In this document: positions 1 through 64,000 of the stretch, one piece after another
How positions within the stretch are numbered: the first letter of the stretch is position 1
Layout of the letters: each line of letters begins with the position of its first letter
Virus record (IMG/VR): IMGVR_UViG_3300045988_105168
Coordinates: 1-64,000 of that record
Length of the DNA: 64,000 bases
DNA from: a virus
Direction: 5' to 3' (one strand)
The notes under the pieces: generated by a model
What the model saw: only the letters and a program-made list of their open reading frames with translations
Told to the model about the DNA's origin: nothing
Database searches by the model: none
Made by a program: the position numbers and the translations under genes

Positions 1-63
1 AAGATAGTTTTATATATATTTATTAATAACTAGATAATATAGATATGTAGCTCATTGCTTCTT

Positions 64-137
64 AGGGGCGTAGTTCAATGGTAGAATAACGGTCTCCAAA
101 ACCGCTGATGTGGGTTCAATTCCTACCGCCCCTGCCA
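64..137 (+). tRNA. tRNA-Trp (anticodon CCA)
   Basis: Cloverleaf read by eye: acceptor AGGGGCG/CGCCCCT, anticodon loop CT-CCA-AA, T-loop TTCAATT, encoded G-CCA end. Confidence 0.85.
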
Positions 138-140
138 TTT

Positions 141-217
141 GGTTCGTTGGTCTAGTGGTCTATGACGTCTGCCTGTCACGCAGGAAATCACGAGTTCAAA
201 TCTCGTACGAACCGCCA
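141..217 (+). tRNA. tRNA-Asp (anticodon GTC)
   Basis: Acceptor GGTTCGT/ACGAACC, anticodon loop CT-GTC-AC, T-loop TTCAAAT, encoded CCA. Confidence 0.9.
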
Positions 218-244
218 TTGAATTGTAAATAAGGAGGATTAATT

Positions 245-574
245 ATGAAAATTAGATTGCCAAAAACTGAGAAAAAAGTTATAATTGATGAAAAGAGAAG
301 AACAGTTACTACATTATTATTAGGGACTGAAAATACAGCAATTAAATTTGTTGGTGTAGCAAAATGTTCACCAGAAGATACATTTGATGCTGAAATTGGT
401 GCTAAAATCAGTTATAGACGTGCAAGACGTCAAATGTTAGTTCAAATTCGTAATGAAATTAGAGCGGAAATTAAAAAAGGTGAAGAATACGCTAAGTTTC
501 ATAGAGATTTATGTGAAGATATAACAAAAGCAATCGAAGAGTTAAAACAAAGTATTTATGACATTGTTGAATAA
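245..574 (+). CDS. hypothetical protein (109 aa)
   Basis: ORF track; AAGGAGG SD 7-8 nt upstream of the ATG; no family recognised. Confidence 0.6.
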   Translation: MKIRLPKTEKKVIIDEKRRTVTTLLLGTENTAIKFVGVAKCSPEDTFDAEIGAKISYRRARRQMLVQIRNEIRAEIKKGEEYAKFHRDLCEDITKAIEELKQSIYDIVE

Positions 575-589
575 TTAATTCTTCTTCCT

Positions 590-665
590 GGATGGGTAGC
601 TCAGTTGGCAGAGCACAGGACTGAAAATCCTGGTGTCGTTGGTTCAATCCCAACTCCGTCCACCA
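590..665 (+). tRNA. tRNA-Phe (anticodon GAA)
   Basis: Acceptor GGATGGG/TCCGTCC (with G.U pairs), D-arm AGCTCAGTTGGCAGAGC, anticodon loop CT-GAA-AA, encoded CCA. Confidence 0.9.
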
Positions 666-678
666 TAAATAAATATAT

Positions 679-808
679 ATAGGTTCTATATCGAGGGTGG
701 ACAACGGGATGTCCCCAGGTGCCGACTAATCCTATAATATCGATATAGATAAAAGTTAAAAGCCGATAGCAATGTTGTGCGCACCTTTAGCTATACAACT
801 CATCCTAT
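679..808 (+). pseudogene. tRNA-Cys-like debris (split T-arm plus 5' 11-mer)
   Basis: ATAGGTTC...AATCCTATAA matches the T-arm of the intact tRNA-Cys at 8986 but is interrupted by about 43 nt. GCACCTTTAGC (781-791) equals the first 11 nt of that tRNA. No complete cloverleaf is present. Confidence 0.3.
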
Positions 809-815
809 TTTAAAT

Positions 816-892
816 GCCGATGTAGCTCTAATTGGTAGAGCGCTTGACTTGTAATCAAGATGTTGTGGGTTCGAGTCCTACCATCGGCACCA
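816..892 (+). tRNA. tRNA-Thr (anticodon TGT)
   Basis: Acceptor GCCGATG/CATCGGC, anticodon loop CT-TGT-AA, T-loop TTCGAGT, encoded CCA. Confidence 0.9.
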
Positions 893-897
893 TTATT

Positions 898-973
898 GGG
901 GCATTAGCTCAGTTGGGAGAGCGCTACCCTTGCAAGGTAGAGGTCATCGGTTCGACCCCGTTATGCTCCACCA
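898..973 (+). tRNA. tRNA-Ala (anticodon TGC)
   Basis: Acceptor GGGGCAT/ATGCTCC with the G3:U70 identity pair, anticodon loop CT-TGC-AA, encoded CCA. Confidence 0.9.
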
Positions 974-974
974 T

Positions 975-1051
975 CGGGAATTAGTTCAGTTTGGTAGAAC
1001 GCTAGTTTTGGGAACTAGAGGCCGTAGGTTCAAGTCCTGCATTCCCGACCA
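975..1051 (+). tRNA. tRNA-Pro (anticodon TGG)
   Basis: Acceptor CGGGAAT/ATTCCCG, anticodon loop TT-TGG-GA, T-loop TTCAAGT, encoded CCA. Confidence 0.9.
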
Positions 1052-1054
1052 TTT

Positions 1055-1141
1055 GCTCTTGTGGCGGAATAGGTAGACGCAACGGACTTAAAATCCGTTG
1101 GGAGTAATCCCGTGATGGTTCAAGTCCATTCAGGAGCACCA
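1055..1141 (+). tRNA. tRNA-Leu (anticodon TAA)
   Basis: Acceptor GCTCTTG/CAGGAGC, anticodon loop CT-TAA-AA, long variable arm, encoded CCA. Confidence 0.9.
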
Positions 1142-1147
1142 ATATAT

Positions 1148-1521
1148 GTAGGGTTAGTTCAAAAAGAGTTATTTATTTGAGCGAATTGAGGTAAAGTAAG
1201 AACGTGCGACGTACTCACGACAGAATGAAATAGAGTAGCGTTGTTGTGTGAAGGATATGACGAGCGTCAACTAATATGGTTCGCCCTGTTAGGTAGTGCG
1301 AGTTGTGTAGAATGAGCAGCAATAGTGAAATAAAGTAAAGTTTGCGGGTGTACAAGTAGTGTGATGAAATATCGATAAGTTGCGAAAAGTAAGTAATTTG
1401 GATATAGAACGCTACGTCAAGAGCCAAGATGGGTATCGATGTAAGTAAGAATTTCTTGTAATGAAAGCGGAGGTACTTAGACGGGTGTAGTAATGTGGGT
1501 TAAATCCCCACACCCTACTCC
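1148..1521 (+). ncRNA. long tRNA-like non-coding element (acceptor pairing plus T-arm around about 340 nt of C-poor sequence)
   Basis: GTAGGGT (1148-1154) pairs with ACCCTAC (1512-1518), which directly follows a canonical T-arm GTGGG-TTAAATC-CCCAC (1495-1511). The interior has no credible ORF and repeats AAGTAAG-type motifs. The 3' end reads TCC-T, so there is no full CCA. Confidence 0.3.
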
Positions 1522-1530
1522 TTTAATTTT

Positions 1531-1621
1531 GTCCACTTACTCAAGTTGGTGAAGAGGAGAGTTTGCTAAACTCTTAGGTCAGATTTCTGGCGCAGAGGTT
1601 CGAGCCCTCTAGTGGACGCCA
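1531..1621 (+). tRNA. tRNA-Ser (anticodon GCT)
   Basis: Acceptor GTCCACT/AGTGGAC, anticodon loop TT-GCT-AA, long variable arm, encoded CCA. Confidence 0.9.
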
Positions 1622-1645
1622 TTAAGTAAATAAGGAGAGTTTTTT

Positions 1646-1897
1646 ATGGAGAAAAAAGTTGAAGTTGATGGTGTGATTATTAGAGACGGTCATATTAAAT
1701 GTTTATGGCACGGGGCACCTGGATTTGGAGAACTTGATATTTACTCTAACAAAAACGACCCATATAAAGATAGTTGTTATGAAGATGAAACAAAGTCATT
1801 TGAAGTAACAACAGAATGTATGGGTGAAGAATTCTACCAAGCAATTTTATTAGAGATGGTAGAATACTTAAAGAAAAACTCTGTTATTATAGAATGA
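1646..1897 (+). CDS. hypothetical protein (83 aa)
   Basis: ORF track; AAGGAGAG SD upstream; lies between two tRNAs. Confidence 0.55.
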   Translation: MEKKVEVDGVIIRDGHIKCLWHGAPGFGELDIYSNKNDPYKDSCYEDETKSFEVTTECMGEEFYQAILLEMVEYLKKNSVIIE

Positions 1898-1898
1898 C

Positions 1899-1975
1899 GG
1901 CGAGTTGGTGAAATTGGTTAACACATACGCCTTTCACGCGTACATTCACGGGTTCAAATCCCGTACTCGTCACCA
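1899..1975 (+). tRNA. tRNA-Glu (anticodon TTC)
   Basis: Acceptor GGCGAGT/ACTCGTC (G2.U71), anticodon loop CT-TTC-AC, T-loop TTCAAAT, encoded CCA. Confidence 0.8.
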
Positions 1976-1989
1976 AATGGAGGAATATA

Positions 1990-2670
1990 ATGAAACCAAG
2001 GTTGACTATTCTAATTACTTCTTATAATAAAGAGAAGTATATATCTTACGTAATTAATATGTTAATAGCACAAAATTGTGAAGATATAGTTGTTCATATT
2101 ATCGATGATGGCTCAACAGATAATAGTTTAAATATTATCAATGAGTTAATTAGTGATGTAGATAACTTTCATTTACATCATTGGGATAAAAATAAAGGCA
2201 CTGGTAAAACCAGAAATTATGCTTTAGATTTAGTCAAAACTAATTATTTTATTTTTATAGATGCTGATGATATGATAACTGAAAATTACGTTACTAAGAT
2301 TTTAGAATATATTACAGAAGACCCAACTGCGGATATTCATTATTTTAGAACCAGAATATACCCTTTAGGTGAAACGGCTTGTTATGATTTTTCTTTGTGG
2401 GATAAAGTAATAAGCAAAGATTTTTTAGACAAACATAATATTAGATTTAAAGACTCGTTAAATAATATGGAAGATTATAATTTAAGAAGAAAAATCGAGA
2501 AAGTTGATTTTATAGAAGTTAATCATCCAGAGGTGCTGTATATTTATAATCTTTTAGCAGAAGGAACGGTCACACATCAAGAACAAATCTGGTATAATCA
2601 TAATTTAGATGGTATTAGAGCTGAATGTGACCCAAACACTATTGCTATATATAATGATACGGAGGATTAA
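1990..2670 (+). CDS. family-2 (GT-A) glycosyltransferase
   Basis: ILITSYNKEKY...HIIDDGSTDNS and the DxD-type motif IFIDADDM; GGAGG SD. Confidence 0.75.
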   Translation: MKPRLTILITSYNKEKYISYVINMLIAQNCEDIVVHIIDDGSTDNSLNIINELISDVDNFHLHHWDKNKGTGKTRNYALDLVKTNYFIFIDADDMITENYVTKILEYITEDPTADIHYFRTRIYPLGETACYDFSLWDKVISKDFLDKHNIRFKDSLNNMEDYNLRRKIEKVDFIEVNHPEVLYIYNLLAEGTVTHQEQIWYNHNLDGIRAECDPNTIAIYNDTED

Positions 2671-2671
2671 A

Positions 2672-3385
2672 ATGGATGTTATACTTACTACGAAGTGCAA
2701 TTTAAAATGTAGCGAATGTTGTTATTTATTTAATAAATACGAGCACGGCGAAGATTTAGATGCTGATGTTATAATTAGCAATATGGAAAAGATAAAAACC
2801 ATTATCATACAACATCAATTATTATCTATTATTGGTGGAGAAACGTTTTTATATCCCAACTTAGTTAAAATTGTAAAATATGTCAACACTATTCCTAATA
2901 TTAAATGCACAATTTTCACAAATGGAACTATCTATCCTAGTTATATCGAAGAATTGTGTCGCACTATGAATAAAAACTTTAATATTATGATTGGTGGATA
3001 TGGTAATCCAGAAGTTATAAAAAAATTGGAAGACATTTTTACTAAGTATAATGTTAATTATGCTATTCGTCCAGACGATGCTGAATGGATAAACCACGGA
3101 GAATTCATTGACCACCAAGAAGAAAAAACTCATTTCTGTGAATTTAGATATTTAACACTAATGAAAAATAGGGTATATGCTTGTGGAAGATTTGCTCAAG
3201 CGGTTAATCTGGGCTTAATAGATATTAAAGAATTAACTGAAGACGAATATGTTGATTTAGATGATGAATTTTTATTAGAGAAACTTGCAATGATGACAGA
3301 AGAGTCTTTCTATAAATTCACTTCTACTTGCAAATATTGTCTAAGAGGTTCTAAAAAAGGTTATGGAATTAACCAAGGTATATAA
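2672..3385 (+). CDS. small radical-SAM enzyme
   Basis: N-terminal CNLKCSEC (CxxxCxxC) cluster motif and extra C-terminal cysteines (CKYC). I moved the start to ATG 2672 behind GGAGG; the track ORF from 2609 overlaps the upstream gene. Confidence 0.7.
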   Translation: MDVILTTKCNLKCSECCYLFNKYEHGEDLDADVIISNMEKIKTIIIQHQLLSIIGGETFLYPNLVKIVKYVNTIPNIKCTIFTNGTIYPSYIEELCRTMNKNFNIMIGGYGNPEVIKKLEDIFTKYNVNYAIRPDDAEWINHGEFIDHQEEKTHFCEFRYLTLMKNRVYACGRFAQAVNLGLIDIKELTEDEYVDLDDEFLLEKLAMMTEESFYKFTSTCKYCLRGSKKGYGINQGI

Positions 3386-3589
3386 TATACACCCCTCGTA
3401 TTTAATTTACACTAAAGAAGGGCTTATGAGAATAGGAATTGTTTTACAAAGGTGTGTAATCGTTAAAACAAGTAAAGGTCGGTAGGATAAAAATACATAA
3501 AAGAAGTGCCTATTCAGAATTATTATTTAGGTGGCTCGTCATTGAAGAGGCGATAAGCAGCTGGTTTAATTCCAGTAGTCCACATTTTT

Positions 3590-3663
3590 GCAGATATAGT
3601 TTAAAGGTAGAACTTCAGCCTTCCAAGCTGACCGTGTCGGTTCGAGTCCGTCTATCTGCTCCA
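3590..3663 (+). tRNA. tRNA-Gly (anticodon TCC)
   Basis: Acceptor GCAGATA/TATCTGC, anticodon loop CT-TCC-AA, T-loop TTCGAGT, encoded CCA. Confidence 0.85.
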
Positions 3664-3668
3664 TTTTT

Positions 3669-3753
3669 GCATCCGTATTCTGTTAAGGACACAGGGCAGT
3701 CTGTAAAACTGTTGCCGCTGGCTGGCTAGGTTCGATACCTAGAGGGTGCACCA
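3669..3753 (+). tRNA. tRNA-Tyr (anticodon GTA)
   Basis: Acceptor GCATCCG/AGGGTGC (one mismatch), anticodon loop CT-GTA-AA, long variable arm as in bacterial tRNA-Tyr, T-arm CTAGG-TTCGATA-CCTAG, encoded CCA. Confidence 0.75.
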
Positions 3754-3758
3754 TATAT

Positions 3759-3846
3759 GTCGGGTAAAGAGAACATTGAAAAGCGTGAAAGCTAGTGAGT
3801 AGCGTGAAGTAGAAACGGGAAGACGTCTATATCCCACCTGGCACCA
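3759..3846 (+). ncRNA. tRNA-like element with a non-canonical interior, ending in ACCA
   Basis: GTCGGGT/ACCTGGC gives a 7-bp acceptor-like pairing (2 G.U) followed by A-CCA. The T-position arm is GGGA-(11 nt)-TCCC, which is not canonical. Preceded by the recurrent TATATGT motif. Confidence 0.25.
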
Positions 3847-3849
3847 TTT

Positions 3850-3926
3850 GCAGGATTAGCTCAGTTGGTTAGAGCACCTGCCTTACAAGCAGGGGGTCTG
3901 CGGTTCGAGTCCGTAATCCTGCACCA
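3850..3926 (+). tRNA. tRNA-Val (anticodon TAC)
   Basis: Acceptor GCAGGAT/ATCCTGC, anticodon loop CT-TAC-AA, T-loop TTCGAGT, encoded CCA. Confidence 0.9.
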
Positions 3927-3929
3927 TTT

Positions 3930-4088
3930 CGGAGAATATTCACGTAATATCTAGCGTGACCCTGGAGGGCAGGGTGTGGGTAATACGACAACTCGTCTTG
4001 TATTATTGGATTATATAATATAGTTACATATAAGAGAGGAAACGTGGGAATAACCACCTTATTGGTGCAAATCCAATTTCTCCGACCA
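3930..4088 (+). ncRNA. 159-nt tRNA-like element (acceptor, D-like arm, T-arm, CCA) with a large insert
   Basis: CGGAGAA/TTCTCCG acceptor plus A-CCA, T-arm ATTGG-TGCAAAT-CCAAT, D-like helix TCACG/CGTGA. There is no 7-nt anticodon loop; about 100 nt of extra structured sequence sits in its place. Confidence 0.35.
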
Positions 4089-4093
4089 TTAAT

Positions 4094-4180
4094 GCCTAGT
4101 TGTGATAATTGGTAGTCGGGCGGTCTTGAAAACCGTTGGTCGGAAACGGCTTGGGGGTTCGAGTCCCTCACTAGGCGCCA
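4094..4180 (+). tRNA. tRNA-Ser (anticodon TGA)
   Basis: Acceptor GCCTAGT/ACTAGGC, anticodon loop CT-TGA-AA, long variable arm, encoded CCA. Confidence 0.9.
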
Positions 4181-4188
4181 TTAAATTT

Positions 4189-4555
4189 GGGGTTGTCTTG
4201 GTTTCGACAGGAATGTACGAGATATGAACTACGAGTCGGAGGAACACGTCACGAACACAAAACAATAACTGGAAACAGAATTTTAAATACACTTAGAAAC
4301 TTATTTACTAATAAGGTGGCTTTAGCCTAGTGTTGCTGATTATAATTTTGTCTATTGGTTATAATTGGTATCATATAAATAGACTGGTTGTTACTTCCAC
4401 CTAAAGTGCTAACAATGAGATTTATTTAGGTTATTTCATTTAGATTTTTGCTTATTTTAAATAAATTGAAATAACATTGTAAAAATAAGATACGCTCGTA
4501 AAAGTTTGTAGGTAGTTATTTTTGGACAGGGGTTCGAGTCCCCTCAGCTCCACCA
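4189..4555 (+). ncRNA. ssrA: tmRNA (transfer-messenger RNA)
   Basis: 5' GGGGTTGTCTTGGTTTCGACAGG and 3' GGACAGGGGTTCGAGTCCCCTCAGCTCCACCA form the tRNA-Ala-like domain (G3:U70). The internal tag frame ends ...AAT AAG GTG GCT TTA GCC TAG (NKVALA-stop, stop at 4328-4330). Confidence 0.85.
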
Positions 4556-4573
4556 ATATTAGGAGAATTAATT

Positions 4574-4744
4574 ATGATTACACATATGTACTATGGCGAG
4601 CCTTGTAAAGAAATCAAACTAGAATATCATTATTATAGAAAAGCCGCTTGTTGTGATAATTGCATCAAGCGTTTTATTTTTAGAAGGCTTGCAAAATATT
4701 ATGAGAAAAAATATGATAAAAAATTCTTGACAAACAAGAGATAA
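4574..4744 (+). CDS. small Cys-rich protein (56 aa, below the ORF-track cutoff)
   Basis: TAGGAGA SD plus ATG. Translation by eye: MITHMYYGEPCKEIKLEYHYYRKAACCDNCIKRF...TNKR-stop. Confidence 0.4.
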   Translation: MITHMYYGEPCKEIKLEYHYYRKAACCDNCIKRFIFRRLAKYYEKKYDKKFLTNKR

Positions 4745-4755
4745 TGTGGTATTAT
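4727..4755 (+). promoter_or_regulatory. sigma70-type promoter TTGACA-17 nt-TATTAT
   Basis: TTGACA at 4727-4732, a 17-nt spacer, TATTAT at 4750-4755 with TG two nt upstream. Confidence 0.6.
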
Positions 4756-4761
4756 ATATTT

Positions 4762-5170
4762 GACAGTAAAGATTGGAGACATAAAGGGTTCCTATATAAA
4801 TGAATGATTTGGTAAATGGGTTTAATATTACTCTTCGTCTTTAAAATTTAATGTAGACACAAAGGCTTCCTTTGATTAACAAAAAGCGCTACAAATTAGT
4901 CGGGCGCCTCCCGACACCCGTTAGTCTTCGTCTACATTGACTGTAAATATTATTAGGGCATAAAGGGTTCCTTTCAAGCGCATTGTAAGCCGTGTGTCGT
5001 TGGTTCGAGTCCAACACCGCCAGTTGGCGGTTAGCTCAGCTGGGTAGAGCAGCGAGAGTACTCTTCGCCCTTAATTATGTATATTTTGGTGTCATAGCGA
5101 GTTCCTATTCCGTGGGTATCCACACCGAAATCAGGATTTGGCTTGAATTACTCGCCGACACATTAATAAA
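4762..5170 (+). ncRNA. structured ncRNA or long leader of the 682-aa gene
   Basis: No credible ORF and locally GC-enriched. 9-bp helix AATGTAGAC (4850-4858)/GTCTACATT (4930-4938) encloses two hairpins. 13-nt direct repeat ATAAAGGGTTCCT at 4781 and 4960. Contains the permuted tRNA mimic. Confidence 0.5.
4999..5068 (+). ncRNA. circularly permuted, capped tRNA-like domain
   Basis: In order: T-arm GTTGG-TTCGAGT-CCAAC; acceptor-like helix ACCGCC/GGCGGT closed by an AGTT loop; TA; D-arm GCTC-AGCTGGGTA-GAGC; A; then the arm GCGAG-AGTACTC-TTCGC. Confidence 0.55.
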
Positions 5171-5178
5171 AAAGGAGA

Positions 5179-7227
5179 ATGAAAGAAATGGAAAAAGAGG
5201 TTTTAAGATTATTTAAAGGTTTTTTAGGAGAAAAATCTAACGCAGTTAATGAAAAAGGATTAAAATATGGCTTATTAATTCCTTCAACTGCCAATGAGGC
5301 TGTTGTGGAAGAAGCAATTAAATTGTATGGTAAAGATGGTGAAAAGTGGAACCAAACATTTCATAAAGATTTTGAAATTGTCCGTAACGCACCTATCGAA
5401 GATTTAATCGCTCAACAATTAATACACTACATTACAACTTATGGTTTTGAGTCTTTAGGTATGTACGATGCTGATTTAGTATATATACCAAAAGAAAAAT
5501 TAGAAATACCAGAATTAAACGTTGATAACATTGAATTAATTAGTATTAAACCATTAACACCAACAGAATTAACTGATAAATTAATGACGTTATTAACAAG
5601 CGGTATTGCTTTGTCAGAACAATCAGTAAAAGATATTATGATTTTATCCGAATTTATTGATAAAAATAGATTTGATGAAATTAATAATAGAGAAATTAAA
5701 ACTGCATTGTATGATAAATATAATATTATGCCAAGAAATCCAGAAGAGTTTTTAAGATATTTATTATTTAAAACTACAAATAGTACTTTAAAAATACAAA
5801 ACGTTCCTACTATTAACAGTATTAAAAACTGCAACAAAAATTTAGCACTAAAAATGTTAAAGTCTTATGTAGAAAATACACCAAATGGTTATAATAAATT
5901 ATCTTCAATATTCCTAAGAAATAAAAATCTATTTCTTGCATTTAAAATAAAAAAAGACGAATGTGCAAATGAAAAAGAAACTATTAATCGCATTGAAATG
6001 AATGCCTTAATAAATAAATTAAGAAAAATGGCTGTTAAAAATCATAAGCCATTAAATAAAAATGTTTTAGATTGTTTGACTGACGAAACTGTGGATGTTG
6101 ATTTAGTAGAATTGCCAACTATGTTAGATAATGTTACTATTTTTAGAGAAATAAGAATATTAAATGGTATCTTATATAGATTAAATGGTAATGATAATAT
6201 AGTTTATAAAATTAGAAACGGTAGGTCTTATGTTAAAACACTAGAACCTAAAACAAAAGAATATATTATTAGATTAGAAGGTATAGCAGAAGTTGTTAAA
6301 AAACATCTTGTAAATAGATTATCTGCTAAAGTAAAAGGCAAAACAATATTTATTCCAAAAAACGTTACATACGCAGCGCCAACAACTGAAAAACAATTTA
6401 CTGGTAATATTCCAGATGGCTCTTATTTAGAAGTGCCAAGAGATTGTAATTTAGTATATGGTGTGTATTGGAAGAATATTGAAGGTGAAATGCCAAAGCA
6501 TAGATTTTACGGAGAAGAAAATTCTAATGGTCAAGAACGTGTTGATTTAGACTTAAAACAAATGAACAAGAGCGAAGTATTTGGTTGGGATGCCTCATAT
6601 AGAAGTGCTACATCTGATATATTGTTTAGTGGCGATATGACAGACGCGCAATTACCAAATGGCGCTTCAGAATTATTCTATGTTGGTCAAAATTATGGTC
6701 ACGGAGCATTTTTGATAACATTAAATATGTTTACAAATAATAGCAAAGATGTGCCATTTGAATTTGTTATTGCAAAAGCAACACATAGACCTCAAGACCG
6801 TACATATTATGCTTTAGACCCTAATAATATATTAGAGAAAGTTGATATGGAGATTAAAAATACCGACCGTCAAAAAGTCGTAGGATTTATTACTATCGGT
6901 GATAGCATTAGATTTTACTTTAATGATTTTAGTGCGGGAGGAGCTGTTGGTACACCAAGAGGATGTAGTACATCAGAGAGAAATGCAATTACAATGGGTG
7001 CGTTTGATTATTTACAAGCATATAGTAAAACACAATTAAAATTAAACGACTTGTTAGAGGATGCTGGTGCACTTGTAGTAGATAAACCAGTAATACACGT
7101 TCAAACAGAAATCCCTAGTGTTAATGGTGGTACAGAAACTACTCTTATTGCTAGAGATGTAGATATTAATTTATCTCCAAACTCTATATCAAAAGAAACA
7201 ATTATTGAATTATTAAGTGGAGAGTAA
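5179..7227 (+). CDS. large orphan protein: helical N-terminal half, beta-rich TerD-like C-terminal region
   Basis: 682-aa ORF. GGAG SD favours ATG 5188 as an alternative start. The C-terminal YGVYWKN...RVDLDLKQ...ILFSGDMTDAQLPNGASE pattern loosely resembles the TerD fold signature. No vWA MIDAS or catalytic motif recognised. Confidence 0.45.
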   Translation: MKEMEKEVLRLFKGFLGEKSNAVNEKGLKYGLLIPSTANEAVVEEAIKLYGKDGEKWNQTFHKDFEIVRNAPIEDLIAQQLIHYITTYGFESLGMYDADLVYIPKEKLEIPELNVDNIELISIKPLTPTELTDKLMTLLTSGIALSEQSVKDIMILSEFIDKNRFDEINNREIKTALYDKYNIMPRNPEEFLRYLLFKTTNSTLKIQNVPTINSIKNCNKNLALKMLKSYVENTPNGYNKLSSIFLRNKNLFLAFKIKKDECANEKETINRIEMNALINKLRKMAVKNHKPLNKNVLDCLTDETVDVDLVELPTMLDNVTIFREIRILNGILYRLNGNDNIVYKIRNGRSYVKTLEPKTKEYIIRLEGIAEVVKKHLVNRLSAKVKGKTIFIPKNVTYAAPTTEKQFTGNIPDGSYLEVPRDCNLVYGVYWKNIEGEMPKHRFYGEENSNGQERVDLDLKQMNKSEVFGWDASYRSATSDILFSGDMTDAQLPNGASELFYVGQNYGHGAFLITLNMFTNNSKDVPFEFVIAKATHRPQDRTYYALDPNNILEKVDMEIKNTDRQKVVGFITIGDSIRFYFNDFSAGGAVGTPRGCSTSERNAITMGAFDYLQAYSKTQLKLNDLLEDAGALVVDKPVIHVQTEIPSVNGGTETTLIARDVDINLSPNSISKETIIELLSGE

Positions 7228-7238
7228 TCTCCCTTCCT

Positions 7239-7315
7239 GCGCCATTAGCTCATTTGGTTAGAGCACTCGTCTGATACGCGAGAGGTACTAAGTTCGACTC
7301 TTAGATGGCGCACCA
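7239..7315 (+). tRNA. tRNA-Ile (anticodon GAT)
   Basis: Acceptor GCGCCAT/ATGGCGC, anticodon loop CT-GAT-AC, encoded CCA. Confidence 0.9.
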
Positions 7316-7452
7316 TAAAAAAGTGTTTCATTTCATTTTTTTAACCCCCTACTATACGGCATTATAAGAAACTTTGGATTAAGTACACATCCTTAAAGCC
7401 TTATATGTAAGTCCAAGCCTAAGAAACTTTAGAAGCCTTAGGTCTTAAATAT

Positions 7453-7528
7453 TGCCTGGTAGCCAAGCGGTAAGGCACGAGACTTTGACTCTCGCATTTC
7501 GCTAGTTCGAGTCTAGCCCAGGCAGCCA
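7453..7528 (+). tRNA. tRNA-Gln (anticodon TTG)
   Basis: Acceptor TGCCTGG/CCAGGCA (U1:A72 as in bacterial tRNA-Gln), anticodon loop CT-TTG-AC, encoded CCA. Confidence 0.85.
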
Positions 7529-7552
7529 TTTCGATTATAAGAGGTGTTTAGA

Positions 7553-8020
7553 ATGGACAAACCTATAATATTTTTAGATTTTGACGGTGTAGTTGAAACA
7601 ATTTATTGGGAAAAAGACATCGATGGTTCGTGGTCTTGGAATGTTCATAAGAGTGGACGTGAAGAACTTAATAATAAACAAGCTATAGGATGGCTTAATG
7701 AGTTATATTCTAAAACACCTTATGATATAGTTGTTTCTAGTACTTGGCGTATTGGTATGACTTTAGAACAATTACAAACACTTATTACAAAGTCAGGTTT
7801 TAACCCTGAAATAAAAGTAATAGGTATGACGCCAGTCTTATATCAACAACGAGGATTAGAAATACAAAAATGGATTGATGATAATAAATTTAAGAATAAG
7901 TTTATTATTATAGATGATGACTCTGATATGTGTCATTTATTACCATTATTAATTAGGTGCGATTGTCAATTAGGATTTACTATATATGACTATCAAAAAG
8001 CACTAAAAATGTTATCATAG
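7553..8020 (+). CDS. HAD-superfamily phosphatase-like protein
   Basis: IIFLDFDGVV (DxD nucleophile motif), VVSSTWR and IIIDDDSD motifs. Start ATG 7553 sits behind AAGAGG; the track gives GTG 7544. Confidence 0.6.
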   Translation: MDKPIIFLDFDGVVETIYWEKDIDGSWSWNVHKSGREELNNKQAIGWLNELYSKTPYDIVVSSTWRIGMTLEQLQTLITKSGFNPEIKVIGMTPVLYQQRGLEIQKWIDDNKFKNKFIIIDDDSDMCHLLPLLIRCDCQLGFTIYDYQKALKMLS

Positions 8021-8021
8021 C

Positions 8022-8455
8022 CTGCCAAAAGGTCGGGTAGAGGGCACCGCTAGAGCTTTGTGGAGAGGAAGGTCTCCCTGTAAAACAGGATGCAATAAGG
8101 AAGTGAACGACGCTGCATTAAATTGCAAACGAGGCTTGTTTAAATAGGTACTGGAAGGTGGTACGACAAGTAGTAAGGTGGTCGGGGCATCGTGCTAGAG
8201 GCTATGACATCATTATAATTTCACCAGAAAATACCGTTTTAGAGTAATAAGTGGTGAAAATCTGATATGTTGGAACGTCTGACAGTTCCATTATGGGTCA
8301 GGCAAAGTCCGACCGAGTAAGGTAGGTTTTCGGTTGGTTTCGAGGAAAAAGAATTATCTTTTGCGTGGTGGCTGATGTAAAGAGCAGTCGACGGCATTTA
8401 TGTCGGTGACCTAGTTTTCTGCGTCTCGCTCGAGAGAGGCGCGCTTATTTTTTTT
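8022..8455 (+). ncRNA. about 430-nt GC-rich structured ncRNA of unknown class
   Basis: No ORF in any frame in the track and clearly higher GC than the flanks. Many helices: GGAGA/TCTCC, CCTG/CAGG, TGCAAT/ATTGCA, TCACC/GGTGA, GGAAC/GTTCC, and long-range GGTCGG (8031)/CCGACC (8309). Ends in a hairpin plus T-run. Confidence 0.55.
8421..8455 (+). terminator. intrinsic terminator
   Basis: GC-rich imperfect hairpin GCGTCTC...GAGAGGCGCGC followed by TTATTTTTTTT. Confidence 0.55.
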
Positions 8456-8469
8456 GTTATTATAAAGGG

Positions 8470-8973
8470 GTGAATATTGTGAAATATAAGTTTGTATTTT
8501 GTCCAGGTCATCCTGGTGTTAATAGTAAAGGTTATATATACGAACACATTTTAGTAGCTGAAGAAATGTTAGGAAGATTTTTGAAGCCAGAAGAAGTGGT
8601 TCATCATATAGATGAAAACAAAAGCAATAATATACCAAATAATTTAATGGTTTTTGCTACTGATGCTGACCACACTAGATTTCATCGATTAGATAAATCA
8701 AATAGAATACTGTATTGTATTAATGATATATGGTACTGTGATATGAAACTATCAAGATGTCAACAATGTGGAAAAGAATATAAGCCAATCAAATACAGTA
8801 AGAAAAAACCTCAAAAATATTGTTCTAAAGAGTGTTCACAATATGCACAACGAAAAATAAAGAATAGACCACCAAAATCAGAGCTATACAGTTTACTTCA
8901 GACAAATAGCTATTGCTCTATTGGTAAAATGTTTGGTGTATCTGGCAACACTATAAAAAAATGGTTAAAATAA
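8470..8973 (+). CDS. HNH homing-type endonuclease
   Basis: VVHHIDENKSNNIPNNLMVF...DHTRFH HNH motif, CQQCG...CSKEC zinc ribbon, C-terminal HTH-like IGKMFGVSGNTIKKWL. Confidence 0.75.
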   Translation: MNIVKYKFVFCPGHPGVNSKGYIYEHILVAEEMLGRFLKPEEVVHHIDENKSNNIPNNLMVFATDADHTRFHRLDKSNRILYCINDIWYCDMKLSRCQQCGKEYKPIKYSKKKPQKYCSKECSQYAQRKIKNRPPKSELYSLLQTNSYCSIGKMFGVSGNTIKKWLK

Positions 8974-8985
8974 TTAACCGTTAAT

Positions 8986-9059
8986 GCACCTTTAGCCAAG
9001 TGGTAAGGCGTGGGACTGCAACTCCCTGAGCATAGGTTCAAATCCTATAAGGTGCTCCA
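8986..9059 (+). tRNA. tRNA-Cys (anticodon GCA)
   Basis: Acceptor GCACCTT/AAGGTGC, anticodon loop CT-GCA-AC, T-arm ATAGG-TTCAAAT-CCTAT, encoded CCA. Confidence 0.9.
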
Positions 9060-9065
9060 ATATAT

Positions 9066-9126
9066 GTCGACGAGTATAAATAGTCCTAGGCAACTAAGCG
9101 AGTGAGACTCTCGCCCGTCGGCTCCA
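9066..9126 (+). ncRNA. 61-nt tRNA-like mini-element ending in T-CCA
   Basis: GTCGACG/CGTCGGC gives a 7-bp acceptor-like helix plus TCCA. There is an internal arm GCGAG-TGAGACT-CTCGC and no D-arm. Preceded by TATATGT. Confidence 0.25.
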
Positions 9127-9129
9127 TTT

Positions 9130-9205
9130 ACGGGAATAACTCAATGGTTAGAGTTCACGGCTTATATCCGTGCGGTTGTGGGTTCAAGTCCTACTTCCCG
9201 TACCA
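9130..9205 (+). tRNA. tRNA-Ile (anticodon TAT, reads ATA)
   Basis: Acceptor ACGGGAA/TTCCCGT, anticodon loop CT-TAT-AT, T-loop TTCAAGT, encoded CCA. Confidence 0.8.
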
Positions 9206-9220
9206 AATTTGCACATATTA

Positions 9221-9272
9221 AAACACCTCGTATAAGGCCATTTTAAGCCCATTTCAGAGGTGTTTTTATTTT
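9221..9272. terminator. hairpin terminator at the convergent junction of the plus and minus blocks
   Basis: AAACACCTC (9221-9229)/GAGGTGTTT (9257-9265) stem followed by TTTTATTTT. Confidence 0.55.
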
Positions 9273-9327
9273 ACGATAAATTGTTCTAAAAGTGCAATTA
9301 CGGCTGTCATTTTTGAAGTTTGCATAG

Positions 9328-9786
9328 CTAGACGTGGCGTAATACCTTCTCTGTAACTTTATGTTGAAATTTACGTCCAGAGAGACCATTTTCGTGGCTA
9401 ATTCTTGTATTTACACCGCACTTAATTAGATTTTCTTTTACAACTTTATCTTTATGTTTGTTATTAATTTGTGACATATTATTAATATATTCATAATTTG
9501 ATAACCTTGTATTATGATATAACTCAAACATATCACGATATTCATTTTGAGACATATGATGACGATGAGCTATATGACTACCTAACTTACGTTGGGCTTC
9601 ACCGCATATATGACAAATTGCGTCACCATTGGGAGCGTAATGTACCACACCTTTTGGAGGTAGAGGGTAGCGTCCTTCAGGATGTCTTCTAAGATATGAA
9701 TAGCAAGTATTACAATACCTTCCTGTTGTTTTATTGACGCCACCACAGAATTGACATTCTCTAATTGGTTTGTTCATCATCGTCAT
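9328..9786 (-). CDS. zinc-finger protein, Ros/MucR-like C-terminal region
   Basis: CQFCG...CNTC zinc ribbon. CHICGEAQRKLGSHIAHRHHMSQNEYRDMF resembles the Ros/MucR finger. Confidence 0.45.
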   Translation of the reverse strand: MTMMNKPIRECQFCGGVNKTTGRYCNTCYSYLRRHPEGRYPLPPKGVVHYAPNGDAICHICGEAQRKLGSHIAHRHHMSQNEYRDMFELYHNTRLSNYEYINNMSQINNKHKDKVVKENLIKCGVNTRISHENGLSGRKFQHKVTEKVLRHV

Positions 9787-9925
9787 AATGTAAAAAATCC
9801 TTATATATTTCCACTAAATGAATAAAATCATCTATTACAAAGCCGTCATCAAATTCGTCTATATCGGGCTCTTCTTGTAATTTCTTTGCCAATTCTATTA
9901 ATTTATCTAACTCTTTTATTTTCAT
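9761..9925 (-). CDS. small acidic protein (54 aa, below the track cutoff)
   Basis: ATG 3 nt after the upstream stop. Translated by eye: MKIKELDKLIELAKKLQEEPDIDEFDDGFVIDDF... Confidence 0.35.
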   Translation of the reverse strand: MKIKELDKLIELAKKLQEEPDIDEFDDGFVIDDFIHLVEIYKDFLHYDDDEQTN

Positions 9926-9928
9926 TTA

Positions 9929-10285
9929 CTACCACCACATTGCACCATAGATTAATTTAAATATATCAAACACTTCGTCCTTAATTTTTTCTAGTCTTTC
10001 AGCATCAGTATATATTAAATCCCAATATTCATCAGTTAACATTTCATCAGTTAATTCAATAACTCTATCTATCAACTGTAATTGTGTATATTCTTTTCTT
10101 TTATATTTGAATTTATAATATTCTAAATCAACTATACCAATAGCCTCTTCTTTATATTTTTTAAATCTACTATTAACCCATTTAATAAATTCATAATCTA
10201 AGTTCCAAGTTTCGTCATCAGACCAACCCCTAATTCTTCTTTGGAACCAATATTTTATATCTCTTTTTATTGTTCTAATTGACAT
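9929..10285 (-). CDS. hypothetical protein (118 aa)
   Basis: ORF track; AGGAGGGG SD. Confidence 0.6.
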   Translation of the reverse strand: MSIRTIKRDIKYWFQRRIRGWSDDETWNLDYEFIKWVNSRFKKYKEEAIGIVDLEYYKFKYKRKEYTQLQLIDRVIELTDEMLTDEYWDLIYTDAERLEKIKDEVFDIFKLIYGAMWW

Positions 10286-10296
10286 AATGCCCCTCC

Positions 10297-10503
10297 TTAT
10301 TTATCGTAATATTCTTCAACTGTATGGTCTTTATGGTACACATTTACTCTTATCCAGCCATTGTTTTGTAGTGTCGATGTTTTTAAATATTCATCAGTAA
10401 TTTCTAATATAATATTTTCATTATTTTCATTTACAGATGTAAACATACCTTTTGGCGCTGTACCATTATAAAATTCATTTTTAAATTCTTCAAAACTTCT
10501 CAT
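10297..10503 (-). CDS. hypothetical protein (68 aa)
   Basis: ORF track; GAGGAGA SD. Confidence 0.55.
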   Translation of the reverse strand: MRSFEEFKNEFYNGTAPKGMFTSVNENNENIILEITDEYLKTSTLQNNGWIRVNVYHKDHTVEEYYDK

Positions 10504-10505
10504 TT

Positions 10506-10805
10506 TTATTCTCCTCTTAAAGCCGCAATTCTTGCTTCGATAACTTTGTCGTTACATTTATCGCAACATCTACCTTCGTCACTAATTGGATATGGATTGT
10601 TACCAAAATCTTTTAATTCTTCTCCACACATACAACACACTCCGTTTAATACCATATTGATAGATGTTTCAATATGTTTTACTATATTGTTAACTTCTTC
10701 GATAGCGTCTACATATTTTGCACCATTTGCTTTCTTATATTCGATATATTCAAGTATATCTTCATATAAACGTGTTTGTTCCTTACTTCTTTCCATTTCT
10801 TTCAC
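10506..10805 (-). CDS. hypothetical Cys-rich protein (99 aa)
   Basis: ORF track; CCMCG...CCDKC putative zinc site. Confidence 0.55.
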   Translation of the reverse strand: MKEMERSKEQTRLYEDILEYIEYKKANGAKYVDAIEEVNNIVKHIETSINMVLNGVCCMCGEELKDFGNNPYPISDEGRCCDKCNDKVIEARIAALRGE

Positions 10806-10860
10806 CTGCTTTCTAAATATATTTTATCATATCCACCATATGATGTCAATAGCAAAGCGT

Positions 10861-10887
10861 AAAAAAAAAGAGGATTATTCATCCTCT
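10861..10887 (-). terminator. intrinsic terminator
   Basis: On the minus strand, GAGGAT-GAATA-ATCCTC followed by T9. Confidence 0.6.
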
Positions 10888-10985
10888 TCATAATTTGAAT
10901 GTTTATCTGCTCGTTTAGATACTACACAGCAAGCATAAATAAACACTAATAAAACCAAAACCCCAAAGGTTGCTATTATTTTCAT
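10875..10985 (-). CDS. small membrane protein (36 aa)
   Basis: GGAGGG SD plus ATG. Hydrophobic MKIIATFGVLVLLVFIYACCVV... Confidence 0.35.
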   Translation of the reverse strand: MKIIATFGVLVLLVFIYACCVVSKRADKHSNYEEDE

Positions 10986-11006
10986 AGAACCCTCCTTTGG
11001 TTGTTT

Positions 11007-11351
11007 TTATTTAGATAAAACTCTAACTAAATCTGCTTTTTTTAAATTGTAATAACCTTTGATTTTACGTTCCTTAGCAATACTTTTTAATTCACCAATA
11101 GTCATTGCTTTATAATCTGGTTTTACAACTTCTTCTTCAACAGGTTGTTCTTCTTTTTTAGCCTCAGCTTTTTCTTTAGCTGCCACTTTTAATTCTTCGA
11201 TAATATCTACTACCATTTTATCGAATTTTTTAGCTGCTCTATGAGCTTGAATACTCATTATAAACGCATCTAATAAATGTACGAATAACATTGCCGATAC
11301 TAATATCATTACTACTAACAATGTATTTGTGAAGAATTGTTCCGCTGCCAT
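11007..11351 (-). CDS. membrane-anchored protein with a Rho_N/SAP-like C-terminal motif
   Basis: N-terminal TM helix; C-terminal MTIGELKSIAKERKIKGYYNLKKADLVRVL. Confidence 0.5.
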   Translation of the reverse strand: MAAEQFFTNTLLVVMILVSAMLFVHLLDAFIMSIQAHRAAKKFDKMVVDIIEELKVAAKEKAEAKKEEQPVEEEVVKPDYKAMTIGELKSIAKERKIKGYYNLKKADLVRVLSK

Positions 11352-11416
11352 ACCCTTACCTCCTTCTTTGACTTGAGTTAATCAAATTATACCAAAGGAA
11401 AAGGGAAAAGTCAATA

Positions 11417-11905
11417 CTATTTCCCAGTACTTCCTAATCCTCCAGCACGTTCTGTTTCAATTTCCTCTTCGTCATCAACAGTTAAATATTTAGTAAAGAT
11501 ACCTTGAGCAATTTTATCTCCAACATTAATAGTATAACTATTATCTGTTGGATTGTAGAATTTAATAAAGATATGTCCTTCGTTATCAGCATTATTATAA
11601 TAATCACTATCAACAATACCAACAGTATTTGATAAACGAATTCCTGTCTTAAATCCAATACTGCTTCTAGGATAGATAGATAATATTTCATCTTCATTCA
11701 TAGCGGCTTTTACGCCAGTAGGTATTTTTACCATTCCGTGAGCAGGAATAGTAGCGCCTATTGGGCTAATAAAGTCATAACCAGCACTATGCTTTGTGCC
11801 TCTACGTGGTTTTAAAGCTTCCTCTCTTGTGCATTGTTCGTTATAACATTCTTCTATAATATCCTTATTCCATTGAGTTTCGCTAATAATTTCAAATTTA
11901 CGCAT
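11417..11905 (-). CDS. dut: dUTPase
   Basis: Motifs AGYDF, PRSS, GIVDSDY, C-terminal GGLGSTGK. Confidence 0.85.
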   Translation of the reverse strand: MRKFEIISETQWNKDIIEECYNEQCTREEALKPRRGTKHSAGYDFISPIGATIPAHGMVKIPTGVKAAMNEDEILSIYPRSSIGFKTGIRLSNTVGIVDSDYYNNADNEGHIFIKFYNPTDNSYTINVGDKIAQGIFTKYLTVDDEEEIETERAGGLGSTGK

Positions 11906-12254
11906 TATCTTCTTCCTCCTTTTCCATTTCTGGTATTACACATCCTAAAATCCAATCTAATGTTCTTAATGAATAATCACATTCTGTTTGCATTTTTTCA
12001 ATATGTCTTACTGACTGTTTTACAGAGTCTACTAAATTTATATTAGGTACATCTACACTATTCAACATTTCTTTAATATTAGATACTACCTTATCAAATT
12101 CTGTATAGTCTTTAATAACTTCACCCTGTTCGTTTTTACAAACATTTACTAAAGACGCAATTACATCTGTTAATAATAATGTGCATAATTGGTCATCTAA
12201 ACCTCTTCTAATTTCCATAAACTTATCAAATTCTTCTTTTACCATTGTTCTCAT
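11898..12254 (-). CDS. hypothetical protein (118 aa)
   Basis: ORF track. Confidence 0.55.
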   Translation of the reverse strand: MRTMVKEEFDKFMEIRRGLDDQLCTLLLTDVIASLVNVCKNEQGEVIKDYTEFDKVVSNIKEMLNSVDVPNINLVDSVKQSVRHIEKMQTECDYSLRTLDWILGCVIPEMEKEEEDNA

Positions 12255-12258
12255 AATA

Positions 12259-12759
12259 TCAATCCTTTCTTACTACCTCGCCTCTTTTTAGGCTTTCTTG
12301 TATGTCAATTATTCTTTGATTAGTGCTCCCTTTAAATTTTAAACCTCGCACCTTTTTATCCATTTCAAACTTACCATCAACAAGAACATCACATTCCTTC
12401 AAAAGACCCATAAAGATTTCATTTTTTGTCAGGTCTTCAAACAAATAACCACTATATATCCATATATTTGGGTTCTTCTTTATCTTCTTATATTCCTGTA
12501 TTAGTTCTGTTAATTGTTTTGCTTGTATAAATGGCTCGCCACCACTCAAAGTTAAATGGCAACGTGTATTTAAATCTTGCAAAATATCATCAACTGATTT
12601 TTCTTTTCCGTTGTTAATATTCCAAGTTTCAAAGTTATGACAACCGTAGCAGTGATGAGGGCATCCTGCCGTAAATATTACATCACGGATACCTTCACCA
12701 TCTACAACGCTATTATGGGCTATCCCCATAATTCTAATATTTGTCATTTCCATCACCAA
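12259..12759 (-). CDS. nrdG: anaerobic ribonucleotide reductase activating protein
   Basis: GCPHHCYGCHN radical-SAM motif; immediately downstream of nrdD; the exact start is uncertain. Confidence 0.85.
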   Translation of the reverse strand: MVMEMTNIRIMGIAHNSVVDGEGIRDVIFTAGCPHHCYGCHNFETWNINNGKEKSVDDILQDLNTRCHLTLSGGEPFIQAKQLTELIQEYKKIKKNPNIWIYSGYLFEDLTKNEIFMGLLKECDVLVDGKFEMDKKVRGLKFKGSTNQRIIDIQESLKRGEVVRKD

Positions 12760-14683
12760 AAGTTCTTTTAGTGTGTTTATATCTATACTTAACTTCTGCT
12801 TGTTTACCTCTATTAAAATGAGATACGTCAGTCGTTAAATACCCTGTAACCCTAGCTAAGTGTTCAATATGCGTATCGTGACAAATAGGACATTCATCGT
12901 TTATATCGTCACTAAATCCACATCCTAAACAAGTGTCAATAGGGAAGTTAATTGCAAAATAAGGAACATCATTATTCATTGCGTAGTTAATAATTTGTTC
13001 TACAGCTTCTGGATTATCCATTATTTTACTTTCAAATTCAGTATATGTTATACATCCACTTGTTCCGTATTTACATAAAGGAGCCTCTATATCAATTTTC
13101 TTGAATACATCAACTTCTTCCCATACTGGAACGTGAATACTATTAGTAAAGAATTCTTTATCTGTAATATTTGGAATTATACCAAATTCATCACGTGTTT
13201 TTCTACAAATAGTATAGCAACAACTTTCTGCTGGTGTGTAATATAAACCGAAGTTTAAATCGTTTCTATCAGACGCTTCTTTACAGAAAGCACTAATATA
13301 TTGTACTAATTTTGTAACAAATTTATGTACTTCTGGGTCTAAATGATTTTTACCAAATAATGCTTGGCACATTTCAGCAATTCCTAAAATACCAACTGCT
13401 TGAGAGCCGTGTCTCATTGCACTAGCAATAGTTTCTCCGTCAAAACCTCTGATAGTTTCATTCTTATACATAAATGGAGCTGCCTTTGGATTTTGATTAC
13501 AAATATGTTTATATCTTGATACTAATGCTTCTTCTACAATATCAAGTACTTCATCTAATTCTTTCCAGAAGCCATTTAAATCTGGTATAGTTCTTTCTCC
13601 TAAAGCAATACCGTGTTTTAAAGCAATTTTAGGTAGGTTGATTGTGATAGGACTTACGTTTCCTCTACCAACTTTCGCATAACCAAATCCGTGTCTGTCA
13701 AATGACATTGCTGTTCTGCATCCCATTGTACAATTATATGTGTCTGGATTTTCTGGGTCTTCAATATTACCACTAAAATCACAGTTTACAAAATTAGGAT
13801 AAATTCTCTTGCATAATGATTTAATTGCTAATTGTTTCAAATCATAGTTAGGGTCACCTGGTTCAGCATTAACTCCTTTTTTATGTTGAAAAATTGCAAT
13901 AGGGAATATACTTGTTCTATGAAATTTTCCAATTCCATCTAAACTAGCCATTAATAACCATCTACTAACCATTCTTCCTTCTTCTGAAGTATCTCTACCA
14001 AAATTGATTGATGTAAATGGTAATTGACTTCCCGCTCTACTTTCTAATGTATTTAAGTTATGGTATAAACCTTGAGCGGCTTGCATACCTTCTTTTTCTA
14101 ACATATCTAATGCAAAATTATATGCCTTAGAATATTTTTCCATTAACTCTTTATTTCCTACCTTCCATTGTTCTTCTGGAATATAGCAAGATAATGGTTC
14201 ATCGTATACGTAATTTAATCCGTCTTTAAAATGTTTTTTAAAAGACATTGCTACAAATGGTGCTAAATCAAAATCAATATGAGCACTAGCAACGCCACCA
14301 AATTGAACTTGACTTTGACATTGAAATATAACTGCCACTTGTTGCATTGCTGTACTGATACTTTTCGGAGGTCTAACGTCACCATTTCTAGTTGTAAAAC
14401 CATCTTTAAATAGTTTTGCAAAATCTATGAATAAACAGTTATGCATACCAGTTGCATAATTATCCATATCGTGAATATAAATTCTATTTTCTTGAAATGC
14501 TCTCCATACTTCTGGCGAGATAAACTCATCACGAGCCACCTCTTTTAATAAAACTCCTGCGGCTTCAAACTTTCTTCCACCAAATGAATATTCGTCCACA
14601 TTTGCATTTGAGTTTTGTACGTTTGAGCAATTTAATATTTCCATAACTTTTCTTTTTGTATTATTTTCTTCTAATAAATTCAT
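12734..14683 (-). CDS. nrdD: anaerobic ribonucleoside-triphosphate reductase
   Basis: 649 aa; C-terminal zinc ribbon CLGCG...CPIC and glycyl-radical motif ARVTGYL. Confidence 0.9.
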   Translation of the reverse strand: MNLLEENNTKRKVMEILNCSNVQNSNANVDEYSFGGRKFEAAGVLLKEVARDEFISPEVWRAFQENRIYIHDMDNYATGMHNCLFIDFAKLFKDGFTTRNGDVRPPKSISTAMQQVAVIFQCQSQVQFGGVASAHIDFDLAPFVAMSFKKHFKDGLNYVYDEPLSCYIPEEQWKVGNKELMEKYSKAYNFALDMLEKEGMQAAQGLYHNLNTLESRAGSQLPFTSINFGRDTSEEGRMVSRWLLMASLDGIGKFHRTSIFPIAIFQHKKGVNAEPGDPNYDLKQLAIKSLCKRIYPNFVNCDFSGNIEDPENPDTYNCTMGCRTAMSFDRHGFGYAKVGRGNVSPITINLPKIALKHGIALGERTIPDLNGFWKELDEVLDIVEEALVSRYKHICNQNPKAAPFMYKNETIRGFDGETIASAMRHGSQAVGILGIAEMCQALFGKNHLDPEVHKFVTKLVQYISAFCKEASDRNDLNFGLYYTPAESCCYTICRKTRDEFGIIPNITDKEFFTNSIHVPVWEEVDVFKKIDIEAPLCKYGTSGCITYTEFESKIMDNPEAVEQIINYAMNNDVPYFAINFPIDTCLGCGFSDDINDECPICHDTHIEHLARVTGYLTTDVSHFNRGKQAEVKYRYKHTKRTFGDGNDKY

Positions 14684-14709
14684 AATATTCCCTCCTCCTT
14701 ATTTATGTC

Positions 14710-14925
14710 TTATACGTAGTCTACATTTGCGCCCAAATATTCTAAAAGAGATAAGGCAAAATCATAACCGAAATTACTAAAACTATAATTGACATCACTA
14801 TCCATACCATCTGGGTCTTCTTCAGTGATTTCAACAACAAATATATCATCGTTGTCAACATATATTTTATATCTTTCAGGGTCGTCTAGGCATTTTTGTA
14901 GCCATTCTTTATCTTCTTTAGTCAT
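14710..14925 (-). CDS. hypothetical acidic protein (71 aa)
   Basis: ORF track. Confidence 0.5.
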   Translation of the reverse strand: MTKEDKEWLQKCLDDPERYKIYVDNDDIFVVEITEEDPDGMDSDVNYSFSNFGYDFALSLLEYLGANVDYV

Positions 14926-15736
14926 CTAATAATTCCTCGCTTTCTATAACTAATACATTTACTTTTTTAGAGTAATTAGTTGTTGCATCGATTGCAATTA
15001 CTCTTCCGTCTTTTCTACGTAATATATCAAAACTTCCTAACGGATTACGATTTGGGGAATATCCATATTTCTTTCTTAATGTGGATGTTCCAAAATGGCC
15101 TATAACTACAGTCTTATCTGTATTATTAATCTCTTTACCAAAGAAACTTCCGTCGTCCCACATTAATGCTTCCCAATCAGTAAAGTGGTAGCGCATACAA
15201 TGTGGCTCGTGCCAATCTTTAGCATTTACATCAATCGCTCCGTGAGTAAATATATAGTTTTTGGTTTCAAAATAATAAGGTCGAGTTTTTAACCATTCTA
15301 ATAACTCAGGATATTCCTCATTAATTTCTTTTTTAGCACCAGATAGCCATTCAGCAAAATCTCCTATGGTAGGGACATCAATGTCCTTAGCAAGAACACA
15401 CCAACTTTCAAACGGTGCTGTTTGATGTAAGAAGTCTGCCATAGTTTCTCTTGTACCATTGTGAAAATAATTAAAAGGGTCTAAAGATGTGCCATCTAAA
15501 TAATTAGTAAAGAAGCCTGTATGGTTGCCTTTTAAAACAATCGCCTTCCCCTCATCAGATAATCGTTTTAAATATTCATACACTTCCAAACATTCATCAC
15601 CACGGTCTAAGGCATCACCTATACTAACTAACAAATGGTTTGGATTATTTTCATCATATCCAGCTTTCTTTAAACTTTCTTTTAAACATCTTGCTTCCCC
15701 GTGTATATCCGACACGGCAAATATAGTTTTTTTCAT
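14918..15736 (-). CDS. calcineurin-like metallophosphatase (PrpE/lambda-PP type)
   Basis: Motifs DIHGE, GDALDRGD, GNHT, GHFG. Confidence 0.75.
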   Translation of the reverse strand: MKKTIFAVSDIHGEARCLKESLKKAGYDENNPNHLLVSIGDALDRGDECLEVYEYLKRLSDEGKAIVLKGNHTGFFTNYLDGTSLDPFNYFHNGTRETMADFLHQTAPFESWCVLAKDIDVPTIGDFAEWLSGAKKEINEEYPELLEWLKTRPYYFETKNYIFTHGAIDVNAKDWHEPHCMRYHFTDWEALMWDDGSFFGKEINNTDKTVVIGHFGTSTLRKKYGYSPNRNPLGSFDILRRKDGRVIAIDATTNYSKKVNVLVIESEELLDD

Positions 15737-15745
15737 AAATACCTC

Positions 15746-16708
15746 CTATTCGTAATAATCGAAGAAGTTCTCTTTTGGTTCTATTGACATTTCTTTGATT
15801 ATCTTTTCTACAGCTTCATTTTCTTCTTCTGTAAAATATTTCATCTCTTTTGAAATCTCTTTAAACGCATTACCGATTTGTTCTTGTACTGAATATGAGA
15901 TACCAAATCTAACTAATTGATAAACTCTAACTTCAAGGTTATGACAGATTGCATCGTCAAAATTGTCTTTACCATATTGTTCTACAATACTATCCTTAAT
16001 TGAAGCTGTTTTATTATCGTATAATTCAGCCAACTCTCTTGCCTCTTCTAAACTAGATTTGCCTCGTTTAATATCTAACATATATTCTCTTAATCCTTCA
16101 TCGTCATACCAAATGGCATCTTTGAATTTCATATCCTTTTCAAATATATTTTCTATTAAATGAGTTAATCTAATAATACTAGCAAGTTGTTTTGGGTCAT
16201 AACCATATTTTTTTATCTTTTCAACTGTTGCTGGGTATTCGTGTTCTAAGGCAACAACCTTTTCTTTGCTCATACCACTAATACAACGTGCAAGTTGAGG
16301 AAGGTTCATTTTAACAATATCTTCCTTCATATCAAATATTTCTTTAAGTAATGATTTGTATTTAGGATTAATAATCTTATATTCTGTAAATAATATTTCT
16401 AAATAAGATTGATTTTGTTTTTTCCACATTTCCATCATTACTCTAATATCTTTAACATCAATTTGTTCTCCCTCAAAGTCATATTTAGTAGACACCATTG
16501 CGGTACCTTTAATAAGACTATCTAATGTAGGGATAACTAAACACTTAGTATCTACGTCTGATGTATAATCTTTTTCATAAATATCTAAGTTATAGTTTTG
16601 AGAGCCTTGTAGAAATATACCTACAATTTCATACCCTAAAGACTCAATGTGTTTATAATGAGCCTTCAGACGGTTTTTTATATGCTCTTTCCTTGTTTTC
16701 TCATCCAT
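15746..16708 (-). CDS. Pol-beta-fold nucleotidyltransferase (RNA-repair-associated type?)
   Basis: GSQNYNL...TSDVDTKCLV NTase signature. Start ATG 16708 sits behind AAAGGAGA; the track TTG 16735 lies inside the upstream gene. Confidence 0.5.
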   Translation of the reverse strand: MDEKTRKEHIKNRLKAHYKHIESLGYEIVGIFLQGSQNYNLDIYEKDYTSDVDTKCLVIPTLDSLIKGTAMVSTKYDFEGEQIDVKDIRVMMEMWKKQNQSYLEILFTEYKIINPKYKSLLKEIFDMKEDIVKMNLPQLARCISGMSKEKVVALEHEYPATVEKIKKYGYDPKQLASIIRLTHLIENIFEKDMKFKDAIWYDDEGLREYMLDIKRGKSSLEEARELAELYDNKTASIKDSIVEQYGKDNFDDAICHNLEVRVYQLVRFGISYSVQEQIGNAFKEISKEMKYFTEEENEAVEKIIKEMSIEPKENFFDYYE

Positions 16709-16710
16709 AA

Positions 16711-17226
16711 TTATTTCTCCTTTTTTAATTTCCAACGATAACCGTATGCCATATTTCTTTTACCAACAACGCATTGACTAATATGTGAGTGGTTTTTATT
16801 AATAGACCTAGCTGCTTCTATAATACTATCAAATTCTCGAATGTAATTACCAGATAAATCTAATTGTATAACCGACTTTTTATTCCAATCATTTTTATGC
16901 CCGTAATTATTATTATATAAATTATCGCACCACTCTAAGTTCCAAAATTCATTACAAGTTTTTATTTCGTTTTTATGATTAACTTGTTTAAAATTCTTAG
17001 GATTTGGCAAGAAGTGCAAGGCGACTAGACGATGTATTTTTGTCATTTTATGTACACCATTTTTGCACAGTTGTACTTGCAGATAACCATCTTTATCTTT
17101 GCCTGGTCGCAATATTTTTGCACTTTTGCTTTTGTTATAATGTAAACTCAATACTTGCCCGTCATCACTAATTTGATATAATCCTTCAAATCCGATTATA
17201 TCTTTCCATCTTGTTTCTTTTTTAAT
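16711..17226 (-). CDS. NUMOD4/HNH-type homing endonuclease lacking a canonical start
   Basis: WKDIIGFEGLYQISDDGQV (NUMOD4-like), HRLVALHF...VNHKN (HNH) and a C-terminal IENR-like SIIEAARS...ISQCV. The frame is open back to 17235 but the first canonical start is TTG 17151. ATT 17226 follows AAGGTG. Confidence 0.6.
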   Translation of the reverse strand: MKKETRWKDIIGFEGLYQISDDGQVLSLHYNKSKSAKILRPGKDKDGYLQVQLCKNGVHKMTKIHRLVALHFLPNPKNFKQVNHKNEIKTCNEFWNLEWCDNLYNNNYGHKNDWNKKSVIQLDLSGNYIREFDSIIEAARSINKNHSHISQCVVGKRNMAYGYRWKLKKEK

Positions 17227-17837
17227 GATAACACCTTATTTCTATGCTCATTGTATATCTTATATCTACGCATCACATTCATTTGGTCTTCTAATGGTAT
17301 GTCTTTAAAGACAGAATTGTAATAATTACAATTACTAAACGGTTCTACGCATCCACCGCACCTAACGCATTGTGGAACACAAGCGAAATACACATCTTCA
17401 TCATATTCTTTAACTGCCTCTAAAACAGCCTCCCAATATTTACGTGTTGTTGGGTCTGCACAAGTACATAAACGTTTAGCACTAATATTAATAAGCGCTT
17501 GGATATTTGCATCCATTTCCATTGGCACAGGGTTCATTTGACTTCTTTCTTCTCTATCAATACCTGTACGGTCAGTTCTTTCTGTACCAACGAACTTTTC
17601 ACATCCTTCGTGATGTCTTGCAAAATGCGTTGATATTGCATAAGGTATTGCATCCCATTTCCAACTAATTTCGCTTCTTCTAATTGGAGAGTGTTCGCAG
17701 ATTAATAATTTTCTTCTCCATTCTTGTCCTGGCATTTGTTTTGCTTGCTTACTAATTGTTGTCATACAAGCAGACTTAATTCTTAACCAGTCCACATTAA
17801 AATACGTAATATTCACTGATGTATCATATTTTTTCAT
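17196..17837 (-). CDS. ThyX-like (flavin-dependent thymidylate synthase fold) protein with a C-terminal Cys cluster
   Basis: EHSPIRRSEISWKWDAIPYAISTHFARHH parallels the ThyX H-x-P-x-EH...RQ..RHR region, but the RHRxxS motif is not intact. CVPQCVRCGGCVEPFSNC follows. Confidence 0.4.
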   Translation of the reverse strand: MKKYDTSVNITYFNVDWLRIKSACMTTISKQAKQMPGQEWRRKLLICEHSPIRRSEISWKWDAIPYAISTHFARHHEGCEKFVGTERTDRTGIDREERSQMNPVPMEMDANIQALINISAKRLCTCADPTTRKYWEAVLEAVKEYDEDVYFACVPQCVRCGGCVEPFSNCNYYNSVFKDIPLEDQMNVMRRYKIYNEHRNKVLSLKKKQDGKI

Positions 17838-17843
17838 AATTAA

Positions 17844-18134
17844 TCACTCCTTATATAATAAATACACATTTACCAAATACCACACACTATCTCCTTGTAA
17901 ATAAGTCGTAAAACTATCTTTAACTTCAAAACAACGTGGAATATAATATTCTTCTTCCATACATTCATCATATTCTCTTACTGGTATACACAACCAACAT
18001 TTGTCTTGAGATAAAGTACCTTTTAAACAAGGTTGCCCGTCTAATGATTTATCACTAATATAGACGTGACAATTAGTAGTGTCCACTCCCTGCTCTTTAC
18101 ATCTTTTTAATATTTCTTCATATTCTCTATACAT
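17844..18134 (-). CDS. hypothetical protein (96 aa)
   Basis: ORF track. Confidence 0.5.
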   Translation of the reverse strand: MYREYEEILKRCKEQGVDTTNCHVYISDKSLDGQPCLKGTLSQDKCWLCIPVREYDECMEEEYYIPRCFEVKDSFTTYLQGDSVWYLVNVYLLYKE

Positions 18135-18954
18135 ACATTACAAAGCCTCTCACCATAATTACTCCGCCGTCAATCTCAACTTCGGTATCAAAACACGTAC
18201 CCAAAGTACTAGGATATTCGCTTAATTCTTCTAAGGATACATTATATACCTCTAAAAATTCATTAACGTCTGGTAATGCGTCTTGTAATTCTTTATATAG
18301 CCCTAAATAATATAAGTTATTCCATTCGTCTTGCATCATTACCATATATTGTTTAGAAACTCCTATTAATGAATGTTCACTGGTCACAGCCTCGCGCATT
18401 CTTAAATAGCATTTACCGCATACACTTTCGTATGTAACATTATCAGAACCATCAATAACGACCTGGTCTCCATCAAATACTGGTTCGCCTTTAACTCTAC
18501 GTAAGTTCTGTGTTGCTTTCGCACCACATCTACATACAGTTTTTAACTCCTCAATATCATCAGAAATTTCTAATAATCTAGTAGAACCAGGAAAACCAAT
18601 CATTTTAAAATCGGCTCGTAGTCCATAACATAAAATAGGAATATTGTATTCTTTAGTAATAGCATATAACTCATCAACTTGTTTTGGCGTTAAGAATTGA
18701 GCCTCGTCAACAATAATAGCATCAATACCAGATAATGTTATTTTACCTTTAATATTATCATTTGGCGCTAATAAAATATCAACTTCTCTTTCCAAACCAA
18801 TTCTACTTGTTACTTTGTTACTACCTTTTGTATCAGTAGAGGGTTTCATTAATAGAACCCTCATACCTCTTTCTTCATAATTATGAGCAACTTGCAGAAG
18901 TGCACTTGTTTTACCACAATTCATTGCGCCATATCTAAAATATAGCTTACTCAT
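18127..18954 (-). CDS. tdk: thymidine kinase with a C-terminal extension
   Basis: P-loop GAMNCGKTS, VDEAQF, zinc site CRCG...CGKC. Confidence 0.85.
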   Translation of the reverse strand: MSKLYFRYGAMNCGKTSALLQVAHNYEERGMRVLLMKPSTDTKGSNKVTSRIGLEREVDILLAPNDNIKGKITLSGIDAIIVDEAQFLTPKQVDELYAITKEYNIPILCYGLRADFKMIGFPGSTRLLEISDDIEELKTVCRCGAKATQNLRRVKGEPVFDGDQVVIDGSDNVTYESVCGKCYLRMREAVTSEHSLIGVSKQYMVMMQDEWNNLYYLGLYKELQDALPDVNEFLEVYNVSLEELSEYPSTLGTCFDTEVEIDGGVIMVRGFVMYV

Positions 18955-18955
18955 A

Positions 18956-19561
18956 TTATCTTCTCCCTTTGATATATTTATCTAAGTCTTGTTTTTCGTT
19001 CCACATAGCGCGCATTACACCAAGTGTTGCTTCAACATCATCTAATGCTCTATGCGAGTTTTGAACATCTTTGACTTCATATCTAACAATCATATCACAA
19101 AGTTTATTACCTTTATATAATCCAGTTCTTGCTCTAGCAACTTCTAAAACATCTAATGTAGGATTATTAATTTGATAACCATCTTCCATTTGTGCCATAA
19201 ACGCTTTTATAAACTTCATATCGAATGGTGTATTATAAGCCACAATTAGTGTGTCATCATAATCCCCAAAAATGCCCTTTAGAAGCTCGAAAAGTTCTTC
19301 CTTTGTAATTCCATCGGCTTGACACATTTCAGCTGTTATATTGTGAATATGGCTGTTTAAAATAGGGTATTTGTTCTTAATTAATACAGAGATGTCTTGA
19401 CGTTCAGAGAACTTATCACTGCCTTCTGGTTTTGTAAGAAGAATACCTCCTAACTCTAATATTTCGCCACAAGGCTCTGGGTTTAAACTATTTGTTTCAG
19501 TATCAAATATAAACATTCTTTTATAATCTTTAAACATCAATCTCATCCTTTCTTTCTTCAA
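18956..19561 (-). CDS. DEDDh 3'-5' exonuclease (DnaQ-like)
   Basis: FDTETNS, AYNTPFDMKF, HRALDDVE. The start may be ATG 19537, overlapping the ligase stop. Confidence 0.8.
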   Translation of the reverse strand: MKKERMRLMFKDYKRMFIFDTETNSLNPEPCGEILELGGILLTKPEGSDKFSERQDISVLIKNKYPILNSHIHNITAEMCQADGITKEELFELLKGIFGDYDDTLIVAYNTPFDMKFIKAFMAQMEDGYQINNPTLDVLEVARARTGLYKGNKLCDMIVRYEVKDVQNSHRALDDVEATLGVMRAMWNEKQDLDKYIKGRR

Positions 19562-20726
19562 TTCCTATATATTTCACTAAATTATCAATTTGAATACTTC
19601 TTACTTTATCTTCTAACCAACCATCTGCCCAATAATCTTGGTTATAGGCTGCAAAAGTAATCATACTATTCGTTGTTTGTTTTGCCCATTCAGCAAAATC
19701 TTTCTTTGTCTCCCACGTTGTATTATCCATATATTTTAAATCTGACTTCACATTTTCAAGCCACTCACAAAGTGCTCTACGTACAGTGTCAAATTGTGGT
19801 TTATACTCTGGGAATGATGATATTACATCGTCGTCTTTTTGGTCTAATATCATTAATAATATTTTGCGTGGGGTGAAAATACCATTCCCTTTTTGGAAGA
19901 ATAATTCCATATATTTAGACGACTTCATTTTAACTCGAGTTTTCAAACTCTCATCAGACACTACATAACCTTCAAAATGTTCATCCTCTTTTGTAAGGTT
20001 GTCAACTTCTTGTTGTAGTTGTTTCATCATCTTTTTAGGGTTATCCACCACGTCAATAACTTTGTATTTTGGTCTCTTACATTTTTCAACACCAACACAA
20101 TCATCTTTCATATAAGGTACTTCATAAAAAGTATAGTTATTTCTACGTCCTAAATAATAAACATCTTCTACTTCGTAAGGTACGATGACTTTATTTTCTA
20201 AACCAACAAGCTCAAATAAATAAGTATAACGCTTATCAAGTCTATCCCAATCAATTTTATCTTTTGACGCATATAAGAATAATTCTTCATAATTAGTAAT
20301 GTCTTTCATTTCAAATTGAACTGGAGCATTTTTTGCGTGAATTGTTCCACTCGTAGAAATATGCCATCTATCATCGTCATACCATAATTTAATTAAGCTA
20401 CCATCAATCTTTTCTTCGACGTGCCATTGTTTTCTATGATAAAGTTTATATAAATCATTTTTAGCATTTGGGTCTCCCACACAGAAGAATTTTGTAAATG
20501 GCATACAAACTGGTATATATTTGTGTCCCACCTTTTTAATAATAAACCCACGTGCCTCCTTAACCATATCTTCTTTAAAACTAGAGAAAAGTTGATTATA
20601 TTTGATTAATGTATAACCATCAAAATCTCTTATCATAAGGCTATATGGAGGGGCTGTTAAAATAGCCCTCCACTTAGGATTAGAATTTATAAACCTTAAT
20701 ATTTTAAATTTTAACCTTGTTTTCAT
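19530..20726 (-). CDS. ATP-dependent RNA ligase (Rnl1-like)
   Basis: Motif I EEKIDGS (KxDG) and 398 aa. Whether the substrate is RNA or DNA is not proven. Confidence 0.6.
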   Translation of the reverse strand: MKTRLKFKILRFINSNPKWRAILTAPPYSLMIRDFDGYTLIKYNQLFSSFKEDMVKEARGFIIKKVGHKYIPVCMPFTKFFCVGDPNAKNDLYKLYHRKQWHVEEKIDGSLIKLWYDDDRWHISTSGTIHAKNAPVQFEMKDITNYEELFLYASKDKIDWDRLDKRYTYLFELVGLENKVIVPYEVEDVYYLGRRNNYTFYEVPYMKDDCVGVEKCKRPKYKVIDVVDNPKKMMKQLQQEVDNLTKEDEHFEGYVVSDESLKTRVKMKSSKYMELFFQKGNGIFTPRKILLMILDQKDDDVISSFPEYKPQFDTVRRALCEWLENVKSDLKYMDNTTWETKKDFAEWAKQTTNSMITFAAYNQDYWADGWLEDKVRSIQIDNLVKYIGIEERKDEIDV

Positions 20727-20741
20727 TTTATTTCTCCCTTT

Positions 20742-23700
20742 TTACAATTCTAAATTATCTACAAGTTCATAGTTAGCAAGCCACCAATCTTTTTCTCCTG
20801 TTGACTCCCAACCTGTCTCGGTTTTTCTTTGGCGGTCTTTTTGATAAAACCTACCACATTTTATTAACTGACCTCTTTTAAAAGGTGTTTCATTAAACGT
20901 AATCTTGTTAATTTTACAAGTCGTTTCTTTACCAGACCCTAAAGAATATAATCTTACTCTTGGGCTGTATTTAGTATCAACATCAGTCACTAAACAATAT
21001 CTTTTATCAACATCATATACCATACTGATATATCCAACAACGTCAGCTTCAAATAATACTTGCTCTGTAATTGGTACAATCTCATTTGGTATTCTTGCTT
21101 CAACATTTGCTAGTATCTTCATATAATCGATATTTGTATATTGTTTTTCTGTTTCTTTTTCAAAACATTCAACAATGTCCTCTGGAATTAATCCTAAATC
21201 TTCAAGTTTGTCTTTGGCGATTGTTTTACGTCCATATAAATTTTTAAAATATCTATATGTTTCTAACAATTTTTTATTCTTACCAAACTCATCGAAATAT
21301 TGAAGTTGAATTAATATTTCCATTTGACGGGAATTGATTTGTCTATCTTCTTCAATTTGTTCTAATAAACTAATGAAGTTATCATATTGATTATCTCTTA
21401 ATGAATATAAATACTCAGCTGCACCACTATTCAAATATTTAATACTAGCAACACCTTTATATATGTTATGATTTTCTTCGTCATACATATATTTATCAGT
21501 CGAGTGTCTAAATCTTGGAGGTAAAATTTGATAACCATATAGCTTAGCCATTTCAAAGCCACCAACAATATCATCCTCATTTTGTGCATTATTTAAATAT
21601 GCCATTATAAAATATGGTGTATGATAATATCTAAGGTAGGCACATAAGTAACCAACCATACAATAAGCAACAGAGTGATTATAACCAAATTGATATGAAG
21701 CAGAGTCTTCAATAATTTGTAAGAACTCTTTAGCCTCTTGTTCTGCCACATCTCTAGGTTGTGGCGACATTTTACAATATCCTTCAAGTATGCTAGGCAT
21801 TGCTGCATCAAGTCTGTCTTTTTGTTTACGACCGATAGCACGACGAATATTGTCGGCTTCACTTCCTGTTAGACCACATATATCTTTTAAGAATTTAATT
21901 GTATCCTCTTGATATATTAAGTAACCATAGTTATCTTCTAGCATATTGTCGATAATTTCTGAAGGGTTCTTATGAAACTCTTTTTGCATTAATTTATCAC
22001 GATATGAAGAACCACTTGGCCTTAACGCCGCTGTTACTAATGACATATCAAATATACTTTTAGGTTTGAATTCGCAAAGCATTTGGAATGCATACGCGCC
22101 TTCAAATTGGAATATTCCTTGAGGGCACTTTAACATATCTTCCCAAACTTTTTGGTCGTCCCAATTAACCTCACTGGATTTCGGGTATGTAATATTAGCG
22201 TATTTACACGCATCCTTGATAATACCTACATTTTTAAGTCCTAATATATCGTATTTTACAAGAGATATTTCGTGAACATCTTCCATATCTATTTGTAAAA
22301 TCTTCTTATCGTCTTTATATAATGTGCCATAATTATCTTCAAGTGTGACTGGGCTAACCACCATTCCACACGGATGCATTGATTGAGATATATTTGTGTT
22401 TAGTAATCCATCAAAATAATAGAATAATTCGTCATAAGTTTCACGAGCTTTGTCTGGATTTGCTTCATATTCCTTTTTAATCTTTTTCATATTTTCTAAC
22501 AAATAAGTGTCTTTGCCAGTCTTTCTATGTAAGGCTCTACCAATTTCATCGATACAACCTTTGTCTGATACAGTTCCTATTGCTAGAATATAAGCTGTAT
22601 ATTGCTCACCAAATTTCTCAATCATATGATTATACACCGCATCTCTATCATCTGGAGCGAAGTCTACGTCTATATCACCAATTTCCTTACGGTCTTCGTT
22701 AGCAAAACGTGAGAACACAGTCTTCCATTTGATAGGATTAATATCTATAATATCTAAAACATAAGCGATACAAGAGCCGCCACAAGAACCACGAGCAAAT
22801 CCTGTTGGGATATTGTTTTCGTGACACCACATAATAAGGTCTGACATAAACAACATAAACCCACACATATTAATTTTTTTAAATACGGCCAATTCTATTT
22901 TTATATTCTCAACAAATTCTTCCTTTTGTTCTTCTGGTATAATTCCTTTTACAACTTTATCTTTTAGCATATCCCACAAACGCAATCTTAATGTTTCTAT
23001 ATCGTCATCGTATACTTTAGGATATTTAAACTCTTTATCTAAAACAATATCTTCACAAGAGTCTGCCATCACATTTGTATTTTCTATTGCTTGTAAATAC
23101 ACACTTTTAGGTAGCGCATTTTGTTCTGCAAACATATCAACTAATTCATCATATGATTTATATGTTAAATCAAATTGGTCTTCATTTGCGAATTCAATGC
23201 CTTTTGCTAGTTGTAAGATAGAGCGACATTCAGCTTTATACCTATTTATACTGTGTGTGTCTGTACCAGCAATGAGTGGTTTATTATATTTCTTAGCCCA
23301 CTCAAATAATCTTTTATTATATACCTTTTGCTCGTCACTGTTTATATGAGGTTGAATTTCATAGTAATCATATTTTAAAAGTATTTTTTCAAAATTATCA
23401 CTAAGATATTTTATCCTTTTTTGTTCTTCCTCGTCATCAGTTGTCTTATGTATTTCATTCTCCATACGAGCCAATGGAGATGCAAGACACGCTGATATTT
23501 TAATCACATTATCACTAATATTTAAAAACTCATCGAATGTTATTCTTGGTTTAAAATAAAAGTGGTCGTCAGTATTAGAAGTACTGATTAATTGATTTAA
23601 TTCCCTTAACCCCTGCATATTTTTAGCAATTAGTACGGTATGATAATTGTCACGAACTTTTGGTTCTAACTGTGCCGTTAAATACACTTCACAACCGTGT

Positions 23701-23894
23701 AGATATTTTATCCCAGCCTTATCACACGCTTCCTTCTTAGCAACCCATCTCATAATGTTTCCGTGCTCTGTAAAGCAGATTGCTTTCTGTCCTAACTCAA
23801 CTGCCTTCATAATGTAGTCTTCAAATTTAGTACACGAGTCTAATAAACTCAAGTCACTATGTAAATGATAAACTACATAATTCCTTGCTTCCAT
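20742..23894 (-). CDS. dnaE: DNA polymerase III alpha-type replicase
   Basis: 1050 aa; N-terminal PHP motif YHLHSDLSLLDS, GDIDVDF, HPCGMVV core motifs. Confidence 0.85.
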   Translation of the reverse strand: MEARNYVVYHLHSDLSLLDSCTKFEDYIMKAVELGQKAICFTEHGNIMRWVAKKEACDKAGIKYLHGCEVYLTAQLEPKVRDNYHTVLIAKNMQGLRELNQLISTSNTDDHFYFKPRITFDEFLNISDNVIKISACLASPLARMENEIHKTTDDEEEQKRIKYLSDNFEKILLKYDYYEIQPHINSDEQKVYNKRLFEWAKKYNKPLIAGTDTHSINRYKAECRSILQLAKGIEFANEDQFDLTYKSYDELVDMFAEQNALPKSVYLQAIENTNVMADSCEDIVLDKEFKYPKVYDDDIETLRLRLWDMLKDKVVKGIIPEEQKEEFVENIKIELAVFKKINMCGFMLFMSDLIMWCHENNIPTGFARGSCGGSCIAYVLDIIDINPIKWKTVFSRFANEDRKEIGDIDVDFAPDDRDAVYNHMIEKFGEQYTAYILAIGTVSDKGCIDEIGRALHRKTGKDTYLLENMKKIKKEYEANPDKARETYDELFYYFDGLLNTNISQSMHPCGMVVSPVTLEDNYGTLYKDDKKILQIDMEDVHEISLVKYDILGLKNVGIIKDACKYANITYPKSSEVNWDDQKVWEDMLKCPQGIFQFEGAYAFQMLCEFKPKSIFDMSLVTAALRPSGSSYRDKLMQKEFHKNPSEIIDNMLEDNYGYLIYQEDTIKFLKDICGLTGSEADNIRRAIGRKQKDRLDAAMPSILEGYCKMSPQPRDVAEQEAKEFLQIIEDSASYQFGYNHSVAYCMVGYLCAYLRYYHTPYFIMAYLNNAQNEDDIVGGFEMAKLYGYQILPPRFRHSTDKYMYDEENHNIYKGVASIKYLNSGAAEYLYSLRDNQYDNFISLLEQIEEDRQINSRQMEILIQLQYFDEFGKNKKLLETYRYFKNLYGRKTIAKDKLEDLGLIPEDIVECFEKETEKQYTNIDYMKILANVEARIPNEIVPITEQVLFEADVVGYISMVYDVDKRYCLVTDVDTKYSPRVRLYSLGSGKETTCKINKITFNETPFKRGQLIKCGRFYQKDRQRKTETGWESTGEKDWWLANYELVDNLEL

Positions 23895-23936
23895 ATGATA
23901 CCTCCCTCTATCTTTATATAAATAGTATCATAAATA

Positions 23937-23966
23937 TAAATAAAAGTCAAGGAGAAAATCCTCGAC
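23937..23966 (-). terminator. intrinsic terminator after fibre-like cluster B
   Basis: Minus strand GTCGAGGA-TTTC-TCCTTGAC followed by TTTTATTT. Confidence 0.55.
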
Positions 23967-23969
23967 TTT

Positions 23970-24587
23970 TTATAAATTATCAGAATATTTTAATACTTCA
24001 ACCTCTAAAAAACATTCTGGAGTATCCCCAAAACCATATATATAGTTGTAGAATTTAAAAGATTTATTTACTTCATTACGGACATACATCCCAAAATAAT
24101 CTCCTTCTTTAACATCTACTATTGCTTCACATTGTAAAGTTATCCAATTTAACTCCGACAAAATAGATTTTGCAATAGGCGTCCCTATATTAGTAGTAGA
24201 ACCATTCTTACCAATACCTAAAAACAACCAGTCATTAGCAGACCAAGCATCAATCTGACATATAACTTTCGCTCTTACTCGTACTTTTTCAATGCCAGCG
24301 CCAATTTTTATCCAGTACCCGTCTCTAGTTAAACGAGAACCATATTGTTGCCAAGTAGTCATACTACCAAAGACCGTCCATTGCCCAATAGCCCCAGGCC
24401 AATCTAGCGGCTCAGAATTATTTGATTTGTAAATCTTTATATAATCTTTACAATTATTAGTTTTAGTATTTAATCCAGTAAGCGAAGTATTTATATTATT
24501 TAAAACAGTATTAAGTGGTGTACGATTATATACCACATTTGAACTATCCCAATAATAAGGGCTGTTAAGTTTAATAGATGTAGCCAT
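23970..24587 (-). CDS. receptor-binding/fibre-tip-like paralog B4
   Basis: N-terminus MATSIKLNSPYYWDSS is shared with the three upstream paralogs. GGAGGTG SD favours ATG 24587; the track gives 24602. Confidence 0.5.
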   Translation of the reverse strand: MATSIKLNSPYYWDSSNVVYNRTPLNTVLNNINTSLTGLNTKTNNCKDYIKIYKSNNSEPLDWPGAIGQWTVFGSMTTWQQYGSRLTRDGYWIKIGAGIEKVRVRAKVICQIDAWSANDWLFLGIGKNGSTTNIGTPIAKSILSELNWITLQCEAIVDVKEGDYFGMYVRNEVNKSFKFYNYIYGFGDTPECFLEVEVLKYSDNL

Positions 24588-25242
24588 ATTTAGCACCTCC
24601 ATTAAACATATTAGTAATTAAGTTTTTTAACGACCTAATTACCCCCCCCCAATTCTTACGTCGATATACTTTTATCCAAGAACCATTTCCTATATAATCG
24701 CTATCTGTACATACAATTCTAATCGACATTACATTTGATTGATTTTGATTAACCAAATACGTATTACAATGTACATCAACGTAATTTCCGCCAGTAGTTG
24801 TAGTTCCTCCTTGACTATCAAAATACAACCAATCTTGATTAAAATATACTAAAGTACCGATTGTATAAAATAATGGCGTTCCCATACTCCATCCGTTCGT
24901 AAACGCCAAACAAGCAGAGTGTGTAGTAAGAACCCAAGAAGATGGAGATGATGACCATACATATCTATGACGCCCAGAATATCCAGAGCCTTTATCATTA
25001 AGTTGTAGATAATGTCCTCTGGATGTACCAGCCGTGCTATATTCTGCCACTACAATATCATACACATAACCATCTCTTTTTATATCGAGACCACTTACTT
25101 TTAATTCTTTTACATTACCATTTGCAACAGCCTCTCCTACCAATTCGCCAGTACTAAGAATATTGCTTAGTTGTTTCCTGTTATGTGAGATAGAAGAGCT
25201 ATCCCAAAATTTACTATCATTTAATTTTAAACTATTTGCCAT
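24571..25242 (-). CDS. receptor-binding/fibre-tip-like paralog B3 (poly-G at the 3' end)
   Basis: MANSLKLNDSKFWDSS N-terminus. The reading frame after ...RRKNWGG depends on the G9 tract. Confidence 0.5.
   Translation of the reverse strand: MANSLKLNDSKFWDSSSISHNRKQLSNILSTGELVGEAVANGNVKELKVSGLDIKRDGYVYDIVVAEYSTAGTSRGHYLQLNDKGSGYSGRHRYVWSSSPSSWVLTTHSACLAFTNGWSMGTPLFYTIGTLVYFNQDWLYFDSQGGTTTTGGNYVDVHCNTYLVNQNQSNVMSIRIVCTDSDYIGNGSWIKVYRRKNWGGVIRSLKNLITNMFNGGAKYGYIY
24642..24650 (-). repeat. homopolymer tract G9 (C9 on the plus strand)
   Basis: Counted directly: ACCCCCCCCCA. Confidence 0.9.
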
Positions 25243-25254
25243 AATATTTATGAG

Positions 25255-25719
25255 CTACTTTATTCTTATTGCTTGAATATGAGATTTTACACTAACAGTT
25301 TTATTTCTAGGCCATAAATTTAGATATACTCTAGTAGAACTATTTGAACTTTGTATACCGATAACCGTAGTATTTACCCAACCTTGGTCGTCATATCTAC
25401 TATCGGCTAACGATATTGTTATATTCTCTAATGCGGTATAAGAACTTAGATTTTGGTCTTCATAACGCCAATGTCCAATTACTAGCCATACACCAGCTGG
25501 TATTATTATCGAACAAATATCGTTACTTTGACTTTGTTTGGCGGTATTTGTAACTTCAGCACCGCTCGATATAACAGTTCCTATAGCGGCCACTGTATTG
25601 TTAACTGTTGTCACAGTATTTTTCATTGTATTTAAATAATTTGATAACAACTCTCTGTTATGTGTAATACCTTGTGTATCAATAAAAATATTATTTAATA
25701 GTTTTACACTTTTACTCAT
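25255..25719 (-). CDS. receptor-binding/fibre-tip-like paralog B2
   Basis: MSKSVKLLNNIFIDTQGITHNRELLS N-terminus; no SD. Confidence 0.5.
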   Translation of the reverse strand: MSKSVKLLNNIFIDTQGITHNRELLSNYLNTMKNTVTTVNNTVAAIGTVISSGAEVTNTAKQSQSNDICSIIIPAGVWLVIGHWRYEDQNLSSYTALENITISLADSRYDDQGWVNTTVIGIQSSNSSTRVYLNLWPRNKTVSVKSHIQAIRIK

Positions 25720-25736
25720 TTTGTTTCTATGCTAGA

Positions 25737-26306
25737 TTAAATTGTTTCTGTGTCTATAGATATAATATTCAACATCGTTCTACCACCTCTAAACATATAT
25801 GTTCGAGCTACACTAGCGCCAACTCTTAAATAAACATATTGCCCAGCGGCCAAATACACATTAATTGCAGGTATAACAGTAGAAACCATCCCTGATTGTG
25901 CACCAGAGTCTATTATAAATAGTACGGCACCATCACTTCTCATTACGTGAATTTGAAAATTTTCACCAGCCATATCGGAGTTGATAGCTCCAGATACAAT
26001 ATAATGGCCACTTTTAGATACTGCTATACCTCCGCCAGCACCATAAAAATTTGCAGTTGTTCTTCTATCCAATATTAAATTTAAAGTTGGATAATGTGTA
26101 TATGCACCATTTATAGCTACATTAGTATCAGCATAGAAACAAGCCAAACCAACGCCTTTATTAGCTAAAAATGTGTTTTGTTTATTTATACAATCAGATA
26201 ATGATGTGCTCTGATTGTTTAAAAAAGTAGACAATAATGTTCTATTATATGTAATCCCAGATGCATCCCAATAATTATTATTGGTTAGTTTAAGCGATTT
26301 AGACAA
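25737..26306 (-). CDS. receptor-binding/fibre-tip-like paralog B1 (TTG start)
   Basis: MSKSLKLTNNNYWDASGITYNRTLLS. The TTG start directly abuts the stop of a 5-codon SD-driven mini-ORF. Confidence 0.5.
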   Translation of the reverse strand: MSKSLKLTNNNYWDASGITYNRTLLSTFLNNQSTSLSDCINKQNTFLANKGVGLACFYADTNVAINGAYTHYPTLNLILDRRTTANFYGAGGGIAVSKSGHYIVSGAINSDMAGENFQIHVMRSDGAVLFIIDSGAQSGMVSTVIPAINVYLAAGQYVYLRVGASVARTYMFRGGRTMLNIISIDTETI

Positions 26307-26382
26307 CTAAACCACCCCTAGCATTTAACCTCCTTTGCAGAAGGTTTTGTTGAGTAAGAGTAGCAACTATATTGTGTAGCTG

Positions 26383-26391
26383 CCCCCCCCC
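26383..26391 (-). repeat. homopolymer tract G9
   Basis: Counted directly; minus-strand context GTTGAGGGGGGGGGCAGC. Confidence 0.9.
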
Positions 26392-26427
26392 TCAACTTGA
26401 TTTTTTATAGGAGATTGGACACTAAAC

Positions 26428-26472
26428 TTAAAGCCTAGATGCCCCCCCCCCTAACGAACATTTTTTAAACAT
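26428..26472 (-). promoter_or_regulatory. SD-driven leader mini-ORF containing poly-G (MFKKCSLGGGASRL)
   Basis: AGGAGG-8 nt-ATG. The tract lies inside the mini-ORF and the stop position changes with tract length. Confidence 0.4.
26442..26451 (-). repeat. homopolymer tract G10
   Basis: Counted directly; minus-strand context TTAGGGGGGGGGGCAT. Confidence 0.9.
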
Positions 26473-26485
26473 AATAATTTCCTCC

Positions 26486-26836
26486 TTACCAAGTATCAAC
26501 AACCGTATAATTAAGTTGTGATACATTACCTAAGTTTAAGTCGCTAATTTTCTTATCGACATTGAAGTTGGTACCGTGTTTAACTGATACCCAAGCATTA
26601 CTTGTTTTTCCGTTCTTGGTGCATAACTCAACAGAGTCTCCAACTGAAAGTTGTTCACCAGTTTTATTTAAGACACCAGAAACGATTTTTTCTGTATCGG
26701 GTGGTAAATAAACATCTACGCTCCCATTACTATTTACTGTTTTTACAACAGCAGACACGAACTTCGTAATTCCTTTTTTACTCATTCTTACATCTACGAT
26801 GTCTTCAATGACACCTTTAAATTCTTTAGTGTCCAT
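26486..26836 (-). CDS. small conserved fibre-cluster protein (paralog of 39372..39728)
   Basis: Shares VIEDIVD...LSVGDSVELCTKNG...SNAWVSVKHG with the 118-aa protein. Confidence 0.5.
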   Translation of the reverse strand: MDTKEFKGVIEDIVDVRMSKKGITKFVSAVVKTVNSNGSVDVYLPPDTEKIVSGVLNKTGEQLSVGDSVELCTKNGKTSNAWVSVKHGTNFNVDKKISDLNLGNVSQLNYTVVDTW

Positions 26837-26850
26837 ATTATCTCTCCTAA

Positions 26851-27078
26851 TTAATCTTCAAACTTAACTGTGTTTTCTTGGAATTTTCTAAGCATTGCTT
26901 CAAAATCGTTTCCTGGAGCACCTGCTTCCATATTTAAATTACGAGCCTTCTTTGCATCTCTACATTCTTTACAACGAATAGGTTGAGCAAATCCTTTTTC
27001 CTCGTAAAATCTTTGTTCTCCAACAGTAAAGTCAAACTCTTTACCACAGTCTTTACATACTAATTTAATATTTTCCAT
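26851..27078 (-). CDS. zinc-ribbon protein
   Basis: CKDCGKEFDFTVGEQRFYEEKGF..PIRCKECR. Confidence 0.5.
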   Translation of the reverse strand: MENIKLVCKDCGKEFDFTVGEQRFYEEKGFAQPIRCKECRDAKKARNLNMEAGAPGNDFEAMLRKFQENTVKFED

Positions 27079-27303
27079 TTACTTATTTTTCCTTCCTTTT
27101 TTCTTAGTACCTTGATTTTGTTCTATTTCTAAACGTTCTCTTTCAGCACGTTCTTGTTGCGCCTGTTGTACTTGTGCCAGCGCTTCTTGATACAAACCTT
27201 CTCTTAATGCATTTACATTTAATGCTTTTTCTTCTAAAGCATTTAATATAACGTCCATATCATCAGAACTAACTGCTAATGTAATCATAATTTTGTTACC
27301 CAT
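27079..27303 (-). CDS. hypothetical protein (74 aa)
   Basis: ORF track. Confidence 0.5.
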   Translation of the reverse strand: MGNKIMITLAVSSDDMDVILNALEEKALNVNALREGLYQEALAQVQQAQQERAERERLEIEQNQGTKKKGRKNK

Positions 27304-27311
27304 AATTACAC

Positions 27312-27848
27312 CTACTTAATAGATATACTTTTGTTTTCTACGATTTGAGCACCAGGGATTACTTCTGTTGCAAGAACGTCTTTTAACCCTTTTTTAACCA
27401 AAGACACTTTTGTTTCAACTTTCTTACAAGTTTCGTTATATTCTGGATGTGCCTCTAAGAATTTAAGAACGGCCTCTTCATTAGTAATATCAACAGAAGA
27501 CGACTTTCTAGTTCCTAAACGATAATCTTTTAATTCTTTTTTATCAATATTATTAGCCAACATTAACGCTTTTAAGAATTCATTTAGTCTTTCAACTCTA
27601 TTCTCATAATATTTGATATTGTCTTCAATTTCTTTTTTACGAGCTTTTAACGCATCGGCTTGTGCTTCAGTCTTCTTTATATATCCACAAATACCATTTA
27701 GTTTATCATCAAATTTTTCTTCTAATGCATCTAAATCATCACTTGTAAAGAATACCTCTCCTGTTTCTTCATCGGCATAAAAACCGTTTTCAATAACATT
27801 AAAAATCGCCTCAGTTAAACCCCAAGAAGTTAAATCTTTTATATCCAT
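27312..27848 (-). CDS. Gp157-like coiled-coil protein (recombination/replication module)
   Basis: Size, coiled-coil character and position upstream of the nuclease/ATPase genes. Weak family recognition only. Confidence 0.35.
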   Translation of the reverse strand: MDIKDLTSWGLTEAIFNVIENGFYADEETGEVFFTSDDLDALEEKFDDKLNGICGYIKKTEAQADALKARKKEIEDNIKYYENRVERLNEFLKALMLANNIDKKELKDYRLGTRKSSSVDITNEEAVLKFLEAHPEYNETCKKVETKVSLVKKGLKDVLATEVIPGAQIVENKSISIK

Positions 27849-27849
27849 A

Positions 27850-28077
27850 TTAAGCCTCCCTTGTTTTCAATATATACTTTTTAAATGATGTCTTCTCTCC
27901 ATATCGGTTCGTACGAGTTTGCCATTCTTCTTCAAATTCGTAGCCATCGATATGTTTTAAATTATATATAATAGCACTAAGTCTAGTGATACCATACTCT
28001 ACAAAACTCTCCCAAGATGTAATATGTCCGTAATCAACAAGATGTCGCAATATTCTTTCTTTTTGAGTCATCTTCAT
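27850..28077 (-). CDS. winged-helix DNA-binding protein
   Basis: ILRHLVDYGHITSWESFVEYGITRLSAIIYNLK HTH-like pattern. Confidence 0.4.
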   Translation of the reverse strand: MKMTQKERILRHLVDYGHITSWESFVEYGITRLSAIIYNLKHIDGYEFEEEWQTRTNRYGEKTSFKKYILKTREA

Positions 28078-28079
28078 AA

Positions 28080-28280
28080 TTACGCCTCCTTAGGTTTACG
28101 ATAAGTTCCTTTAGAGCTATCCCATAAAACATTAGGATAATATTTTCTATCGAAGCAAGCAATTTTACCTTCTAATTGTCTTATCTTCCATTCATTATTC
28201 TCTTCCTTTGCTTTCTCTAAAGCATCCATAAGAGCTTTCTTTTTCATTACGCGTCTATACGCAACAGTATTTTCAAACAT
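28080..28280 (-). CDS. hypothetical protein (66 aa)
   Basis: ORF track; AAGGAGA SD. Confidence 0.5.
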   Translation of the reverse strand: MFENTVAYRRVMKKKALMDALEKAKEENNEWKIRQLEGKIACFDRKYYPNVLWDSSKGTYRKPKEA

Positions 28281-28308
28281 AATTTATTTTCTCCTTTTTT
28301 ACCATTTC

Positions 28309-28337
28309 TTGACAAATTTGCAAAAAAGTTGTATAAT
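28309..28337 (+). promoter_or_regulatory. perfect consensus promoter TTGACA-17-TATAAT, antisense to the gene block
   Basis: TTGACA 28309-28314, a 17-nt spacer, TATAAT 28332-28337. It points into the 3' end of the minus-strand nuclease gene. Confidence 0.45.
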
Positions 28338-28351
28338 CTTAAACCGACCCA

Positions 28352-29173
28352 TTAAAATGGGCATTCGTCTAAAGATTGCGCCCTTTTGTGCTCAAAGAGC
28401 ATCTCTTTTGCCTCTTTGTATAAATCTTTAGTCTTATAAATCTCATAAGTAGAATTGTTCTCATTTATCCATATAATGAAGTGCTCGTTGCTTAGCTTTA
28501 AGCCAGTCTTCTTTTCAAAGATATACTGGTAACCATTAAGTTGCAAACTATAATGAATATAATTACAATCGTCCAAATGTGATAAGCAACCCGTCATTTT
28601 CTGTCCTTTATATGGTTTAAACTTAATCTCTTTATTTGATTTATAATCTACGATAATTAGAGATTGTAATTTTATGGAATAACATAAAAAATCAATACTT
28701 CCACAAATCTCTAAATCTTCGTCGCCGACAACAAGTTCCAAACCAATAGGTATTAATCTGTCTTTATACTTATTATAGAACTCTGTCGATATTTTGGTGA
28801 GCTGAGGCCATAATGGTTCTAGCACATCAGTACCAAATTGCTCTATTATTTTATCTTTAGGGTATTCATACTTCTCGCCTTTCCACATATATTCGTTAAA
28901 GGCGTGTATATGCGTCCCTTTTACCTTTGATAATTCATTAGTAAAAGCCCACATATCGAGTACCTCCTGTACTGGAATACCCATTTTACGCGCTGTAAAT
29001 GGAGCAATTTTTTCTGCATCAAATGGTTGAGCGTGAGAATGAATAAGCGCAGTCATCGATGTTTTCGCTTGTTTGCGTTCTCCATTTTCATCCAACCACC
29101 AATATATATGAGGTTCTTCCTCAAAATGAAACATATCAAATACTTTTAAACGCGACTTAATATCTTCTATCAT
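28352..29173 (-). CDS. PD-(D/E)XK (RecB/Cas4-like) nuclease
   Basis: GSIDFLCY...IIVDYKSNK D...(D/E)xK arrangement; C-terminal tail LDECPF. Confidence 0.6.
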   Translation of the reverse strand: MIEDIKSRLKVFDMFHFEEEPHIYWWLDENGERKQAKTSMTALIHSHAQPFDAEKIAPFTARKMGIPVQEVLDMWAFTNELSKVKGTHIHAFNEYMWKGEKYEYPKDKIIEQFGTDVLEPLWPQLTKISTEFYNKYKDRLIPIGLELVVGDEDLEICGSIDFLCYSIKLQSLIIVDYKSNKEIKFKPYKGQKMTGCLSHLDDCNYIHYSLQLNGYQYIFEKKTGLKLSNEHFIIWINENNSTYEIYKTKDLYKEAKEMLFEHKRAQSLDECPF

Positions 29174-31104
29174 AATGGACTTACCTCCTTCGACACTACG
29201 TTATGATTGTTAGGGTCGTAAGTTGGTATTGGGTATTGAGATAAATCTCTTTTGTCCCATCCATATCTAAACCAAACTTCCTCAGGTTTTTGATAAAATC
29301 TATAAGAAGGATAATCGAAATATAGATTAACTAAAGGTAATACACCAGTAATACGATTTTTTAACACTTCTACACAAGAGTCGTATTCTACAGGTTCTTT
29401 TCCTTTAATAAAATCTCCTCGTTGATTTGTTTCACCCTCTTTTTCACGGTCGGTATATCTATGTACACTAAACACCATATGTGCTAGGTTAACAATATTA
29501 CCACTACCTGCAATGTCTTCTTTAGTAACTCTTATTTCTCCTGTTTTACGAGGATGAGCTACTAAAAACACCAAGACATTGTATTTTTTTGCAAAGAATA
29601 TAAGTTTATTTACAAATTCTTTTTCTGCTTGTAAACGACCCTCTTCGCTACATTCTAGGTCAACCATCATTAAATTATCTATTAGGAATACTTTTGTTCC
29701 ACATTTACGAGCAAGTTCTTCCATCTTGTTTAATAATGCTGACGCCGTAGTGTTATAATCATCATCATACACTAATACTTTCCCACTGTACCAATTTTGC
29801 ATAATCTTACGTTGTTCTGAGTCAAACACACGAACGTGCCCATCTCTCATTGTTATATGGTCTCTACCAATCATATTAGTTTCAACCCAATTTCTTAGAA
29901 TAGGAGCGGGTAATTCGCCACTAAATACAAATACTTCATAGCCTTGTTGTAATGCTTGACATATAGCAACTTGATTTACGAATACAGATTTACCTTCACC
30001 ACTTTTACCTGTAATAATATTAAGCGTTCCAAAAGTTAGTTTATATATTTTGTCATCAAGTTCTTTAATACCTGTATACAGTCCTTCTGTATGCTCAATA
30101 TCAAAATCTTCAGCAGACGATAAATCTAATACTTTTTCAACTGGTACTTCTAAAGGTTTATTTATATATTCTAAAACTCTGTCTTTACCTATAAAGAATA
30201 AAACCTCATTAATATCTTTTACTTGCACACCATTAGGCGTTACATCTGTTGGTTGTGTTTCTACATAATAAGTTCTCCAAGTCCCTAAACGATAAATAAT
30301 ATCATTACGAGCTTTTACTCCAGGTTCGTCAGCATCAAACCATAAAATAATTTTATGAAATTGTTCTAACCAATCCCAATTATATTGAACCCATTGTGCA
30401 TTACTACAACCATTTGGTATAGAGACAACATTTGTATATCCCGCCTCAATAACTGATAAACAATCAATTTCTCCCTCAGTAATAACTAAAGGTTTTGTTG
30501 GGTCTACTCTATTCATATTAAATAGTAGTGGCGAAAAATCTGCCTCTAATTGAGACCAACATTTTGATTTGTCTACACCCTTTTGATATTTCTTTCCTAA
30601 ACGATATTTTACAGTCATTAATACATCGTTACTATCATAATAATGAAAAGCAACGTTCCCATATTTATCACTTTGTATATCGGCATAATCCATAGTTTTT
30701 ATGCTAATACCTCTGACTTGTAAATATTGTTCTACATTTGTTCTATCAGAATGTTCTCTACGTGGATATTTATAAGAGGAGGCAGTTTGCACTCCCCTTT
30801 GACTAAAATTGTAATCCATATCCACTTGTTTAAATAGTTTTTCTACAGCCTCTAAATAAGTAAGCCCTTGCTCTAAGTATAAGTCGATAATACCAAAGTT
30901 TCGACCACAACTAAAGCAATGAAAACAATTTGTTTTATCATTCCAAATGAACGACGGCGTTTTATCTCTATGCCAAGGACAAGAGCAACTTTTGTCTTTT
31001 TCATTATAAGAACCTTCTAAACCGAAGTGTCTAACTATCTCGTCGATAGCCTGACCATCATATTTGGCTTTCGCCGCATCAATCTTCTCGACTGGAATTA
31101 ACAT
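29170..31104 (-). CDS. bifunctional primase-helicase
   Basis: CHC2 zinc finger CPWHRDKTPSF...CFHCFSCG, TOPRIM ITEGEIDC/FDADEPG, Walker A GKSGEGKS, Walker B FLIDNLMM. Confidence 0.85.
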   Translation of the reverse strand: MLIPVEKIDAAKAKYDGQAIDEIVRHFGLEGSYNEKDKSCSCPWHRDKTPSFIWNDKTNCFHCFSCGRNFGIIDLYLEQGLTYLEAVEKLFKQVDMDYNFSQRGVQTASSYKYPRREHSDRTNVEQYLQVRGISIKTMDYADIQSDKYGNVAFHYYDSNDVLMTVKYRLGKKYQKGVDKSKCWSQLEADFSPLLFNMNRVDPTKPLVITEGEIDCLSVIEAGYTNVVSIPNGCSNAQWVQYNWDWLEQFHKIILWFDADEPGVKARNDIIYRLGTWRTYYVETQPTDVTPNGVQVKDINEVLFFIGKDRVLEYINKPLEVPVEKVLDLSSAEDFDIEHTEGLYTGIKELDDKIYKLTFGTLNIITGKSGEGKSVFVNQVAICQALQQGYEVFVFSGELPAPILRNWVETNMIGRDHITMRDGHVRVFDSEQRKIMQNWYSGKVLVYDDDYNTTASALLNKMEELARKCGTKVFLIDNLMMVDLECSEEGRLQAEKEFVNKLIFFAKKYNVLVFLVAHPRKTGEIRVTKEDIAGSGNIVNLAHMVFSVHRYTDREKEGETNQRGDFIKGKEPVEYDSCVEVLKNRITGVLPLVNLYFDYPSYRFYQKPEEVWFRYGWDKRDLSQYPIPTYDPNNHNVVSKEVSPL

Positions 31105-31147
31105 ACTCTTGCCACCTTTCTAAAATTATTTATTTGTTATATTAATC

Positions 31148-31693
31148 TTAGAATGGGCATTCATCTGCCGCCGTAGGTGCTGCTACTGGAGCTGCTTCTA
31201 CAACTGGTGTTACAGGTTGAACTGGAGTAACTGGCGCTACTGGAGCTGCTTGAGCAACTGGTGTAGCAGGAGCAACTTTTGGTTCTTCTGCAACTTGAGG
31301 AGCCTTATCTAAGTTTCTAGTAGGATTAGTTTCTGTTTGTGCATTTGGGTCATATAACTCAAATTCAAAAACTGTAATCTTTTCATTCTTTGGATAAGCA
31401 ATACAACCATTGTTAGTGTCCCAATATGGTTCAGTACTCATATCGGCAACTACATTAGTGATTGTGTCCCCTGGCTTAATATTTTTTAATTGGTGATAAG
31501 CGTGACCAATAAATCTAACAAATGAACGATAGTCTGCAATATAACCATTTTTAGCAACACCGTTGTTTACTTGTACTTGGTCATAAGAACTATCTTCTTT
31601 TACTTTACGGCTTGTAGAGAATTTTACTTCTGCTACGCCATCTTTATCATTGATTTCCCAAACTTTTACTCTGTCTGTAATTGTTACTCTCAT
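31148..31693 (-). CDS. ssb: single-stranded DNA-binding protein
   Basis: OB-like N-terminal domain, a Pro/Ala/Val-rich linker and an acidic-aromatic tip ADECPF. Confidence 0.65.
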   Translation of the reverse strand: MRVTITDRVKVWEINDKDGVAEVKFSTSRKVKEDSSYDQVQVNNGVAKNGYIADYRSFVRFIGHAYHQLKNIKPGDTITNVVADMSTEPYWDTNNGCIAYPKNEKITVFEFELYDPNAQTETNPTRNLDKAPQVAEEPKVAPATPVAQAAPVAPVTPVQPVTPVVEAAPVAAPTAADECPF

Positions 31694-32577
31694 TATTTAC
31701 TTCCTCCTCTACTTACTTTTAATGAGTTTAGAGCCTCTAAAGATTTCTTTAATAAGGCTTCGTTTGTACAATTCTTAGGATTTACCTCTCCTAAAATATC
31801 AATAGTAGCAGCCTTAACTTCTGGGTCTTTACTTCCACCAAGTTCTGTTGCTAATTTAATAATGTCGTTTTGTGCTCCGCCAATATTAAACGCATAATCA
31901 TCACCTGCATTAGCCCAATCGTATAAAGCTTCTCCATCTTTTTCAGTTAATACTTCATAACGTCCTTCAAAAATATGAGTATTATCTTTTGTTGCCTCAG
32001 CAATATGTGTATCTTGCATAATATTGAATGTTGCTGTGTAATTGTATTCAACACCATCACGTTGTTTAAATCCTAAACCAACCTTCTTAGGTGTTTGTTT
32101 ACCATTCTTTTCTTCTAACACATATTCATCTTTTCCTCTAACTGTTGCAATAATATGGATTGGCGCTTGTAAAATCTTTTCCATAAATGCATCGTGACGA
32201 GGAGTCACTTTTGACCAGTTAGTCCAACTGTTTCCTGGCATCTTATCGTGAATATCTACACAATAATTCCATTCGTGTGAAATACTATCAATAATTAATA
32301 CCTTGAACCCTGAGTCTACTGCTTCATTGATTGCTTCAATGTACTTTTCTGGAGTGAATGGTTCTGTTAGTTGCATATCACAAAAATCAAATTCGTTAGC
32401 ATAATAACGAATACGACCAGCTTCAGTGTCTATTGCAGCAATTCCGCTTCCTCCACTTTTTCTTGCTAGACCCGTCGCTAAACGTAATGCGCTGTAGGTT
32501 TTACCACTTCCACTTGAACCTCCTAACAATATCTTCGTCCAGATTTTTTCTTTTTTGGCTTTTTGAAATCCTGCCAT
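31693..32577 (-). CDS. AAA/RecA-like ATPase (Sak4-type?)
   Basis: Walker A GGSSGSGKT, Walker B VLIIDSI. Confidence 0.65.
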   Translation of the reverse strand: MAGFQKAKKEKIWTKILLGGSSGSGKTYSALRLATGLARKSGGSGIAAIDTEAGRIRYYANEFDFCDMQLTEPFTPEKYIEAINEAVDSGFKVLIIDSISHEWNYCVDIHDKMPGNSWTNWSKVTPRHDAFMEKILQAPIHIIATVRGKDEYVLEEKNGKQTPKKVGLGFKQRDGVEYNYTATFNIMQDTHIAEATKDNTHIFEGRYEVLTEKDGEALYDWANAGDDYAFNIGGAQNDIIKLATELGGSKDPEVKAATIDILGEVNPKNCTNEALLKKSLEALNSLKVSRGGSK

Positions 32578-32649
32578 ACTTTCCCTCCTTCTGTTCTATA
32601 GAATTGGCCTCTCATCTTCTACCCTGTGCTCAATTCTAAATAAATTATA

Positions 32650-33708
32650 CTATATTTTATCATAAATGTCAATAATTTTTTTTAAAATCTTGACAAACCT
32701 TTTTATTTCGTGTAATGTATTCTGTTTACCTAAAGAAACACGTATTGTCTTCCTTGCATCTTCTTCGCTATATCCATAAGCCAATAGTATTTTAGACGGC
32801 TCATCACTTGATGCATTACACGCACTACCTGCTGATACGGCAATACCCTCTTTATCTAATATGCCAACAGCAGTTTGAGCGTCTAGCTCATTAAAAGTTA
32901 TATTCATAATGTTGTTATGATATGACATTTTTACGCCACTAAAATATAATTTAGAATAAATATAATTCATTAGTTTGCTATATTTCTCTTCTATCTCATA
33001 TCTGTTCTTATAAGCAAGTTCTAACGCTTTAGCCATTCCAACTATACCAGCAACATTTTCTGTTCCACCACGCAATTCGTGTTCTTGATGTCCATATATT
33101 AATGGTTTAAAGTTTTCTTGAAGGTCTCTACGAATAAACAATACACCTACACCTTTTGGAGCGCCAAATTTATGGCCACTAAAAGAAGCTGTCGCATACT
33201 TATATACTGGCTCATCTAAAGGTCTCATTACATAACTATCAGGGAACAAAGGTATCGCCGTTCTTTGTTCGTGTAGATTAATATATTCTTTACCAGCTGC
33301 CTGTGTTAAATCAACGTGACAACAATCAAAGCAGTCGTGATATATGTAATGTTTACCACCGACCTCACTATCAACCAATGGATAAGACATAATTTGAGCT
33401 TTACGAACATTGTTATTAGCCATTATCATTGAGTCGTGAGAGAATGGCGAACATTCACATTTAAAGTTTTTAGAAACCCACGAATTTGACTCGCTAGCAC
33501 CGCTTGTAAAGAATATTTCATCTTCGTAACACCCTAATAATTCAGCAATCTTTTCCCTCGCTTTATCAATAGCTAAACGGGCTTTTCTGCCCTCTTGATG
33601 AATACTGCTAGGATTTCCATATTCTGTCGTTAAATAAGGCATCATCGCTTTTAAAACACGCTTATCAATAGGTGTCGTAGCGGCGTTATCCAAATAAATT
33701 CTCTTCAC
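32650..33708 (-). CDS. class V aminotransferase / cysteine desulfurase (NifS/IscS-like)
   Basis: [32 protein letters not shown] (PLP lysine), SAGSAC active-site Cys loop; GTG start. Confidence 0.8.
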
Positions 33709-33739
33709 TCTATCACCTACCTCTCTCTATGTTAATTAA

Positions 33740-33768
33740 ATACTAACATATAATAGTGACTTTGTCAA
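33740..33768 (-). promoter_or_regulatory. promoter TTGACA-17-TAGTAT for the replication operon
   Basis: Minus-strand TTGACA (33768-33763) and TAGTAT (33745-33740), immediately after the lysis-module terminator. Confidence 0.5.
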
Positions 33769-33773
33769 GATAG

Positions 33774-33803
33774 AAAAAAATGGGCTACATCGCTGTAGCC
33801 CAT
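33774..33803 (-). terminator. intrinsic terminator ending the late (structural/lysis) operon
   Basis: Minus strand ATGGGCTACA-GCGA-TGTAGCCCAT followed by T7. Confidence 0.75.
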
Positions 33804-33809
33804 TATTCA

Positions 33810-34895
33810 TTATCTGATTGTTAAAACTTGTCCTGGTTTAATTAAATTAGGGTTATTACCAATTACAAATTTATTCTTAGCATATAATTCTTGCCAAGAC
33901 ATACCATATTTAGCAGCAATTCCTGATAAAGTATCACCAGATTTTACTGTATATGTAACTGTTTCTCCTGCTAATCTAATAGAGCTTTCATTCATCCATC
34001 CTAAATCACCAGTTGTGTTATAAGGATGAGGTGCACCAGCTGCATATCTTGTAATATAAGTAGTTTTATTACTTACATTTCCAGATGCATTGGCAGCAGT
34101 TGAACTCTTATATAATGCTCCATTAATAATAACCTTTGTTCCAATAGCAAATTTTTGAGTTGGTGTTGGTTTTGGTTCTTCATATTTAGTGATAGAAGCT
34201 TCGTCCATCCAACCTAAATCTCCAGTAGTATTATATGGATGTGCAGCCCCAGATACCTTACGAGTAATGTTTGTAATCTTGTTACTTACACTACCTGCTG
34301 GAGATGATGCATTTGAGCTCTTATATAAAGCTCCGTTAATTACAACTTTATCTCCAATATTAAATTTACCACTTGGACTTGGTGTTGGCGCTGGAGTTGG
34401 TTCATCAGGTACTGCTGGATTATAAATAAATCCTCTAAATGTGTATCCTGAACCTAATCCCCATCTTCCATTAGAATTATATCTGTGAGAGTTCCAGAAA
34501 GCACTTCCACCATATCCAGACTCAGAAGTGTATACGTGGTTGTTATCATATACTGCTTCAACAACAGCTACGTGTCCAGCACCATCGTTACCGCTTAATG
34601 TAGCACCTTTTTGCCAACACATAATAGCTCCAACTTTAGGTGTTTGACCAATTTTTAAACCAGCCTCTTTTGCTCTTTCAATAAAGTTTTCAGCGTTACA
34701 GCATAAAGTTTTATACTTCATAGACCCAATTATTTCATTAAATCTACCACAAGCATATCCTACACAGTTTGCTAGAACATTACATCCTGGGTCAGTTGGA
34801 TTACCATTGATACACCAAGAATATCCGCCATTATTGCCATTGTTATAAAACTTATTACCAGCACTAGGTTTACTTGTTCTCATTGTGAAAGCCAT
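33810..34895 (-). CDS. endolysin: CHAP-like amidase/peptidase, two SH3b-like repeats, LysM
   Basis: CVGYACGRF...GHVAVVE. Two repeats KF.IG.KV.INGALYKSS...HPYNTTGDLGWM. C-terminal [17 protein letters not shown]...PGQVLTI. ATG 34895 sits behind GGAGG. Confidence 0.8.
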   Translation of the reverse strand: MAFTMRTSKPSAGNKFYNNGNNGGYSWCINGNPTDPGCNVLANCVGYACGRFNEIIGSMKYKTLCCNAENFIERAKEAGLKIGQTPKVGAIMCWQKGATLSGNDGAGHVAVVEAVYDNNHVYTSESGYGGSAFWNSHRYNSNGRWGLGSGYTFRGFIYNPAVPDEPTPAPTPSPSGKFNIGDKVVINGALYKSSNASSPAGSVSNKITNITRKVSGAAHPYNTTGDLGWMDEASITKYEEPKPTPTQKFAIGTKVIINGALYKSSTAANASGNVSNKTTYITRYAAGAPHPYNTTGDLGWMNESSIRLAGETVTYTVKSGDTLSGIAAKYGMSWQELYAKNKFVIGNNPNLIKPGQVLTIR

Positions 34896-34896
34896 A

Positions 34897-35040
34897 TTAT
34901 TCAACCTCCTCTACGTTTTCAATTATTGTGTCTTCTGTACAAAGTACATCAAACCCATCCTCGTTGAAAGTTGTTTGGATTTCTAAATCCTCAGGCATTT
35001 CAACTACTTCTTCAATAATTTCTTCTTTTTTCTTTGCCAT
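34897..35040 (-). CDS. small acidic protein (47 aa, below the track cutoff)
   Basis: AGGAGGAATGAAAA SD region plus ATG. MAKKKEEIIEEVVEMPEDLEIQ... Confidence 0.35.
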   Translation of the reverse strand: MAKKKEEIIEEVVEMPEDLEIQTTFNEDGFDVLCTEDTIIENVEEVE

Positions 35041-35053
35041 TTTTCATTCCTCC

Positions 35054-35398
35054 TTATTTTTCATTATTTGAGTTTACAGGTACATTTACCGTTAATAAGT
35101 CTTTAATCTTCATTAAGACTTTACCTGCATAAACTAAGTTCGCAGCTTTAATTAATAATGTTGCTCCTGTTAATGTAGTAACCATTTCACCATTAATTTC
35201 AGCCACTTCCATTGGGTAAATATAAGTTGACGCAAAAGCTAAAGCTAACCCAATTAAAAAGAAGGCAGCTTTGCTAATGCCTCCAACTAATTTTTCTTTG
35301 TTGTATTCTTGTTTAAAATCGGCTAACTTTTTACCCATAATAATGTTAGCCACCATTAAACATATTAAAGATAATACAACTGCAATATACTCTGGCAT
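35054..35398 (-). CDS. holin
   Basis: 114 aa with about 3 hydrophobic helices, directly upstream of the endolysin. Confidence 0.65.
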   Translation of the reverse strand: MPEYIAVVLSLICLMVANIIMGKKLADFKQEYNKEKLVGGISKAAFFLIGLALAFASTYIYPMEVAEINGEMVTTLTGATLLIKAANLVYAGKVLMKIKDLLTVNVPVNSNNEK

Positions 35399-35410
35399 TT
35401 AAATTCCTCC

Positions 35411-36490
35411 TTAAATAACCTTAAATTTTTCCTTTTTTACTTCTACGAACGAACCACCATTTTGGCTTGTGTACATTTTGTATCTAGTAAATCCACCACC
35501 ATTTTGAGATACGTAGATATATTTGTCAGATACAACCGTAACTGAATTGCTTCCATTTACCGCAGTTGTTCCACTACCGCTCCAATGTTTATTACCAGCC
35601 CAATCATAACAATATGCAAATATACTTGTCGTAGCAACATCCCCAGGTACAAAACCTAAAGCTTCAAATGTTCCAAAGGTATAGGTAACCGCTGTACTAT
35701 CGGTGTCTATACATTGTATTTCAGTACCATTTTTATACAAACGAATTCTATATCCGCCTATTGCTGTAGAGCCAGCTGATGCCGCCGTCCAAGTTGCTTT
35801 AATATTTGCCTTTGGTATTGGTTCACTTTGGTCATAGGTTAATACTGGTGCACCTGGGTTACCTGGAGCGTAGAAGGCCGTCGTAAAACTTGTAACGGCT
35901 GTATACGCCCTACCAGCACTATTAGCCGCGTTTCCTCGTAAATAATATGTTCTATTCGGTGTTAACCCAGTAATAGTACCTGCTTTACTACTAATACCCG
36001 CTACTACAGTACCAAAGTTTGTTAATGATGCATCGATATAACCATCGGATGGAGCTTCACCATTATTGTTAGACACACTAAACGAAGCGTAAACCGACGT
36101 ATCTTTAACACTACTATAACTAATTGCACTCAGTGTTGGTTTAAAAATATACGCAGACATTGTAAAATTACCACCGTGGTTATCTGTACGATTATAAAAT
36201 ACATATCCTGTAAAATATACAGTTATGGTTTTTGAACTTGCTCCGTTACCTATCCATACACTACCACTTGTACTACCAACTTTTGCTGGGAATGCATAAG
36301 TATTCCAAGCAACCGTACCTGGATTGTATACTGTCGTACCGTTAATCTTAACATTTACATTATAAATAGTATAGTAATTGCTACTACTATTACCAGTAGA
36401 ATATAATGCCCATTTCGCATACCCACCATCTTGCCAAACATCTAGTTGTAAATATCTCCCATCATAAGTATTACTATAAAAAGTAGCCAT
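35411..36490 (-). CDS. tail fibre / FN3-like repeat protein
   Basis: Ser/Thr/Gly/Asn-rich beta-type sequence with FN3-like GLTPNRTYYLRG; lies in the fibre cluster. Confidence 0.45.
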   Translation of the reverse strand: MATFYSNTYDGRYLQLDVWQDGGYAKWALYSTGNSSSNYYTIYNVNVKINGTTVYNPGTVAWNTYAFPAKVGSTSGSVWIGNGASSKTITVYFTGYVFYNRTDNHGGNFTMSAYIFKPTLSAISYSSVKDTSVYASFSVSNNNGEAPSDGYIDASLTNFGTVVAGISSKAGTITGLTPNRTYYLRGNAANSAGRAYTAVTSFTTAFYAPGNPGAPVLTYDQSEPIPKANIKATWTAASAGSTAIGGYRIRLYKNGTEIQCIDTDSTAVTYTFGTFEALGFVPGDVATTSIFAYCYDWAGNKHWSGSGTTAVNGSNSVTVVSDKYIYVSQNGGGFTRYKMYTSQNGGSFVEVKKEKFKVI

Positions 36491-36501
36491 CTACTCACCT
36501 C

Positions 36502-36900
36502 CTAACTTGCAGTATTTATCCATATAATTGTCTTTCCGCTTTGTGCTGATGGTTGTGTTGAACTAACTTTGATAATTGTATTCCCATCGCTCATTACACC
36601 ATAAGCATTTACGGCTTCTTTTACTCTTGCTGGCGTCATTACTTTATTTGTGATTGCACCAGCAGTTGCTTCGGCAGTTGTTGCAGCTGCTAATGATAAT
36701 GTTCCATCACTAAGATTTAAACCGTTACCAGTAGTAACTTTGATATGACCAAAAGCCGATGTTGTTGCTACACCAAAATCAGTTGTTGTTGACGCGTGAT
36801 TTTTTGTAGCCTTATTTGTATAAAGGTCTGTGAAATTTTCATTTAAAATATTTCTAAACACAGCACCTGATATACCATTATTTAAGGTTTGTTGTGCCAT
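36502..36900 (-). CDS. tail fibre protein (N-terminal adaptor-like)
   Basis: MAQQTLNNGISGAVFRNILNENFTDLY is a typical fibre N-terminus. Confidence 0.45.
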   Translation of the reverse strand: MAQQTLNNGISGAVFRNILNENFTDLYTNKATKNHASTTTDFGVATTSAFGHIKVTTGNGLNLSDGTLSLAAATTAEATAGAITNKVMTPARVKEAVNAYGVMSDGNTIIKVSSTQPSAQSGKTIIWINTAS

Positions 36901-36926
36901 ATAATCTCCTCCTTTTTAATTTAACT

Positions 36927-37445
36927 TTATGCGGTTCTTTTCCAAACAAATACATCAACTGTTGCTATATTATGCGAATGTGCGCCTCCGCCACCCGTAT
37001 TTTGATTGGTGGCTGTAGCCGCTCTTGTAGATACGTTATCATAAGGCGCACCAGTACTTGACCTTGACCAACCTAATTCAATACATCCAGTACTCCCATA
37101 AGTGGTTGAAACAACTATTGTATCCCCTGAACTACCGCTGTCATTATGCCTTAAACCGTGATGCTTGTGTGAATTTTGGGTATGGGTATGACTTGGCATT
37201 TGAGATACTGTTAATGTGTGTCCTTGAGTTCCCCATCCAACATAGTCTGTTTTACCAATACTAGATTGAGCCGCATATAAATATCCACCATATAATTGCT
37301 CCCAAGTACCACCAAAGTAGGTTGATGGATTTGTTTTATTAATTGACAAATAAATTGAACCAACTGGATATAAATCTTTTATATCAAGTGGTGTTATTGA
37401 TACATTTTTATTATTGTTATATATTCTTCCATATGGTTTTGCCAT
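36927..37445 (-). CDS. phage tail-collar-domain fibre protein A4
   Basis: GSIYLS...YFGGTW, QMPSHTH, GGGGAHSHN...VFVWKRTA. Confidence 0.65.
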   Translation of the reverse strand: MAKPYGRIYNNNKNVSITPLDIKDLYPVGSIYLSINKTNPSTYFGGTWEQLYGGYLYAAQSSIGKTDYVGWGTQGHTLTVSQMPSHTHTQNSHKHHGLRHNDSGSSGDTIVVSTTYGSTGCIELGWSRSSTGAPYDNVSTRAATATNQNTGGGGAHSHNIATVDVFVWKRTA

Positions 37446-37466
37446 AAATTTCGGTTTATCGTGATA

Positions 37467-38016
37467 TTAAGCCGTACGTCTCCATACATAATTACTTGTG
37501 TTATAGACATCTATTTTAAAAGCCTTTAAACCAATACTATCTAATGTTCGCCCTGTTGCACTCCAAGATTGTAAATACACTGTAACTGGAGTAGATGTTA
37601 CAATTACATCAACGACCTGTCCACTATATTTGTTACCATCACTACAATGAACTGATTGTCTAGTATAAGCACCTCGTGAAGAAAGTTGTAATGTAAAACC
37701 TGTGCCACTACCATAACCAGAAGCAGAACCAATAAGTAACCATCTACCTTGTGGTAATGTAATAGACGCATTACTTATCCAAGTCGCTCTTGCTTCATCA
37801 GTTAACACCAACCCATTTACTTCCAATGTCTCATCTATTTGAGACCATTCTCCTCCAAATAAAGTTCTAGGGTTGACATTATTAGTACTGATATATATAG
37901 AGCCTGTAGGCTGTATACTATCACTTAATAACCTGCCCCCCCCCCTCACAATAGATACTCTTGTCAGAGATTAGGACAGGCAAATCTTTTACTTTTACTT
38001 TTCCATAATTCGCCAT
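37467..38016 (-). CDS. collar-related fibre paralog A3, interrupted by a frameshift at poly-G (in-frame at G9)
   Basis: A 31-codon N-terminal ORF (ATG 38016, MANYGKVKVKDLPVLISDKSIYCEGGG...) and the body ORF 37467..37949 are 1 nt out of frame across the G10 tract. Confidence 0.6.
37936..37945 (-). repeat. homopolymer tract G10
   Basis: Counted directly; minus-strand context TGTGAGGGGGGGGGGCAGG. Confidence 0.9.
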
Positions 38017-38046
38017 AAAAATTTTATAGTTAATTAATCTTTACTT

Positions 38047-38625
38047 TTAAGCTGTACGTTTCCAAATGTAAACTACTAAGTACGGCATTAAATTGTTATG
38101 ATTACCACCACCACCAGTACTATTTGTAGTTCCATCGTGTTGGTGGGCTGATTTATTATTACCCGCATATGTCAACCACTCATTTAATCTATAATTTGTA
38201 GACCACCCCATACCACTATTGCCTATGAAGTCATTATTACTAGCGGCGCCTGCGCCAGCAGAATAATAAGCTATTTCGTGTCTGTGATGGCCACCAACAT
38301 TTGTAAGAAAATAATGTGTATGACTGGGCATTTCTGAAGTTGTTATTTTATGTGTAACCTCACCACCCATATTACCAGCATAAGCTACAAAGCTCCCTGC
38401 GTTAACAGTACCACACCAGTTGTCATTATTTGCCACAATAGTTCCTTCACCAACCAAAGTACGACCCTGAGCTATTTTTATCCAAGTACCACCAAAGTAA
38501 GTTGATGGATTTGTAGAATTAACACTAATATATACAGACCCGATAGGCCATACATCATAAGTATCAATCCCCATTATAGAAACGTTCTTTCCTTTTTGAT
38601 AAAGTCGACCATAAGGTTTTGCCAT
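38047..38625 (-). CDS. phage tail-collar-domain fibre protein A2
   Basis: GSVYIS...YFGGTW, EMPSHTH, GGGGNHNNLMPYLVVYIWKRTA. Confidence 0.65.
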   Translation of the reverse strand: MAKPYGRLYQKGKNVSIMGIDTYDVWPIGSVYISVNSTNPSTYFGGTWIKIAQGRTLVGEGTIVANNDNWCGTVNAGSFVAYAGNMGGEVTHKITTSEMPSHTHYFLTNVGGHHRHEIAYYSAGAGAASNNDFIGNSGMGWSTNYRLNEWLTYAGNNKSAHQHDGTTNSTGGGGNHNNLMPYLVVYIWKRTA

Positions 38626-38654
38626 AATACTCGACGCTTCGGTTTATTATTTAT

Positions 38655-39217
38655 TTAAGCTGTTCTTTGCCATATATAAACCGCCATATAAGGCATTACG
38701 TTATTATGCCATCCTCCGCCACCTGTGTTTTGCATTGCAATACTGTTACTCCATCCTTTTGTATCCATACTGTAAAGGTAATCCCAGTTATTATAGCTTA
38801 ATGTAGCTAACGCATCTGAATTGTTGTTATAAGGATTATAACCATTACTATTCTTATTTAATGCTGTAACTTTATGGCAATGAGCTGGCATCTCACTTGT
38901 TGTTAGGTAATGATTATATTGGCCGCCCATTTCACCAGCCCAGAAACTATAATTATTATTATTAAGTGTTCCACACCAATTAGTGTTATTATCTGAAGGG
39001 TCTCCAACACCAACTAAGCATCTACCTTGACAAATCTGTGTCCAAGTGCCCCCAAATAAATCTTTAGGGTTTGTGGCGCTCATTGTTAAATAAATACTAC
39101 CGACAGGATAAACTAAATCAAACAGTTTATCGAGCGTCTTGCCCCCCCCTCATACAGTATTGAACTTGCATTTATAAGGACGGGACTATTTTTTACATAT
39201 GTTTTTCCTTTATTCAT
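38655..39217 (-). CDS. tail-collar-domain fibre protein A1, interrupted by a frameshift at poly-G (in-frame at G9)
   Basis: The N-terminal ORF from ATG 39217 (MNKGKTYVKNSPVLINASSILYEGG...) and the body frame (KTLDKLFDLVYPVGSIYLTMSATNP..., EMPAHCH, GGGGWHNNVMPYMAVYIWQRTA) differ by 1 nt across the G8 tract. Confidence 0.6.
39142..39149 (-). repeat. homopolymer tract G8
   Basis: Counted directly; minus-strand context TATGAGGGGGGGGCAAG. Confidence 0.9.
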
Positions 39218-39244
39218 AAGTTAAATCGTAAAGATTGTCATACC

Positions 39245-39276
39245 AAAAAGAGGTATACTAACTATAATATACCTCC
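39245..39276 (-). terminator. intrinsic terminator between the poly-G leader and fibre cassette A1
   Basis: Minus strand GAGGTATA-TTATAGTTAG-TATACCTC followed by TTTTT. The 5' arm overlaps an AGGAGG. Confidence 0.55.
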
Positions 39277-39307
39277 TTTCTCTCGAAAGTTAGAAGGCAC
39301 GACAATC

Positions 39308-39349
39308 TTAGCGATGTGTCGCCCCCCCCCTAATCATATAATTTCTCAT
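39308..39349 (-). promoter_or_regulatory. SD-driven leader mini-ORF containing poly-G (MRNYMIRGGATHR)
   Basis: AAAGGAG-9 nt-ATG with a G9 tract inside. At G8 or G10 the frame reads on into the terminator hairpin. Confidence 0.4.
39322..39330 (-). repeat. homopolymer tract G9
   Basis: Counted directly; minus-strand context ATTAGGGGGGGGGCGAC. Confidence 0.9.
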
Positions 39350-39371
39350 TAAAAATCACTCCTTTTATTCA

Positions 39372-39728
39372 TTAATATTCACCTGTTTTAACGAAGATTA
39401 GAGCGTTATCTTCTAAATACTTTACACGGTCTGCGATTGAGGTTCCTTTACCGTGTTTTAATGCAACCCAAGAATTTGATAAACGTCCATTTTTAGTACA
39501 TAATTCTACTGAGTCACCAACTGACAAACTTTCAGTACTTTTATTTAAGACATTATTTACTCTTCTTGCATTATCGGGTGGAATTGTAACGTTAACTGTA
39601 CCATCAGAATTAATCTGTGTTACAACCGCTGCAACAAAGGAAGTTATACCATAACTCGCTAAACGAGCATCTACAATGTCCTCAATTACTTTTTTAAATT
39701 CCTCTAATTGTCTTGCATCAAAATTCAC
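39372..39728 (-). CDS. small conserved fibre-cluster protein (paralog of 26486..26836)
   Basis: VIEDIVDARL...LSVGDSVELCTKNGRLSNSWVALKHG; GTG start. Confidence 0.5.
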   Translation of the reverse strand: MNFDARQLEEFKKVIEDIVDARLASYGITSFVAAVVTQINSDGTVNVTIPPDNARRVNNVLNKSTESLSVGDSVELCTKNGRLSNSWVALKHGKGTSIADRVKYLEDNALIFVKTGEY

Positions 39729-39729
39729 G

Positions 39730-40995
39730 TTACATCACCCCTTCTCCATAAGTATTAAAGTTTGCAATATTTGAACAGCTGATTGACATTTGGCATTGGT
39801 CTCCAATAGTATAAGAGATTGATTGAATTAAAAAACGTTCTCTTTGAATGTCATAGTATTGGTCTGTTATTGTAATTAAATTGTTTACAAATAATAATGG
39901 ATTGAATGATACATTGACACTCATAGTTGTTTTTAAAATACCAAATTTTCTTAATTCATAGTCCGCACGTTGTTGTGCTAAATCATCACTATAAATACTG
40001 CTGTCATTGATATATTCAATACGACGTCCAATTCTTTGCACGCACAATGGCGATGCTGGATTATTATTTTTAGCCATAGCCGAAAAGATTTCATTATTTA
40101 TATTATCCCCAACTACGTGTACTTCGTTTACTGCGTTTTCAAAATCATAATTGGCTGTCGCATTATAATAATCTCTTTCTGTATCTTCATAATCCCATAA
40201 TGAAGCCTTTTGAACGTCCAATGTTGTTTCGTTAATATTAATAAAACACAAGTTCCCTTGTGAGTTATAATACACTTCTGCATTTAAAATTGTACCGATT
40301 TCTAAAAGCATTTCTCCCAAAGTGCTTCCTGCGTCCTTTGACAAAGTATAAGGCATCTTTAATCCTGTGAACGCACGGTCATAAATGATTGGTTTTAAAT
40401 CTATTGGGGCACCAGAACCATTATCTAAAGTTAAAATACCAATAATTGCTTGCTCAATATCTGAGTTAACAGGTATTTCATATGTAGCCTCTAAAGTACC
40501 AGCTTTCCCCTCAAGCACCGCGAACTTATCAACAAGCGTCAAAGACACTTGCTTGTCTGAGTCTTGGTGACTTGCCGAAGGGTTCCCTAAAACATAAATT
40601 CCACGTGGGAACCAATATACTTGACCGTCGAATTCTAGCCCGACGTCAAATCTAAATCTGTTATGCACCCAAATTGTATTAATGCTTGGCGTGTATTTGC
40701 CATCTATATTAATTAAATTTATATTTACACTTTTTCTTTGTCCACTCTGATAATTCTCTGTAAAGTTACCAGAATTAATAATAATATCCTCTTGAGGAAT
40801 TTCATAGTTTATTGTTTCGTCTGGGTTAAGAACAAATAATCTAAAGCGTGGTTTATATACTGGACGCTTTAAAACATCTGTTAAATAACTCATACTAACA
40901 CTAGAACTATCAACTAAACGAAGGACTTCGCCATATTGACTCCATAAAGTTGAAGTAGATGTATCGGCTAAAGCCCTTGTATCGTAAGTCGCCAT
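39730..40995 (-). CDS. baseplate/tail-tip structural protein (421 aa)
   Basis: Position between the tape measure and the fibre cluster; no motif recognised. Confidence 0.4.
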   Translation of the reverse strand: MATYDTRALADTSTSTLWSQYGEVLRLVDSSSVSMSYLTDVLKRPVYKPRFRLFVLNPDETINYEIPQEDIIINSGNFTENYQSGQRKSVNINLINIDGKYTPSINTIWVHNRFRFDVGLEFDGQVYWFPRGIYVLGNPSASHQDSDKQVSLTLVDKFAVLEGKAGTLEATYEIPVNSDIEQAIIGILTLDNGSGAPIDLKPIIYDRAFTGLKMPYTLSKDAGSTLGEMLLEIGTILNAEVYYNSQGNLCFININETTLDVQKASLWDYEDTERDYYNATANYDFENAVNEVHVVGDNINNEIFSAMAKNNNPASPLCVQRIGRRIEYINDSSIYSDDLAQQRADYELRKFGILKTTMSVNVSFNPLLFVNNLITITDQYYDIQRERFLIQSISYTIGDQCQMSISCSNIANFNTYGEGVM

Positions 40996-41843
40996 TATCC
41001 TCCAATAATAGTAATGTTGTCGATGTCTTCAACTTCTACCCAACTAAATGTAATAGTATTAATTTGCTCTCTAGTCACATCGTCTGTTTGTGATGATGTG
41101 CCTGTAACCATTACTAACATCGCATTACCTTTTCTATCTTTTAATAACTTCATATTACCATCCGCACAGAATTCATTCCACTCGTCTAACATTGTATTAG
41201 GTTCAATATATTCAACTAAACTGCTAGTAGTCTTTTGAACGTTACCTAATAAACAAGTTAATGAACCTGTTGAATAGTTTAGTTTTCCAGAGGATACTTT
41301 AGGAAATCGTGTAAGATTGTTATAAGTAGTGTTGTTAAGAGTTTGCGTCCTAGCAGCACTTGAAATGTTTAAATTAAACTTCCATATGTCACCTGTTGTA
41401 TAATATAAGCCTTTTTCGCTTGTACTTGGAATAATATCTATTAAAGACCAATCCCACCAACAAGTTGAAACATCATTTGAAACTACGGCTTCAGAAATTG
41501 CCGACTCGTCTTCTTTAAAAATATAATATTTATATGTTTTGTTATTTGTAACACCATAGTCGGTCATTGATAAACCACCATCACCAAGTCTAGCAACATA
41601 TACTAATTGGTTAGTATCTTTGACCTCTCTATAAATAGAGAAATTATACCCTAAAGCAACATCGGCAACTCCTCCAGAAGTTGTTGTAGCATCGTCAAAT
41701 GTTACAAGAAATCTCGAATAGTTATTTAATACTGGTACGTACTTCGCAGCATTAAAAATATTCGCGTTCGTAGATGAACTTTCTTCTAAATGAAAGAAGT
41801 CTAATTTTACGTTATTATGCACTGTTAACCCTGTTAATAACAT
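40995..41843 (-). CDS. baseplate/tail structural protein (282 aa)
   Basis: Position; translationally coupled (TAATG) to the next gene. Confidence 0.4.
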   Translation of the reverse strand: MLLTGLTVHNNVKLDFFHLEESSSTNANIFNAAKYVPVLNNYSRFLVTFDDATTTSGGVADVALGYNFSIYREVKDTNQLVYVARLGDGGLSMTDYGVTNNKTYKYYIFKEDESAISEAVVSNDVSTCWWDWSLIDIIPSTSEKGLYYTTGDIWKFNLNISSAARTQTLNNTTYNNLTRFPKVSSGKLNYSTGSLTCLLGNVQKTTSSLVEYIEPNTMLDEWNEFCADGNMKLLKDRKGNAMLVMVTGTSSQTDDVTREQINTITFSWVEVEDIDNITIIGG

Positions 41844-41858
41844 ATTTTATCCTCCTTT

Positions 41859-44024
41859 TTATGTTGTAGGGAATATCTCTTCTATTTTAATTCCCGTATT
41901 TGTTATTTGAACTTTCCACCAGTGATTACATACACGTTCAAGTGAAGTTCCACCTTCTACCCAAGTATATGTGTCTGTCCAAGTCGCTGTATCATCCCAA
42001 ATATAGTCATTATTAATTTGGGCAATGTTTGCTGATGATAATACAAACACTTGAGATGTGTTGGTATAAAATGGAAGTTCTAAACTAATATCTGGATTTT
42101 GCACAAATATTAATTTATTTTTATCTATTTTGATTGTAAACTCGCCCTCACTATTTGCATCATCGGTTTCTGTTGTGATTAAATTTACAACTTCTTGATA
42201 TACACCGTTTTGGTCGTAGAAAAAGTTCCCATCTGGACTAAATTGCAGTGTAATATTAAAATCATCTGGTAGTACACAAAGTCCGTCTGGTGTTGACCAA
42301 GTTGCTGTATAACCGTGTGTATATAATGAGTTTACTGTATTGTATGGTGTATTATATAAGTATTGAAATCCTGTATTATTATAAATATTTGATAATACTC
42401 GATATGTGTCACCTGGCATTGGTGTATATGTAAAAGGATAGTCTGCAAGCATTGTTCCTACACCAGTTGTTGCGTTATATGAATTAATAACACCCGTGTA
42501 TCTTGTGCCGATTGTACGATATGGCTCAACTGTAGCTATATCTGCACCTTTAGCAATTTGAAAATTAAAAGTGGAATTAGTAAAAACAGTACCAATAGCT
42601 TGACTATTAATAAAAACTTGTAGATATAATTCAGTATCTTCTGTTAAAGTAAAATTTTGATTATATGACAAATTATATCTAGTGTTGTCACTAGCAGCTG
42701 TTATATAGGTTGTTGTTTTGCTAGAATCCTTTATATAAACCGCAAAACCAGCATTGGATGTATCTGGAAATGAAAAGCCACCACTTAATAATTGACTATA
42801 AGAATATGTGCCAGCAGCATATGTCCCCAATACAAAGCCCAAAATTTCTCCACTACTTGTTGTTGTCCCGTTAAGAGACATAGAATTTAAATTAAGCGTT
42901 CTGTTAAGACCTAAAGCTAAAGTCAATGTTTGTGTTGGAAGTAATATTAAATTTTTACCTTCAACATTAGCAGTAATTTGTACTTGGTCACCATTACCTA
43001 AGGTTTGATTGTCTTCAAATACAGCCTGAGTTAATGAATTAGCACCATCTTGAATTGTACCACTTGTCGCTCCTGAACTATTAGATACAGCCTCATTTTC
43101 TACTGGTGTTACCCACGAAACTTTAACTGCATTGTTCTTATCATCAAATGACGCTAATGGTTGTTGTAAATATTCTACGATGTCGTAAGATACAGTAAAT
43201 TCATACATATCTGTTGTAGATATAATACCCATATCATTTTCTACAGTCATTTGTATTAAATATTTATTTCCTGTTCTAAAACTGTCGTATGTATATGATA
43301 AATTAGCAGAATAAACTTTATCTGACGAAGCCACTAAAGAAATTGTTCCATCGTCGTTTCTTGTATATAAATCAAATTGATGATATACAATAGCAACATT
43401 ATCTGATTGTGTATATGTTCCTTGGAATGTATGATATTTTAATGTTAATGAAGATGGCACGTTACTAATAGCAACCGCAGGAGTTCGCCTTGCATAAACG
43501 ATATAGTCTGGCACGGTTTCAATAAAATCAGAGTAAATCTTATATTGTGTTCCTACAGCAGGTGCTGATGAAAATGCGCTACTAACAACGGCTACACCTG
43601 TATCACTATTATATGATGAAATTGTTTTTGTCTGACTATTGATTGTAATTGCCATACCAGCCTTGATGTTAATATTTGGTTGTAAGTATATAGTTGTTGT
43701 TGTACTTGTCGCCTGTACTAAACCATAAGTAATTAACATATCGGCAGTTGGTTGATATAATCTAACACGCCATTTATAGTTTGTTCCATTACTTAAAGCA
43801 ACAGTTGATGCATTTACTGGAATTTCTAATGTATCACCATTGTATGCATAATTAGTTAATGTAGTTTTTGAGCCAGTATAAATTTCGTTGTTGTCAAAAT
43901 CTACTATTAATAATTGATACGCAGATACATACGAATTAGTTTGAATTTCCATTGTAAACGTATTATCTAAAAGACCATCAATAGACACACCTGATGGTTG
44001 TACATTACGTGGTTGATAAATCAT
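41859..44024 (-). CDS. large distal-tail/baseplate protein
   Basis: First gene after the tape measure. AAGGAGG SD favours ATG 44024; the track gives 44030. Confidence 0.45.
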   Translation of the reverse strand: MIYQPRNVQPSGVSIDGLLDNTFTMEIQTNSYVSAYQLLIVDFDNNEIYTGSKTTLTNYAYNGDTLEIPVNASTVALSNGTNYKWRVRLYQPTADMLITYGLVQATSTTTTIYLQPNINIKAGMAITINSQTKTISSYNSDTGVAVVSSAFSSAPAVGTQYKIYSDFIETVPDYIVYARRTPAVAISNVPSSLTLKYHTFQGTYTQSDNVAIVYHQFDLYTRNDDGTISLVASSDKVYSANLSYTYDSFRTGNKYLIQMTVENDMGIISTTDMYEFTVSYDIVEYLQQPLASFDDKNNAVKVSWVTPVENEAVSNSSGATSGTIQDGANSLTQAVFEDNQTLGNGDQVQITANVEGKNLILLPTQTLTLALGLNRTLNLNSMSLNGTTTSSGEILGFVLGTYAAGTYSYSQLLSGGFSFPDTSNAGFAVYIKDSSKTTTYITAASDNTRYNLSYNQNFTLTEDTELYLQVFINSQAIGTVFTNSTFNFQIAKGADIATVEPYRTIGTRYTGVINSYNATTGVGTMLADYPFTYTPMPGDTYRVLSNIYNNTGFQYLYNTPYNTVNSLYTHGYTATWSTPDGLCVLPDDFNITLQFSPDGNFFYDQNGVYQEVVNLITTETDDANSEGEFTIKIDKNKLIFVQNPDISLELPFYTNTSQVFVLSSANIAQINNDYIWDDTATWTDTYTWVEGGTSLERVCNHWWKVQITNTGIKIEEIFPTT

Positions 44025-44086
44025 ACACATCCTCCTTTCTTTTATGTATGTTTAGCACCAAAGGGCACCGACATTTATGTCGGCAC

Positions 44087-47000
44087 CTATTGATGTTTTG
44101 TTATATTTACTAAAGATTTTAATTCTGTTACAAATTGTCTAGCATTAGTTACATTTGGTAATTCAATATTACCGAAGTTGTAATTAGTTACAGCGCCACC
44201 ACCAGTAGGTAAATTACTTGTTGTTTGTGGTCGTATTAAACTAGACAACATATTTCTCATTTGGTCGTTATTTAATACAAACTCTGGTTTTGATTTACTT
44301 CCGTGAAGCATTGCTAAACCAGTGTAGTCAACCATACCTCCGTTAGCATATCCTGGAATTGTAAGTGTTTGACCTGGATAAATACGATTTGGATTGCTTC
44401 CGATAACTGACTTATTAGCCTCATAAATCTTTTTCCAAGAAATACCATACTTGCTACCAATACCACTAAGCGTATCACCACTTCTAACAGTATATGTTTT
44501 ATTATTAGAAGTTTGTGTTTTAGGTGCGCTACTAGACGTAGTTGTTGTTGGTGTGTTATATCCACTCAACTTATCAGCAGGTGTATTTTCTAGGTCAGCA
44601 ATCTCCTTCATTGTTGCTAAATAGCCTTGTTTGTATTTTTCTAATACATCAAGACGTTGTTGTAAGATTTGAGCTTCAGCATCAGCACCCAACTGATTTG
44701 CTAAAGTTATTCTTGCCTGTTGTGTTTCATAATCATCAGCAACACTCTCCCAAGACTCTTTATATTTTTCCCAAGCATCGATTTGCTCTTCAATCGCACT
44801 AATTGCTTGTTCTTTTTGTTCTTCGATTGCTCTAATTTCTTCTTCGTTGTTAAATTCATCAAGTGCTTCTTGAGCCTCTCTGATTGCCTCTTGGTCTGCT
44901 TCCCAAACCCAACCAATACCTTCGCGCCATACACGCTTAGTCTTTTCAGCCTTAGCGTTCGCAAGTGCCTCTTGAAGTCTAGCTAATTCTAATTCTCTTT
45001 CAGTTTCTTCGTTAGCCTTTTCTTTATCTGCAATTAATTGGTCATAATACTCTTCTTGTTCATCTCTAAGTTGTTGTAACTTCTCAATCTCATCTTCGAT
45101 AATACCAACGGCAGCCTCTTCAGCAGTATCATAATCATCTTTTTGTTTGTCAGCTTTGTCTTGAAGACCCTTTTTAATTTTATCAGCAAGTTCGTTCCAA
45201 GCGTCAGTACCTTGTTTATAAGCTTTAATTAATTCTTTTAGTTTCTTGATATATTCATCAAGACTAATAGAACCACGCTTATAATCGTCTTCAACCTTAG
45301 TTAAACGTTGTTTTTGAAGTTCTTCGTTTATCTTACGCCAAGCTTCTGTACCTTTATTAACACGTCCTAATAAATTATCAAGACCACTAATATATTGTTC
45401 AATAGTAATTTCATTATATTTGAATTGGTCTTTAAGATTTTCAAGCTCAATCTCCCACCATTCTTTTTCTGACTTAGAAGAAGATTTACTTGAACTTGAT
45501 TTTTTTGCACTACTAGATAAAGTTCTATTCCATAATTTATCTATAGCATTGAATTGATTTTGTACATTTTGGACAATAGCATCCATTAATGCTTTATTAT
45601 CTTCGGTCACACCTTCTACCGCTTTGTATTCCGCAGCCTTTTTAGCTAATTCTTCATATGCAGTACCAGTATTACCTAATTGTGTTTCTAATAAACCATA
45701 TTTTTCTTTTAATTTTTCTATTGCCGCAGCATCATTATTGGCAGCTACAATAGCTAATTCATCATAAGCAATTTGTAATATCTTTGCTTTAGTTTCTTGT
45801 AGTTGTGCTTGAGCTAAGGCATCTAAAGCACTAATATTATCTTTAATTTGACCATTCTCATCAAACAAATATTGTAAGTACTTAGGTTCTAAATCCAACA
45901 AAGACATTAAAGTGTCCATAGTTATATAACCATATTCGTTATATTCCTCAAGCGCTCCCTCTAATGTACTATATGCATCACCTAAAGTATCAAGTTGTTC
46001 TTTTAATGTTTCTATCTCTGATGATAGTGTAATTATTTCATTTGATGCGTCATTTGTAACTTTTACTACACCAGGTTCGATAAGACCTAATTCTTCTAAT
46101 CTAGCAATAAATTCCTCAACAGGAACTCCAGCCTCATAAGCAGCAGATGCAATTTTTTGCATAGCTTGATAAGTATCTAAACCAAATTCGTCTAAATCCC
46201 ATTCATCAGCATTATAAAGTTCCGCCAATTCTTTTATGGCATCAGCATTTAAATCTAAACCATTTAAATGAGATATGGCGCCTTCTATACCGTTTTCGGT
46301 GTTTTTTATTTCTTCATCTATTTTAGCGTTCTGTAATTGTTTTTCCCAACCACCAAGTAAATTAGTAAAGAAATTTTTCATTATAGGGTCATCATTAATT
46401 CCATTTACAAATGTTTGGAATGACGCTATATCTTGTTCTGCCTTTTGCATACCTTCAGTATCGCCAGATGCGACAGCTTTTGCATATGCTTTTTCAGCCT
46501 CTAAAAACTTACCATATTCTTTACTATATTTTTCTTCTGTTAATGCTCTTGCTTCAGCGGCTTGATTTAATACTTCTTGATGTTTTTTAATATATTCATC
46601 AACTTCGCCAAGCTCTTTTTCAATCGCTGTTTTAGCAGCTGTTATTTCTCCTTCTGTTAAATCAAATTGAGACGTCCAATTTTCATCATCTAATAATAAT
46701 AAAGAATTTTCTAGTGACTCTTTTACCTCTTCAGCAGTACCTTCAAACTTAAAAGCGTAATCTTCGTATTTTGTAAAAATATCGCCTAACCAATTTGTAA
46801 ATCCACCAGTATTAGTTCCTGCCCAATCAGCACCTATTGCCTCCTGAACAACCTTAGCCTTATCCCAACTTGCTAATTCTAATTGTATCCAATCTCCAGC
46901 ATCTTTGTTATCACCATAATAATCTCTTTTTAATGCTGATTTAGAACTTGCGATAGCGGCACTGTTATCATCTAAATACTTTTGTGCATTCTTTTTCTCT

Positions 47001-48904
47001 ATTTCTGTTAATTTCTCAATTTCTTCGTCTAATTTTCCATTAACTAAATCAATACCAGAAGCCTGTTCTCCATACTTATCTACTATATCTTTTTGGATGT
47101 CATAAATTTGACCCTTTAGAGCAATTTGTTCTGATAGCGTATGTTGCTCTTCGGTTAATGATTTCTTTAACTCTTTATATTTGTTTATTTGTTCATCTAA
47201 TGATGCATTGTCACTATCTAATGTATCACCGTTTGCTAGTGCCTCGTCAGCTAATTCGCTTTCTAATTCTCTTTGTTCTTGTAACGCCTTTTGTTGTCTT
47301 TCTGTATACTCGTCTAATAAACCAGTAATAATAGTAATAGCAGCAGCGGCAACACCAAAGGCTATTTGAGTTTTTAAAGCGCCCGCATTAAGTTTTTGTT
47401 GAGCTATCATAGCACGCTTTTCAGCGGCTGTTAAATCCTTATACCCTTGAACATTTTTATATAAAAATTTACCAAGTCCTTGTTCTCCTTTTGTTAAGTA
47501 AACAAGACTTTTTACGATATTGTTGTTCATTAACGCATTGGCTTTCATAGCCGTTGTTAAAGTTGTCCATATTTTTGCCCCGCCTTTTAACACTAGGAAC
47601 ACAGCGGTCATTTTGGCTATAAACTTCACAGCATCACTGTTGGCTATTTTTAATAGGTTTGTACCAAAGTCAACAACATCTTTAATAAAATCACTTTCAA
47701 TAAAACTATTCGCCAATTCTTCAAATGCACTTTGGAAAGCCTTTACTTTTCCCTCAATACTATCCATTACTTTAGCATTTTCGGCCATTGCGCTTCCTTC
47801 AGAGTTTAAGGCTGTTTCTGTAGCAGCCAACGCTGTTTCAAAGTTATTTAAAATTGCAGCAGCGTTTTGTGCTTGATATTTACCAGCAATAGTTTCTGTG
47901 ATATACGCCTTTTCAGCAGCAGTAGCCTCTTGATAAACAGGCGCTAAATCTTTTAAAATTTCATAAGTATTTTTTAATGAACCATCAGTTTTATAAACTG
48001 ATAGGTGTAGTTTTTTAAATAATGCCTCCATTTGAGCTATTAACTCTAAACTTTCTTCACCCTCATCGTCCATACCTTGTAAACGTAATGTAATTGTTTT
48101 TAAACCATTTGATACTTTTGATGCATTACGAGTGATTTCTGTACCAGCAGTTAATAAACCAATCATTTGCTCGTAACTGTTACCAGCATTCGCCATTACA
48201 GCTGACGATTTACCTAAGTTATTTGCAATATCTGCCGAACTAACCGCATATTTATTAGCAACCTCATTTACGGCATCAATAATATGAATTGCTTGTTCTG
48301 CTTCAATATTAAATGCCTTCATTTGTGCAATCATAAATTCCGCAGACTCAGCAGCACTTACCTCCTCATCGGCGATATTTGTATACATTAACGCTAATTC
48401 TCCAAGTTTTAATACTTGGTCTTCTGAATAACCAGCCTTAGCAAATTCAGTTGCTGCTTGTACCATTTCAGTTCCCGTCTTAGCAACAGCCTCAGCAGCA
48501 TTATAAGCATCTTGTGTAAATTTTTGTAAAGACTCACCTTCTAAATCCGTTACCTTACGTAATTCTGTTAAAGCACTATCTAATTCAGTAACTTCTGCAA
48601 TCATATCTTTAATGGTATTAATCGTTTGATAGAATACTGTTGTTACCGACATATATGTTGTAAATGATTGAAATGCTTTAGTCCAAGAATATTGCCATTT
48701 ATTAGCGTCAGCTTGACCTTGACGAGCTGTTTGATTTAATCTTTCTAATTCCTTATTTGCTGAAGCAACCTTTTTGGAGTCAATTTTTAATTGTAGATTA
48801 GCCACTTTAGTTTCTAATGACTTAATTTGACTATTTAACTCTGTAACTGTTTTTTGACTGTCGTCAATCTTTGCTGACAACTTAATATAATAATCCTTAT
48901 TCAT
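44087..48904 (-). CDS. tape measure protein with an embedded LysM domain
   Basis: 1605 aa, extended coiled-coil/Ala-Glu-Lys-rich sequence, hydrophobic segment, Lys[18 protein letters not shown]...PGQTLTIP near the C-terminus. Confidence 0.85.
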
Positions 48905-48910
48905 CTATTC

Positions 48911-49420
48911 TCACCTCCTGCTTATCCCATATTTTTTAAATTCTTTATCTAACCATTTTGTTATTTTTTCATCTATACCATTTAAATACGAAGTCCAATA
49001 TCCTGTAGAAGTTCCACCCTCTGCCAAATAGTTGGCACCTCCGTTATAAGAATAGTAATCGTTACTTGTTAAATCATTTAAAATCCATACCATATCATTA
49101 CGATAATCTTTACCACTATTACCACCGTGGCTCATTTGACTATTCTCATTATCAGCGCTTGGAGCAATTAAACGACGTCCATCAAATCCGAGTGCACGCA
49201 CATATTTTTCCATATAATCGATATACCAACCACTATAAAAACCACCTTGCTCAAAATAACGATGATATTCTCCTTCTGAAGCTGCGTAAATAGTATCTCT
49301 TAAATGTCTTTGAAAATCATCTAGCAACATCTTAGAAACATTGTCTAAAACGGTCTCCAAAATATGATTTAATTCCTTTTGTAACTGTCCTGCGTTTGAC
49401 GTATAATTGAATGTAGCCAT
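48911..49420 (-). CDS. hypothetical protein upstream of the tape measure
   Basis: AAGGAG SD favours ATG 49420 (MATFNYTS...); the track gives TTG 49441. Confidence 0.5.
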   Translation of the reverse strand: MATFNYTSNAGQLQKELNHILETVLDNVSKMLLDDFQRHLRDTIYAASEGEYHRYFEQGGFYSGWYIDYMEKYVRALGFDGRRLIAPSADNENSQMSHGGNSGKDYRNDMVWILNDLTSNDYYSYNGGANYLAEGGTSTGYWTSYLNGIDEKITKWLDKEFKKYGISRR

Positions 49421-49456
49421 AAACGCAACTCCTTTCTTCAATTTTTGTTATTTCCT

Positions 49457-49484
49457 AAAAAAAAGAAGACTTATTCGTCTTCTT
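49457..49484 (-). terminator. intrinsic terminator
   Basis: Minus strand AGAAGAC-GAATAA-GTCTTCT followed by T8; overlaps the stop of 49471..49968. Confidence 0.65.
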
Positions 49485-49968
49485 TTGCAATAGTTTTACC
49501 AACAATTTCATTATGTTCGTCAATAACCTTTTGCCATTCTTTTGGTAGTTTATTAACCAACTTTGTCATTGTTTTTGCATCTGGTATTTTTTCCATTATA
49601 AAATTAACAAGTTTATTTAAGTTATTATCTAATACGCTTTCAACACTAACCATTTGTTTTGATAAAGACATCATTAAATGATACGCCTCATCGGCATTAG
49701 TAACCACTCTTAATAATTCATAATGTGTACCGATATTATAATACTTGTTATAATCTTCAATATTATCAATATCGTAACCCTCGATACAAATACTAAACAA
49801 TAAAGCATAAAAATTTGTAATCATTGCTAAAGGACTATAACTATATCCGTCAATATCTCCTTCTTGATTGTAAATTTTTAACACTTCTCCTAATATATAA
49901 TTTACTTCTCCATTTGTCAAATAATCTTGTTTTAATTTGATTTTTTCATTTTTTACAGTAATTTCCAT
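49471..49968 (-). CDS. hypothetical acidic protein (165 aa)
   Basis: ORF track; AAGGAGG SD. Confidence 0.55.
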   Translation of the reverse strand: MEITVKNEKIKLKQDYLTNGEVNYILGEVLKIYNQEGDIDGYSYSPLAMITNFYALLFSICIEGYDIDNIEDYNKYYNIGTHYELLRVVTNADEAYHLMMSLSKQMVSVESVLDNNLNKLVNFIMEKIPDAKTMTKLVNKLPKEWQKVIDEHNEIVGKTIAKEDE

Positions 49969-49981
49969 AAAAACATCCTCC

Positions 49982-50500
49982 TTATTTTCTATTATTATCT
50001 TTTATATATGCAAGACCTAAACAAATTGCTTCTGCCTTATCATCGTCTGTATGTTTTGTTTTTGTTTCCGTCTTACTATACACGAACCCTAAACCATAAA
50101 TTTCATTAATTTTATCTACGGCCTTTTGTTTTTGTATATCTCTTTTCATACCTTGTCTTGTCCCGTCATATGTTCCAATAATACTCCTCCAAGACGATGG
50201 CGCATAAAAAGTATATGCAATATTATATTTGAAGCACAATGATAAAATTGCCCCCTGTAAAATACATAAATCTTTACCAGTTTTTAAATTATTGTGGCTC
50301 GTCACAGGGACGTCTTCAAATACCATTTGTGTTATATTGTTTTCATTAATAATATGCTCTATAGCGTCATAAACTTCTTTAATTCTTTCTCTAGGCTCCT
50401 CACTGGTTGTACGAATAATTCCATAATCATAAAGATTAGCCTGTTCATCAAGTAGGCCATACCCAGTTTTCTTGGTAGCCATATCAAGCCCTAAAATCAC
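49982..50500 (-). CDS. RuvC-like Holliday junction resolvase
   Basis: ILGLDMATKKTGYG (first catalytic Asp), VFEDV, C-terminal DDDKAEAI; GTG start. Confidence 0.65.
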   Translation of the reverse strand: MILGLDMATKKTGYGLLDEQANLYDYGIIRTTSEEPRERIKEVYDAIEHIINENNITQMVFEDVPVTSHNNLKTGKDLCILQGAILSLCFKYNIAYTFYAPSSWRSIIGTYDGTRQGMKRDIQKQKAVDKINEIYGLGFVYSKTETKTKHTDDDKAEAICLGLAYIKDNNRK

Positions 50501-50518
50501 TGTACGACCTCCTTTTTT

Positions 50519-50719
50519 TTATCTAAGAATACTTTTATTTTGATTGCCCTTTTTTCTCTGTTTCATATTTCTTTTTAATTGTTCGTGTTTTTGTTGTTCT
50601 TCTAATCTCTGAGAGACATATTCCCATATTGACTCTCTAAATAAGTTTATATAAACTGGTAAAACAATAAACAAACTAACGAGAATTATTAACACGAGCC
50701 CCAGGACTGCATCAATCAC
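50519..50719 (-). CDS. small membrane protein (66 aa)
   Basis: N-terminal TM helix; GTGA overlap with the upstream stop. Confidence 0.5.
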   Translation of the reverse strand: MIDAVLGLVLIILVSLFIVLPVYINLFRESIWEYVSQRLEEQQKHEQLKRNMKQRKKGNQNKSILR

Positions 50720-51645
50720 TTTCTTCTCACCAACTTTTTAGTATTAAATGTTTCTAGTTCTTGAGTAATATTTTGAATTTGACCTTTGTCATTCATTTCA
50801 ACATCAACCCACCAAACAGATTTATCATTAGCAAAACCCATACTTCTAGCAAAAGGTGTTAAGTCCTCTAAACACGAAGTTTGGAAGCAATGTGTATCAT
50901 CTTGTTTCATATAAAAACTTTGATGAATATGACCTGTTTGTAATATATGAGGTCTTTCCTCTAACGGAATTGAGTCTAAATACTTTTGTACCTTATAAGA
51001 TTTAGCATAAGCATTTCCACCTTTTCCGTGGAATAATCTAACTTTTAATTTACCAATCTTCATATCGGCAACATCACTACCCAAATAAACTATATCATCT
51101 CTTCTATTTGCAATAGCCTTAACTATTTCTGAACCTGTGGACTTATACCACCAATCATCGTGATTGCCACTAATAACATAAGTTTTACCATCAAATGTCG
51201 GGTATTTTTCAACACAATAATCTACTTGCCCCTCATAAGACGGCTCTCTAAGTTCATAAATATGCTCAGGTCTATTTGAACGACCATCTGTAAAATCTCC
51301 GCTGTGTAAAATATGTTTTACGCCTCTTTCATCAGCTTTCGCGTATAGATACCTCAAAATATCTAAACGGTCATATTTACTACACAAATGTGTATCACTA
51401 ATAAGCAATAAAGGTATGTGCGAACTAGACGCTTCAACTTGATATACATCATTAATTTTAGGTGGCGTTTTTAATCTTACCAATTCCCCATTGATATAAT
51501 CAATTAATTCACCGTCTTGTTTCATTAAGCCTATTAACCCTATCACTTCGTAATCTTTAAGTTGTAATTCATTACAAATTTCAATAAAACCTTTTTTCTT
51601 CTTGACTAAATATTTTATCTTATTACAAAGTTCTTTAGTTTCCAT
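50716..51645 (-). CDS. metallophosphoesterase with an N-terminal wHTH-like region
   Basis: Motifs SDTHLCS, GDFTDG, GNHD, GHIH. Confidence 0.7.
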   Translation of the reverse strand: METKELCNKIKYLVKKKKGFIEICNELQLKDYEVIGLIGLMKQDGELIDYINGELVRLKTPPKINDVYQVEASSSHIPLLLISDTHLCSKYDRLDILRYLYAKADERGVKHILHSGDFTDGRSNRPEHIYELREPSYEGQVDYCVEKYPTFDGKTYVISGNHDDWWYKSTGSEIVKAIANRRDDIVYLGSDVADMKIGKLKVRLFHGKGGNAYAKSYKVQKYLDSIPLEERPHILQTGHIHQSFYMKQDDTHCFQTSCLEDLTPFARSMGFANDKSVWWVDVEMNDKGQIQNITQELETFNTKKLVRRK

Positions 51646-51667
51646 AGACGGCCTCCTAAAAATGTCA

Positions 51668-52303
51668 TTACATTTCTAATAACTTGTTTTCTACAAACCA
51701 AGCAAATTTTTTTACTGCATCCTTGTTTAAACTACTTATCTTATCGTTACAAAATTGTACTGCCACAAAACCAACTGGCTCATTATTTGTGTTATAAATA
51801 ACTACGTCATAAAAACCTTTAATACCCATAGTATGTTTCAAACTATAAGTAGATGGCATTGTTTCTTTTAAATCTTCTAAATCTTTCACCAATAATTCCC
51901 CTTTATCTAATAATACTTTTAGAAAGTTAGGAATAACGCTAAGAGGAATACCAGATAAAACGTTTAAACAACTAGCAACCCCATATCGACAAGTCTCATA
52001 GGTACAAGTTGTTTTTAATGCACTACGACCATTAGCATAGTGATTACCATTATGGAATTCATATACTTGCACTCTATCAGCACCTAATAATTCTTTTAGG
52101 TGGTCTGCCTCCTTAATAATTTCATAATCCAAATCTGATTGTCTTTTAATATGTTTTGACACATCAGTCTTTTTATCTTTAAATTCCTTGTCTAGCTTGG
52201 TTTTAAAAGTTTTAAAAGACATATAGGCAGTGGCTGCAATAGCTCCACAAACTGTTCCGATAAACTGTATATTTTCCCACGATAACAATTCTTTCCAGTC
52301 CAT
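51668..52303 (-). CDS. hypothetical membrane-anchored protein (211 aa)
   Basis: ORF track; AGGAGGGG SD; N-terminal TM helix. Confidence 0.55.
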   Translation of the reverse strand: MDWKELLSWENIQFIGTVCGAIAATAYMSFKTFKTKLDKEFKDKKTDVSKHIKRQSDLDYEIIKEADHLKELLGADRVQVYEFHNGNHYANGRSALKTTCTYETCRYGVASCLNVLSGIPLSVIPNFLKVLLDKGELLVKDLEDLKETMPSTYSLKHTMGIKGFYDVVIYNTNNEPVGFVAVQFCNDKISSLNKDAVKKFAWFVENKLLEM

Positions 52304-52335
52304 CTGACCCCTCCTAACATTACGTCTTTATTACG

Positions 52336-52383
52336 GCATAGAGCTTGGGAGTTGAACCCAATTAATTCCCACCGAAACTCTAT
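52336..52383 (-). other. tRNA-like minihelix (acceptor-like stem plus canonical T-arm)
   Basis: Minus strand ATAGAGT-(15 nt)-TTGGG-TTCAACT-CCCAA-GCTCTAT-GCC. Confidence 0.3.
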
Positions 52384-52398
52384 ATAAAAATGAAGAGA

Positions 52399-52722
52399 TT
52401 AATATAAAACCTCTTCTCCTCTATGATAAGTATTCTTTTTATTAATAGTGATTTTTTCGCCATTTTTATTTATTACATAATATGAAGGTGTGGCTACTAA
52501 AACTTTGCAAGGAACCTTTGGCTCTTTCTTTTTAGTAGTACGTGTTCTTGGTGCACGAGTTGCTGTTTTAGTTTCTTCAACTAATTTATCAGCTACTACA
52601 GTAGTAACATCTTCAACAATTTTATCAACTGTTTCTTCTGTCACATTTTTTGTTGCATCTATAGTTAATTCTATAGTCTTTTCTTCAACCTTCTTATTAT
52701 TTTTGTTTTTGAATATTTTCAT
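52399..52722 (-). CDS. hypothetical basic protein (107 aa)
   Basis: ORF track; GAGAGGAGA SD. Confidence 0.55.
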   Translation of the reverse strand: MKIFKNKNNKKVEEKTIELTIDATKNVTEETVDKIVEDVTTVVADKLVEETKTATRAPRTRTTKKKEPKVPCKVLVATPSYYVINKNGEKITINKKNTYHRGEEVLY

Positions 52723-52894
52723 ATTTTTTCTCCTCTCTTACTAATCTAGGACATTTTTCCCAGTCGTCTGTATGTATTACCTTATTCTGCTTATGGCAGA
52801 ATTTTTGTTTTAAACAACAATTACCTGTCAAAGAGCAGTTTAAAAACTGCTCAAAGACACTTTTGGTAATATATTTACTATACTTGCAATACAT
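52697..52894 (-). CDS. possible small Cys-rich protein (65 aa)
   Basis: It fills an otherwise 177-nt gap but has no SD. Confidence 0.35.
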   Translation of the reverse strand: MYCKYSKYITKSVFEQFLNCSLTGNCCLKQKFCHKQNKVIHTDDWEKCPRLVREEKKYENIQKQK

Positions 52895-52899
52895 AATTA

Positions 52900-53928
52900 T
52901 TATTCAACTGTTACAATAATGTTAGCGTCGATTTCAGGAACGTCTGTGATAGTTGCTTTAATAGTAGCTGTACCAGCAGCAACACCAACAACAATTCCTC
53001 CATCAGCTGTAGCTGTAGCAGTTTTATCACTACTGAAAGTTAATCCTGAAGTAGGAGCTAAGAAAGCAGCAGAACCATCATTTTTGATTGCATAAACTTG
53101 TAACTCTTTAGAAGTTCCGTCAGCAATAGTGAAGTCTCCACCTTTGATAGCTAATGCTACAACACCATCATACCAGTTTGCACCAGTAATCTTTTCAGTG
53201 ATTGTTGCATAAACAGGTCTATTTCCGTCACATCCACCAGCATTTTCTGTAGAAGCTAAAGCTCTTACTGATAATGGAGTTTGAGCTACTGAGTCTGGTG
53301 TCATACTTAATGTAAATGCACCTGTCATAGAAGCTCTAGGTACTTCGATTTGAACTGTACCAATTTGGTTAGTTGTAGAGTCAGAACTTGCTAAAGTACC
53401 AACCATAACTAATCTAATTACTGATGGTAACATATCAGCATATACTGTAACTTGACGAGCAGCAGCATCGTTTGTATAGTATCTTACGCAAACTGTTCCA
53501 TTGTAATCAGCATCAGATAAATTGAAGCTTGTACCTGTGAAAGCAACTCTTTCTACTGTTCCGTCTTCTTTAGTAACCCATCCATAAATAGTTTGAGATG
53601 AGATTGCTAATGGAGAACCAACAACATTTCCTGCACCGTTAGCGATAACAACACTTTCTTCTGTCCAAACATTAGCACCAGTTGTGATTGATGAACCAGT
53701 ATTTAATGCTAAGAATTCTAAAGAGAATTGTGCTTCATTAATAGTGATATTCATTTCAGCTGTATGATAATAGATATATTGTAATTGGTTACCTTTACCA
53801 GCTCTAACGTCAGTGTTAGATAATGTAGTTTCGATAGAACTATCTAATAAAGTTTTACCAACGAATAATAAGTTATCGTTAGAGTCATAACCATATACAT
53901 CAGCTGTACTAACTAAAAACTTTTTCAT
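52900..53928 (-). CDS. major tail (tube) protein with a C-terminal Ig-like domain
   Basis: Strong SD, Ala/Thr/Gly/Val-rich composition, C-terminal Big_2-like GVAAGTATIKATITD... Confidence 0.5.
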   Translation of the reverse strand: MKKFLVSTADVYGYDSNDNLLFVGKTLLDSSIETTLSNTDVRAGKGNQLQYIYYHTAEMNITINEAQFSLEFLALNTGSSITTGANVWTEESVVIANGAGNVVGSPLAISSQTIYGWVTKEDGTVERVAFTGTSFNLSDADYNGTVCVRYYTNDAAARQVTVYADMLPSVIRLVMVGTLASSDSTTNQIGTVQIEVPRASMTGAFTLSMTPDSVAQTPLSVRALASTENAGGCDGNRPVYATITEKITGANWYDGVVALAIKGGDFTIADGTSKELQVYAIKNDGSAAFLAPTSGLTFSSDKTATATADGGIVVGVAAGTATIKATITDVPEIDANIIVTVE

Positions 53929-54005
53929 ATATATTTTCCTCCTCTTATTATTGATTTAATTTTATATTAAACTATTTTCTTTTATATCTAAATAGTAAAG
54001 ATGTT

Positions 54006-54764
54006 TTATTTATTTGCGCCTTCAATTTTATTACGCATTTCTTCCATATCTACTTTTACGTCAGCGTATCTATCGTCTTTAGATAAATCATCCATCCAGT
54101 GTTTAATTACACTGTCATCTTTAAATTTAACCATACCAGACATAGATGCACTTAAATAAATTTCGTAATGGAGTTTAGCATCTACTCTTTGTAGAATTTT
54201 CTCAAACTTTCTTATAGTTAACTCGTATATGTCATTCATCTTTAAAGAAGTAGAAATTAAAACACATATCATTTGTTCTTCTAAAGAACACATTTTTCTT
54301 TTGTTTTGTTGCATTTTATATTGTTCTGCTTTTTCTAAAGCATCTCTGATTTCTTTTTGAATTGTCTCATCAATAGGAGTAATACAATTTTGCTCAAAAA
54401 TAATCTTAGTAATCGCATCAAAATCATCTGCGTTATATTCTACATTATTAATCTTAAAAAATGCTTTGTCATTCTTGTCAACATAAAAATACATTTCAGA
54501 ATTTATATCTATATGTAAAACCATACACAACAACGCTTTTATCATATATACATAAGGCTCTTCATTAACTGCCGAGCAATAATAAAGAAAGCGTAAATAA
54601 GACATACTAATAATGTTAATGTCAGGTATACTATTCTTATCTATCAATAAACAACTTACCAACCAATGAAATTCTATATAGTCTTTCATTGTTGCTGGAT
54701 AAATCTTTAATTCTTTATATGAGATAGGCTCATCAAAATATAATTCTTTAATGTGCTCTAACAT
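54006..54764 (-). CDS. hypothetical virion-module protein (252 aa)
   Basis: ORF track; position. Confidence 0.5.
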   Translation of the reverse strand: MLEHIKELYFDEPISYKELKIYPATMKDYIEFHWLVSCLLIDKNSIPDINIISMSYLRFLYYCSAVNEEPYVYMIKALLCMVLHIDINSEMYFYVDKNDKAFFKINNVEYNADDFDAITKIIFEQNCITPIDETIQKEIRDALEKAEQYKMQQNKRKMCSLEEQMICVLISTSLKMNDIYELTIRKFEKILQRVDAKLHYEIYLSASMSGMVKFKDDSVIKHWMDDLSKDDRYADVKVDMEEMRNKIEGANK

Positions 54765-54766
54765 AA

Positions 54767-55315
54767 TTATCCCATATTGACAGACATTTTTAACAACTTA
54801 CCTTTAAAAGGTTTTTGTCCTATTGTCTGTACTTTATCATATCTACTAGCTTGATTATCAAAAAATAATACTCCTACACCACCAACATCAGCACCATTTA
54901 AAACTTTCAACAACGTCTGAATAATTACATCAACTCTAGTTGTATAATTAGATAAATGATTAATTTTACCGTGTGTGAACACTTCGATATTAATCGTACA
55001 TATACCTGTAACTCTGTTTTGTGGATAAATTTCAGCAGGATAAATTCTAAGTAATGTTTTCATTTCATCTTCAGCATCATCCATCATATAATCAAAAAAT
55101 ACATTATAATTAGATAAAATTGCCTCACCGTTATAAATCAACTTAGCTTTCTCCTCTGCTGTTAAATTTGGGCGACTATAAGCATCGGCATCATTATACT
55201 TTAATAACTTCCATATAATTTCTGCGTCTGGATTAGTCATTAAATGTTCTATAATTTTGTAAGAAAGATTAGTCATACTTTCATAAGTAGCATATTCTTT
55301 TTCAACTGTTACCAT
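54767..55315 (-). CDS. head-tail joining/tail completion candidate (182 aa)
   Basis: Position only. Confidence 0.35.
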   Translation of the reverse strand: MVTVEKEYATYESMTNLSYKIIEHLMTNPDAEIIWKLLKYNDADAYSRPNLTAEEKAKLIYNGEAILSNYNVFFDYMMDDAEDEMKTLLRIYPAEIYPQNRVTGICTINIEVFTHGKINHLSNYTTRVDVIIQTLLKVLNGADVGGVGVLFFDNQASRYDKVQTIGQKPFKGKLLKMSVNMG

Positions 55316-56604
55316 TAGTATAACCCCCTTAATTTAATTGATAGTTCTACACTATAATCTCCACAAGAGCATCTTACAATTACAGGACTACCCATATACA
55401 TACCTTGATTAGTTAAAGTAAATGTATTATTATCTCCACCAGTAATTACATACTTACCACTAGGAATACCTGTAGATAAATCTGTAAAAGTTACTTCATC
55501 CGCTTGTTTTATACCATTTTTGTATAAATTGACTGAAAATTGTTGTGATTTGTTTTGTAAAACATAAGTGATATTTGGGTCTACAATCAATTCGTATACA
55601 TCCTCTGTTGGTTCCTCTACAACACTAATATTAACACTAGACGTTATATCTGTACCTTCTATCGTTGCCGTTAAAACAACATCTCCCAAAGCCTTTGCTG
55701 TAGCAATATTATCAACTATTTCTACAACAGCCTCATCAGACGTACTCCAAACAATATTTGCCTCTGTAAGTTCTTTAGAACCTTTATAAGCAGTCGCCTC
55801 TAATACTTCACTTTCGTTAATATTTAAAGCGTTAATTGTATCACCAATATTTATTGTAACCTCATTTAAGTATGCATTAGCAAAACCATTTTCTATATCG
55901 TCAAATAATGGATTAATTTCATAATGGTCAATATAAAACTCAGTAATAGTAGGAGAATTATCATCCATAGTTACACCGTTCATATAGTTTTTAGTACCAC
56001 CACCATAAAGTCTAAAAGCAACTCTTTGTTCTGGTGTACCAAATAAAAATCTATCATTTGCTTTAATGGTTACTGTATTCTTATTACGTTGACACCATAC
56101 TTTTTGTTCACCGTTACCAACTATGATTTCCATAGTATCTTCGTTGTTTGCAAAACGTAAAGTGTAATCCATAATACAAGGTTCATAAACCTTTTGACCA
56201 TTTGCGTCAAAAAATCTAAGCACGTTGTTACAACGTCTAACCTCTGCTGTTACAGTCATACTCGCATAAGTGTTTGTATTAATAACTAACCAGTAACTTC
56301 CCTTCCAACGAAATTTCATTCCATAATAAGGTTCTACTGGAAAATCTGGTGCGAATATAAAAGTTTTATAATCGTCACCTAAAATGATACCCGTATTATA
56401 ATTTAATACAGTATCTACACGAACTTTATTAATAAAGGCAAAATCATTTTCGCCATAAGTTTGTTCGTACTCAATCTCGTCATAAACGACATTTGGGGCA
56501 TTATCAAAACTAAAATCTAATATTGCAGCATAATCTGCATAATACGATGCTTTTGGATTTGGCTGTCTAATCTTATTAGCAGCTTCGTAATATTTAAGAC
56601 TCAT
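55315..56604 (-). CDS. structural protein with Ig-like (Big_2) domains
   Basis: IVWSTSDEAVVEIVDNIATAKALGDVVLTATIEG Big_2-like repeat. Confidence 0.45.
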   Translation of the reverse strand: MSLKYYEAANKIRQPNPKASYYADYAAILDFSFDNAPNVVYDEIEYEQTYGENDFAFINKVRVDTVLNYNTGIILGDDYKTFIFAPDFPVEPYYGMKFRWKGSYWLVINTNTYASMTVTAEVRRCNNVLRFFDANGQKVYEPCIMDYTLRFANNEDTMEIIVGNGEQKVWCQRNKNTVTIKANDRFLFGTPEQRVAFRLYGGGTKNYMNGVTMDDNSPTITEFYIDHYEINPLFDDIENGFANAYLNEVTINIGDTINALNINESEVLEATAYKGSKELTEANIVWSTSDEAVVEIVDNIATAKALGDVVLTATIEGTDITSSVNISVVEEPTEDVYELIVDPNITYVLQNKSQQFSVNLYKNGIKQADEVTFTDLSTGIPSGKYVITGGDNNTFTLTNQGMYMGSPVIVRCSCGDYSVELSIKLRGLY

Positions 56605-56962
56605 CGTTTAAAATTACATCTATCATATTGTTGATAAGCTTCGTACAATGATGAACGATGTATTTAACCCTATCGTGCTCATCTTCTGTAAAGTCTTGCA
56701 TACCAACTAAGATATAAACAAGCTCTACATAGTACTGATTATCTTGCCAAATTTTACTTGCACCTGAGACTTTAGTAATTAAAAAACATAAGTGCTTTTG
56801 ATAATTCTCATATGCCTCCTCACGAGAATAAACCACTTCGTTTTCTTTATTTTTACCTTCAAATATAGGTAGAGTCTTCCAACATTGATTAATTAAGATT
56901 TTTAATGATTGAATTGTTGCATTATCATCTAATTGAAAATTACTATAATTCATAGTTGCCAT
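56594..56962 (-). CDS. head-tail connector candidate (122 aa)
   Basis: Position only. Confidence 0.35.
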   Translation of the reverse strand: MATMNYSNFQLDDNATIQSLKILINQCWKTLPIFEGKNKENEVVYSREEAYENYQKHLCFLITKVSGASKIWQDNQYYVELVYILVGMQDFTEDEHDRVKYIVHHCTKLINNMIDVILNDES

Positions 56963-57398
56963 TAGCCCACCCCTTCCAATCGGTGTGTTTTAAACTATAA
57001 ACTGTTTGTTTATGTTTAACATCTTCAACCATTTGTACTCTATGGTCGGCTTTTGCTTTTAAGTTGTTAGCTTCAGAGTATCTATGTGCTTCAGTTCTAT
57101 TTTGAAGCATAGAAGTAATTTGACGAGTGTCATTTATCTCTTTATCTAACCACATAATTGCAGTCCAGTCAGCAAGAATAGACTTCTCTAAATCGTCAAG
57201 TATAATATTAAATTGATGATTTTCGTCATCTCTGTCTGATAGGTCTTTTACGCAATTTTCAAAATTGGATAAGCCCCTAATCATAAATCCCTCTAAAATC
57301 AACTTAAATTCAGCTGGCGACTCTGTAGAAAGTTTGTTTAACCTATAATCTTCAATAGAGACTAATGCTAAGTCTAATATGTCATCATATGGTGTCAT
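56943..57398 (-). CDS. head-tail connector candidate (151 aa)
   Basis: Position only; AAGGAGG SD. Confidence 0.35.
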   Translation of the reverse strand: MTPYDDILDLALVSIEDYRLNKLSTESPAEFKLILEGFMIRGLSNFENCVKDLSDRDDENHQFNIILDDLEKSILADWTAIMWLDKEINDTRQITSMLQNRTEAHRYSEANNLKAKADHRVQMVEDVKHKQTVYSLKHTDWKGWANGNYEL

Positions 57399-57412
57399 AT
57401 TTCCAGCCTCCT

Positions 57413-58027
57413 TTAATTTTCGTTAGCTAATAACTCCTTATTAAACTCAATACTCTCTAAAAGGTTTACGTTTAAAGAGTCATTGATGTATTGCACAATA
57501 TTCATATCAACACTGTTCTTGTTTTTAGTCAATTTTTCTACTACAACATCTCTAAAGATTTCTTTTTGAGTTTGTGTCATAGAGTCAAAAATTGCTTGGA
57601 ATTTACTACGTTCAGCAGACAATAATTCTAACAAATCATTCTTACTTAGGATTTTTTTATAATCATTAGTTAAATGTTCTGTCTTAACGATTTCATCGTC
57701 AGCAATATAGCATTTTCCTCCCTTAATAAAACTTTTGTTGTTTTTAATAATTCTTCTAGCATCTGAATAAGGAATAGATTGTTCTTCCCCAAATTCATTA
57801 AACGTATAAATTGTTCCACCACCATTAGGTTCTGTAGATAAATTTAACGTATAATTACATAAAGATATAAATACTACATCTCTTTCTCCAGTGTTAGCAA
57901 CAGGTTGCGCTGTTCCACCTTGTTTTATTAATAATTGAACTAGGTTGTTTAATTCTTCAATGGTTTTTTCCATATCTTTAATTTTTTTAGCATCGCTACT
58001 TTTATTTGTTTGTTTTGTTTGTGCCAT
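57413..58027 (-). CDS. hypothetical virion-module protein (204 aa)
   Basis: ORF track; AAGGAGAG SD. Confidence 0.5.
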   Translation of the reverse strand: MAQTKQTNKSSDAKKIKDMEKTIEELNNLVQLLIKQGGTAQPVANTGERDVVFISLCNYTLNLSTEPNGGGTIYTFNEFGEEQSIPYSDARRIIKNNKSFIKGGKCYIADDEIVKTEHLTNDYKKILSKNDLLELLSAERSKFQAIFDSMTQTQKEIFRDVVVEKLTKNKNSVDMNIVQYINDSLNVNLLESIEFNKELLANEN

Positions 58028-58049
58028 ATTTTATCTCTCCTTTTTTTCT

Positions 58050-58087
58050 AAATTAAAATAAAGAGAGGCCTCTATGAAGCCTCTCCA
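58050..58087 (-). terminator. intrinsic terminator after the capsid gene
   Basis: Minus strand GGAGAGGC-TTCATAGA-GCCTCTC followed by TTTATTTT. Confidence 0.65.
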
Positions 58088-58107
58088 AATAAATTCAAAT
58101 GTTATAA

Positions 58108-59205
58108 TTATGCTAATTCAATAACACCTGCTAATGCAGAACTAATAGCACCTACACCATAAGATTTGTATAATGTAGCTGTTTGTTGTAAGTTAGCATT
58201 TGCATAGTTACCTTCAACATTAGATAATGTAGAACCTTCAACGAATACTTTAACCATTTTATCAGTACCTGGGCAGATTACATAAATTTTGCTGTCATCT
58301 AATTTAACTGCAAATTCAGTTGTATAGTCTGCAACTTGTTCTAATTCAACAGTTGAGATACCCATAAAGTCTCTCATATAACCAACTTTAACATATTCAT
58401 CTCCTAATAAGATACGAGAATTAGTTGATGCTGGTAAAATTTTAGATAAAGCTAATTTAGTACCTAAGAATACTGGTTTAGCTCCACCATTCCAAGCTTG
58501 AACTTTTTGAGCTAAAGCGATAGCAGTATCTTGAGAGAAACCTGCAATTCTTAATTGGCTAGCTCCAGTTGTGTTTGGAAGTGCATTCATAGCAGCTGCA
58601 AAAGCATCGTAAATATCATATTTCATTTGAGTTTCCATAGATAATACTGCTTTAGCAACGAATTCAGCTAAAGAATAAGTTCCTTTTAATACATCATATA
58701 AAGATACTCCAACTGTAATTCCGTGAGCTTCAGGAACGATAGTTTTTTCTCCTTTGAATTGACGAGTGATGTCATAAGTTCTACGATTTCTTCCACCTTT
58801 TGAAACGATGAATAAATCTCTTGGTTTAAGTTCAACTTTTAAGCTGTCTCCCCAACCACCATTTTTGATTTCAGCAATCATTCCTAAATCTTTAATTAAA
58901 GCATCTGGGATGATTAAGTCAGTTAACATACCAACAACAGCGAAGGCTGCTTCTTTAACGTCACTGAAATTGCAGTATTGAGCTAAATCAGCACAATCTG
59001 ATTGTTTCTTACCTGATAATCTTTCGATTTCATCAGAGAAGAATGTTAACATTTTTTCATTCATTTCAGAAAAACTAACACCATTGGCATTTTGAGTTTT
59101 TCCTTCTTTATATAAGCTGTAGTATTCTACAAAGTTTGTGTATCCTTCTTTTCTTTCAGCACTATCTGCTGTAAAAGCTAAGACACTATTTGGTAATTTT
59201 GCCAT
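58108..59205 (-). CDS. major capsid protein (lambda gpE-like placement)
   Basis: 365 aa with a strong SD, followed by a terminator, downstream of protease/scaffold and decoration-like genes. Confidence 0.6.
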   Translation of the reverse strand: MAKLPNSVLAFTADSAERKEGYTNFVEYYSLYKEGKTQNANGVSFSEMNEKMLTFFSDEIERLSGKKQSDCADLAQYCNFSDVKEAAFAVVGMLTDLIIPDALIKDLGMIAEIKNGGWGDSLKVELKPRDLFIVSKGGRNRRTYDITRQFKGEKTIVPEAHGITVGVSLYDVLKGTYSLAEFVAKAVLSMETQMKYDIYDAFAAAMNALPNTTGASQLRIAGFSQDTAIALAQKVQAWNGGAKPVFLGTKLALSKILPASTNSRILLGDEYVKVGYMRDFMGISTVELEQVADYTTEFAVKLDDSKIYVICPGTDKMVKVFVEGSTLSNVEGNYANANLQQTATLYKSYGVGAISSALAGVIELA

Positions 59206-59280
59206 ATTATATTTCCTCCTCTTTCATTTAGTAATTTTGTTTTTTATTATTTTTTTATATTAAACTTTCTATTCTTCTAA

Positions 59281-59811
59281 TTAGTTAGCTACACATTCTA
59301 ATAAGTAAGCAGTAACTCTTTGAGAACCAATATTGTTTGCACTAGCAACAGAGATATAAGTAGTTTCAACAACTTTGAAGCTTAATCCTTCAACAGCAGC
59401 AGCAGCGAATGATAATTTGTTGCTTCCAGCAGTTGCAACAGCGTAAGCAGCAGCTTCTCCTGTGATACCATCAGCAGAAATTAATACTAAATCTCCTACT
59501 TGTGGTTTAAATCCACTAAATACAACTCCAGCAGTATTAGTGAATGCTCTTGGGTCTAAAGTACCAACTTTGAATTGGTTTCCTAATCCATCAGTTAATA
59601 CAACATCTTCTGGACTATAAGCCATCCATAAACCAGTTAATTCTGCTGGTGCAGTTGCTTCATATACTTGACTTTCATTAGCATTTGCTGAAAGTTCTCC
59701 TTTTCCAAATACGTTTCCATTATCTAAATCTACTTCTCCGATGAAACTTCTATTTAAAGCATCAACATTTTTAGCAGTAGTTAAAGTTGGAATTAAAATT
59801 GATTTTGCCAT
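59281..59811 (-). CDS. head decoration-like protein
   Basis: 176 aa between the scaffold/protease and capsid genes. Confidence 0.4.
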   Translation of the reverse strand: MAKSILIPTLTTAKNVDALNRSFIGEVDLDNGNVFGKGELSANANESQVYEATAPAELTGLWMAYSPEDVVLTDGLGNQFKVGTLDPRAFTNTAGVVFSGFKPQVGDLVLISADGITGEAAAYAVATAGSNKLSFAAAAVEGLSFKVVETTYISVASANNIGSQRVTAYLLECVAN

Positions 59812-59855
59812 ATTATTTTTCCTCCTCTTTCATTTTTAATTTATTTTCTAATTTA

Positions 59856-61355
59856 TTACCATCCATATTTAGATGTTTTTTGTGATACGCTTTCACTAAT
59901 TGTCATTCTAGTGAAACTATATTTATCACTTTTTACTTTACTAGCAACAGCTTCAAAAGCGATTGCTTTTACTTCGTTTTCAAATACTGATAAATTATCT
60001 AATGAGAATTCAGCAGCTTTTTCACGAAGTTCTGCAACACGTTCAGCAGGAATTACTTCTACTACTTCAGACAAAATAGCTTCAACAGATTTCTCTTTTT
60101 CTGCTGTTTCGTATGCAACAAGTTTTTCCTTTAGCTCGCAGTTTTCTTTTTCAAGAGCCTCAAATTTATTAGCTTCTTGTTCATATACTTCAAAGTCTAC
60201 ATAACCACCACGCATAACTCTACCTTTTGAGTCAGAGTCGATTGTGCAAGTTGTTCCCTCTAAAGAATAAGAGTATTTGTAAGTATATCCTTCACAATAA
60301 TCATAGACATATAAATATTCATCATCAAAAGACTCTAAATATCCACATCCAAGAGACTCTTTAACGGCAGAGCGGAATACTTCATATTTTTGTTCAACAG
60401 TTAATGACTCGAAATCTTTATTTGCTTCCATATCTTCTTCTTTATCGTCACCTTCTTCATCCTCATCGTCTTCATCTTTGTCTTCGTCTTCTTTATCAGA
60501 CTCATCCTCAGATTTATCAGACTCTTCGTCTTCCATATAAGTGTCTTCGTCAGAATTAGTTTCTTCAGCAAATTCTTCAGTAGCAACTTCTTCAGTTTCA
60601 ACTTCTGCATTTTCAACTGTTGTTTCAACTTCAGTTTCAGTTACAGGAGTTTCAACTGTTGCTTCTTCTTCAACAACTGTTTCTACAACTTCTTTTTCTT
60701 TTTCATCCATCTTCTCACTCTCCTCCTTTCCTGAACCTTCTGCAAGCCCCATATCTTTAACAAAATTCTTTTTGATTTTTTCAGAATTTTTCAAACGCTT
60801 GCTATAAACTTTCAATGCATTTTCCTTACTAAACTTGATTATAGATGCATTAGCGCCTTCACAGGCAGGTGTGTGAGCTTCTCCAAGTAAAGTTACCCCA
60901 TTAAAAACAAATTTAGTAATATGTTCTAAACCATCTTCATCACTAATTTCTGTCCCTAAAACAGTAATTTCCATAGATACTGCTCTTTCATTATCCTCAT
61001 CCTCAACGAATACATCATAAGCCCATTTAGCATAAACCTTTGACATAATCGCTTGTGCGACAAGGTAATTTCTACCGTCTTTTTCCACAAATTTCATTTC
61101 TGAACTTTCAGGGAAAAATCCTACTATTTGTTCATCAGGTTCGTGTCCTTCAAAATCATCACCATCAAATCCAGCTACTAAGAATTTATTTTTCAAAGTT
61201 CTTTTTGCTTTCTTGATAACTGATAAATCAATAGGCATATCGTGAGCATTATTACCATCGTGGCATACATACACTTCTACGATAGCTAATTGATTATCTG
61301 AATAATCATCGATAACACTAAAACCTTCCACTCCAAAAGAAAGTTTCTTATCCAT
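59856..61355 (-). CDS. prohead protease/scaffold fusion with a highly acidic linker
   Basis: Position; a long D/E-rich tract and a C-terminal coiled coil. ATG 61355 sits behind AAGGAGG; the track gives 61364. Confidence 0.5.
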   Translation of the reverse strand: MDKKLSFGVEGFSVIDDYSDNQLAIVEVYVCHDGNNAHDMPIDLSVIKKAKRTLKNKFLVAGFDGDDFEGHEPDEQIVGFFPESSEMKFVEKDGRNYLVAQAIMSKVYAKWAYDVFVEDEDNERAVSMEITVLGTEISDEDGLEHITKFVFNGVTLLGEAHTPACEGANASIIKFSKENALKVYSKRLKNSEKIKKNFVKDMGLAEGSGKEESEKMDEKEKEVVETVVEEEATVETPVTETEVETTVENAEVETEEVATEEFAEETNSDEDTYMEDEESDKSEDESDKEDEDKDEDDEDEEGDDKEEDMEANKDFESLTVEQKYEVFRSAVKESLGCGYLESFDDEYLYVYDYCEGYTYKYSYSLEGTTCTIDSDSKGRVMRGGYVDFEVYEQEANKFEALEKENCELKEKLVAYETAEKEKSVEAILSEVVEVIPAERVAELREKAAEFSLDNLSVFENEVKAIAFEAVASKVKSDKYSFTRMTISESVSQKTSKYGW

Positions 61356-61557
61356 TAATAACACCTCCTTTAACTAGAAGTTGTAGTAAAAAAGGCATTT
61401 CATTAATGGCCTTTTGAAGTTTCTTTGTTTTTGCAAATATCATTACACCGTCTTTATCAGACAATAATGGTATTCCAGCCTTTATTAAATAATTACCAAT
61501 CACTTTTCCACATTCATAATACCTTTTATTAGTATTATCTAAATTTGAAATATACAT
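61348..61557 (-). CDS. hypothetical protein (69 aa)
   Basis: GGAGAG-TAAT-ATG start at 61557. Its 3' end carries the SD of the next gene. Confidence 0.45.
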   Translation of the reverse strand: MYISNLDNTNKRYYECGKVIGNYLIKAGIPLLSDKDGVMIFAKTKKLQKAINEMPFLLQLLVKGGVING

Positions 61558-61558
61558 A

Positions 61559-62077
61559 TTACTCTCCAAAAACATTAAATGAAGGCATATCGTGGTCAAA
61601 TTTCATCATCGCCATATCGCTATCGCCATACATTTCTGCTTTATCTACTAATAATAATATGTCTTTTGTGATAGGTATAATTTCTAATAAAAACTCTTCT
61701 AAATATACTTTAGTACTATAATCTTTGCTTTCTTGAGCTAATACAATAGAGTCCTTAATTAAAGACTCAAGTTGTAAATTGATTTCTAGCATCTTATTAA
61801 AACAATCTAATACTGTATCGTAGTCTTGGTCTCCTGTAGGAGTTTCTCCATAAATTGTAGTACAATCTCTACTATCCATATAATCAGAAATTTCATCTGC
61901 TAATAAAGGATAAAGATGTGCTAAATTATGATGAAGAATGTTAGACGTGATAGGCATTACGAAAGTTACAGATAAAATACTACAAATTCTATCAAGCATA
62001 CGATTATTGTAAAAGCAATGAGAAATAATCTTTTCTAAAGACTCTTTCATTTCTTTTGAAATTAATCCTTCACTCAT
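61559..62077 (-). CDS. hypothetical helical protein (172 aa)
   Basis: ORF track; AAGGAGG SD. Confidence 0.55.
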   Translation of the reverse strand: MSEGLISKEMKESLEKIISHCFYNNRMLDRICSILSVTFVMPITSNILHHNLAHLYPLLADEISDYMDSRDCTTIYGETPTGDQDYDTVLDCFNKMLEINLQLESLIKDSIVLAQESKDYSTKVYLEEFLLEIIPITKDILLLVDKAEMYGDSDMAMMKFDHDMPSFNVFGE

Positions 62078-62089
62078 ATTCTAACCTCC

Positions 62090-63691
62090 TTATATTTTTC
62101 CGCCTTTTTCTATATTTGAAGCTTTGGCTCTCGTCTTAGCTCCACTATCTGTTAAGTCGGCGTCATCTTTTGCTGGTCTTCCAGCGCCGTCTGGAGACAT
62201 AGTATTAACGTTAAGCATCATCATTAACTTATCTGTAAATCCTGTTGCTTGCGCCTCTTCTAATTCTCTCTCTAGTTCAATTTTATTTAAACCTAAAGAT
62301 GATGCAATTTTGTTAGGTAAAACAACACCTTTATCAGCATAAGTAAATGCTTCTGTTTGACGTCTACTTCTATCAAACTGGTCATTACATCCGACAAATC
62401 TAAATTTCCATTTAAATTTCTTTGTTCTTCTATTGATGTTATATTCTAAGAAGTCCTCGAATTGTGGATATATAGACTCTGCTAATAGTTCATCTAAATT
62501 TAAAGATAATTGAGTTTCGATGGCGTTTTGATTTTCATCTGTTGAGAAAATAACTTTACCACCACTTAATAAAGAACTTGTAATAGCCATAAAGTTTTTA
62601 TAAGTATCTTTATCTGTATTTTCAAACTCAACACCTTTAATATCTTCTGTTGGTAATGCTAATACTTTGATAGCATTTTCAATACCTTGTGTTGCTAAAC
62701 CAATAAACTTACCTAATACATCTGCATCAATAGCTAATTGATTTGCTACACTTGAAGATTTCTTTTCTTTTAAATATGGAACTGAACTGACTAATAATTT
62801 TCTAGCAGCAGCCATACTTTGGTCAACTTGCAATCTTCTCATTACTGGTACTATTGCCATTTCTGGTAACATTCCACTAAAGAATGGTACTTGTAATGAA
62901 TGTTTTGGGTTAAATTTAAAACACCAAAAGCCATTTTCAGGAGATGTTTGTACCCATTGTGCAAATTTTCCAGTTCTATCATTTAATTTGTTACTTGGTC
63001 TATATTTGTTAGTATCACCATTGAATACTTCAAGATATTTCTTTTTTAACCAATCTGGATAACAATCTAAATCAACCACACCTTGTAAAAAATAATTCAT
63101 ATCTATATCATATAATAGACCGTATTCAAATTTACCAGTAACCTTAGCGTATTTCCAAGGCCATTGTTGTAAAACACTTTTGGTTTCAAATTCTCTAAAG
63201 ATACCATAATATGTTTCTTCCATTAATAAGTTCCATAGCACCTCTTTAAATTGCGCTCTGTAATTAAACTTATCTAAGAAGTCAGCCACTATCTTATAAT
63301 CATTTTTATATTTATTACTCTTATAATCTTCTGGTGTGGCATTTATACAAGTCATCTCTAAATCAAAAGCAGGTAAATTTGCGATATATTCTAAATTACG
63401 CTTATACATTAGACTGCTAAAATAATAAGACTGACTGTATGACACTAATTGACTTTCATTATTAGAAGGATTTTTTAAAGCATCTTCGATACCTTGTCTA
63501 TCAGGTACTATTGTAGATACATTTAAATTTTTCATTAATGTATTTTGTGTCATTGGACTAAATACACCGTCATTATATCCTTTAGCGAACTCTAACACAT
63601 CAAATGCTTTTTGTACCGCTTCTAAAGTTTCAACAACTTCTTCTTCGGTTAGCTTTACTTGTTCGTCTTTCATAATACACCTGCCTTTCAT
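62090..63691 (-). CDS. portal protein
   Basis: 533 aa; the start overlaps the stop of the terminase-like ORF; first gene of the head module. Confidence 0.55.
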   Translation of the reverse strand: MKGRCIMKDEQVKLTEEEVVETLEAVQKAFDVLEFAKGYNDGVFSPMTQNTLMKNLNVSTIVPDRQGIEDALKNPSNNESQLVSYSQSYYFSSLMYKRNLEYIANLPAFDLEMTCINATPEDYKSNKYKNDYKIVADFLDKFNYRAQFKEVLWNLLMEETYYGIFREFETKSVLQQWPWKYAKVTGKFEYGLLYDIDMNYFLQGVVDLDCYPDWLKKKYLEVFNGDTNKYRPSNKLNDRTGKFAQWVQTSPENGFWCFKFNPKHSLQVPFFSGMLPEMAIVPVMRRLQVDQSMAAARKLLVSSVPYLKEKKSSSVANQLAIDADVLGKFIGLATQGIENAIKVLALPTEDIKGVEFENTDKDTYKNFMAITSSLLSGGKVIFSTDENQNAIETQLSLNLDELLAESIYPQFEDFLEYNINRRTKKFKWKFRFVGCNDQFDRSRRQTEAFTYADKGVVLPNKIASSLGLNKIELERELEEAQATGFTDKLMMMLNVNTMSPDGAGRPAKDDADLTDSGAKTRAKASNIEKGGKI

Positions 63692-64000
63692 TAATATATA
63701 TAACCTACTAAATATTTTAATGCGTCCACATCGGCACGTCCTATATCGGCTTTACCTTGTTTCTCATATTCAAAAACAACAGATAAACCATACATTAAAG
63801 AAGTGGCGCGGTCACGCTTTGCGGATTTAACTATACGGTCATATAATATTTGACCATTTAATCCGAAATCTCTTTTTATATTACTAAGCTCCTGCATTAA
63901 ATTATCGTGCTCTACGTGCATCACCTGTTCTGCCGCATCATACTTACCACTCTTATATAATTCATCAGTTTCGTTACTATCTACCAATAGTTTTAAACTC
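63691..64000 (-). CDS. C-terminal end of the terminase large subunit (partial, runs off the window)
   Basis: The frame stays open to position 64000. The call rests on position upstream of the portal only. Confidence 0.4.
   Translation of the reverse strand, partial: SLKLLVDSNETDELYKSGKYDAAEQVMHVEHDNLMQELSNIKRDFGLNGQILYDRIVKSAKRDRATSLMYGLSVVFEYEKQGKADIGRADVDALKYLVGYIY

What the first reader, a model, noticed from the sequence alone, without database searches (positions are those of the whole stretch)
4727..7227. Promoter-driven structured RNA with a circularly permuted, capped tRNA mimic, directly upstream of a 682-aa orphan protein
A near-consensus promoter (TTGACA-17-TATTAT, 4727-4755) is followed by about 400 nt without an ORF but with many helices. 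Inside, at 4999-5068, all four cloverleaf arms occur in permuted order. The order is T-arm GTTGG-TTCGAGT-CCAAC, a 6-bp acceptor-like helix ACCGCC/GGCGGT closed by an AGTT loop, TA, D-arm GCTC-AGCTGGGTA-GAGC, A, and an anticodon-like arm GCGAG-AGTACTC-TTCGC. The D- and T-loops keep the canonical elbow nucleotides. There is no free CCA end and the anticodon loop is non-canonical, so this is a tRNA-shaped module that cannot be charged. tRNA-mimicking modules are known in bacterial Y RNAs (YrlA), which partner with Ro60/Rsr. Circularly permuted tRNA genes are known in a red alga. Here the adjacent protein is not recognisably Ro60, so this may be a new RNA-protein pair or a decoy for tRNA-targeting host factors.
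Basis: partly seen in the sequence, partly recalled or inferred. Interest (0 to 1): 0.8.

Follow-up and report, generated by a model that had tools for sequence, protein, structure and literature searches.

The report
Phage Y-RNA-like array with non-Ro protein
A phage operon makes four small structured RNAs that share one conserved "handle", one of which carries a tRNA look-alike, plus a large uncharacterised protein that almost always travels with such RNAs. Together they look like a new counterpart of the Ro60/Y-RNA particle.

Summary
The described sequence is real. A near-consensus promoter (4727-4755) drives four tandem structured RNAs, followed by a 679-aa gene.

Each RNA closes with the same "handle": stem a, an AUA/C internal loop, a 6-bp stem b, then single-stranded UCCU. 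Unit 3 (4954-5072) carries a T arm, a loop-capped acceptor helix and a D arm. It matches Rfam YrlA at 50.8 bits, below the 69-bit threshold.

The protein is not an orphan: it has about 1,300 clusters at 50% identity. These include genes of cultured cyanophages S-CRM01 and S-CBWM1, and chromosomal copies.

About 95 homologous loci have enough flanking DNA to judge, and every one carries handle RNAs (189 on the gene strand, 3 opposite). Pair covariation is strong. No other protein neighbour is conserved.

The protein is not Ro60/TROVE by Pfam, hhalign or Foldseek. It is helical with a TerD-like β domain. Six loci carry the unpermuted form, a tRNA-like RNA with the handle in place of the anticodon loop.

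Best reading: a Y-RNA-like ribonucleoprotein with a new protein partner, linked to phage tRNA clusters. Binding and function are inferred, not shown.

The parts
4727..4755 (+). Sigma-70-type promoter TTGACA-17-TATTAT with a TG extended -10. The -10 ends about 19 nt before unit 1.
   Evidence: 11 of 12 matches. The same promoter type lies within 90 nt upstream of the first unit in 27 of 77 loci at 10 or more of 12 matches, against 0 of 77 control windows.
4775..4842 (+). Handle RNA unit 1. 5' strand GAGAC-AUA-AAGGGU-UCCU, 3' strand UA-CUCUU-C-G-UCU. Short AU-rich payload.
   Evidence: Strict unit finder. The MFE fold reproduces stem a, the 3x1 internal loop and stem b.
4853..4935 (+). Handle RNA unit 2. 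5' strand GUAGAC-ACA-AAGGCU-UCCU, 3' strand UA-GUCUU-C-G-UCUAC. The payload has the GC-rich hairpin GUCGGG-CGCCU-CCCGAC.
   Evidence: z = -3.8.
4954..5072 (+). Handle RNA unit 3, a YrlA-like tRNA mimic. Stem a is 4955-4959 with 5067-5071. The AUA bulge is 4960-4962, opposite C5066. Stem b is 4963-4968 with 5060-5065. UCCU is 4969-4972. A small hairpin GC-AUUGUAA-GC lies at 4980-4990. A 3-bp helix pairs 4991-4993 with 5052-5054.
   Evidence: Rfam YrlA at 50.8 bits, E=2e-10. RNAalifold and pair counts on 11 homologues. MFE fold.
4999..5015 (+). T arm of unit 3 (GUUGG-UUCGAGU-CCAAC).
   Evidence: 100% paired, with 3 of 5 pairs showing compensatory changes.
5016..5031 (+). Acceptor-like helix of unit 3, capped by an AGUU loop (ACCGCC/GGCGGU).
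   Evidence: 100% paired, and all 6 pairs show compensatory changes.
5034..5050 (+). D arm of unit 3 (GCUC-AGCUGGGUA-GAGC).
   Evidence: Invariant in all 11 homologues.
5088..5162 (+). Handle RNA unit 4. 5' strand GGUGUC-AUA-GCGAGU-UCCU, 3' strand UA-CUCGC-C-G-ACAC.
5188..7227 (+). Gene for the partner protein, 679 aa from ATG 5188. The mechanical ORF starts at 5179. GGAG lies at 5174-5177. Domains: an N-terminal all-helical region (about 1-385), a TerD-like beta domain (about 390-585), and a small C-terminal alpha/beta domain.
   Evidence: AF2 model with pLDDT 92 and pTM 0.90. Foldseek against BFVD finds TerD-like hits. Homologues start at MEKE.
7544..8020 (+). Neighbour gene with a HAD domain of the 'Swiss Army Knife' RNA-repair proteins (PF18143). 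This is context, not core.
   Evidence: E=3e-21. It is adjacent only in the close clade, 8 loci.
4189..4555 (+). Phage tmRNA directly upstream (context). The operon sits inside a cluster of 16 tRNA genes, all on the + strand.

Best explanation
The region is an operon for a Y-RNA-like ribonucleoprotein whose protein is not Ro60.

Proposed steps:
1. A strong promoter transcribes four tandem small RNAs and then the protein gene. This is inferred, since no intervening terminator is evident.
2. Each RNA is closed by base-pairing of its own ends into a conserved handle. The handle runs: stem a ending in an invariant C-G pair, a 3x1 internal loop (AUA opposite C), a 6-bp stem b ending in an invariant U-A pair, then single-stranded UCCU.
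3. The handle is the proposed docking site for the co-encoded 679-aa protein (helical plus TerD-like). This is inferred from strict co-inheritance.
4. The part beyond the handle is a variable payload. In unit 3 it mimics the tRNA elbow and acceptor, as in YrlA. In relatives it can be a bare loop, a whole cloverleaf, or the same tRNA body opened at the acceptor end.

By analogy with Ro60/YrlA, the protein would use the payloads to engage tRNA-recognising factors or damaged or misfolded tRNAs. This would give tRNA surveillance, protection or counter-defence during infection.

Shown: the RNAs, their structure and their genetic linkage to the protein. Inferred: binding, processing and function.
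For: RNA units are real and non-random:
- The window has four units against 0.13 expected.
- Across 80 sequences (79 loci plus the window) there are 189 units on the gene strand against 3 on the other strand.
- Nucleotides that the search did not impose are still invariant: A12, U22, and UA before stem b.
- On 90 distinct handles, 403 cells show double changes against 148 when shuffled. The covariation score is 0.718 against 0.227.

Linkage to the protein:
- Every homologous locus with flanking DNA has a unit. This covers phage loci, S-CRM01 and Phass-1, and chromosomal loci of Ktedonobacter, Desulfobacterales and Kapaibacterium.
- S-CBWM1 and L106 carry variant handles. In S-CBWM1 the otherwise invariant C-G pair has changed to U-A.
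- No protein neighbour is shared by more than 10 of 102 loci.

tRNA mimic. Unpermuted form.

Context:
- tRNA clusters: 316 tRNAs, all on the gene strand.
- A tmRNA lies directly upstream.
- A HAD_SAK_2 RNA-repair domain gene lies downstream.

Precedent: the Ro60 gene of Thermus phage phiLo has two Y-like RNA genes upstream. The protein binds them and forms a complex with host PNPase (PMC12135203). YrlA RNAs lie beside Ro60 in 254 bacteria and 22 phages (PMC4201824).
Against: - There is no direct evidence of transcription, processing or binding.
- The protein has no recognisable RNA-binding domain.
- In the reverse test, 24 of 54 verified units had no family protein within the fetched stretch. 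Two of these contigs do encode it elsewhere.
- Only about a third of loci carry a tRNA-like payload, so a tRNA-related function may not be general.
- Association with tRNA clusters is frequent but not universal: 37 of 82 loci.
Confidence: 0.68

Rival explanations
1. Cis-acting leader. The handles are operators in the mRNA 5' UTR through which the protein autoregulates its own translation or stability, rather than genes for stable trans-acting RNAs.
For: Units sit on the gene strand, usually 55-420 nt upstream. Unit 4 ends only 11 nt before the GGAG. No clear terminator separates the array from the gene.
Against: - Arrays hold up to 6 units.
- Some units lie downstream of the gene or more than 1 kb away: L027, L033, L038, L039, L050, L064, L076, L081.
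- Some units sit alone in tRNA clusters kilobases from any family gene.
- Covarying tRNA-like payloads have no obvious role in an operator.

This reading is not exclusive with the RNP reading.
Confidence: 0.12
2. Hijack of host Ro60. The phage supplies YrlA-type RNAs that bind the host's Rsr, and the adjacent protein is functionally unrelated.
For: - The Rfam YrlA hit.
- The handle's 3' strand, UUCGCC, resembles the 3' strand of the Rsr-binding helix in the Rfam consensus and in the Gordonia phage Sixama YrlA.
- Phage Ro60 systems exist, and they also sit in tRNA clusters.
Against: - The Rsr-binding 5' motif GNCGAAN0-1G (PMC4201824) is replaced by GNC-AUA-RR in all units.
- The handle tracks this protein across phage and bacterial lineages with very different hosts.
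- No TROVE gene lies near any unit.
Confidence: 0.07
3. Processing signal. The handle is a cleavage or maturation site, and the protein is a dedicated RNA-processing or RNA-modifying enzyme for transcripts of phage tRNA clusters.
For: Units are dispersed inside dense tRNA clusters. The single-stranded UUCCU next to a helix is invariant. The neighbouring gene has a HAD RNA-repair domain.
Against: No nuclease, ligase or transferase fold or motif was found in a high-confidence model. Chromosomal copies sit next to no tRNA cluster. Ordinary tRNAs in the clusters lack the handle.
Confidence: 0.1
4. Decay debris of tandem tRNA genes, or a circularly permuted tRNA gene that is processed into a normal tRNA.
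For: The region lies inside a tRNA cluster, and the T and D arms are tRNA-like.
Against: The permuted order, capped acceptor and handle are conserved with compensatory changes down to about 29% protein identity. There is no anticodon arm, and no tRNA call.
Confidence: 0.01

Closest known systems
YrlA / bacterial Y RNAs with Ro60 (Rsr), Rfam RF02553 (Chen et al. 2014, PMC4201824)
   Same: - A small RNA closed by pairing of its own ends.
- T arm, loop-capped acceptor helix and D arm in the same order.
- The protein-binding module emerges where the anticodon arm would be.
- Encoded next to, and on the same strand as, the gene of a large protein with a helical domain and a putative metal-binding domain.
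- Occurs in phages, often inside tRNA clusters.
   Different: - The score is below Rfam's threshold (50.8 against 69 bits).
- The 5' Rsr motif GNCGAA is replaced by GNC-AUA-RRNRGU-UCCU.
- No TROVE gene lies within 64 kb.
- The partner protein is unrelated to Ro60 by sequence profile and by fold.
- Units form arrays of up to 6, and most lack any tRNA-like part.
Thermus phage phiLo Ro60 with Yrl1/Yrl2 (PMC12135203)
   Same: A phage locus with tandem Y-like RNA genes directly upstream of the protein gene. The proposed role is to redirect host RNA-metabolism enzymes.
   Different: phiLo has a canonical doughnut of HEAT repeats plus vWA, and a CGAA motif in its RNAs. Here neither is present. Entries of that release period (the phiLo entries are 9KOP and 9L5Y) fall within the searched PDB, which gave no significant match.
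TerD-domain proteins of the tellurite-resistance (Ter) system
   Same: The beta domain at about 390-585 matches predicted viral TerD-like proteins by fold. It aligns in register with the TerD motifs GWD, DLD and SGDxT..G..E.
   Different: - No Pfam TerD hit, and hhalign is not significant.
- Fused to a roughly 385-aa helical domain.
- No Ter-operon neighbours.
- Linked to an RNA, which is not known for TerD (my own knowledge).
Circularly permuted tRNA genes of Cyanidioschyzon merolae (my own knowledge)
   Same: The 3' part (T arm, acceptor 3' strand) precedes the 5' part (acceptor 5' strand, D arm).
   Different: Those genes are processed through a circular intermediate into normal, chargeable tRNAs with an anticodon. 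Here the acceptor is permanently capped by a 4-nt loop, and the anticodon loop is replaced by the handle.

Membership tests
YrlA (Rfam RF02553) | Covariance-model score at or above the curated gathering score (69 bits) | tested here: not met
   50.8 bits, E=2e-10, full-length match. Relatives score 36-39 bits. YrlA-model hits (unverified) next to annotated Ro-like genes in phages also score below threshold, at 23.7-46.8 bits.
YrlA (Rfam RF02553) | tRNA-like domain: T arm, loop-capped acceptor-like helix and D arm, with elbow nucleotides | tested here: met
   The T arm and capped helix covary, and the D arm is invariant.
YrlA (Rfam RF02553) | 5' Rsr-binding motif GNCGAAN0-1G (PMC4201824) | tested here: not met
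   All 163 distinct handles read GNC-A-N-A followed by stem b. The Ro-linked Sixama RNA has AUCGAAUUG.
YrlA (Rfam RF02553) | Encoded within about 4 kb of a TROVE/Ro60 gene, on the same strand | tested here: not met
   tblastn with seven Ro60/Ro-like proteins found nothing in the 64-kb window or in 82 family loci, and nothing in 120 motif loci.
Ro60 / TROVE (the protein) | TROVE (HEAT-repeat ring) domain plus a vWA domain with MIDAS | tested here: not met
   No Pfam hit for 60 members. hhalign of the family against the Ro60 alignment gives 0.8% probability. The profile finds nothing among PDB sequences.
Ro60 / TROVE (the protein) | Fold similarity to solved Ro60 structures | tested here: not met
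   Foldseek of the pLDDT-92 model against the PDB gives a best E of 0.04, with no Ro60 among the top 50. In BFVD a TROVE protein appears only at E=0.26.
TerD domain (PF02342) | Sequence-profile match to TerD | tested here: not met
   No Pfam hit at E up to 10 on the isolated domain. hhalign against a validated TerD gives 1.4% probability, although the alignment is in register.
TerD domain (PF02342) | TerD-like beta-sandwich fold | tested here: inconclusive
   BFVD hits to small proteins give E from 3e-5 to 2e-4 and target TM-scores of 0.43-0.61. One is named TerD-like, and the best full-length hit is named 'tellurium resistant like'. No solved TerD structure was among the top PDB hits.
tRNA (RF00005) | Cloverleaf with a free acceptor end and a 7-nt anticodon loop | tested here: not met
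   Neither ARAGORN nor Rfam calls a tRNA at 4954-5072. The acceptor is capped, and the proposed anticodon arm is unsupported.
Protein-binding handle RNA (proposed here) | Physical binding of the family protein to the handle | not testable with these tools
   Only genetic linkage and covariation are available.

The most novel reading that the evidence does not exclude
This is a previously undescribed, widespread ribonucleoprotein class in phages and bacteria. A roughly 650-aa helical plus TerD-like protein, unrelated to Ro60, binds a modular 'handle' RNA. The variable payloads of that RNA include both circular permutations of a tRNA body. The particle would act on the tRNA pool, for example in quality control, or in protection or decoying against tRNA-targeting defence nucleases. 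That would be a convergent analogue of Ro60/Y RNA, embedded in phage tRNA clusters.
Probability: 0.5. Interest if true: 0.85.

Novelty: new variant of a known kind. Interest (0 to 1): 0.75.

Why it matters
Y RNAs and their tRNA-mimicking bacterial relatives are known only as partners of Ro60. Here the same RNA design is coupled to a different conserved docking module and to an unrelated, uncharacterised protein family. The design is ends-paired, with a tRNA elbow and acceptor mimic and a protein site at the anticodon end.

The protein family has about 1,300 clusters at 50% identity. It is found in gut and aquatic phages and in bacterial chromosomes.

If the pair is a real RNP, three things follow:
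- It reveals a second, independent way of building tRNA-mimic RNPs.
- It gives a function to a common 'hypothetical protein' of phage tRNA clusters.
- It may explain part of how large phages manage or defend their tRNA supply.

The question is directly testable, because the cultured cyanophages S-CRM01 (g174) and S-CBWM1 (gp22) carry the system.

Tried and rejected
1. A covariance model built from 'mini' handles with an artificial GAAA linker could not bridge the variable payload. It found only unit 1, at E=0.07. I dropped it in favour of the explicit pairing search with strand and simulation controls.
2. Payloads as anticodon stem-loop mimics. MFE-based counts were 8 of 139 against about 1 when shuffled. 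Regex counts were 42 of 168 against 8, but about half are T loops. This is too weak to claim.
3. A third helix in fixed register after UCCU. Pairing is at random level except for A23-U31. Such a helix exists only in the unpermuted tRNA-like form.
4. The tRNA-with-intron reading of the unpermuted form. By eye, on the sequences, the residues flanking the handle do not restore a canonical anticodon loop.
5. TerD by sequence: no Pfam hit, and hhalign is not significant.
6. The first AF2 model, from 32 close sequences (pTM 0.56), gave no useful fold hits. The 60-sequence model was used instead.
7. PHROGs, NCBIfam, PADLOC and PDB sequence searches all found nothing.
8. Megablast against phage GenBank records found no match.
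9. A search for conserved protein neighbours found none beyond 10 of 102 loci.
11. Burroughs and Aravind 2016, and the Sim et al. 2020 review, are not held in the library.
Full report
**1. What is in the window**

The window looks like a phage genome.
- All on the + strand, it carries 16 tRNA genes and a tmRNA at 4189-4555.
- On the - strand it carries replication genes: a Pol III alpha subunit, a DnaB-primase fusion and NrdD.

The flagged stretch starts with TTGACA-17-TATTAT at 4727-4755. This matches 11 of 12 consensus positions and has a TG extended -10.

ARAGORN and Rfam's tRNA model call nothing there. A permissive Rfam scan of 4556-5250 gives one meaningful hit. It is YrlA (RF02553) at 4975-5076, full model length, 50.8 bits and E=2e-10. 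This is below the curated 69 bits.

**2. The region is an array of four units with a common closing module**

Reading homologous loci showed a repeated frame:

5'-[stem a]-C-A-N-A-[5 nt]-UUCCU ... U-A-[5 nt]-C-G-[stem a']-3'

I ran an explicit search for this frame, requiring at least 9 of 10 pairs in the two 5-nt stems.
- The window has exactly four units: 4775-4842, 4853-4935, 4954-5072 and 5088-5162.
- Nothing else turns up in 64 kb on either strand.
- First-order Markov simulations of the window give 0.13 hits per sequence, counting both strands.

MFE folding recovers stem a, the 3x1 internal loop and stem b on its own in three of the four units.

**3. The protein is not an orphan**

The ORF has 1731 relatives at E<=1e-3 in the word-indexed search. 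It has 1299 representative clusters at 50% identity, 719 of them at E<=1e-30.

Homologues start at MEKE. GGAG at 5174-5177 is 10 nt from ATG 5188. The likely product is therefore 679 aa.

Relatives occur in several cultured or named phages, where they are annotated as hypothetical:
- Synechococcus phage S-CRM01 (g174)
- Synechococcus phage S-CBWM1 (gp22)
- human-gut phage Phass-1

Relatives also occur in bacterial genome records, including large chromosomal contigs:
- Ktedonobacter racemifer DSM 44963 (2.7-Mb contig)
- a Desulfobacterales MAG (4.8-Mb contig)

There the neighbours are ordinary cellular genes: PAS histidine kinases, MatE and GNAT.

**4. RNA and protein are inherited together**

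In 79 loci plus the window (652 kb), the strict search finds 189 units on the gene strand and 3 on the opposite strand.
- Every locus with upstream DNA has 1-6 units. They usually lie within a few hundred nt upstream.
- In a few loci they lie just downstream, or more than 1 kb away.
- The two apparent exceptions carry variant handles. In S-CBWM1 the otherwise invariant C-G pair has become U-A.

Clustering all flanking ORFs shows no protein family shared by more than 10 of 102 loci. The RNA is therefore the only conserved partner.

Nucleotides that the search did not impose are nearly invariant: A12, U22, and the UA before stem b. On 90 distinct handles:
- 86.5% of cells pair.
- 403 cells show changes on both sides, against 148 when shuffled.
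- The covariation score is 0.718, against 0.227 when shuffled and 0.13-0.19 when slid.

Because the stems were selected for pairing, the strand asymmetry and the simulations are the real significance test. The covariation then shows that the sequence is free to vary while the pairing is kept.

**5. Reverse test**

I scanned for a 15-base handle pattern in IMG/VR. They fall into three groups:
- 66 are bare motif matches without the 3' partner. By my estimate of the collection's size, roughly this many chance matches are expected for 15 specified bases.
- 30 are full units with the family gene in the same stretch. All 36 motifs are on the gene strand, mostly 55-420 nt upstream.
- 24 are full units without the family gene in the stretch, by both tblastn and HMM.

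Nearly all of the last group lie inside dense tRNA clusters, with up to 25 tRNAs in 13 kb. For two of them, the same contig encodes the protein elsewhere.

So the protein almost always comes with the RNA. The RNA also occurs dispersed in tRNA clusters.

**6. Unit 3 is a YrlA-type tRNA mimic, and the fourth arm is not real**

Eleven homologous units were aligned. RNAalifold returns the handle, a 5-bp T arm, a 6-bp capped acceptor-like helix and the D arm.

Pair counts:
- 95.8% of cells pair.
- 22 pairs have compensatory changes.
- The covariation score is 0.581, against 0.186 when shuffled and at most 0.127 when slid.
- All six acceptor pairs and three T-arm pairs covary.

Its 3' half is the handle's 3' strand.

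Upstream of the T arm there is weak support for two further elements:
- a 2-3-bp hairpin with a 7-nt NUNUUAA loop (4980-4990)
- a 3-bp helix (4991-4993 with 5052-5054), equivalent to YrlA's anticodon-stem remnant

**7. Both circular permutations exist**

Six loci encode a 111-113-nt RNA that Rfam scores as tRNA at 58-64 bits. Three are phage loci (L033, L048, L050) and three are chromosomal (L098, L099, L105).

This RNA has an open 7-bp acceptor stem, a D arm, an anticodon stem and a T arm. The anticodon loop is replaced by the handle, folded as a capped hairpin in the order 3' strand, small loop, 5' strand, UUCCU.

The window's unit 3 is open at the handle and capped at the acceptor. It is the circular permutation of that form.

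A third variant, L002 unit 5, places a complete non-permuted cloverleaf with a 6-nt 'anticodon' loop on the handle.

Only about a third of loci have any tRNA-like payload. Most units are 50-60-nt hairpins with an AU-rich apical loop.

**8. The protein is not Ro60**

- Pfam, PHROGs, NCBIfam, PADLOC and PDB sequence searches give nothing.
- I assembled a Ro60 alignment from human Ro60 and six phage Ro-like proteins. My recalled human sequence was validated by 356 phage hits, and the alignment is. hhalign against the family profile gives 0.8% probability.
- An AF2 model from 60 diverse members is confident, with pLDDT 92 and pTM 0.90.
- Foldseek finds no PDB match. The best E is 0.04, and no Ro60 structure appears among the hits listed.

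In BFVD the model matches:
- full-length viral proteins, including 'putative tellurium resistant like protein' (E=2e-19) and a Campylobacter virus IBB35 protein
- TerD-like small proteins over the beta domain

A validated TerD sequence aligns in register on the GWD, DLD and SGDxT..G..E motifs, but without statistical significance. No TROVE gene lies in the window, in 82 family loci or in 120 motif loci.

**9. Relation to the Ro60-binding site**

Ro-linked bacterial Y RNAs carry GNCGAAN0-1G on the 5' strand (PMC4201824). The YrlA-model match beside the Ro gene of Gordonia phage Sixama (46.8 bits, below threshold; not experimentally verified) reads AUCGAAUUG, paired with UUUUCGCUAAC.

The handle's 3' strand, ..UUCGCC, is similar. 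The 5' strand is different: GNC-AUA-RRNRGU-UCCU.

This is compatible with descent from a YrlA-like ancestor followed by a change of partner. It is equally compatible with convergence, and I cannot tell which.

**10. Context and likely function**

- A strong promoter precedes the first unit in 27 of 77 loci, against 0 of 77 control windows.
- Flanks hold 316 tRNA genes, all on the gene strand. Of 82 loci, 37 have at least one.
- The window's array directly follows a tmRNA. In Phass-1 the units directly precede one.
- The next gene after two tRNAs has the HAD domain of 'Swiss Army Knife' RNA-repair proteins. That adjacency is limited to the close clade.
- Known phage Ro60 genes occupy similar positions among tRNAs.
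- Phage phiLo Ro60, with its two upstream Y-like RNAs, assembles with host PNPase (PMC12135203).

By analogy, I infer an RNP in which the handle docks the protein and the payload engages tRNA-recognising machinery. The particle would serve tRNA surveillance, protection or counter-defence. None of the biochemical steps is shown.

**11. Literature**

Searches for YrlA or Y RNA in phages, for TerD with tRNA, and for Ro60 in phages found no description of this handle, or of a non-Ro partner for YrlA-like RNAs. Some key reviews are not held, so prior description cannot be excluded.

**12. Verdict**

It is wrong on the fourth arm and on 'orphan'.

The finding is best filed as a new variant of the Y-RNA/Ro60 kind of system. 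It has a new docking module and a new protein family. There is a fair chance that it is a distinct RNP class.

Noticed in passing
window 4189-4555: A phage-encoded tmRNA (121.8 bits; tag peptide ANNEIYLGYFI*) lies directly upstream of the array. In Phass-1 the handle units (L081 6297-6510) directly precede a tmRNA (6518-6956).
   Followed up: partly
window 7544-8020: A 158-aa gene with the HAD domain of 'Swiss Army Knife' RNA-repair proteins (PF18143, E=3e-21) lies two tRNAs downstream of the protein gene. The same adjacency is seen in 8 close relatives only.
   Followed up: yes
L099 2805-2917, L105 2810-2920, L098 about 2805-2915, L048, L050, L033: tRNA-like RNAs of 111-113 nt (Rfam tRNA 58-64 bits; ARAGORN calls none of the three chromosomal ones checked, L098, L099 and L105). 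They have a normal open acceptor stem and the handle as a capped hairpin in place of the anticodon loop. This is the unpermuted counterpart of the window's unit 3.
   Followed up: yes
L002 2693-2808 (also L003 896-1011): A handle unit whose payload is a complete, non-permuted cloverleaf with a 6-nt 'anticodon' loop (Rfam tRNA 49.5 bits; ARAGORN 'tRNA-???').
   Followed up: partly
L080 2785-2931 (S-CRM01 g173c): The annotated 'hypothetical protein' g173c lies on the opposite strand, on top of handle units 2741-2801 and 2809-2872. It is probably a spurious ORF call.
   Followed up: no
L100 3001-5837 (Ktedonobacter racemifer): The chromosomal homologue spans 2837 nt and is split over three overlapping reading frames (2914-3462, 3257-4306, 4248-5846). 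It may be a pseudogene, contain frameshifts, or carry an insertion.
   Followed up: no
L133, L136, L191, L150 and other motif loci: Handle units sit alone inside very dense phage tRNA clusters (up to 25 tRNAs in 13 kb), with no family protein in the fetched stretch. Some come from contigs of more than 400 kb.
   Followed up: partly
window 4574-4744: A 56-aa Cys-rich ORF (CKE...CCDNC) lies between the tmRNA and the array, and the promoter lies in its 3' end. Relatives have a 72-aa ORF at the same place (L002 1964-2182).
   Followed up: no
window 1990-3385: A family-2 glycosyltransferase and a radical-SAM protein are encoded inside the tRNA cluster on the tRNA strand.
   Followed up: no
window 4969-4972 and all units: The invariant single-stranded UUCCU is complementary to AGGAA and AGGAG, which are Shine-Dalgarno-like sequences. 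Whether it pairs with mRNAs or is purely a protein contact is unknown.
   Followed up: no
L082 5207-5383 (S-CBWM1): Two RNAs annotated 'tRNA-pseudo' lie just downstream of the family gene (Rfam tRNA 53.7 and 45.5 bits). I did not examine them for handle-like features.
   Followed up: no

What the first reader, a model, noticed from the sequence alone, without database searches (positions are those of the whole stretch)
8022..8455. About 430-nt GC-rich, highly structured orphan RNA ending in a terminator, next to an HNH endonuclease gene
No ORF appears in any frame in the track, yet the GC content is far above the flanks. I can pair many local helices (GGAGA/TCTCC, CCTG/CAGG, TGCAAT/ATTGCA, TCACC/GGTGA, GGAAC/GTTCC, ACCGA/TCGGT) and a long-range one (GGTCGG 8031 / CCGACC 8309). 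A hairpin plus T-run closes it at 8421-8455. Large ornate RNAs of unknown function, such as the ROOL and GOLLD classes, are typically found in phages and prophages beside tRNA genes. This element fits that niche but is shorter than I remember those classes being.
Basis: partly seen in the sequence, partly recalled or inferred. Interest (0 to 1): 0.65.

Follow-up and report, generated by a model that had tools for sequence, protein, structure and literature searches.

The report
Two small phage RNAs, not one
The GC-rich gap between two phage genes holds two separate, conserved, folded non-coding RNAs of unknown function that match no described RNA family and share a genomic neighbourhood with the large phage RNA called ROOL.

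Summary
The stretch is non-coding, GC-rich and ends in a terminator, as reported. It is not one ~430-nt ornate RNA. Comparison with about 75 related loci splits it into units that occur independently.

- **Module A (8016-8206)** is closed by an 8-bp stem made from its own two ends. A 123-nt minimal form stands alone between two terminators in an unrelated phage.
- **Spacer hairpin (8219-8259)** is specific to this lineage.
- **Module B (8272-8420, plus hairpin/terminator 8421-8455)** is a five-helix junction. Across 13 variants, 99.5% of cells pair and 10 pairs show compensatory changes.

The HNH gene is a recent insertion with no link to the RNA. No Rfam family matches A or B, including ROOL, GOLLD, Y RNA, RNase P and group I introns.

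The ROOL comparison still has some basis. In two Bacilli MAG contigs the core of B lies downstream of true ROOL RNAs. In sister phages A sits where ROOL sits in one of those contigs, upstream of the same spacer.

Both modules lie at the end of a ~3.7-kb operon that starts with a YrlA-like Y RNA. The function was not determined. My best guess is that they are stable trans-acting RNAs released from the tRNA-island transcript.

The parts
8016..8206 (+). Module A, a ~190-nt structured RNA. P1 terminal stem: 8016-8023 with 8199-8206; its 5' strand contains the HAD stop codon UAG at 8018-8020. P2: 8034-8036 with 8047-8049. P1b (tentative): 8050-8053 with 8195-8198. P3 hairpin: 8062-8066 with 8073-8077. 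Conserved single-stranded words: CCAAAAGG, GGUAGAGGGCAC, GUAAAA.AGG, GAAGUG. Variable middle: ~8090-8175.
   Evidence: Homologues: L035, L056, L072, L074, L043 and the minimal L075. Pair counts: 15 pairs, 99% paired, 6 with changes on both sides; slid controls 23-48% paired and at most 1 such pair. L075 has P1 = CAUCAGCUU/AAGCUGGUG against CAUAGCCU/AGGCUAUG here.
8219..8259 (+). Lineage-specific spacer hairpin, UUUCACCA (8219-8226) with UGGUGAAA (8252-8259) and a 25-nt loop.
   Evidence: The stem is kept and the loop changed in L035. L056, L072 and L074 have a different hairpin here (GUUCGUUUAGUUAUCAAAG.AAGAAC) that is homologous to the sequence just after ROOL in L073.
8272..8420 (+). Module B core, a ~150-nt five-helix junction. 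P1: 8272-8275 with 8417-8420. P2: 8277-8286 with 8293-8303. P3: 8309-8317 with 8329-8337; its loop UAAGG(U/C)AGGUU is otherwise constant. P4: 8347-8352 with 8357-8362. P5: 8363-8385 with 8394-8415.
   Evidence: 13 distinct variants (alignment A6). 46 pairs, 99.5% of cells paired, 10 pairs with changes on both sides; slid controls 40-51% paired and 0-2 such pairs. Eight positions are mostly or always G-U pairs, which fits only the + strand.
8421..8455 (+). P6 hairpin plus U-run. It is an intrinsic terminator in this phage.
   Evidence: Terminator scan. Most relatives keep a hairpin with a different sequence (helix 6, 87.5% paired). In L002, L056, L052, L072 and L074 it abuts tRNA-Met with no U-run. 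In L004/L025 it is followed by further non-coding sequence, and in L005/L022 the pairing is weak.
7553..8020 (+). Upstream gene for a stand-alone HAD_SAK_2 phosphatase-family protein. This is context only, not part of the RNA.
   Evidence: Pfam PF18143, E = 3e-21.
8479..8973 (+). HNH_3 homing-endonuclease gene. It is a lineage-specific insertion unrelated to the RNA.
   Evidence: Pfam/PHROGs. It is absent from the same site in L003, which reads GTGAA|TGGTTAA.
4727..4755 (+). Best promoter-like site upstream (TTGACA-17-TATTAT with TG). It is the likely start of the operon that ends at 8455.
   Evidence: Scan. The only other + strand terminator-like site before 8420 is a weak 5-bp stem at 5052-5068, inside the YrlA-like match.
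4975..5076 (+). YrlA-like Y RNA at the head of the same operon. This is context.
   Evidence: Rfam RF02553, 50.8 bits, E = 1.8e-10, below the gathering score of 69.

Best explanation
The interval holds two independent structured non-coding RNA modules plus a spacer hairpin. They lie at the 3' end of a phage ncRNA/tRNA operon: promoter ~4727, YrlA-like RNA, 682-aa protein, tRNA-Ile, tRNA-Gln, HAD phosphatase, A, B, terminator at 8455.

**Shown.** A and B are each conserved, each has its own closing stem, each is supported by compensatory changes, and each occurs without the other.

**Inferred.** Both are released from the long transcript as discrete stable RNAs. Their closed, compact folds would protect them. 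In relatives the 3' end of B would be set by RNase P cutting the abutting tRNA-Met; here it is set by the terminator. They would then act in trans, as RNA-only or RNA-protein particles, during infection.

They are cassettes of the same genomic niche as ROOL and GOLLD. In sister phages A takes the position that ROOL takes in L073, upstream of a shared spacer and a B-type core. The biochemical function was not determined.
For: - **Composite nature.** B occurs without A in L002-L005, L022, L025, L052 and L063. A occurs without B in L043 and L075.
- **Transfer or constraint on A.** In L035, A is about 95% identical to the window copy, while the flanking HAD protein is 78% identical and B about 82%.
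- **Structure of B.** 99.5% of cells paired and 10 compensated pairs.
- **Structure of A.** 99% paired and 6 compensated pairs, plus a largely rewritten P1 in L075.
- **A as a free-standing unit.** In L075 it lies between two + strand terminators, with a TATAAT hexamer 5 nt before P1. It sits among portal and terminase genes on the other strand, with no tRNAs in the 9.3-kb locus.
- **ROOL link.** ROOL scores 172.7 bits in L071 and 155.9 bits in L073. B's P2-P3 core lies downstream of both. The A-B spacer of L056, L072 and L074 matches the sequence starting ~11 nt after ROOL in L073.
- **Operon signals.**
Against: - There are no expression data. Discrete processing and trans action are inferences.
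- Thermodynamic stability is unremarkable: z from -0.2 to -2.3.
- Both families are small, with 13 and 7 variants that are partly close relatives, so covariation counts are inflated by shared ancestry.
- P1 and P4 of B never vary, so they are untested.
- B always follows the last ORF before the tRNAs in the HAD-type loci, which also fits a cis role.
- The ROOL link rests on two contigs for the B core and on one (L073) for the spacer and slot.
Confidence: 0.6

Rival explanations
1. B, with or without A, is a cis-acting 3'-end element of the operon. It would be a folded 3' UTR that protects the HAD mRNA from 3' exonucleases, or that marks the boundary for processing between the mRNA and the tRNAs, with P6 acting as terminator.
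For: In every HAD-type locus B starts within about 15 nt of the stop codon of the last ORF, except where A and a spacer are inserted between them. It ends at a terminator, at a tRNA, or in L004/L005-type loci at further non-coding sequence. P6 is a genuine terminator in the window.
Against: Loop and junction sequences are nearly invariant across 13 variants, which a generic protective fold does not need. The P2-P3 core also occurs deep inside kilobase-long non-coding stretches after ROOL, far from any ORF. L065 has the same gene order but no B.
Confidence: 0.2
2. A and/or B are additional Y-RNA-like partners of the phage Ro60-type system encoded in the same operon. They would tether or gate the Ro60 protein or the 682-aa protein.
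For: - The operon starts with a YrlA-like RNA.
- Sister phages L056, L052 and L072 carry a TROVE/Ro60 gene in place of the 682-aa gene, also preceded by a YrlA-like RNA.
- Full-length B was found only in loci with one of these two proteins.
- Y RNAs are encoded within 4 kb of Ro60 on the same strand and are closed by a terminal stem (PMC4201824). A has such a stem, and it has GGUCGGGUAG near its 5' end, faintly like GGUCCGA / GNCGAAN0-1G.
Against: - Neither A nor B hits the YrlA or Y_RNA models.
- Neither has a tRNA-like T or D arm.
- A in L043 and L075, and the B core in L071 and L073, lie in loci with no TROVE or 682-aa gene. tblastn covered L043, L071 and L073. For L075 only a Pfam scan of the main ORFs was done.
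- The GUCCGA word in B is lost in L035 (UUUUGA).
- The 682-aa protein shows no similarity to TROVE.
Confidence: 0.12
3. One ~430-nt ornate RNA of the ROOL/GOLLD type.
For: The interval is one contiguous GC-rich non-coding stretch in a phage tRNA island, bounded by a gene and a terminator.
Against: The two halves occur separately in most relatives. The only proposed helix joining them is contradicted by local compensation. There is no ROOL or GOLLD hit, while true ROOLs score above 150 bits in the same kind of scan.
Confidence: 0.04
4. B is a riboswitch-like attenuator. A ligand-binding junction would control the P6 terminator and so control read-through into the downstream tRNA genes.
For: A ~150-nt multi-helix junction immediately followed by a terminator hairpin is the classic riboswitch layout.
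Against: The U-run is missing in most relatives, where P6 abuts tRNA-Met. The P6 sequence is replaced wholesale in L004 and L005 while P1 stays constant, so no conserved antiterminator pairing is evident. No Rfam riboswitch hit was found.
Confidence: 0.04

Closest known systems
ROOL RNA (Rfam RF03087) and, by niche, GOLLD RNA
   Same: Phage-borne structured RNAs of unknown function, encoded in or beside tRNA islands and probably co-transcribed with tRNAs (PMC5737381, PMC12286853). B's P2-P3 core lies downstream of true ROOLs in L071 and L073. In sister phages A occupies ROOL's slot upstream of the same spacer as in L073.
   Different: There is no sequence or structure match to either model. 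A is ~120-190 nt and B ~150 nt, against ~580 nt for ROOL and over 800 nt for GOLLD. No multistem-junction and pseudoknot architecture comparable to ROOL is evident. Oligomerisation was not tested.
Bacterial and phage Y RNAs (YrlA, RF02553) with Ro60/Rsr
   Same: Small RNAs closed by a stem made from their 5' and 3' ends, on the same strand and within 4 kb of a Ro60-type locus. A genuine YrlA-like RNA heads the same operon.
   Different: A and B lack the T and D arms that mimic tRNA, lack the GNCGAAN0-1G motif, and do not hit the model. They also occur in loci without a Ro60 gene.
Structured 3' UTR and terminator elements of bacterial and phage operons
   Same: Position directly after the last ORF, ending in an intrinsic terminator in this phage.
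   Different: Loop and junction sequences are strongly conserved, there are five helices with covariation, and the core occurs away from ORFs.

Membership tests
ROOL (RF03087) | Match to the Rfam covariance model at or above 99.1 bits | tested here: not met
   No hit at the gathering score or at E<=10 on 7900-8600. As a positive control, L071 scores 172.7 bits and L073 155.9 bits.
ROOL (RF03087) | [quoted passage not shown] | tested here: not met
   A is 191 nt (123 nt minimal) and B is ~150 nt with one junction.
ROOL / GOLLD | Encoded in phages or prophages near tRNA islands | tested here: met
   17 tRNA/tmRNA genes flank the region. This is a niche feature, not sufficient for membership.
GOLLD | Match to the Rfam model; over 800 nt with a conserved 3' half | tested here: not met
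   No hit, and the length is far too short.
Y RNA / YrlA (RF02553) | Match to the covariance model; tRNA-like T and D arms | tested here: not met
   No hit in 7900-8600 or in minimal A. The model does hit 4975-5076 in the same window at 50.8 bits.
Y RNA / YrlA | GNCGAAN0-1G (or GGUCCGA) Ro-binding motif near the 5' end (PMC4201824) | tested here: inconclusive
   A has GGUCGGGUAG (GGUCAGGUAG in L072, L074 and L075). B has GUCCGA inside the P3 hairpin, but this is lost in L035. These are only partial resemblances.
Y RNA / YrlA | Encoded next to a Ro60/TROVE gene on the same strand | tested here: inconclusive
   Met in L056, L052 and L072. The window has an unrelated 682-aa protein instead. No TROVE gene was found by tblastn in L043, L071 or L073, or by Pfam scan of the main ORFs in L075.
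Transcription-attenuating riboswitch | Conserved terminator or antiterminator competing with the aptamer; match to a known class | tested here: not met
   The U-run is absent in most relatives and the P6 sequence is not conserved. No Rfam riboswitch hit.
Group I intron carrying an HNH gene; HEARO/omega RNA of IscB/IsrB | Flanking exons or a ribozyme core; or an adjacent IscB/IsrB nuclease | tested here: not met
   No Rfam hit. The HNH ORF is a 164-aa free-standing HNH_3 protein that is absent in relatives. The flanking tRNA genes are intact.
RNase P RNA / 5S rRNA (word-level resemblances) | Match to the covariance model | tested here: not met
   No hit even when only 145 nt were searched. GGCAAAGUCCGAC forms a local covarying hairpin, not a P4-type long-range helix.

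The most novel reading that the evidence does not exclude
A and the B-type core are new classes of modular phage RNA cassettes that are functionally tied to ROOL. A would be a miniature stand-in for ROOL, and the B core a shared partner module. They might form RNA-only assemblies, or serve with the Y-RNA/Ro60-type and HAD RNA-repair genes of the same operon to keep the phage's tRNA pool working against host tRNA-targeting defences.
Probability: 0.15. Interest if true: 0.8.

Novelty: new variant of a known kind. Interest (0 to 1): 0.55.

Why it matters
ROOL and GOLLD are abundant phage RNAs that form cages, and their function is still unknown. Small, tractable RNA modules that sit in ROOL's slot (A) or travel with it (the B core) would give new handles on what tRNA-island RNAs do. 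The same operon pairs a Y-RNA-like gene with a widespread uncharacterised 682-aa protein, where sister phages carry Ro60. That points to an untested RNA-surveillance or repair module in gut phages. If A and B turn out to be merely structural 3' UTR pieces, the finding is ordinary.

Tried and rejected
- **Rfam.** Every family was scanned at the gathering score on the whole window, at E<=10 on 7900-8600, and on the 145-nt minimal A. Nothing credible turned up.
- **GenBank phages.** BLAST found no match for the region or for the L075 copy. The phage itself has no close cultured relative.
Rejected because P3 compensates locally and B exists without A.
- **T-box-like GGUGGUAC and 5S-like words** (GGAAGUGAAC, GGUGGUCGGGG). 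No model support.
- **Is the 682-aa protein a hidden Ro60?** BLASTP, Pfam, PDB sequence search, an AlphaFold model (pLDDT 74) with Foldseek against the PDB, and hhalign were all negative.
- **Similarity of the spacer hairpin to the 3' end of an nrdG gene in L024.** E is about 0.08, and the window's own nrdG lacks the sequence. Treated as chance.
- **Small peptide starting at ATG 8267.** The frame is broken by a 1-nt indel in relatives.
- **Exact-pattern scans of IMG/VR for A** found nothing until the pattern was loosened.

Full report
**Setting.** The window is an AT-rich phage genome from human-gut metagenomes. Identical copies occur in ENA assemblies, and there is no close cultured relative. 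Its first 9 kb are a tRNA island with 16 tRNA genes and a tmRNA. The finding lies between a stand-alone HAD_SAK_2 phosphatase-family gene (7553-8020; Pfam PF18143, E = 3e-21) and an HNH_3 endonuclease gene (8479-8973).

**The observation.**
- GC rises to 0.41-0.475 across 8000-8500, against 0.26-0.33 in the flanking genes.
- No + strand ORF of 30 aa or more lies in 8021-8469.
- A terminator-like hairpin with a U-run sits at 8420-8455.
- No Rfam 15 family matches, either at the gathering score on the whole window or at E<=10 on 7900-8600.
- Folding energy is only mildly unusual: z = -2.25 on the + strand and -1.78 on the - strand. "Highly structured" therefore cannot rest on thermodynamics.

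**The region is a composite.** I collected about 75 related loci, using:
- the HAD protein in IMG/VR and in JGI/ENA metagenomes;
- exact-protein look-ups;
- DNA patterns in IMG/VR and in GTDB genomes.

nhmmer then showed that only the 3' part (window ~8268-8455, module B) is present in most relatives. In L002 and L022 it follows HAD directly. In L003-L005 and L052 it follows a second HAD-like ORF.

The 5' part (module A) is found only in L035, L056, L072 and L074, at the same place as in the window. It also occurs without B: in L043, just before a tRNA-Leu and 4 kb from HAD, and in L075, an unrelated phage. In L035, A is about 95% identical to the window copy, although the HAD protein is 78% identical and B about 82%. 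That indicates either recent transfer or strong constraint on A.

**Module A (8016-8206).** Its two ends pair as CAUAGCCU (8016-8023) with AGGCUAUG (8199-8206). The HAD stop codon UAG (8018-8020) lies inside the 5' strand.

For the pair counts I removed the variable middle and joined the conserved 5' and 3' domains of seven variants with a linker. On that alignment I tested 15 pairs: P1, the 3-bp P2 (8034-8036/8047-8049) and the tentative P1b (CUAG/CUAG, 8050-8053/8195-8198).
- 99% of cells pair.
- 6 pairs change on both sides.
- Slid controls give 23-48% paired and at most 1 such pair.
- The single unpaired cell is an alignment artefact. Read directly from the sequence, L075 has a 9-bp P1, CAUCAGCUU/AAGCUGGUG, with five positions changed on both strands.

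The P3 hairpin GGAGA/UCUCC (8062-8066/8073-8077) becomes GAAAGA/UCUUUC in L056 and AGAGA/UCUCU in L043. The middle (~8090-8175) is variable. It is short in L056, long and AT-rich in L043, and nearly absent in L075.

In L075 the 123-nt minimal A (4629-4751) lies between two + strand terminators (4588-4603 and 4852-4867). A TATAAT hexamer sits 5 nt before P1. The surrounding portal and terminase genes are on the other strand, and the 9.3-kb locus has no tRNAs. A is therefore an RNA gene in its own right.

**Spacer (8219-8259).** The hairpin UUUCACCA/UGGUGAAA is kept in L035 with a changed loop. L056, L072 and L074 carry a different hairpin in its place.

**Module B (8272-8420, plus P6 at 8421-8455).** Thirteen distinct variants (alignment A6) support a five-helix junction:

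| Helix | 5' strand | 3' strand |
|---|---|---|
| P1 | 8272-8275 | 8417-8420 |
| P2 | 8277-8286 | 8293-8303 |
| P3 | 8309-8317 | 8329-8337 |
| P4 | 8347-8352 | 8357-8362 |
| P5 | 8363-8385 | 8394-8415 |

- Of 46 pairs, 99.5% of cells are paired and 10 pairs change on both sides.
- Slid controls give 40-51% paired and 0-2 such pairs. No shuffle reaches the observed values.
- P1 and P4 never vary, so they are untested.
- Eight positions are mostly or always G-U pairs, which fits only the + strand.
- The P3 loop UAAGG(U/C)AGGUU and the junction strands are almost invariant.
- Most relatives keep P6 as a hairpin with a different sequence. Only some have a U-run. In L002, L052, L056, L072 and L074 the hairpin abuts tRNA-Met, where the 3' end would be set by RNase P (inference).

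GGAGA/UCUCC, ACCGA/UCGGU, UGCAAU/AUUGCA and the terminator hold up. CCUG/CAGG and GGAAC/GUUCC are not conserved. The long-range 8031/8309 helix is contradicted. CCGACC belongs to P3, and when it changes to UUGACC in L035 the local partner changes to GGUCAA.

**The HNH gene.** L003 shows the empty site, GTGAA|TGGTTAA, between B and tRNA-Cys. The gene is a homing-endonuclease insertion and is unrelated to the RNA.

**Link to ROOL.** The GTDB scan found B's pattern in four MAG contigs.
- Two of them (L072, from a 'Ca. Coprovivens' MAG, and L074) carry A plus B.
- The other two (L071 and L073, uncultured Bacilli) carry only the P2-P3 core of B, with P3 still paired through further compensated changes.
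- In both L071 and L073 this core lies inside long non-coding stretches downstream of bona fide ROOL RNAs (172.7 and 155.9 bits; gathering score 99.1).
- The A-B spacer of L056, L072 and L074 is homologous to the sequence that starts ~11 nt after ROOL's 3' end in L073.

So the layout [ROOL or A] - spacer - [B-type core] recurs, and in those sister phages A stands where ROOL stands in L073. ROOL and GOLLD are phage and prophage RNAs of unknown function, often near tRNA islands, and they form cages in vitro (PMC5737381, PMC12286853).

**Operon context.** The best + strand promoter-like site upstream is at 4727-4755. The only other + strand terminator-like site before 8420 is a weak 5-bp stem at 5052-5068, inside the YrlA-like match. 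The unit begins with a YrlA-like Y RNA (4975-5076; 50.8 bits, E = 1.8e-10, below the gathering score), followed by a 682-aa protein, tRNA-Ile, tRNA-Gln, HAD, A and B.

In L052, L056 and L072 a TROVE/Ro60 gene replaces the 682-aa gene (PF05731, E = 3e-7 for L052 and L056; L072 is 94% identical to L056 by tblastn). It is preceded by a YrlA-like sequence in all three, scoring 38.5 bits in L056 and 43.3 bits in L072.

The 682-aa protein has 1731 homologues but no detectable similarity to TROVE or to any solved structure.

Full-length B was seen only in loci with one of these two proteins. However, L065 has the protein and HAD without B. A and the B core also occur in loci without either protein. 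I therefore rate the idea that A or B is a Y-RNA-type partner as a minority view.

**Conclusion.** These are two real, previously undescribed structured RNA modules. Their function was not determined. The most likely mechanism is inferred, not shown: they are excised with the tRNAs from the operon transcript and act in trans as stable RNAs, in the same biological niche as ROOL. A cis 3' UTR or processing role for B is the main rival.

Noticed in passing
window 4770-5178 and 5179-7227: A YrlA-like Y RNA lies at 4975-5076 (RF02553, 50.8 bits). A second upstream unit (4780-4958) begins with the same CAUAAAGGGUUCCU word. Both sit behind a strong promoter-like site and directly precede a 682-aa protein that has 1731 homologues and no Pfam, PDB or Foldseek match. 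Sister phages (L052, L056, L072) carry a TROVE/Ro60 gene plus a YrlA-like RNA in the same slot. The 682-aa protein may therefore be a new Y-RNA-associated protein.
   Followed up: partly
window 9066-9123: A conserved ~60-nt tRNA-like minihelix lies between tRNA-Cys and tRNA-Ile. It has a 7-bp acceptor-like stem, two hairpins and a UCCA tail. Four pairs are compensated across six loci. Neither ARAGORN nor Rfam calls it.
   Followed up: partly
L013 6663-6817; L008 4133-4288: Strong partial matches to only the 3' part of OLE RNA (RF01071, model positions 437-594; 102.5 and 85.8 bits) lie inside the tRNA arrays of related phages.
   Followed up: no
L071 3763-5225: The ROOL RNA appears interrupted. 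The Rfam hit ends at 4403, but sequence homologous to the ROOL 3' end of L073 lies at ~5120-5225. This implies an insertion of ~700-800 nt.
   Followed up: no
L008 ~3250-3670; L013 ~5310-5520; L012 ~5330-5720; L004 5080-5230: More GC-rich non-coding stretches that look structured lie in the tRNA islands of related phages. None has an Rfam hit.
   Followed up: no
window 7316-7452: A 137-nt non-coding spacer lies between tRNA-Ile and tRNA-Gln. L056 has a ~100-nt spacer at the same position. Neither was analysed.
   Followed up: no
window 4189-4555: The phage encodes its own tmRNA (121.8 bits; tag peptide ANNEIYLGYFI). Related loci L001, L012 and L035 also have one.
   Followed up: no
L035 1271-1344; L022 4685-4753: ARAGORN reports tRNA-like genes with a two-base anticodon.
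   Followed up: no
window 14918-15736: A metallophosphoesterase shows partial PHROG similarity to RNA-ligase-associated proteins. Together with the HAD_SAK_2 gene, this hints at a phage RNA-repair capacity.
   Followed up: no

Follow-up and report, generated by a model that had tools for sequence, protein, structure and literature searches.

Hypervariable poly-G tracts in the receptor-binding gene clusters of an uncultured human gut phage

Phase-variable poly-G switches are known from Campylobacter phages. In the current study, we characterized poly-G tracts in the two receptor-binding gene clusters of an uncultured phage of the human gut (~115 kb). Copies of this phage that come from different people, although otherwise identical, vary in tract length, by which single receptor-binding modules would be switched on or off, much as in those phages. 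The window, the whole 64,000-nt stretch of DNA that was analysed, has a GC content of 33.1% and contains exactly six G/C runs of at least 6 nt, at 24642-24650 (9), 26383-26391 (9), 26442-26451 (10), 37936-37945 (10), 39142-39149 (8), and 39322-39330 (9). Each is poly-C on the plus strand and poly-G on the minus strand, which is the coding strand of all local genes. A run scan thus recovered exactly the six tracts of 8-10 nt named in a preliminary description, which had called such runs unexpected in a strongly AT-rich window and had seen none comparable outside the two fibre clusters. Both statements were borne out: 0.10 (independent bases) to 0.15 (first-order Markov) runs of at least 8 nt would be expected by chance, and C-run lengths in the window are bimodal, with runs of up to 5 nt (four of 5 nt), none of 6-7 nt and six of 8-10 nt. 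The two clusters cover 8.9% of the window, which puts the probability of all six tracts lying inside them by chance at ~5e-7. An identical contig (L077) extends ~8 kb past the window start, and this extension contains zero runs of at least 6 nt. A shared local context had also been claimed for most tracts, and T(T/G)A-Gn-C is indeed found at five of the six; the exception, at 24642, reads ATT-G9-TAA. In the window, A and T runs are frequent and reach 9 nt.

Glycine coding does not account for the tracts, which are a feature of the nucleotide sequence: GGG makes up only 8.6% of Gly codons, and in the minus-strand ORFs that were surveyed the eight other peptide motifs of GGG/GGGG are written in mixed GGT/GGA/GGC codons. 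Only three tracts lie in cassette genes (two N-terminal, one C-terminal), and three lie in leader ORFs of 13-57 codons between an anchor gene and the first cassette. Tracts in leader ORFs or at a C-terminus are not plain ON/OFF sites of fibre genes. Each cluster of the window opens with an anchor gene that stands alone and is followed by an array of free domain cassettes. Cluster 2 comprises the following features:
39372-39728, minus strand: A118, stand-alone fibre-anchor protein, directly after the tail module and carrying the conserved anchor domain
39258-39349, minus strand: leader mini-ORF with a strong SD (duplex -9.0 kcal/mol) and ATG at 39349
39322-39330, minus strand: poly-G tract of 9 G within the leader mini-ORF (run scan)
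39225-39315, minus strand: conserved RNA structure of the leader, predicted by folding and covariation
38655-39217, minus strand: C2p1, Gp10_C receptor-binding-domain (RBD) cassette (Pfam Gp10_C, E 2e-25)
39142-39149, minus strand: poly-G tract of 8 G at ~codon 24-26 of C2p1 (frame analysis)
38047-38625, minus strand: C2p2, tract-less Gp10_C cassette (Pfam, E 8e-24)
37467-38016, minus strand: C2p3, Gp10_C cassette (Pfam and frame analysis)
37936-37945, minus strand: poly-G tract of 10 G at ~codon 25-27 of C2p3 (run scan and contig comparison)
36927-37445, minus strand: C2p4, tract-less Gp10_C cassette (Pfam, E 6.5e-14)

A118, which starts with GTG behind a strong SD, consists of a ~95-aa N-terminal anchor domain and a 24-aa stub. 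Conservation of the anchor domain extends over 11 lineages. In tract-less relatives it lies in one ORF with a Gp10_C domain or a long fibre, and such anchor-RBD fusions were found in L005, L007, L010, L011, L015, L018, L022, and L036. The C-terminal domain attached to the A116-type anchor of L036 is found in L024 as a free cassette. Of the cluster-2 cassettes, C2p1 and C2p3 begin with leaders of 22 and 23 aa (MNKGKTYVKNSPVLINASSILY-E-GGG and MANYGKVKVKDLPVLISDKSIYC-E-GGG, respectively) and are OFF (frameshifted) in the window; at 9 G, they would yield full proteins of 187 and 182 aa. The leaders of C2p2 and C2p4 read MAKPYGRLY... and MAKPYGRIY.... C2p1 matches the C-terminal domain of T4 gp10 (2fkk, E 5e-5), and its homologues are 'antireceptor' proteins of L. 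delbrueckii phages; homologues of the RBDs are 'antireceptor' or tail-collar fibre proteins of Lactobacillus, Streptococcus, Lactococcus, and Vibrio phages. Conservation is higher in the leader and tract than in the RBD that follows, the 22-aa leader being identical where the RBDs are 29-35% identical.

Cluster 1 is organised as follows:
26486-26836, minus strand: A116, stand-alone fibre-anchor protein, paralogue of A118 (50% identity)
26299-26472, minus strand: leader uORF with a strong SD (-11.1 kcal/mol) and ATG at 26472
26442-26451, minus strand: poly-G tract of 10 G, first in the uORF (run scan)
26383-26391, minus strand: poly-G tract of 9 G, second in the uORF (run scan)
26296-26346, minus strand: two hairpins at the uORF/C1p1 junction (predicted fold, -15.4 kcal/mol, z -2.7)
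25737-26306, minus strand: C1p1, first cassette, with a TTG start and a leader reading MSKSLKLTNNNYWD...
25255-25719, minus strand: C1p2, tract-less cassette without an SD
24571-25242, minus strand: C1p3, cassette of 223 aa in the 9 G phase
24642-24650, minus strand: poly-G tract of 9 G at the C-terminus of C1p3 (frame analysis)
23970-24587, minus strand: C1p4, last cassette, with its own SD (GGAGGT) and a leader reading MATSIKLNSP...

The clusters had been described as paralogous, which holds for the anchor genes and fails for the cassettes: those of cluster 2 are Gp10_C proteins, and those of cluster 1 form a different, unannotated family. Annotation and homology searches of the cluster-1 cassettes returned no recognisable family, the structure model was poor (pLDDT 53), and Foldseek matches were generic (TM ~0.3); we regard these proteins as putatively receptor-binding from their context. 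Homologues of C1p3 stop where its tract lies. Both 8 G and 10 G give native-length proteins (200 and 202 aa), and at 9 G there is an extra, non-conserved 23-aa tail that runs across the SD and ATG (24587) of C1p4.

Tract lengths were compared with contigs from independent human gut metagenomes that match the window at 100% identity for 7-12.5 kb; all lengths were read from assembly consensus sequences, and some could be assembler choices at the homopolymer. Five of nine contigs differed from the window by tract indels alone, with 0 mismatches over 7-12.5 kb, and three were wholly identical. The tract at 37936 has 8 G in L040, 9 G in L041, L044, and L045, and 10 G in L042, L043, and the window. 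At 26383, there are 8 G in L048 (0 mismatches to the window), 10 G in L046, and 9 G in the window; at 26442, 10 G in the window, 8 G in L046, and 8-10 G among relatives; and at 24642, 9 G in the window and 8 G in L046. The tracts at 39322 and 39142 showed no length change among six window-identical contigs, but they do vary in lineages of 96-98% identity. The former has 8 or 9 G in those lineages and 7, 8, or 9 G in L002-type lineages, and the latter has 8 G in the window and 9 G in L079-L085 and in the L002 orthologue. Orthologous tracts mostly have two or three length alleles each. Two IMG/VR genomes that share 99.9% identity with each other over ~42 kb were also compared (L002 vs. L003, L024 vs. 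L026); six of six indels occurred at poly-G tracts, vs. ~17 substitutions. The tracts are therefore hypervariable between otherwise identical genomes, in support of the preliminary reading of them as hypermutable sites. Slippage is known to depend on tract length, and the fact that the most polymorphic tract among identical contigs is one of the longest (10 G) fits this dependence.

Tract length determines the frame that is read, and each of the phases is found in nature. Products predicted for alternative phases (187, 182, 200, and 57 aa) have exact matches in public assemblies. The ON products of 187 and 182 aa are not encoded by the window, and public assemblies hold them verbatim alongside OFF forms. 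The exact 187-aa C2p1 was found on two public contigs and 187-aa variants on five plus two more, with a truncated 142-aa call on at least 33. For C2p3, the 182-aa form is present on at least 11 contigs (the gene is called in L041, L044, and L045), a 160-aa form on 14, and forms of 113/114 aa on 22; for C1p3, the 223-aa form is present on ~44, the 200-aa form on ~18, and forms of 201-202 aa on ~8. Of 40 poly-G-led cassettes across lineages, 14 (~one third) are in frame, and further lineages share the switch architecture, a cluster there having as many as seven tracts. The comparison with related genomes that had been proposed as a check thus revealed lengths that vary and toggle intact RBD frames. 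Tracts that are absent or interrupted in relatives had been named as potential counter-evidence, and some such relatives do exist, but their fibre is fused or reduced to a single cassette, which fits the switch model. One of them, L049, is a locked variant: cassettes have been lost, one start codon is destroyed, the one remaining cassette is in frame behind a tract shortened to G6, and the orthologue of the leader tract at 39322 is interrupted as G5AG3.

Another feature of both clusters is the leader ORF. That of cluster 2 has six codons before the tract, is conserved in 10 lineages, and would yield 13 aa at 9 G (window), 28 aa at 8 or 11 G, and 29-30 aa at 7 or 10 G. A long-range helix is predicted to pair 39296-39315 with 39225-39244, enclosing an invariant GGAGG hairpin and a U-run (~39245-39284) and ending 7 nt 5′ of the C2p1 ATG. 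Its 14 pairs are 97.9% paired in 10 lineages, four with compensatory changes, which none of 500 shuffles reached; the fold has z-scores of -4.4 and -5.5, and the inverted repeat was also recovered (as I3) in the repeat search. The leader phase did not correlate with the ON state of C2p1, as leaders of 8 G and 9 G both occur with a 9 G C2p1. The cluster-1 uORF carries two tracts in series and yields a 57-aa product in the 9 G + 10 G phase alone, found exactly on two public contigs; the window (10 G + 9 G) would give a 14-aa peptide. The TAA of the 57-aa form (26299-26301), as reported, overlaps the TTG start of C1p1 (26304-26306), a design also seen in L024, L052, L063, and L068. At this junction, one predicted hairpin (26327-26346; 8-bp stem, GCAA loop) sequesters GGAGG, and the loop of another (26296-26313; 7-bp stem) contains the UUG start codon. 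This two-hairpin arrangement recurs at two further uORF-cassette junctions in relatives, where the stems differ in sequence. It is probable that the leader ORFs gate cassette translation, given that SDs are strong at the mini-ORFs but absent from six cassette genes (C2p1-C2p4 and C1p2 among them), that overlap and hairpins sequestering GGAGG and the start codon recur in three uORF designs that differ in sequence, and that the cluster-2 leader helix covaries.

Homopolymers are a classic site of indel errors, and each tract could have one true length, the frameshifts and differences being errors in metagenome assemblies. All comparisons were indeed between assembled consensus sequences, some of low coverage (e.g., cov 5.4 for L041). 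However, tract positions are conserved over many independent assemblies from different assemblers (MEGAHIT k127/k141, SPAdes NODE contigs), differences of 2 nt exist (8 vs. 10 G and 7 vs. 9 G), and alternative lengths recur, such as the 182-aa form on 11 contigs and the 113-aa form on 14. Moreover, zero indels were found outside the tracts, either in the ~42 kb of L002 and L024 vs. L003 and L026 or in the window-identical contigs, despite common A/T runs, and error would leave unexplained why GGG-GGG-GGG is kept at tract sites alone in a 33% GC genome. We consider this explanation extremely unlikely. A near-fixed DNA tract from which RNA-polymerase slippage or ribosomal frameshifting yields the full-length proteins also appears very unlikely. 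Transcriptional slippage is possible at long homopolymers and established for A/T runs; the tracts are in coding sequence with short alternative frames that end nearby, and recoding could act on top of DNA-level switching to give leaky OFF states. Yet length polymorphism, in-frame alleles included, is seen directly in the DNA, and the three phases are near-random (14/40 in frame) where recoding predicts one conserved out-of-frame length; neither a frameshift-stimulating slippery heptamer nor a downstream pseudoknot was noted.

Could the frameshifted cassettes instead be defunct copies left by fibre-gene duplication, with the G-runs as incidental mutational scars? The frameshift in both switchable cluster-2 cassettes of the window, the losses in L049, and the lack of SDs point that way, but the OFF cassettes still have 124-162 codons of open frame, even in an AT-rich genome, and have retained their Pfam Gp10_C matches, the same genes have in-frame alleles, the leader and tract are better conserved than the RBD, and the architecture recurs in several lineages with up to seven tracts. 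We give gene decay almost no credence. It is unlikely, too, that the leader tracts (39322, 26442, and 26383) work chiefly as structural elements of the RNA or DNA (G-run/pyrimidine pairing, a terminator or antiterminator, or recombination boundaries for cassette exchange) and not via the frame of the leader peptide. The strong SDs at correct spacing and the conserved start codons of the mini-ORFs speak against this reading, as do three unrelated uORFs that each, in one phase alone, stop overlapping the next start codon. The leader regions do fold far better than shuffles (z -4.4 and -6.2) with the G-runs paired, a terminator-like hairpin and U-run lie 3′ of the cluster-2 mini-ORF, and the leaders exceed coding sequence in conservation (87% column identity). 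Nonetheless, conserved sequence runs ~45 nt beyond the tract, which is therefore not the recombination boundary; the repeat search found no invertase- or shufflon-type repeats; and to our knowledge an intramolecular quadruplex is impossible from a single G-run.

Taken together, the poly-G runs are very probably contingency loci, at which slipped-strand gain and loss of G's would leave the phage population mixed in its receptor-binding modules. The fibre is modular, and its RBDs are encoded as separate small cassette proteins whose 22-40-aa N-terminal leaders presumably dock onto the anchor stub. In cluster 2, the tract encodes a Gly-Gly-Gly linker between leader and RBD at ~codon 25, and one length in three (9 G for C2p1 and C2p3) gives the full protein, the others stopping 3-9 codons past the tract. 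The stopping point of the leader ribosome would depend on the leader-ORF tract or tracts after each anchor gene: in cluster 1, a single phase combination out of nine would carry this ribosome through the two hairpins to the C1p1-overlapping stop, allowing translational coupling, and in cluster 2 three phases would stop before or inside the conserved helix and hairpin. The C-terminal tract of C1p3 toggles between a native-length protein and the 23-aa-tailed form. The window genotype has non-productive phases at the cluster-1 leader and at both switchable cassettes of cluster 2. Slipped-strand mispairing during replication of the phage DNA is the probable cause of the length changes; by adding or removing G's it would yield a population mixed in which receptor-binding modules can be made, and host range may change through such tract switching.

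The six G:C tracts of 8-10 nt reported in the preliminary description were confirmed by a run-length scan of the window, which found them at exactly the coordinates reported and as the only G/C runs of at least 6 nt. All six are poly-C on the plus strand, and since the genes in this part of the window all lie on the minus strand, they are poly-G in the sense strand. The GC content of the window is 33.1%. C-run lengths are discontinuous, with a maximum of 5 nt (n = 4), none of 6-7 nt and then the six of 8-10 nt; runs of at least 8 nt would be expected only ~0.10-0.15 times, against the six observed. The tracts had also been described as confined to two fibre clusters, and this held: all six lie within cluster 1 (23970-26836) or cluster 2 (36927-39728), which make up 8.9% of the window (chance ~5e-7), and a further ~8 kb beyond the window, in an identical contig, contained none. 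The gene at the window's end (62090-63691) had no record on look-up. An SSR contingency locus requires a slip-prone repeat of about 7-8 nt or more in coding or leader sequence, and the six G8-G10 runs are of this kind. Three are in cassette ORFs, which are small separate fibre-domain genes (C1p1-C1p4 in cluster 1, C2p1-C2p4 in cluster 2), and three are in short SD-led leader ORFs (mini-ORFs or uORFs) located between the anchor gene of a cluster (A116 in cluster 1, A118 in cluster 2) and its first cassette:

39142-39149, minus strand: poly-G of 8 G, encoding the Gly-Gly-Gly that joins the leader to the Gp10_C domain of C2p1
37936-37945, minus strand: poly-G of 10 G, encoding the Gly-Gly-Gly that joins the leader to the Gp10_C domain of C2p3
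39322-39330, minus strand: poly-G of 9 G, in a mini-ORF with a strong SD that starts 20 nt past the A118 stop
26442-26451, minus strand: poly-G of 10 G, in a mini-ORF after A116, first of two tracts in series
26383-26391, minus strand: poly-G of 9 G, in a mini-ORF after A116, second of two tracts in series
24642-24650, minus strand: poly-G of 9 G, at the C-terminus of cassette C1p3

GGG is the rarest Gly codon here (8.6%), and the eight other Gly3/Gly4 peptide motifs in the surveyed minus-strand ORFs, which include a conserved GGGG that the cassette proteins themselves have close to their C-terminus, use mixed GGT/GGA/GGC codons. The homopolymers are therefore a maintained nucleotide feature. 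Tracts in further lineages are always poly-G on the coding strand and never poly-C. Outside the fibre clusters, poly-G is found in small ORFs of more distant relatives (L059:169, 12 G; L011:21155, 9 G; L015:20910, 8 G), and 12 nt is the greatest length among relatives. Two relatives also have an 8-G tract in frame within a C5 DNA cytosine methyltransferase gene (…FAGIGAPRKALIRGGYNYE…; L035:4721 and L025:7585), a gene absent from the window. This methyltransferase may be phase-variable, recalling the poly-G reported in the methylase gene of BPP-1.

Comparison of the tracts in related genomes, as the preliminary description had suggested, revealed lengths that differ between otherwise identical contigs. 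The contigs were recovered by exact-protein look-ups and derive from independent human gut metagenomes, several of them from the Fiji cohort PRJNA217052; the variation seen is that between assemblies. Contigs identical to the window come from runs SRR2231808, SRR2231809, SRR2194059, SRR2193852 and SRR2195750 of this cohort and from the runs underlying ERZ2661393, ERZ2663438, ERZ27229688 and ERZ27256818. Eight of nine contigs had zero mismatches to the window over 7.1-12.6 kb, with three of the eight (L042, L043, L047) wholly identical and the other five differing by tract indels only. Naming tracts by their start coordinate, tract 37936 has 8 G in L040, 9 G in L041, L044 and L045, and 10 G in L042, L043 and the window, and tract 26383 has 8 G in L048. 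In contig L046 (99.1% identical), the window's tracts of 10, 9 and 9 G are 8, 10 and 8 G long. Two sister-lineage IMG/VR genomes, 99.9% identical over about 42 kb, are separated by ~17 substitutions and by six indels, each of which falls at a poly-G tract; a seventh tract has a G-to-C change. In lineages 96-98% identical to the window the C2p1 tract has 9 G and the leader tract 8 or 9 G, and in further lineages, from metagenomes and MAG bins, the number of tracts rises to as many as seven for cluster 2 and three for cluster 1. Length polymorphism in (near-)identical genomes, with multiple alleles per tract, is far above the background indel rate, and length is the dominant, often the sole, difference between near-identical genomes. 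One relative (L049:7340-8110) looks like a locked version of the system: its first cassette is destroyed (ATG to ATA), its leader tract is interrupted as G5AG3, and the tract of its single remaining cassette, which is in frame, has been cut to G6 by flanking G-to-A changes.

Tract length sets the reading frame of intact receptor-binding domain (RBD) genes, and every phase occurs in nature. Both C2p1 and C2p3 are out of frame in the window. Nine Gs are predicted to give a C2p1 of 187 aa and a C2p3 of 182 aa, whereas in the other phases a stop comes 3-9 codons past the tract, such that a change in length switches between full-length and truncated frames. Since the homologues of C1p3 (n = 6) end exactly at tract 24642, the C1p3 products at 8 G and 10 G (200 and 202 aa) are of native length; at 9 G the protein gains a non-conserved 23-aa tail that crosses the SD and ATG of the next cassette. 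Products for other tract lengths were written out, and exact matches to them were sought in a set of about 15 billion proteins. The 187-aa C2p1, the 182-aa C2p3, the 200-aa C1p3 and the 57-aa cluster-1 leader ORF were all found verbatim in public data, and the C2p3 gene of ON (in-frame) length is called in L041, L044 and L045. By contig count, C2p3 is represented by forms of 182 aa (at least 11), 160 aa (14) and 113/114 aa (22), and C1p3 by forms of 223 aa (~44), 200 aa (~18) and 201-202 aa (~8), which indicate mixed tract states in nature. Pooled over lineages, 14 of 40 tract-led cassettes are in frame, matching the expectation for freely drifting phases. The earlier view of the tracts as hypermutable slipped-strand sites, and their interpretation as a host-range switching system, are supported at the genotype level by these length alleles, frame changes and alternative products. 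Such switch genes are liable to be mis-annotated as pseudogenes or truncated ORFs, public calls ranging from 113 to 187 aa for one gene, and strain-level virome comparisons would show spurious gene gain or loss.

Other explanations of the lengths and frames have to be considered. Assembly error cannot account for tracts at conserved positions, for length differences of 2 nt or for the recurrence of the same alleles on many contigs, nor for the lack of indels elsewhere. A reading of the cassettes as remnants left by gene decay is contradicted by frames that are open, by domain signatures that are retained and by the existence of in-frame alleles. Recoding, by slippage of RNA polymerase or of the ribosome, may add leakiness to a system set by tract length, but it is not needed, because in-frame alleles exist in the DNA.

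Cluster 2 is located directly behind the tail module, in which the tape measure gene (44087-48904, with PhageMin_Tail and LysM domains) is followed by three tail proteins. Cluster 1 lies between replication genes (a primase-helicase, a PD-(D/E)XK-superfamily protein identified by a weak match, and Gp157) and DnaE. The first gene of each cluster encodes a protein of 116-118 aa (A116 and A118, 50% identical to each other), the first ~95 residues of which are conserved in every related phage recovered. In eight tract-less relatives (L005, L007, L010, L011, L015, L018, L022 and L036) the ~95-aa domain forms the N-terminal part of a single long ORF whose distal part is either a Gp10_C domain or a long fibre, the long fibres having their C-terminal ~70-100 residues in common. 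Because of this N-terminal fusion to a distal domain, the ~95-aa domain is regarded as a fibre anchor. In the lineage of the window the anchor stops after a stub of 24-29 aa, and four separate small genes come next. C2p1-C2p4 match Pfam Gp10_C (PF21939; E 2e-6 to 2e-25), with scores of 90.7 (C2p1), 85.5 (C2p2), 53.5 (C2p4) and 29.2 bits (C2p3) at a cut-off of 27. They are related to the C-terminal domain of T4 gp10 (2fkk, E 5e-5) and are 31-37% identical to "antireceptor"/tail-collar fibre proteins of Lactobacillus delbrueckii, Streptococcus, Lactococcus and Vibrio phages. In C2p1 and C2p3, poly-G is thus found in receptor-binding genes of the Gp10_C/tail-collar type, and it is this RBD identity that would make the phases differ in a selectable phenotype.

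The cluster-1 cassettes form an unannotated family with the common N-terminus M-x-x-S-x-K-L...W/I-D-S-S-G-I-x-H-N. Neither the four cassettes of this cluster nor the anchors had a match in Pfam or PHROGs, and PDB sequence searches with C1p3 and the anchor profile returned noise only. The AlphaFold model of C1p3 was poor (pLDDT 53), and its Foldseek matches, generic jelly-roll/lectin-like beta-sandwiches at a TM of about 0.3, are not counted as evidence. In L036 the anchor is fused to a C-terminal domain that in another relative, L024, is a free cassette with a cluster-1 N-terminal leader; from this comparison the cluster-1 cassettes are assigned, by context only, as putative distal fibre domains as well.

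The leaders of C2p1 (MNKGKTYVKNSPVLINASSILY-E) and C2p3 (MANYGKVKVKDLPVLISDKSIYC-E) are 22-23 aa long. Window 38655-39217 and the relative L002:11784-12296 are near-identical in the leader, in the tract and over the initial ~45 nt of the RBD, and the remainder of the RBD is 29-35% identical. At this low identity synonymous sites are saturated, and dN/dS between the window and L002 cassettes is therefore uninformative. The cassettes keep a conserved leader module and exchange the body that follows it. The tract itself was considered as the recombination boundary and rejected, because the conserved sequence continues for ~45 nt past it. Cluster 2 is missing from two IMG/VR relatives with a tail protein 88-90% identical (L001, L004), in which the homologue of window 36502-36900 comes immediately after the tail gene. 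This identifies cluster 2 as an accessory insertion within the tail module. Downstream of cluster 2, two genes are kept in all relatives. They encode a 132-aa protein (36502-36900; MAQQTLNNG…NFTDLY…) and a 359-aa protein (35411-36490) with a faint fn3 match in relatives, and may represent a further constitutive fibre or adhesin.

Strong SDs are found before nearly every gene of the window (median duplex energy -9.9 kcal/mol), and the mini-ORFs have strong ones as well (-9.0 kcal/mol in cluster 2 and -11.1 kcal/mol in cluster 1). Six cassette genes are without one, namely C2p1-C2p4, C1p2 and C1p3 (window 36927-39217 and 24571-25719). The SD-less cassettes begin 19-28 nt past the preceding stop, and if they need re-initiation, an OFF (out-of-frame) poly-G cassette would exert polarity on the tract-less cassette that follows. 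In the cluster-1 leader, only the 9 G + 10 G phase reaches a TAA (26299-26301), after 57 codons, and this stop overlaps the TTG start of C1p1 (26304-26306). On its way to the TAA the leader ribosome would pass two hairpins, one of 8 bp that buries GGAGG and one of 7 bp with UUG in its loop. Relatives have two more uORFs, of unrelated sequence, before later cassettes; each contains one poly-G tract and the same hairpin pair with different stem sequences, and only one phase of each gives a stop overlapping the next start. A leader ORF with its own SD, a stop/start overlap and a structured initiation region thus occurs at three sequence-distinct junctions. Stop/start overlap together with start-site hairpins is the classical signature of translational coupling, and because this layout of uORF, hairpins and overlap recurs, we see an even chance that cluster-1-type leader tracts gate cassette translation indirectly.

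The mini-ORF of cluster 2 is organized differently in its three phases. The 13-aa phase, which is the state of the window, ends at the foot of a long-range helix; the 28-aa phase ends within the loop of a GGAGG hairpin, invariant and 15 bp long, with a U-run after it; and the 29-30-aa phase ends just beyond that loop. In this helix of 14 bp, pairing is 97.9% across 10 lineages with four compensatory pairs, a result that none of 500 shuffles equalled; its end lies 7 nt upstream of the ATG of the SD-less C2p1. The cluster-2 leader is likely to have some role in coupling or attenuation. Leader phase was not correlated with the ON state of C2p1, as leaders of 8 G and 9 G both occur with a 9-G C2p1. 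Consensus promoter scans showed no enrichment, and the terminator scan missed the cluster-2 hairpin owing to its loop-size rule. The leader tracts could also be purely structural in their role, a reading that SD-led ORFs and stop/start overlaps fit less well. Switching by an invertase, a shufflon or deletion-fusion was rejected: there are no crossover-type repeats, the cassettes are all on one strand with no significant inverted repeats bracketing them, and a stop codon lies between the anchor and the leader ORF.

In the mechanism that we propose, tract lengths would change reversibly by slipped-strand mispairing in replication; slippage is consistent with the 10-G tract being the most polymorphic among identical contigs. 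The phage encodes a DnaE-type polymerase (PHP, pol III alpha and HHH; window 20742-23894), which bears on the question of who replicates the slippery tracts. Downstream of DnaE (L046:7818-12465) are a T4-type RNA ligase and then an RNase T/DnaQ-like exonuclease, and the DnaE match is split by an insertion in distant relatives (L028-L030). The architecture suggests that cassette proteins dock onto the anchor stub by their N-terminal leaders, in which case the in-frame set would determine the receptor-binding heads of each particle. Gating would be direct where the tract is in the Gly linker of a cassette. It would be indirect where the phase of a leader uORF decides whether ribosomes are delivered through the start-site hairpins to the cassette start, and two leader tracts in series would make an AND gate. 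Jointly, these elements would make the tail fibre a stochastic combinatorial display, whose constant anchor accepts any of up to ~ten separate cassettes, each independently gated by hypermutable poly-G directly or via leader uORFs. We hold this joint reading tentatively and place it slightly short of an even chance.

In Campylobacter Fletchervirus phages, the genes for receptor-binding proteins contain poly-G tracts described as hypermutable (Sorensen et al., 2021, Cell Rep 35:109214, as cited in PMC12633550 and PMC12823448). Both systems have several poly-G tracts of 7-11 nt per genome in receptor-binding genes and frames that shift with length, and the Fletchervirus population is phenotypically mixed, as would be predicted for the present phage. 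In contrast to Fletchervirus, the present gut phage is siphovirus-like and ~115 kb in size; it has a long tape measure and DnaE, and its genes are SD-led. Its host is probably of the Bacillota and not Campylobacter, and its tracts belong to arrays in which small RBD cassettes, interchangeable with one another, follow an anchor gene that has been split off, with half of the tracts in leader uORFs or at a C-terminus. Nucleotide searches with both clusters against 50,697 phage records and tblastn of the anchor protein against the phage collection found no match, and the nearest tail-protein relatives, in Thomasclavelia and Geobacillus phages of Bacillota, are distant (24-27% identity). Kinship with Campylobacter Fletchervirus/Eucampyvirinae was not found, and by sequence the present phage is an analogue of that lineage and not a member of it.

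Bacterial phase variation by SSRs is known from C. jejuni poly-G, Neisseria pilC/opa and H. influenzae lic (PMC8437040, PMC6625227). The present tracts resemble these contingency loci in the position of the homopolymer in the 5' coding region, the three-phase ON/OFF logic, the many independent loci with combinatorial diversity, and the lower stability of longer tracts. They differ in being carried by a virus and replicated by a phage DnaE-type polymerase, and in controlling virion receptor-binding modules instead of cell-surface structures. Contingency loci with reversible frameshifts and a bet-hedging role have been described in T2/T4 and other coliphages, in a study that also mentions earlier poly-G sightings in BPP-1 and PB1-like phages; the coliphage loci are mostly short SSRs (6 bp or more), occur in all gene classes and are under-represented in tail fibres (Gomez, Barrick and Waters, 2025, bioRxiv, PMC12633550). 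Slippage-prone repeats in phage genes are common to both, whereas the present ones are long G-runs (8-10 nt) in a G-poor genome and are confined to receptor-binding clusters.

Inversion of the Mu G segment by Gin, or of the P1 C segment by Cin, joins a constant N-terminal fibre part with alternative C-terminal parts, and in BPP-1 a diversity-generating retroelement varies the receptor-binding end of Mtd. The purpose would be similar here, in that particles from one genome would differ in their receptor-binding ends. Neither a reverse transcriptase nor a template repeat was seen, and unlike in Mu and P1, the cassettes are on one strand, switching is by homopolymer frameshift, and the constant and variable parts are separate polypeptides that no recombination joins. 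In BppU-BppL of TP901-1/Tuc2009 and the branched tailspikes of CBA120, G7C and K1-5, receptor-binding proteins dock non-covalently, via N-terminal adaptor segments, on a baseplate-bound anchor. Our model for A118/A116 and their cassettes is of this type, but the receptor-binding proteins of those phages are all constitutive, whereas here individual ones would be stochastically gated. Gene coupling in MS2 and leader attenuation in ermC are examples of translational control via start-site hairpins or leader ORFs. Like these, the present leaders have a downstream start and GGAGG in predicted hairpins and an upstream ORF that would have to be translated through these and whose stop overlaps the downstream start, but it is hypermutable DNA tracts, and not a physiological signal, that would set whether the leader ribosome arrives. 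In the literature searched, we found no described example of a tract-set leader ORF combined with start-hairpin coupling, nor a multi-switch array of this kind in any phage; relative to that literature, the uncultured ~115-kb human-gut setting, the split anchor with its cassette array, the number of switches and the leader-ORF design appear to be new.

The host is probably a member of the Bacillota, a weak assignment made on metagenomic binning only, in which relatives were binned with MAGs of Candidatus Coprovivens, uncultured Bacilli, Bacillota and Clostridia, plus one Proteobacteria bin. Elsewhere in the window, positions 64-9205 hold a dense array of 16 tRNA genes and a tmRNA gene (4189-4555, tag ANNEIYLGYFI), with glycosyltransferase and radical-SAM genes interspersed. 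Several lineages have the poly-G system, with 6 to 10 tracts per genome. Experimental proof of such switching has so far been confined to Campylobacter phages. With the present findings, phase variation by poly-G in the receptor-binding proteins of phages extends to a lineage of abundant, uncultured phages of the human gut. The split anchor/cassette layout and the leader-ORF switches also suggest compact parts for stochastic or tunable receptor display. One gut-phage "strain" is predicted to be a cloud of particles with different receptor specificities, which would bear on host-range prediction, on phage therapy design and on how phages and hosts coexist in the gut over the long term.
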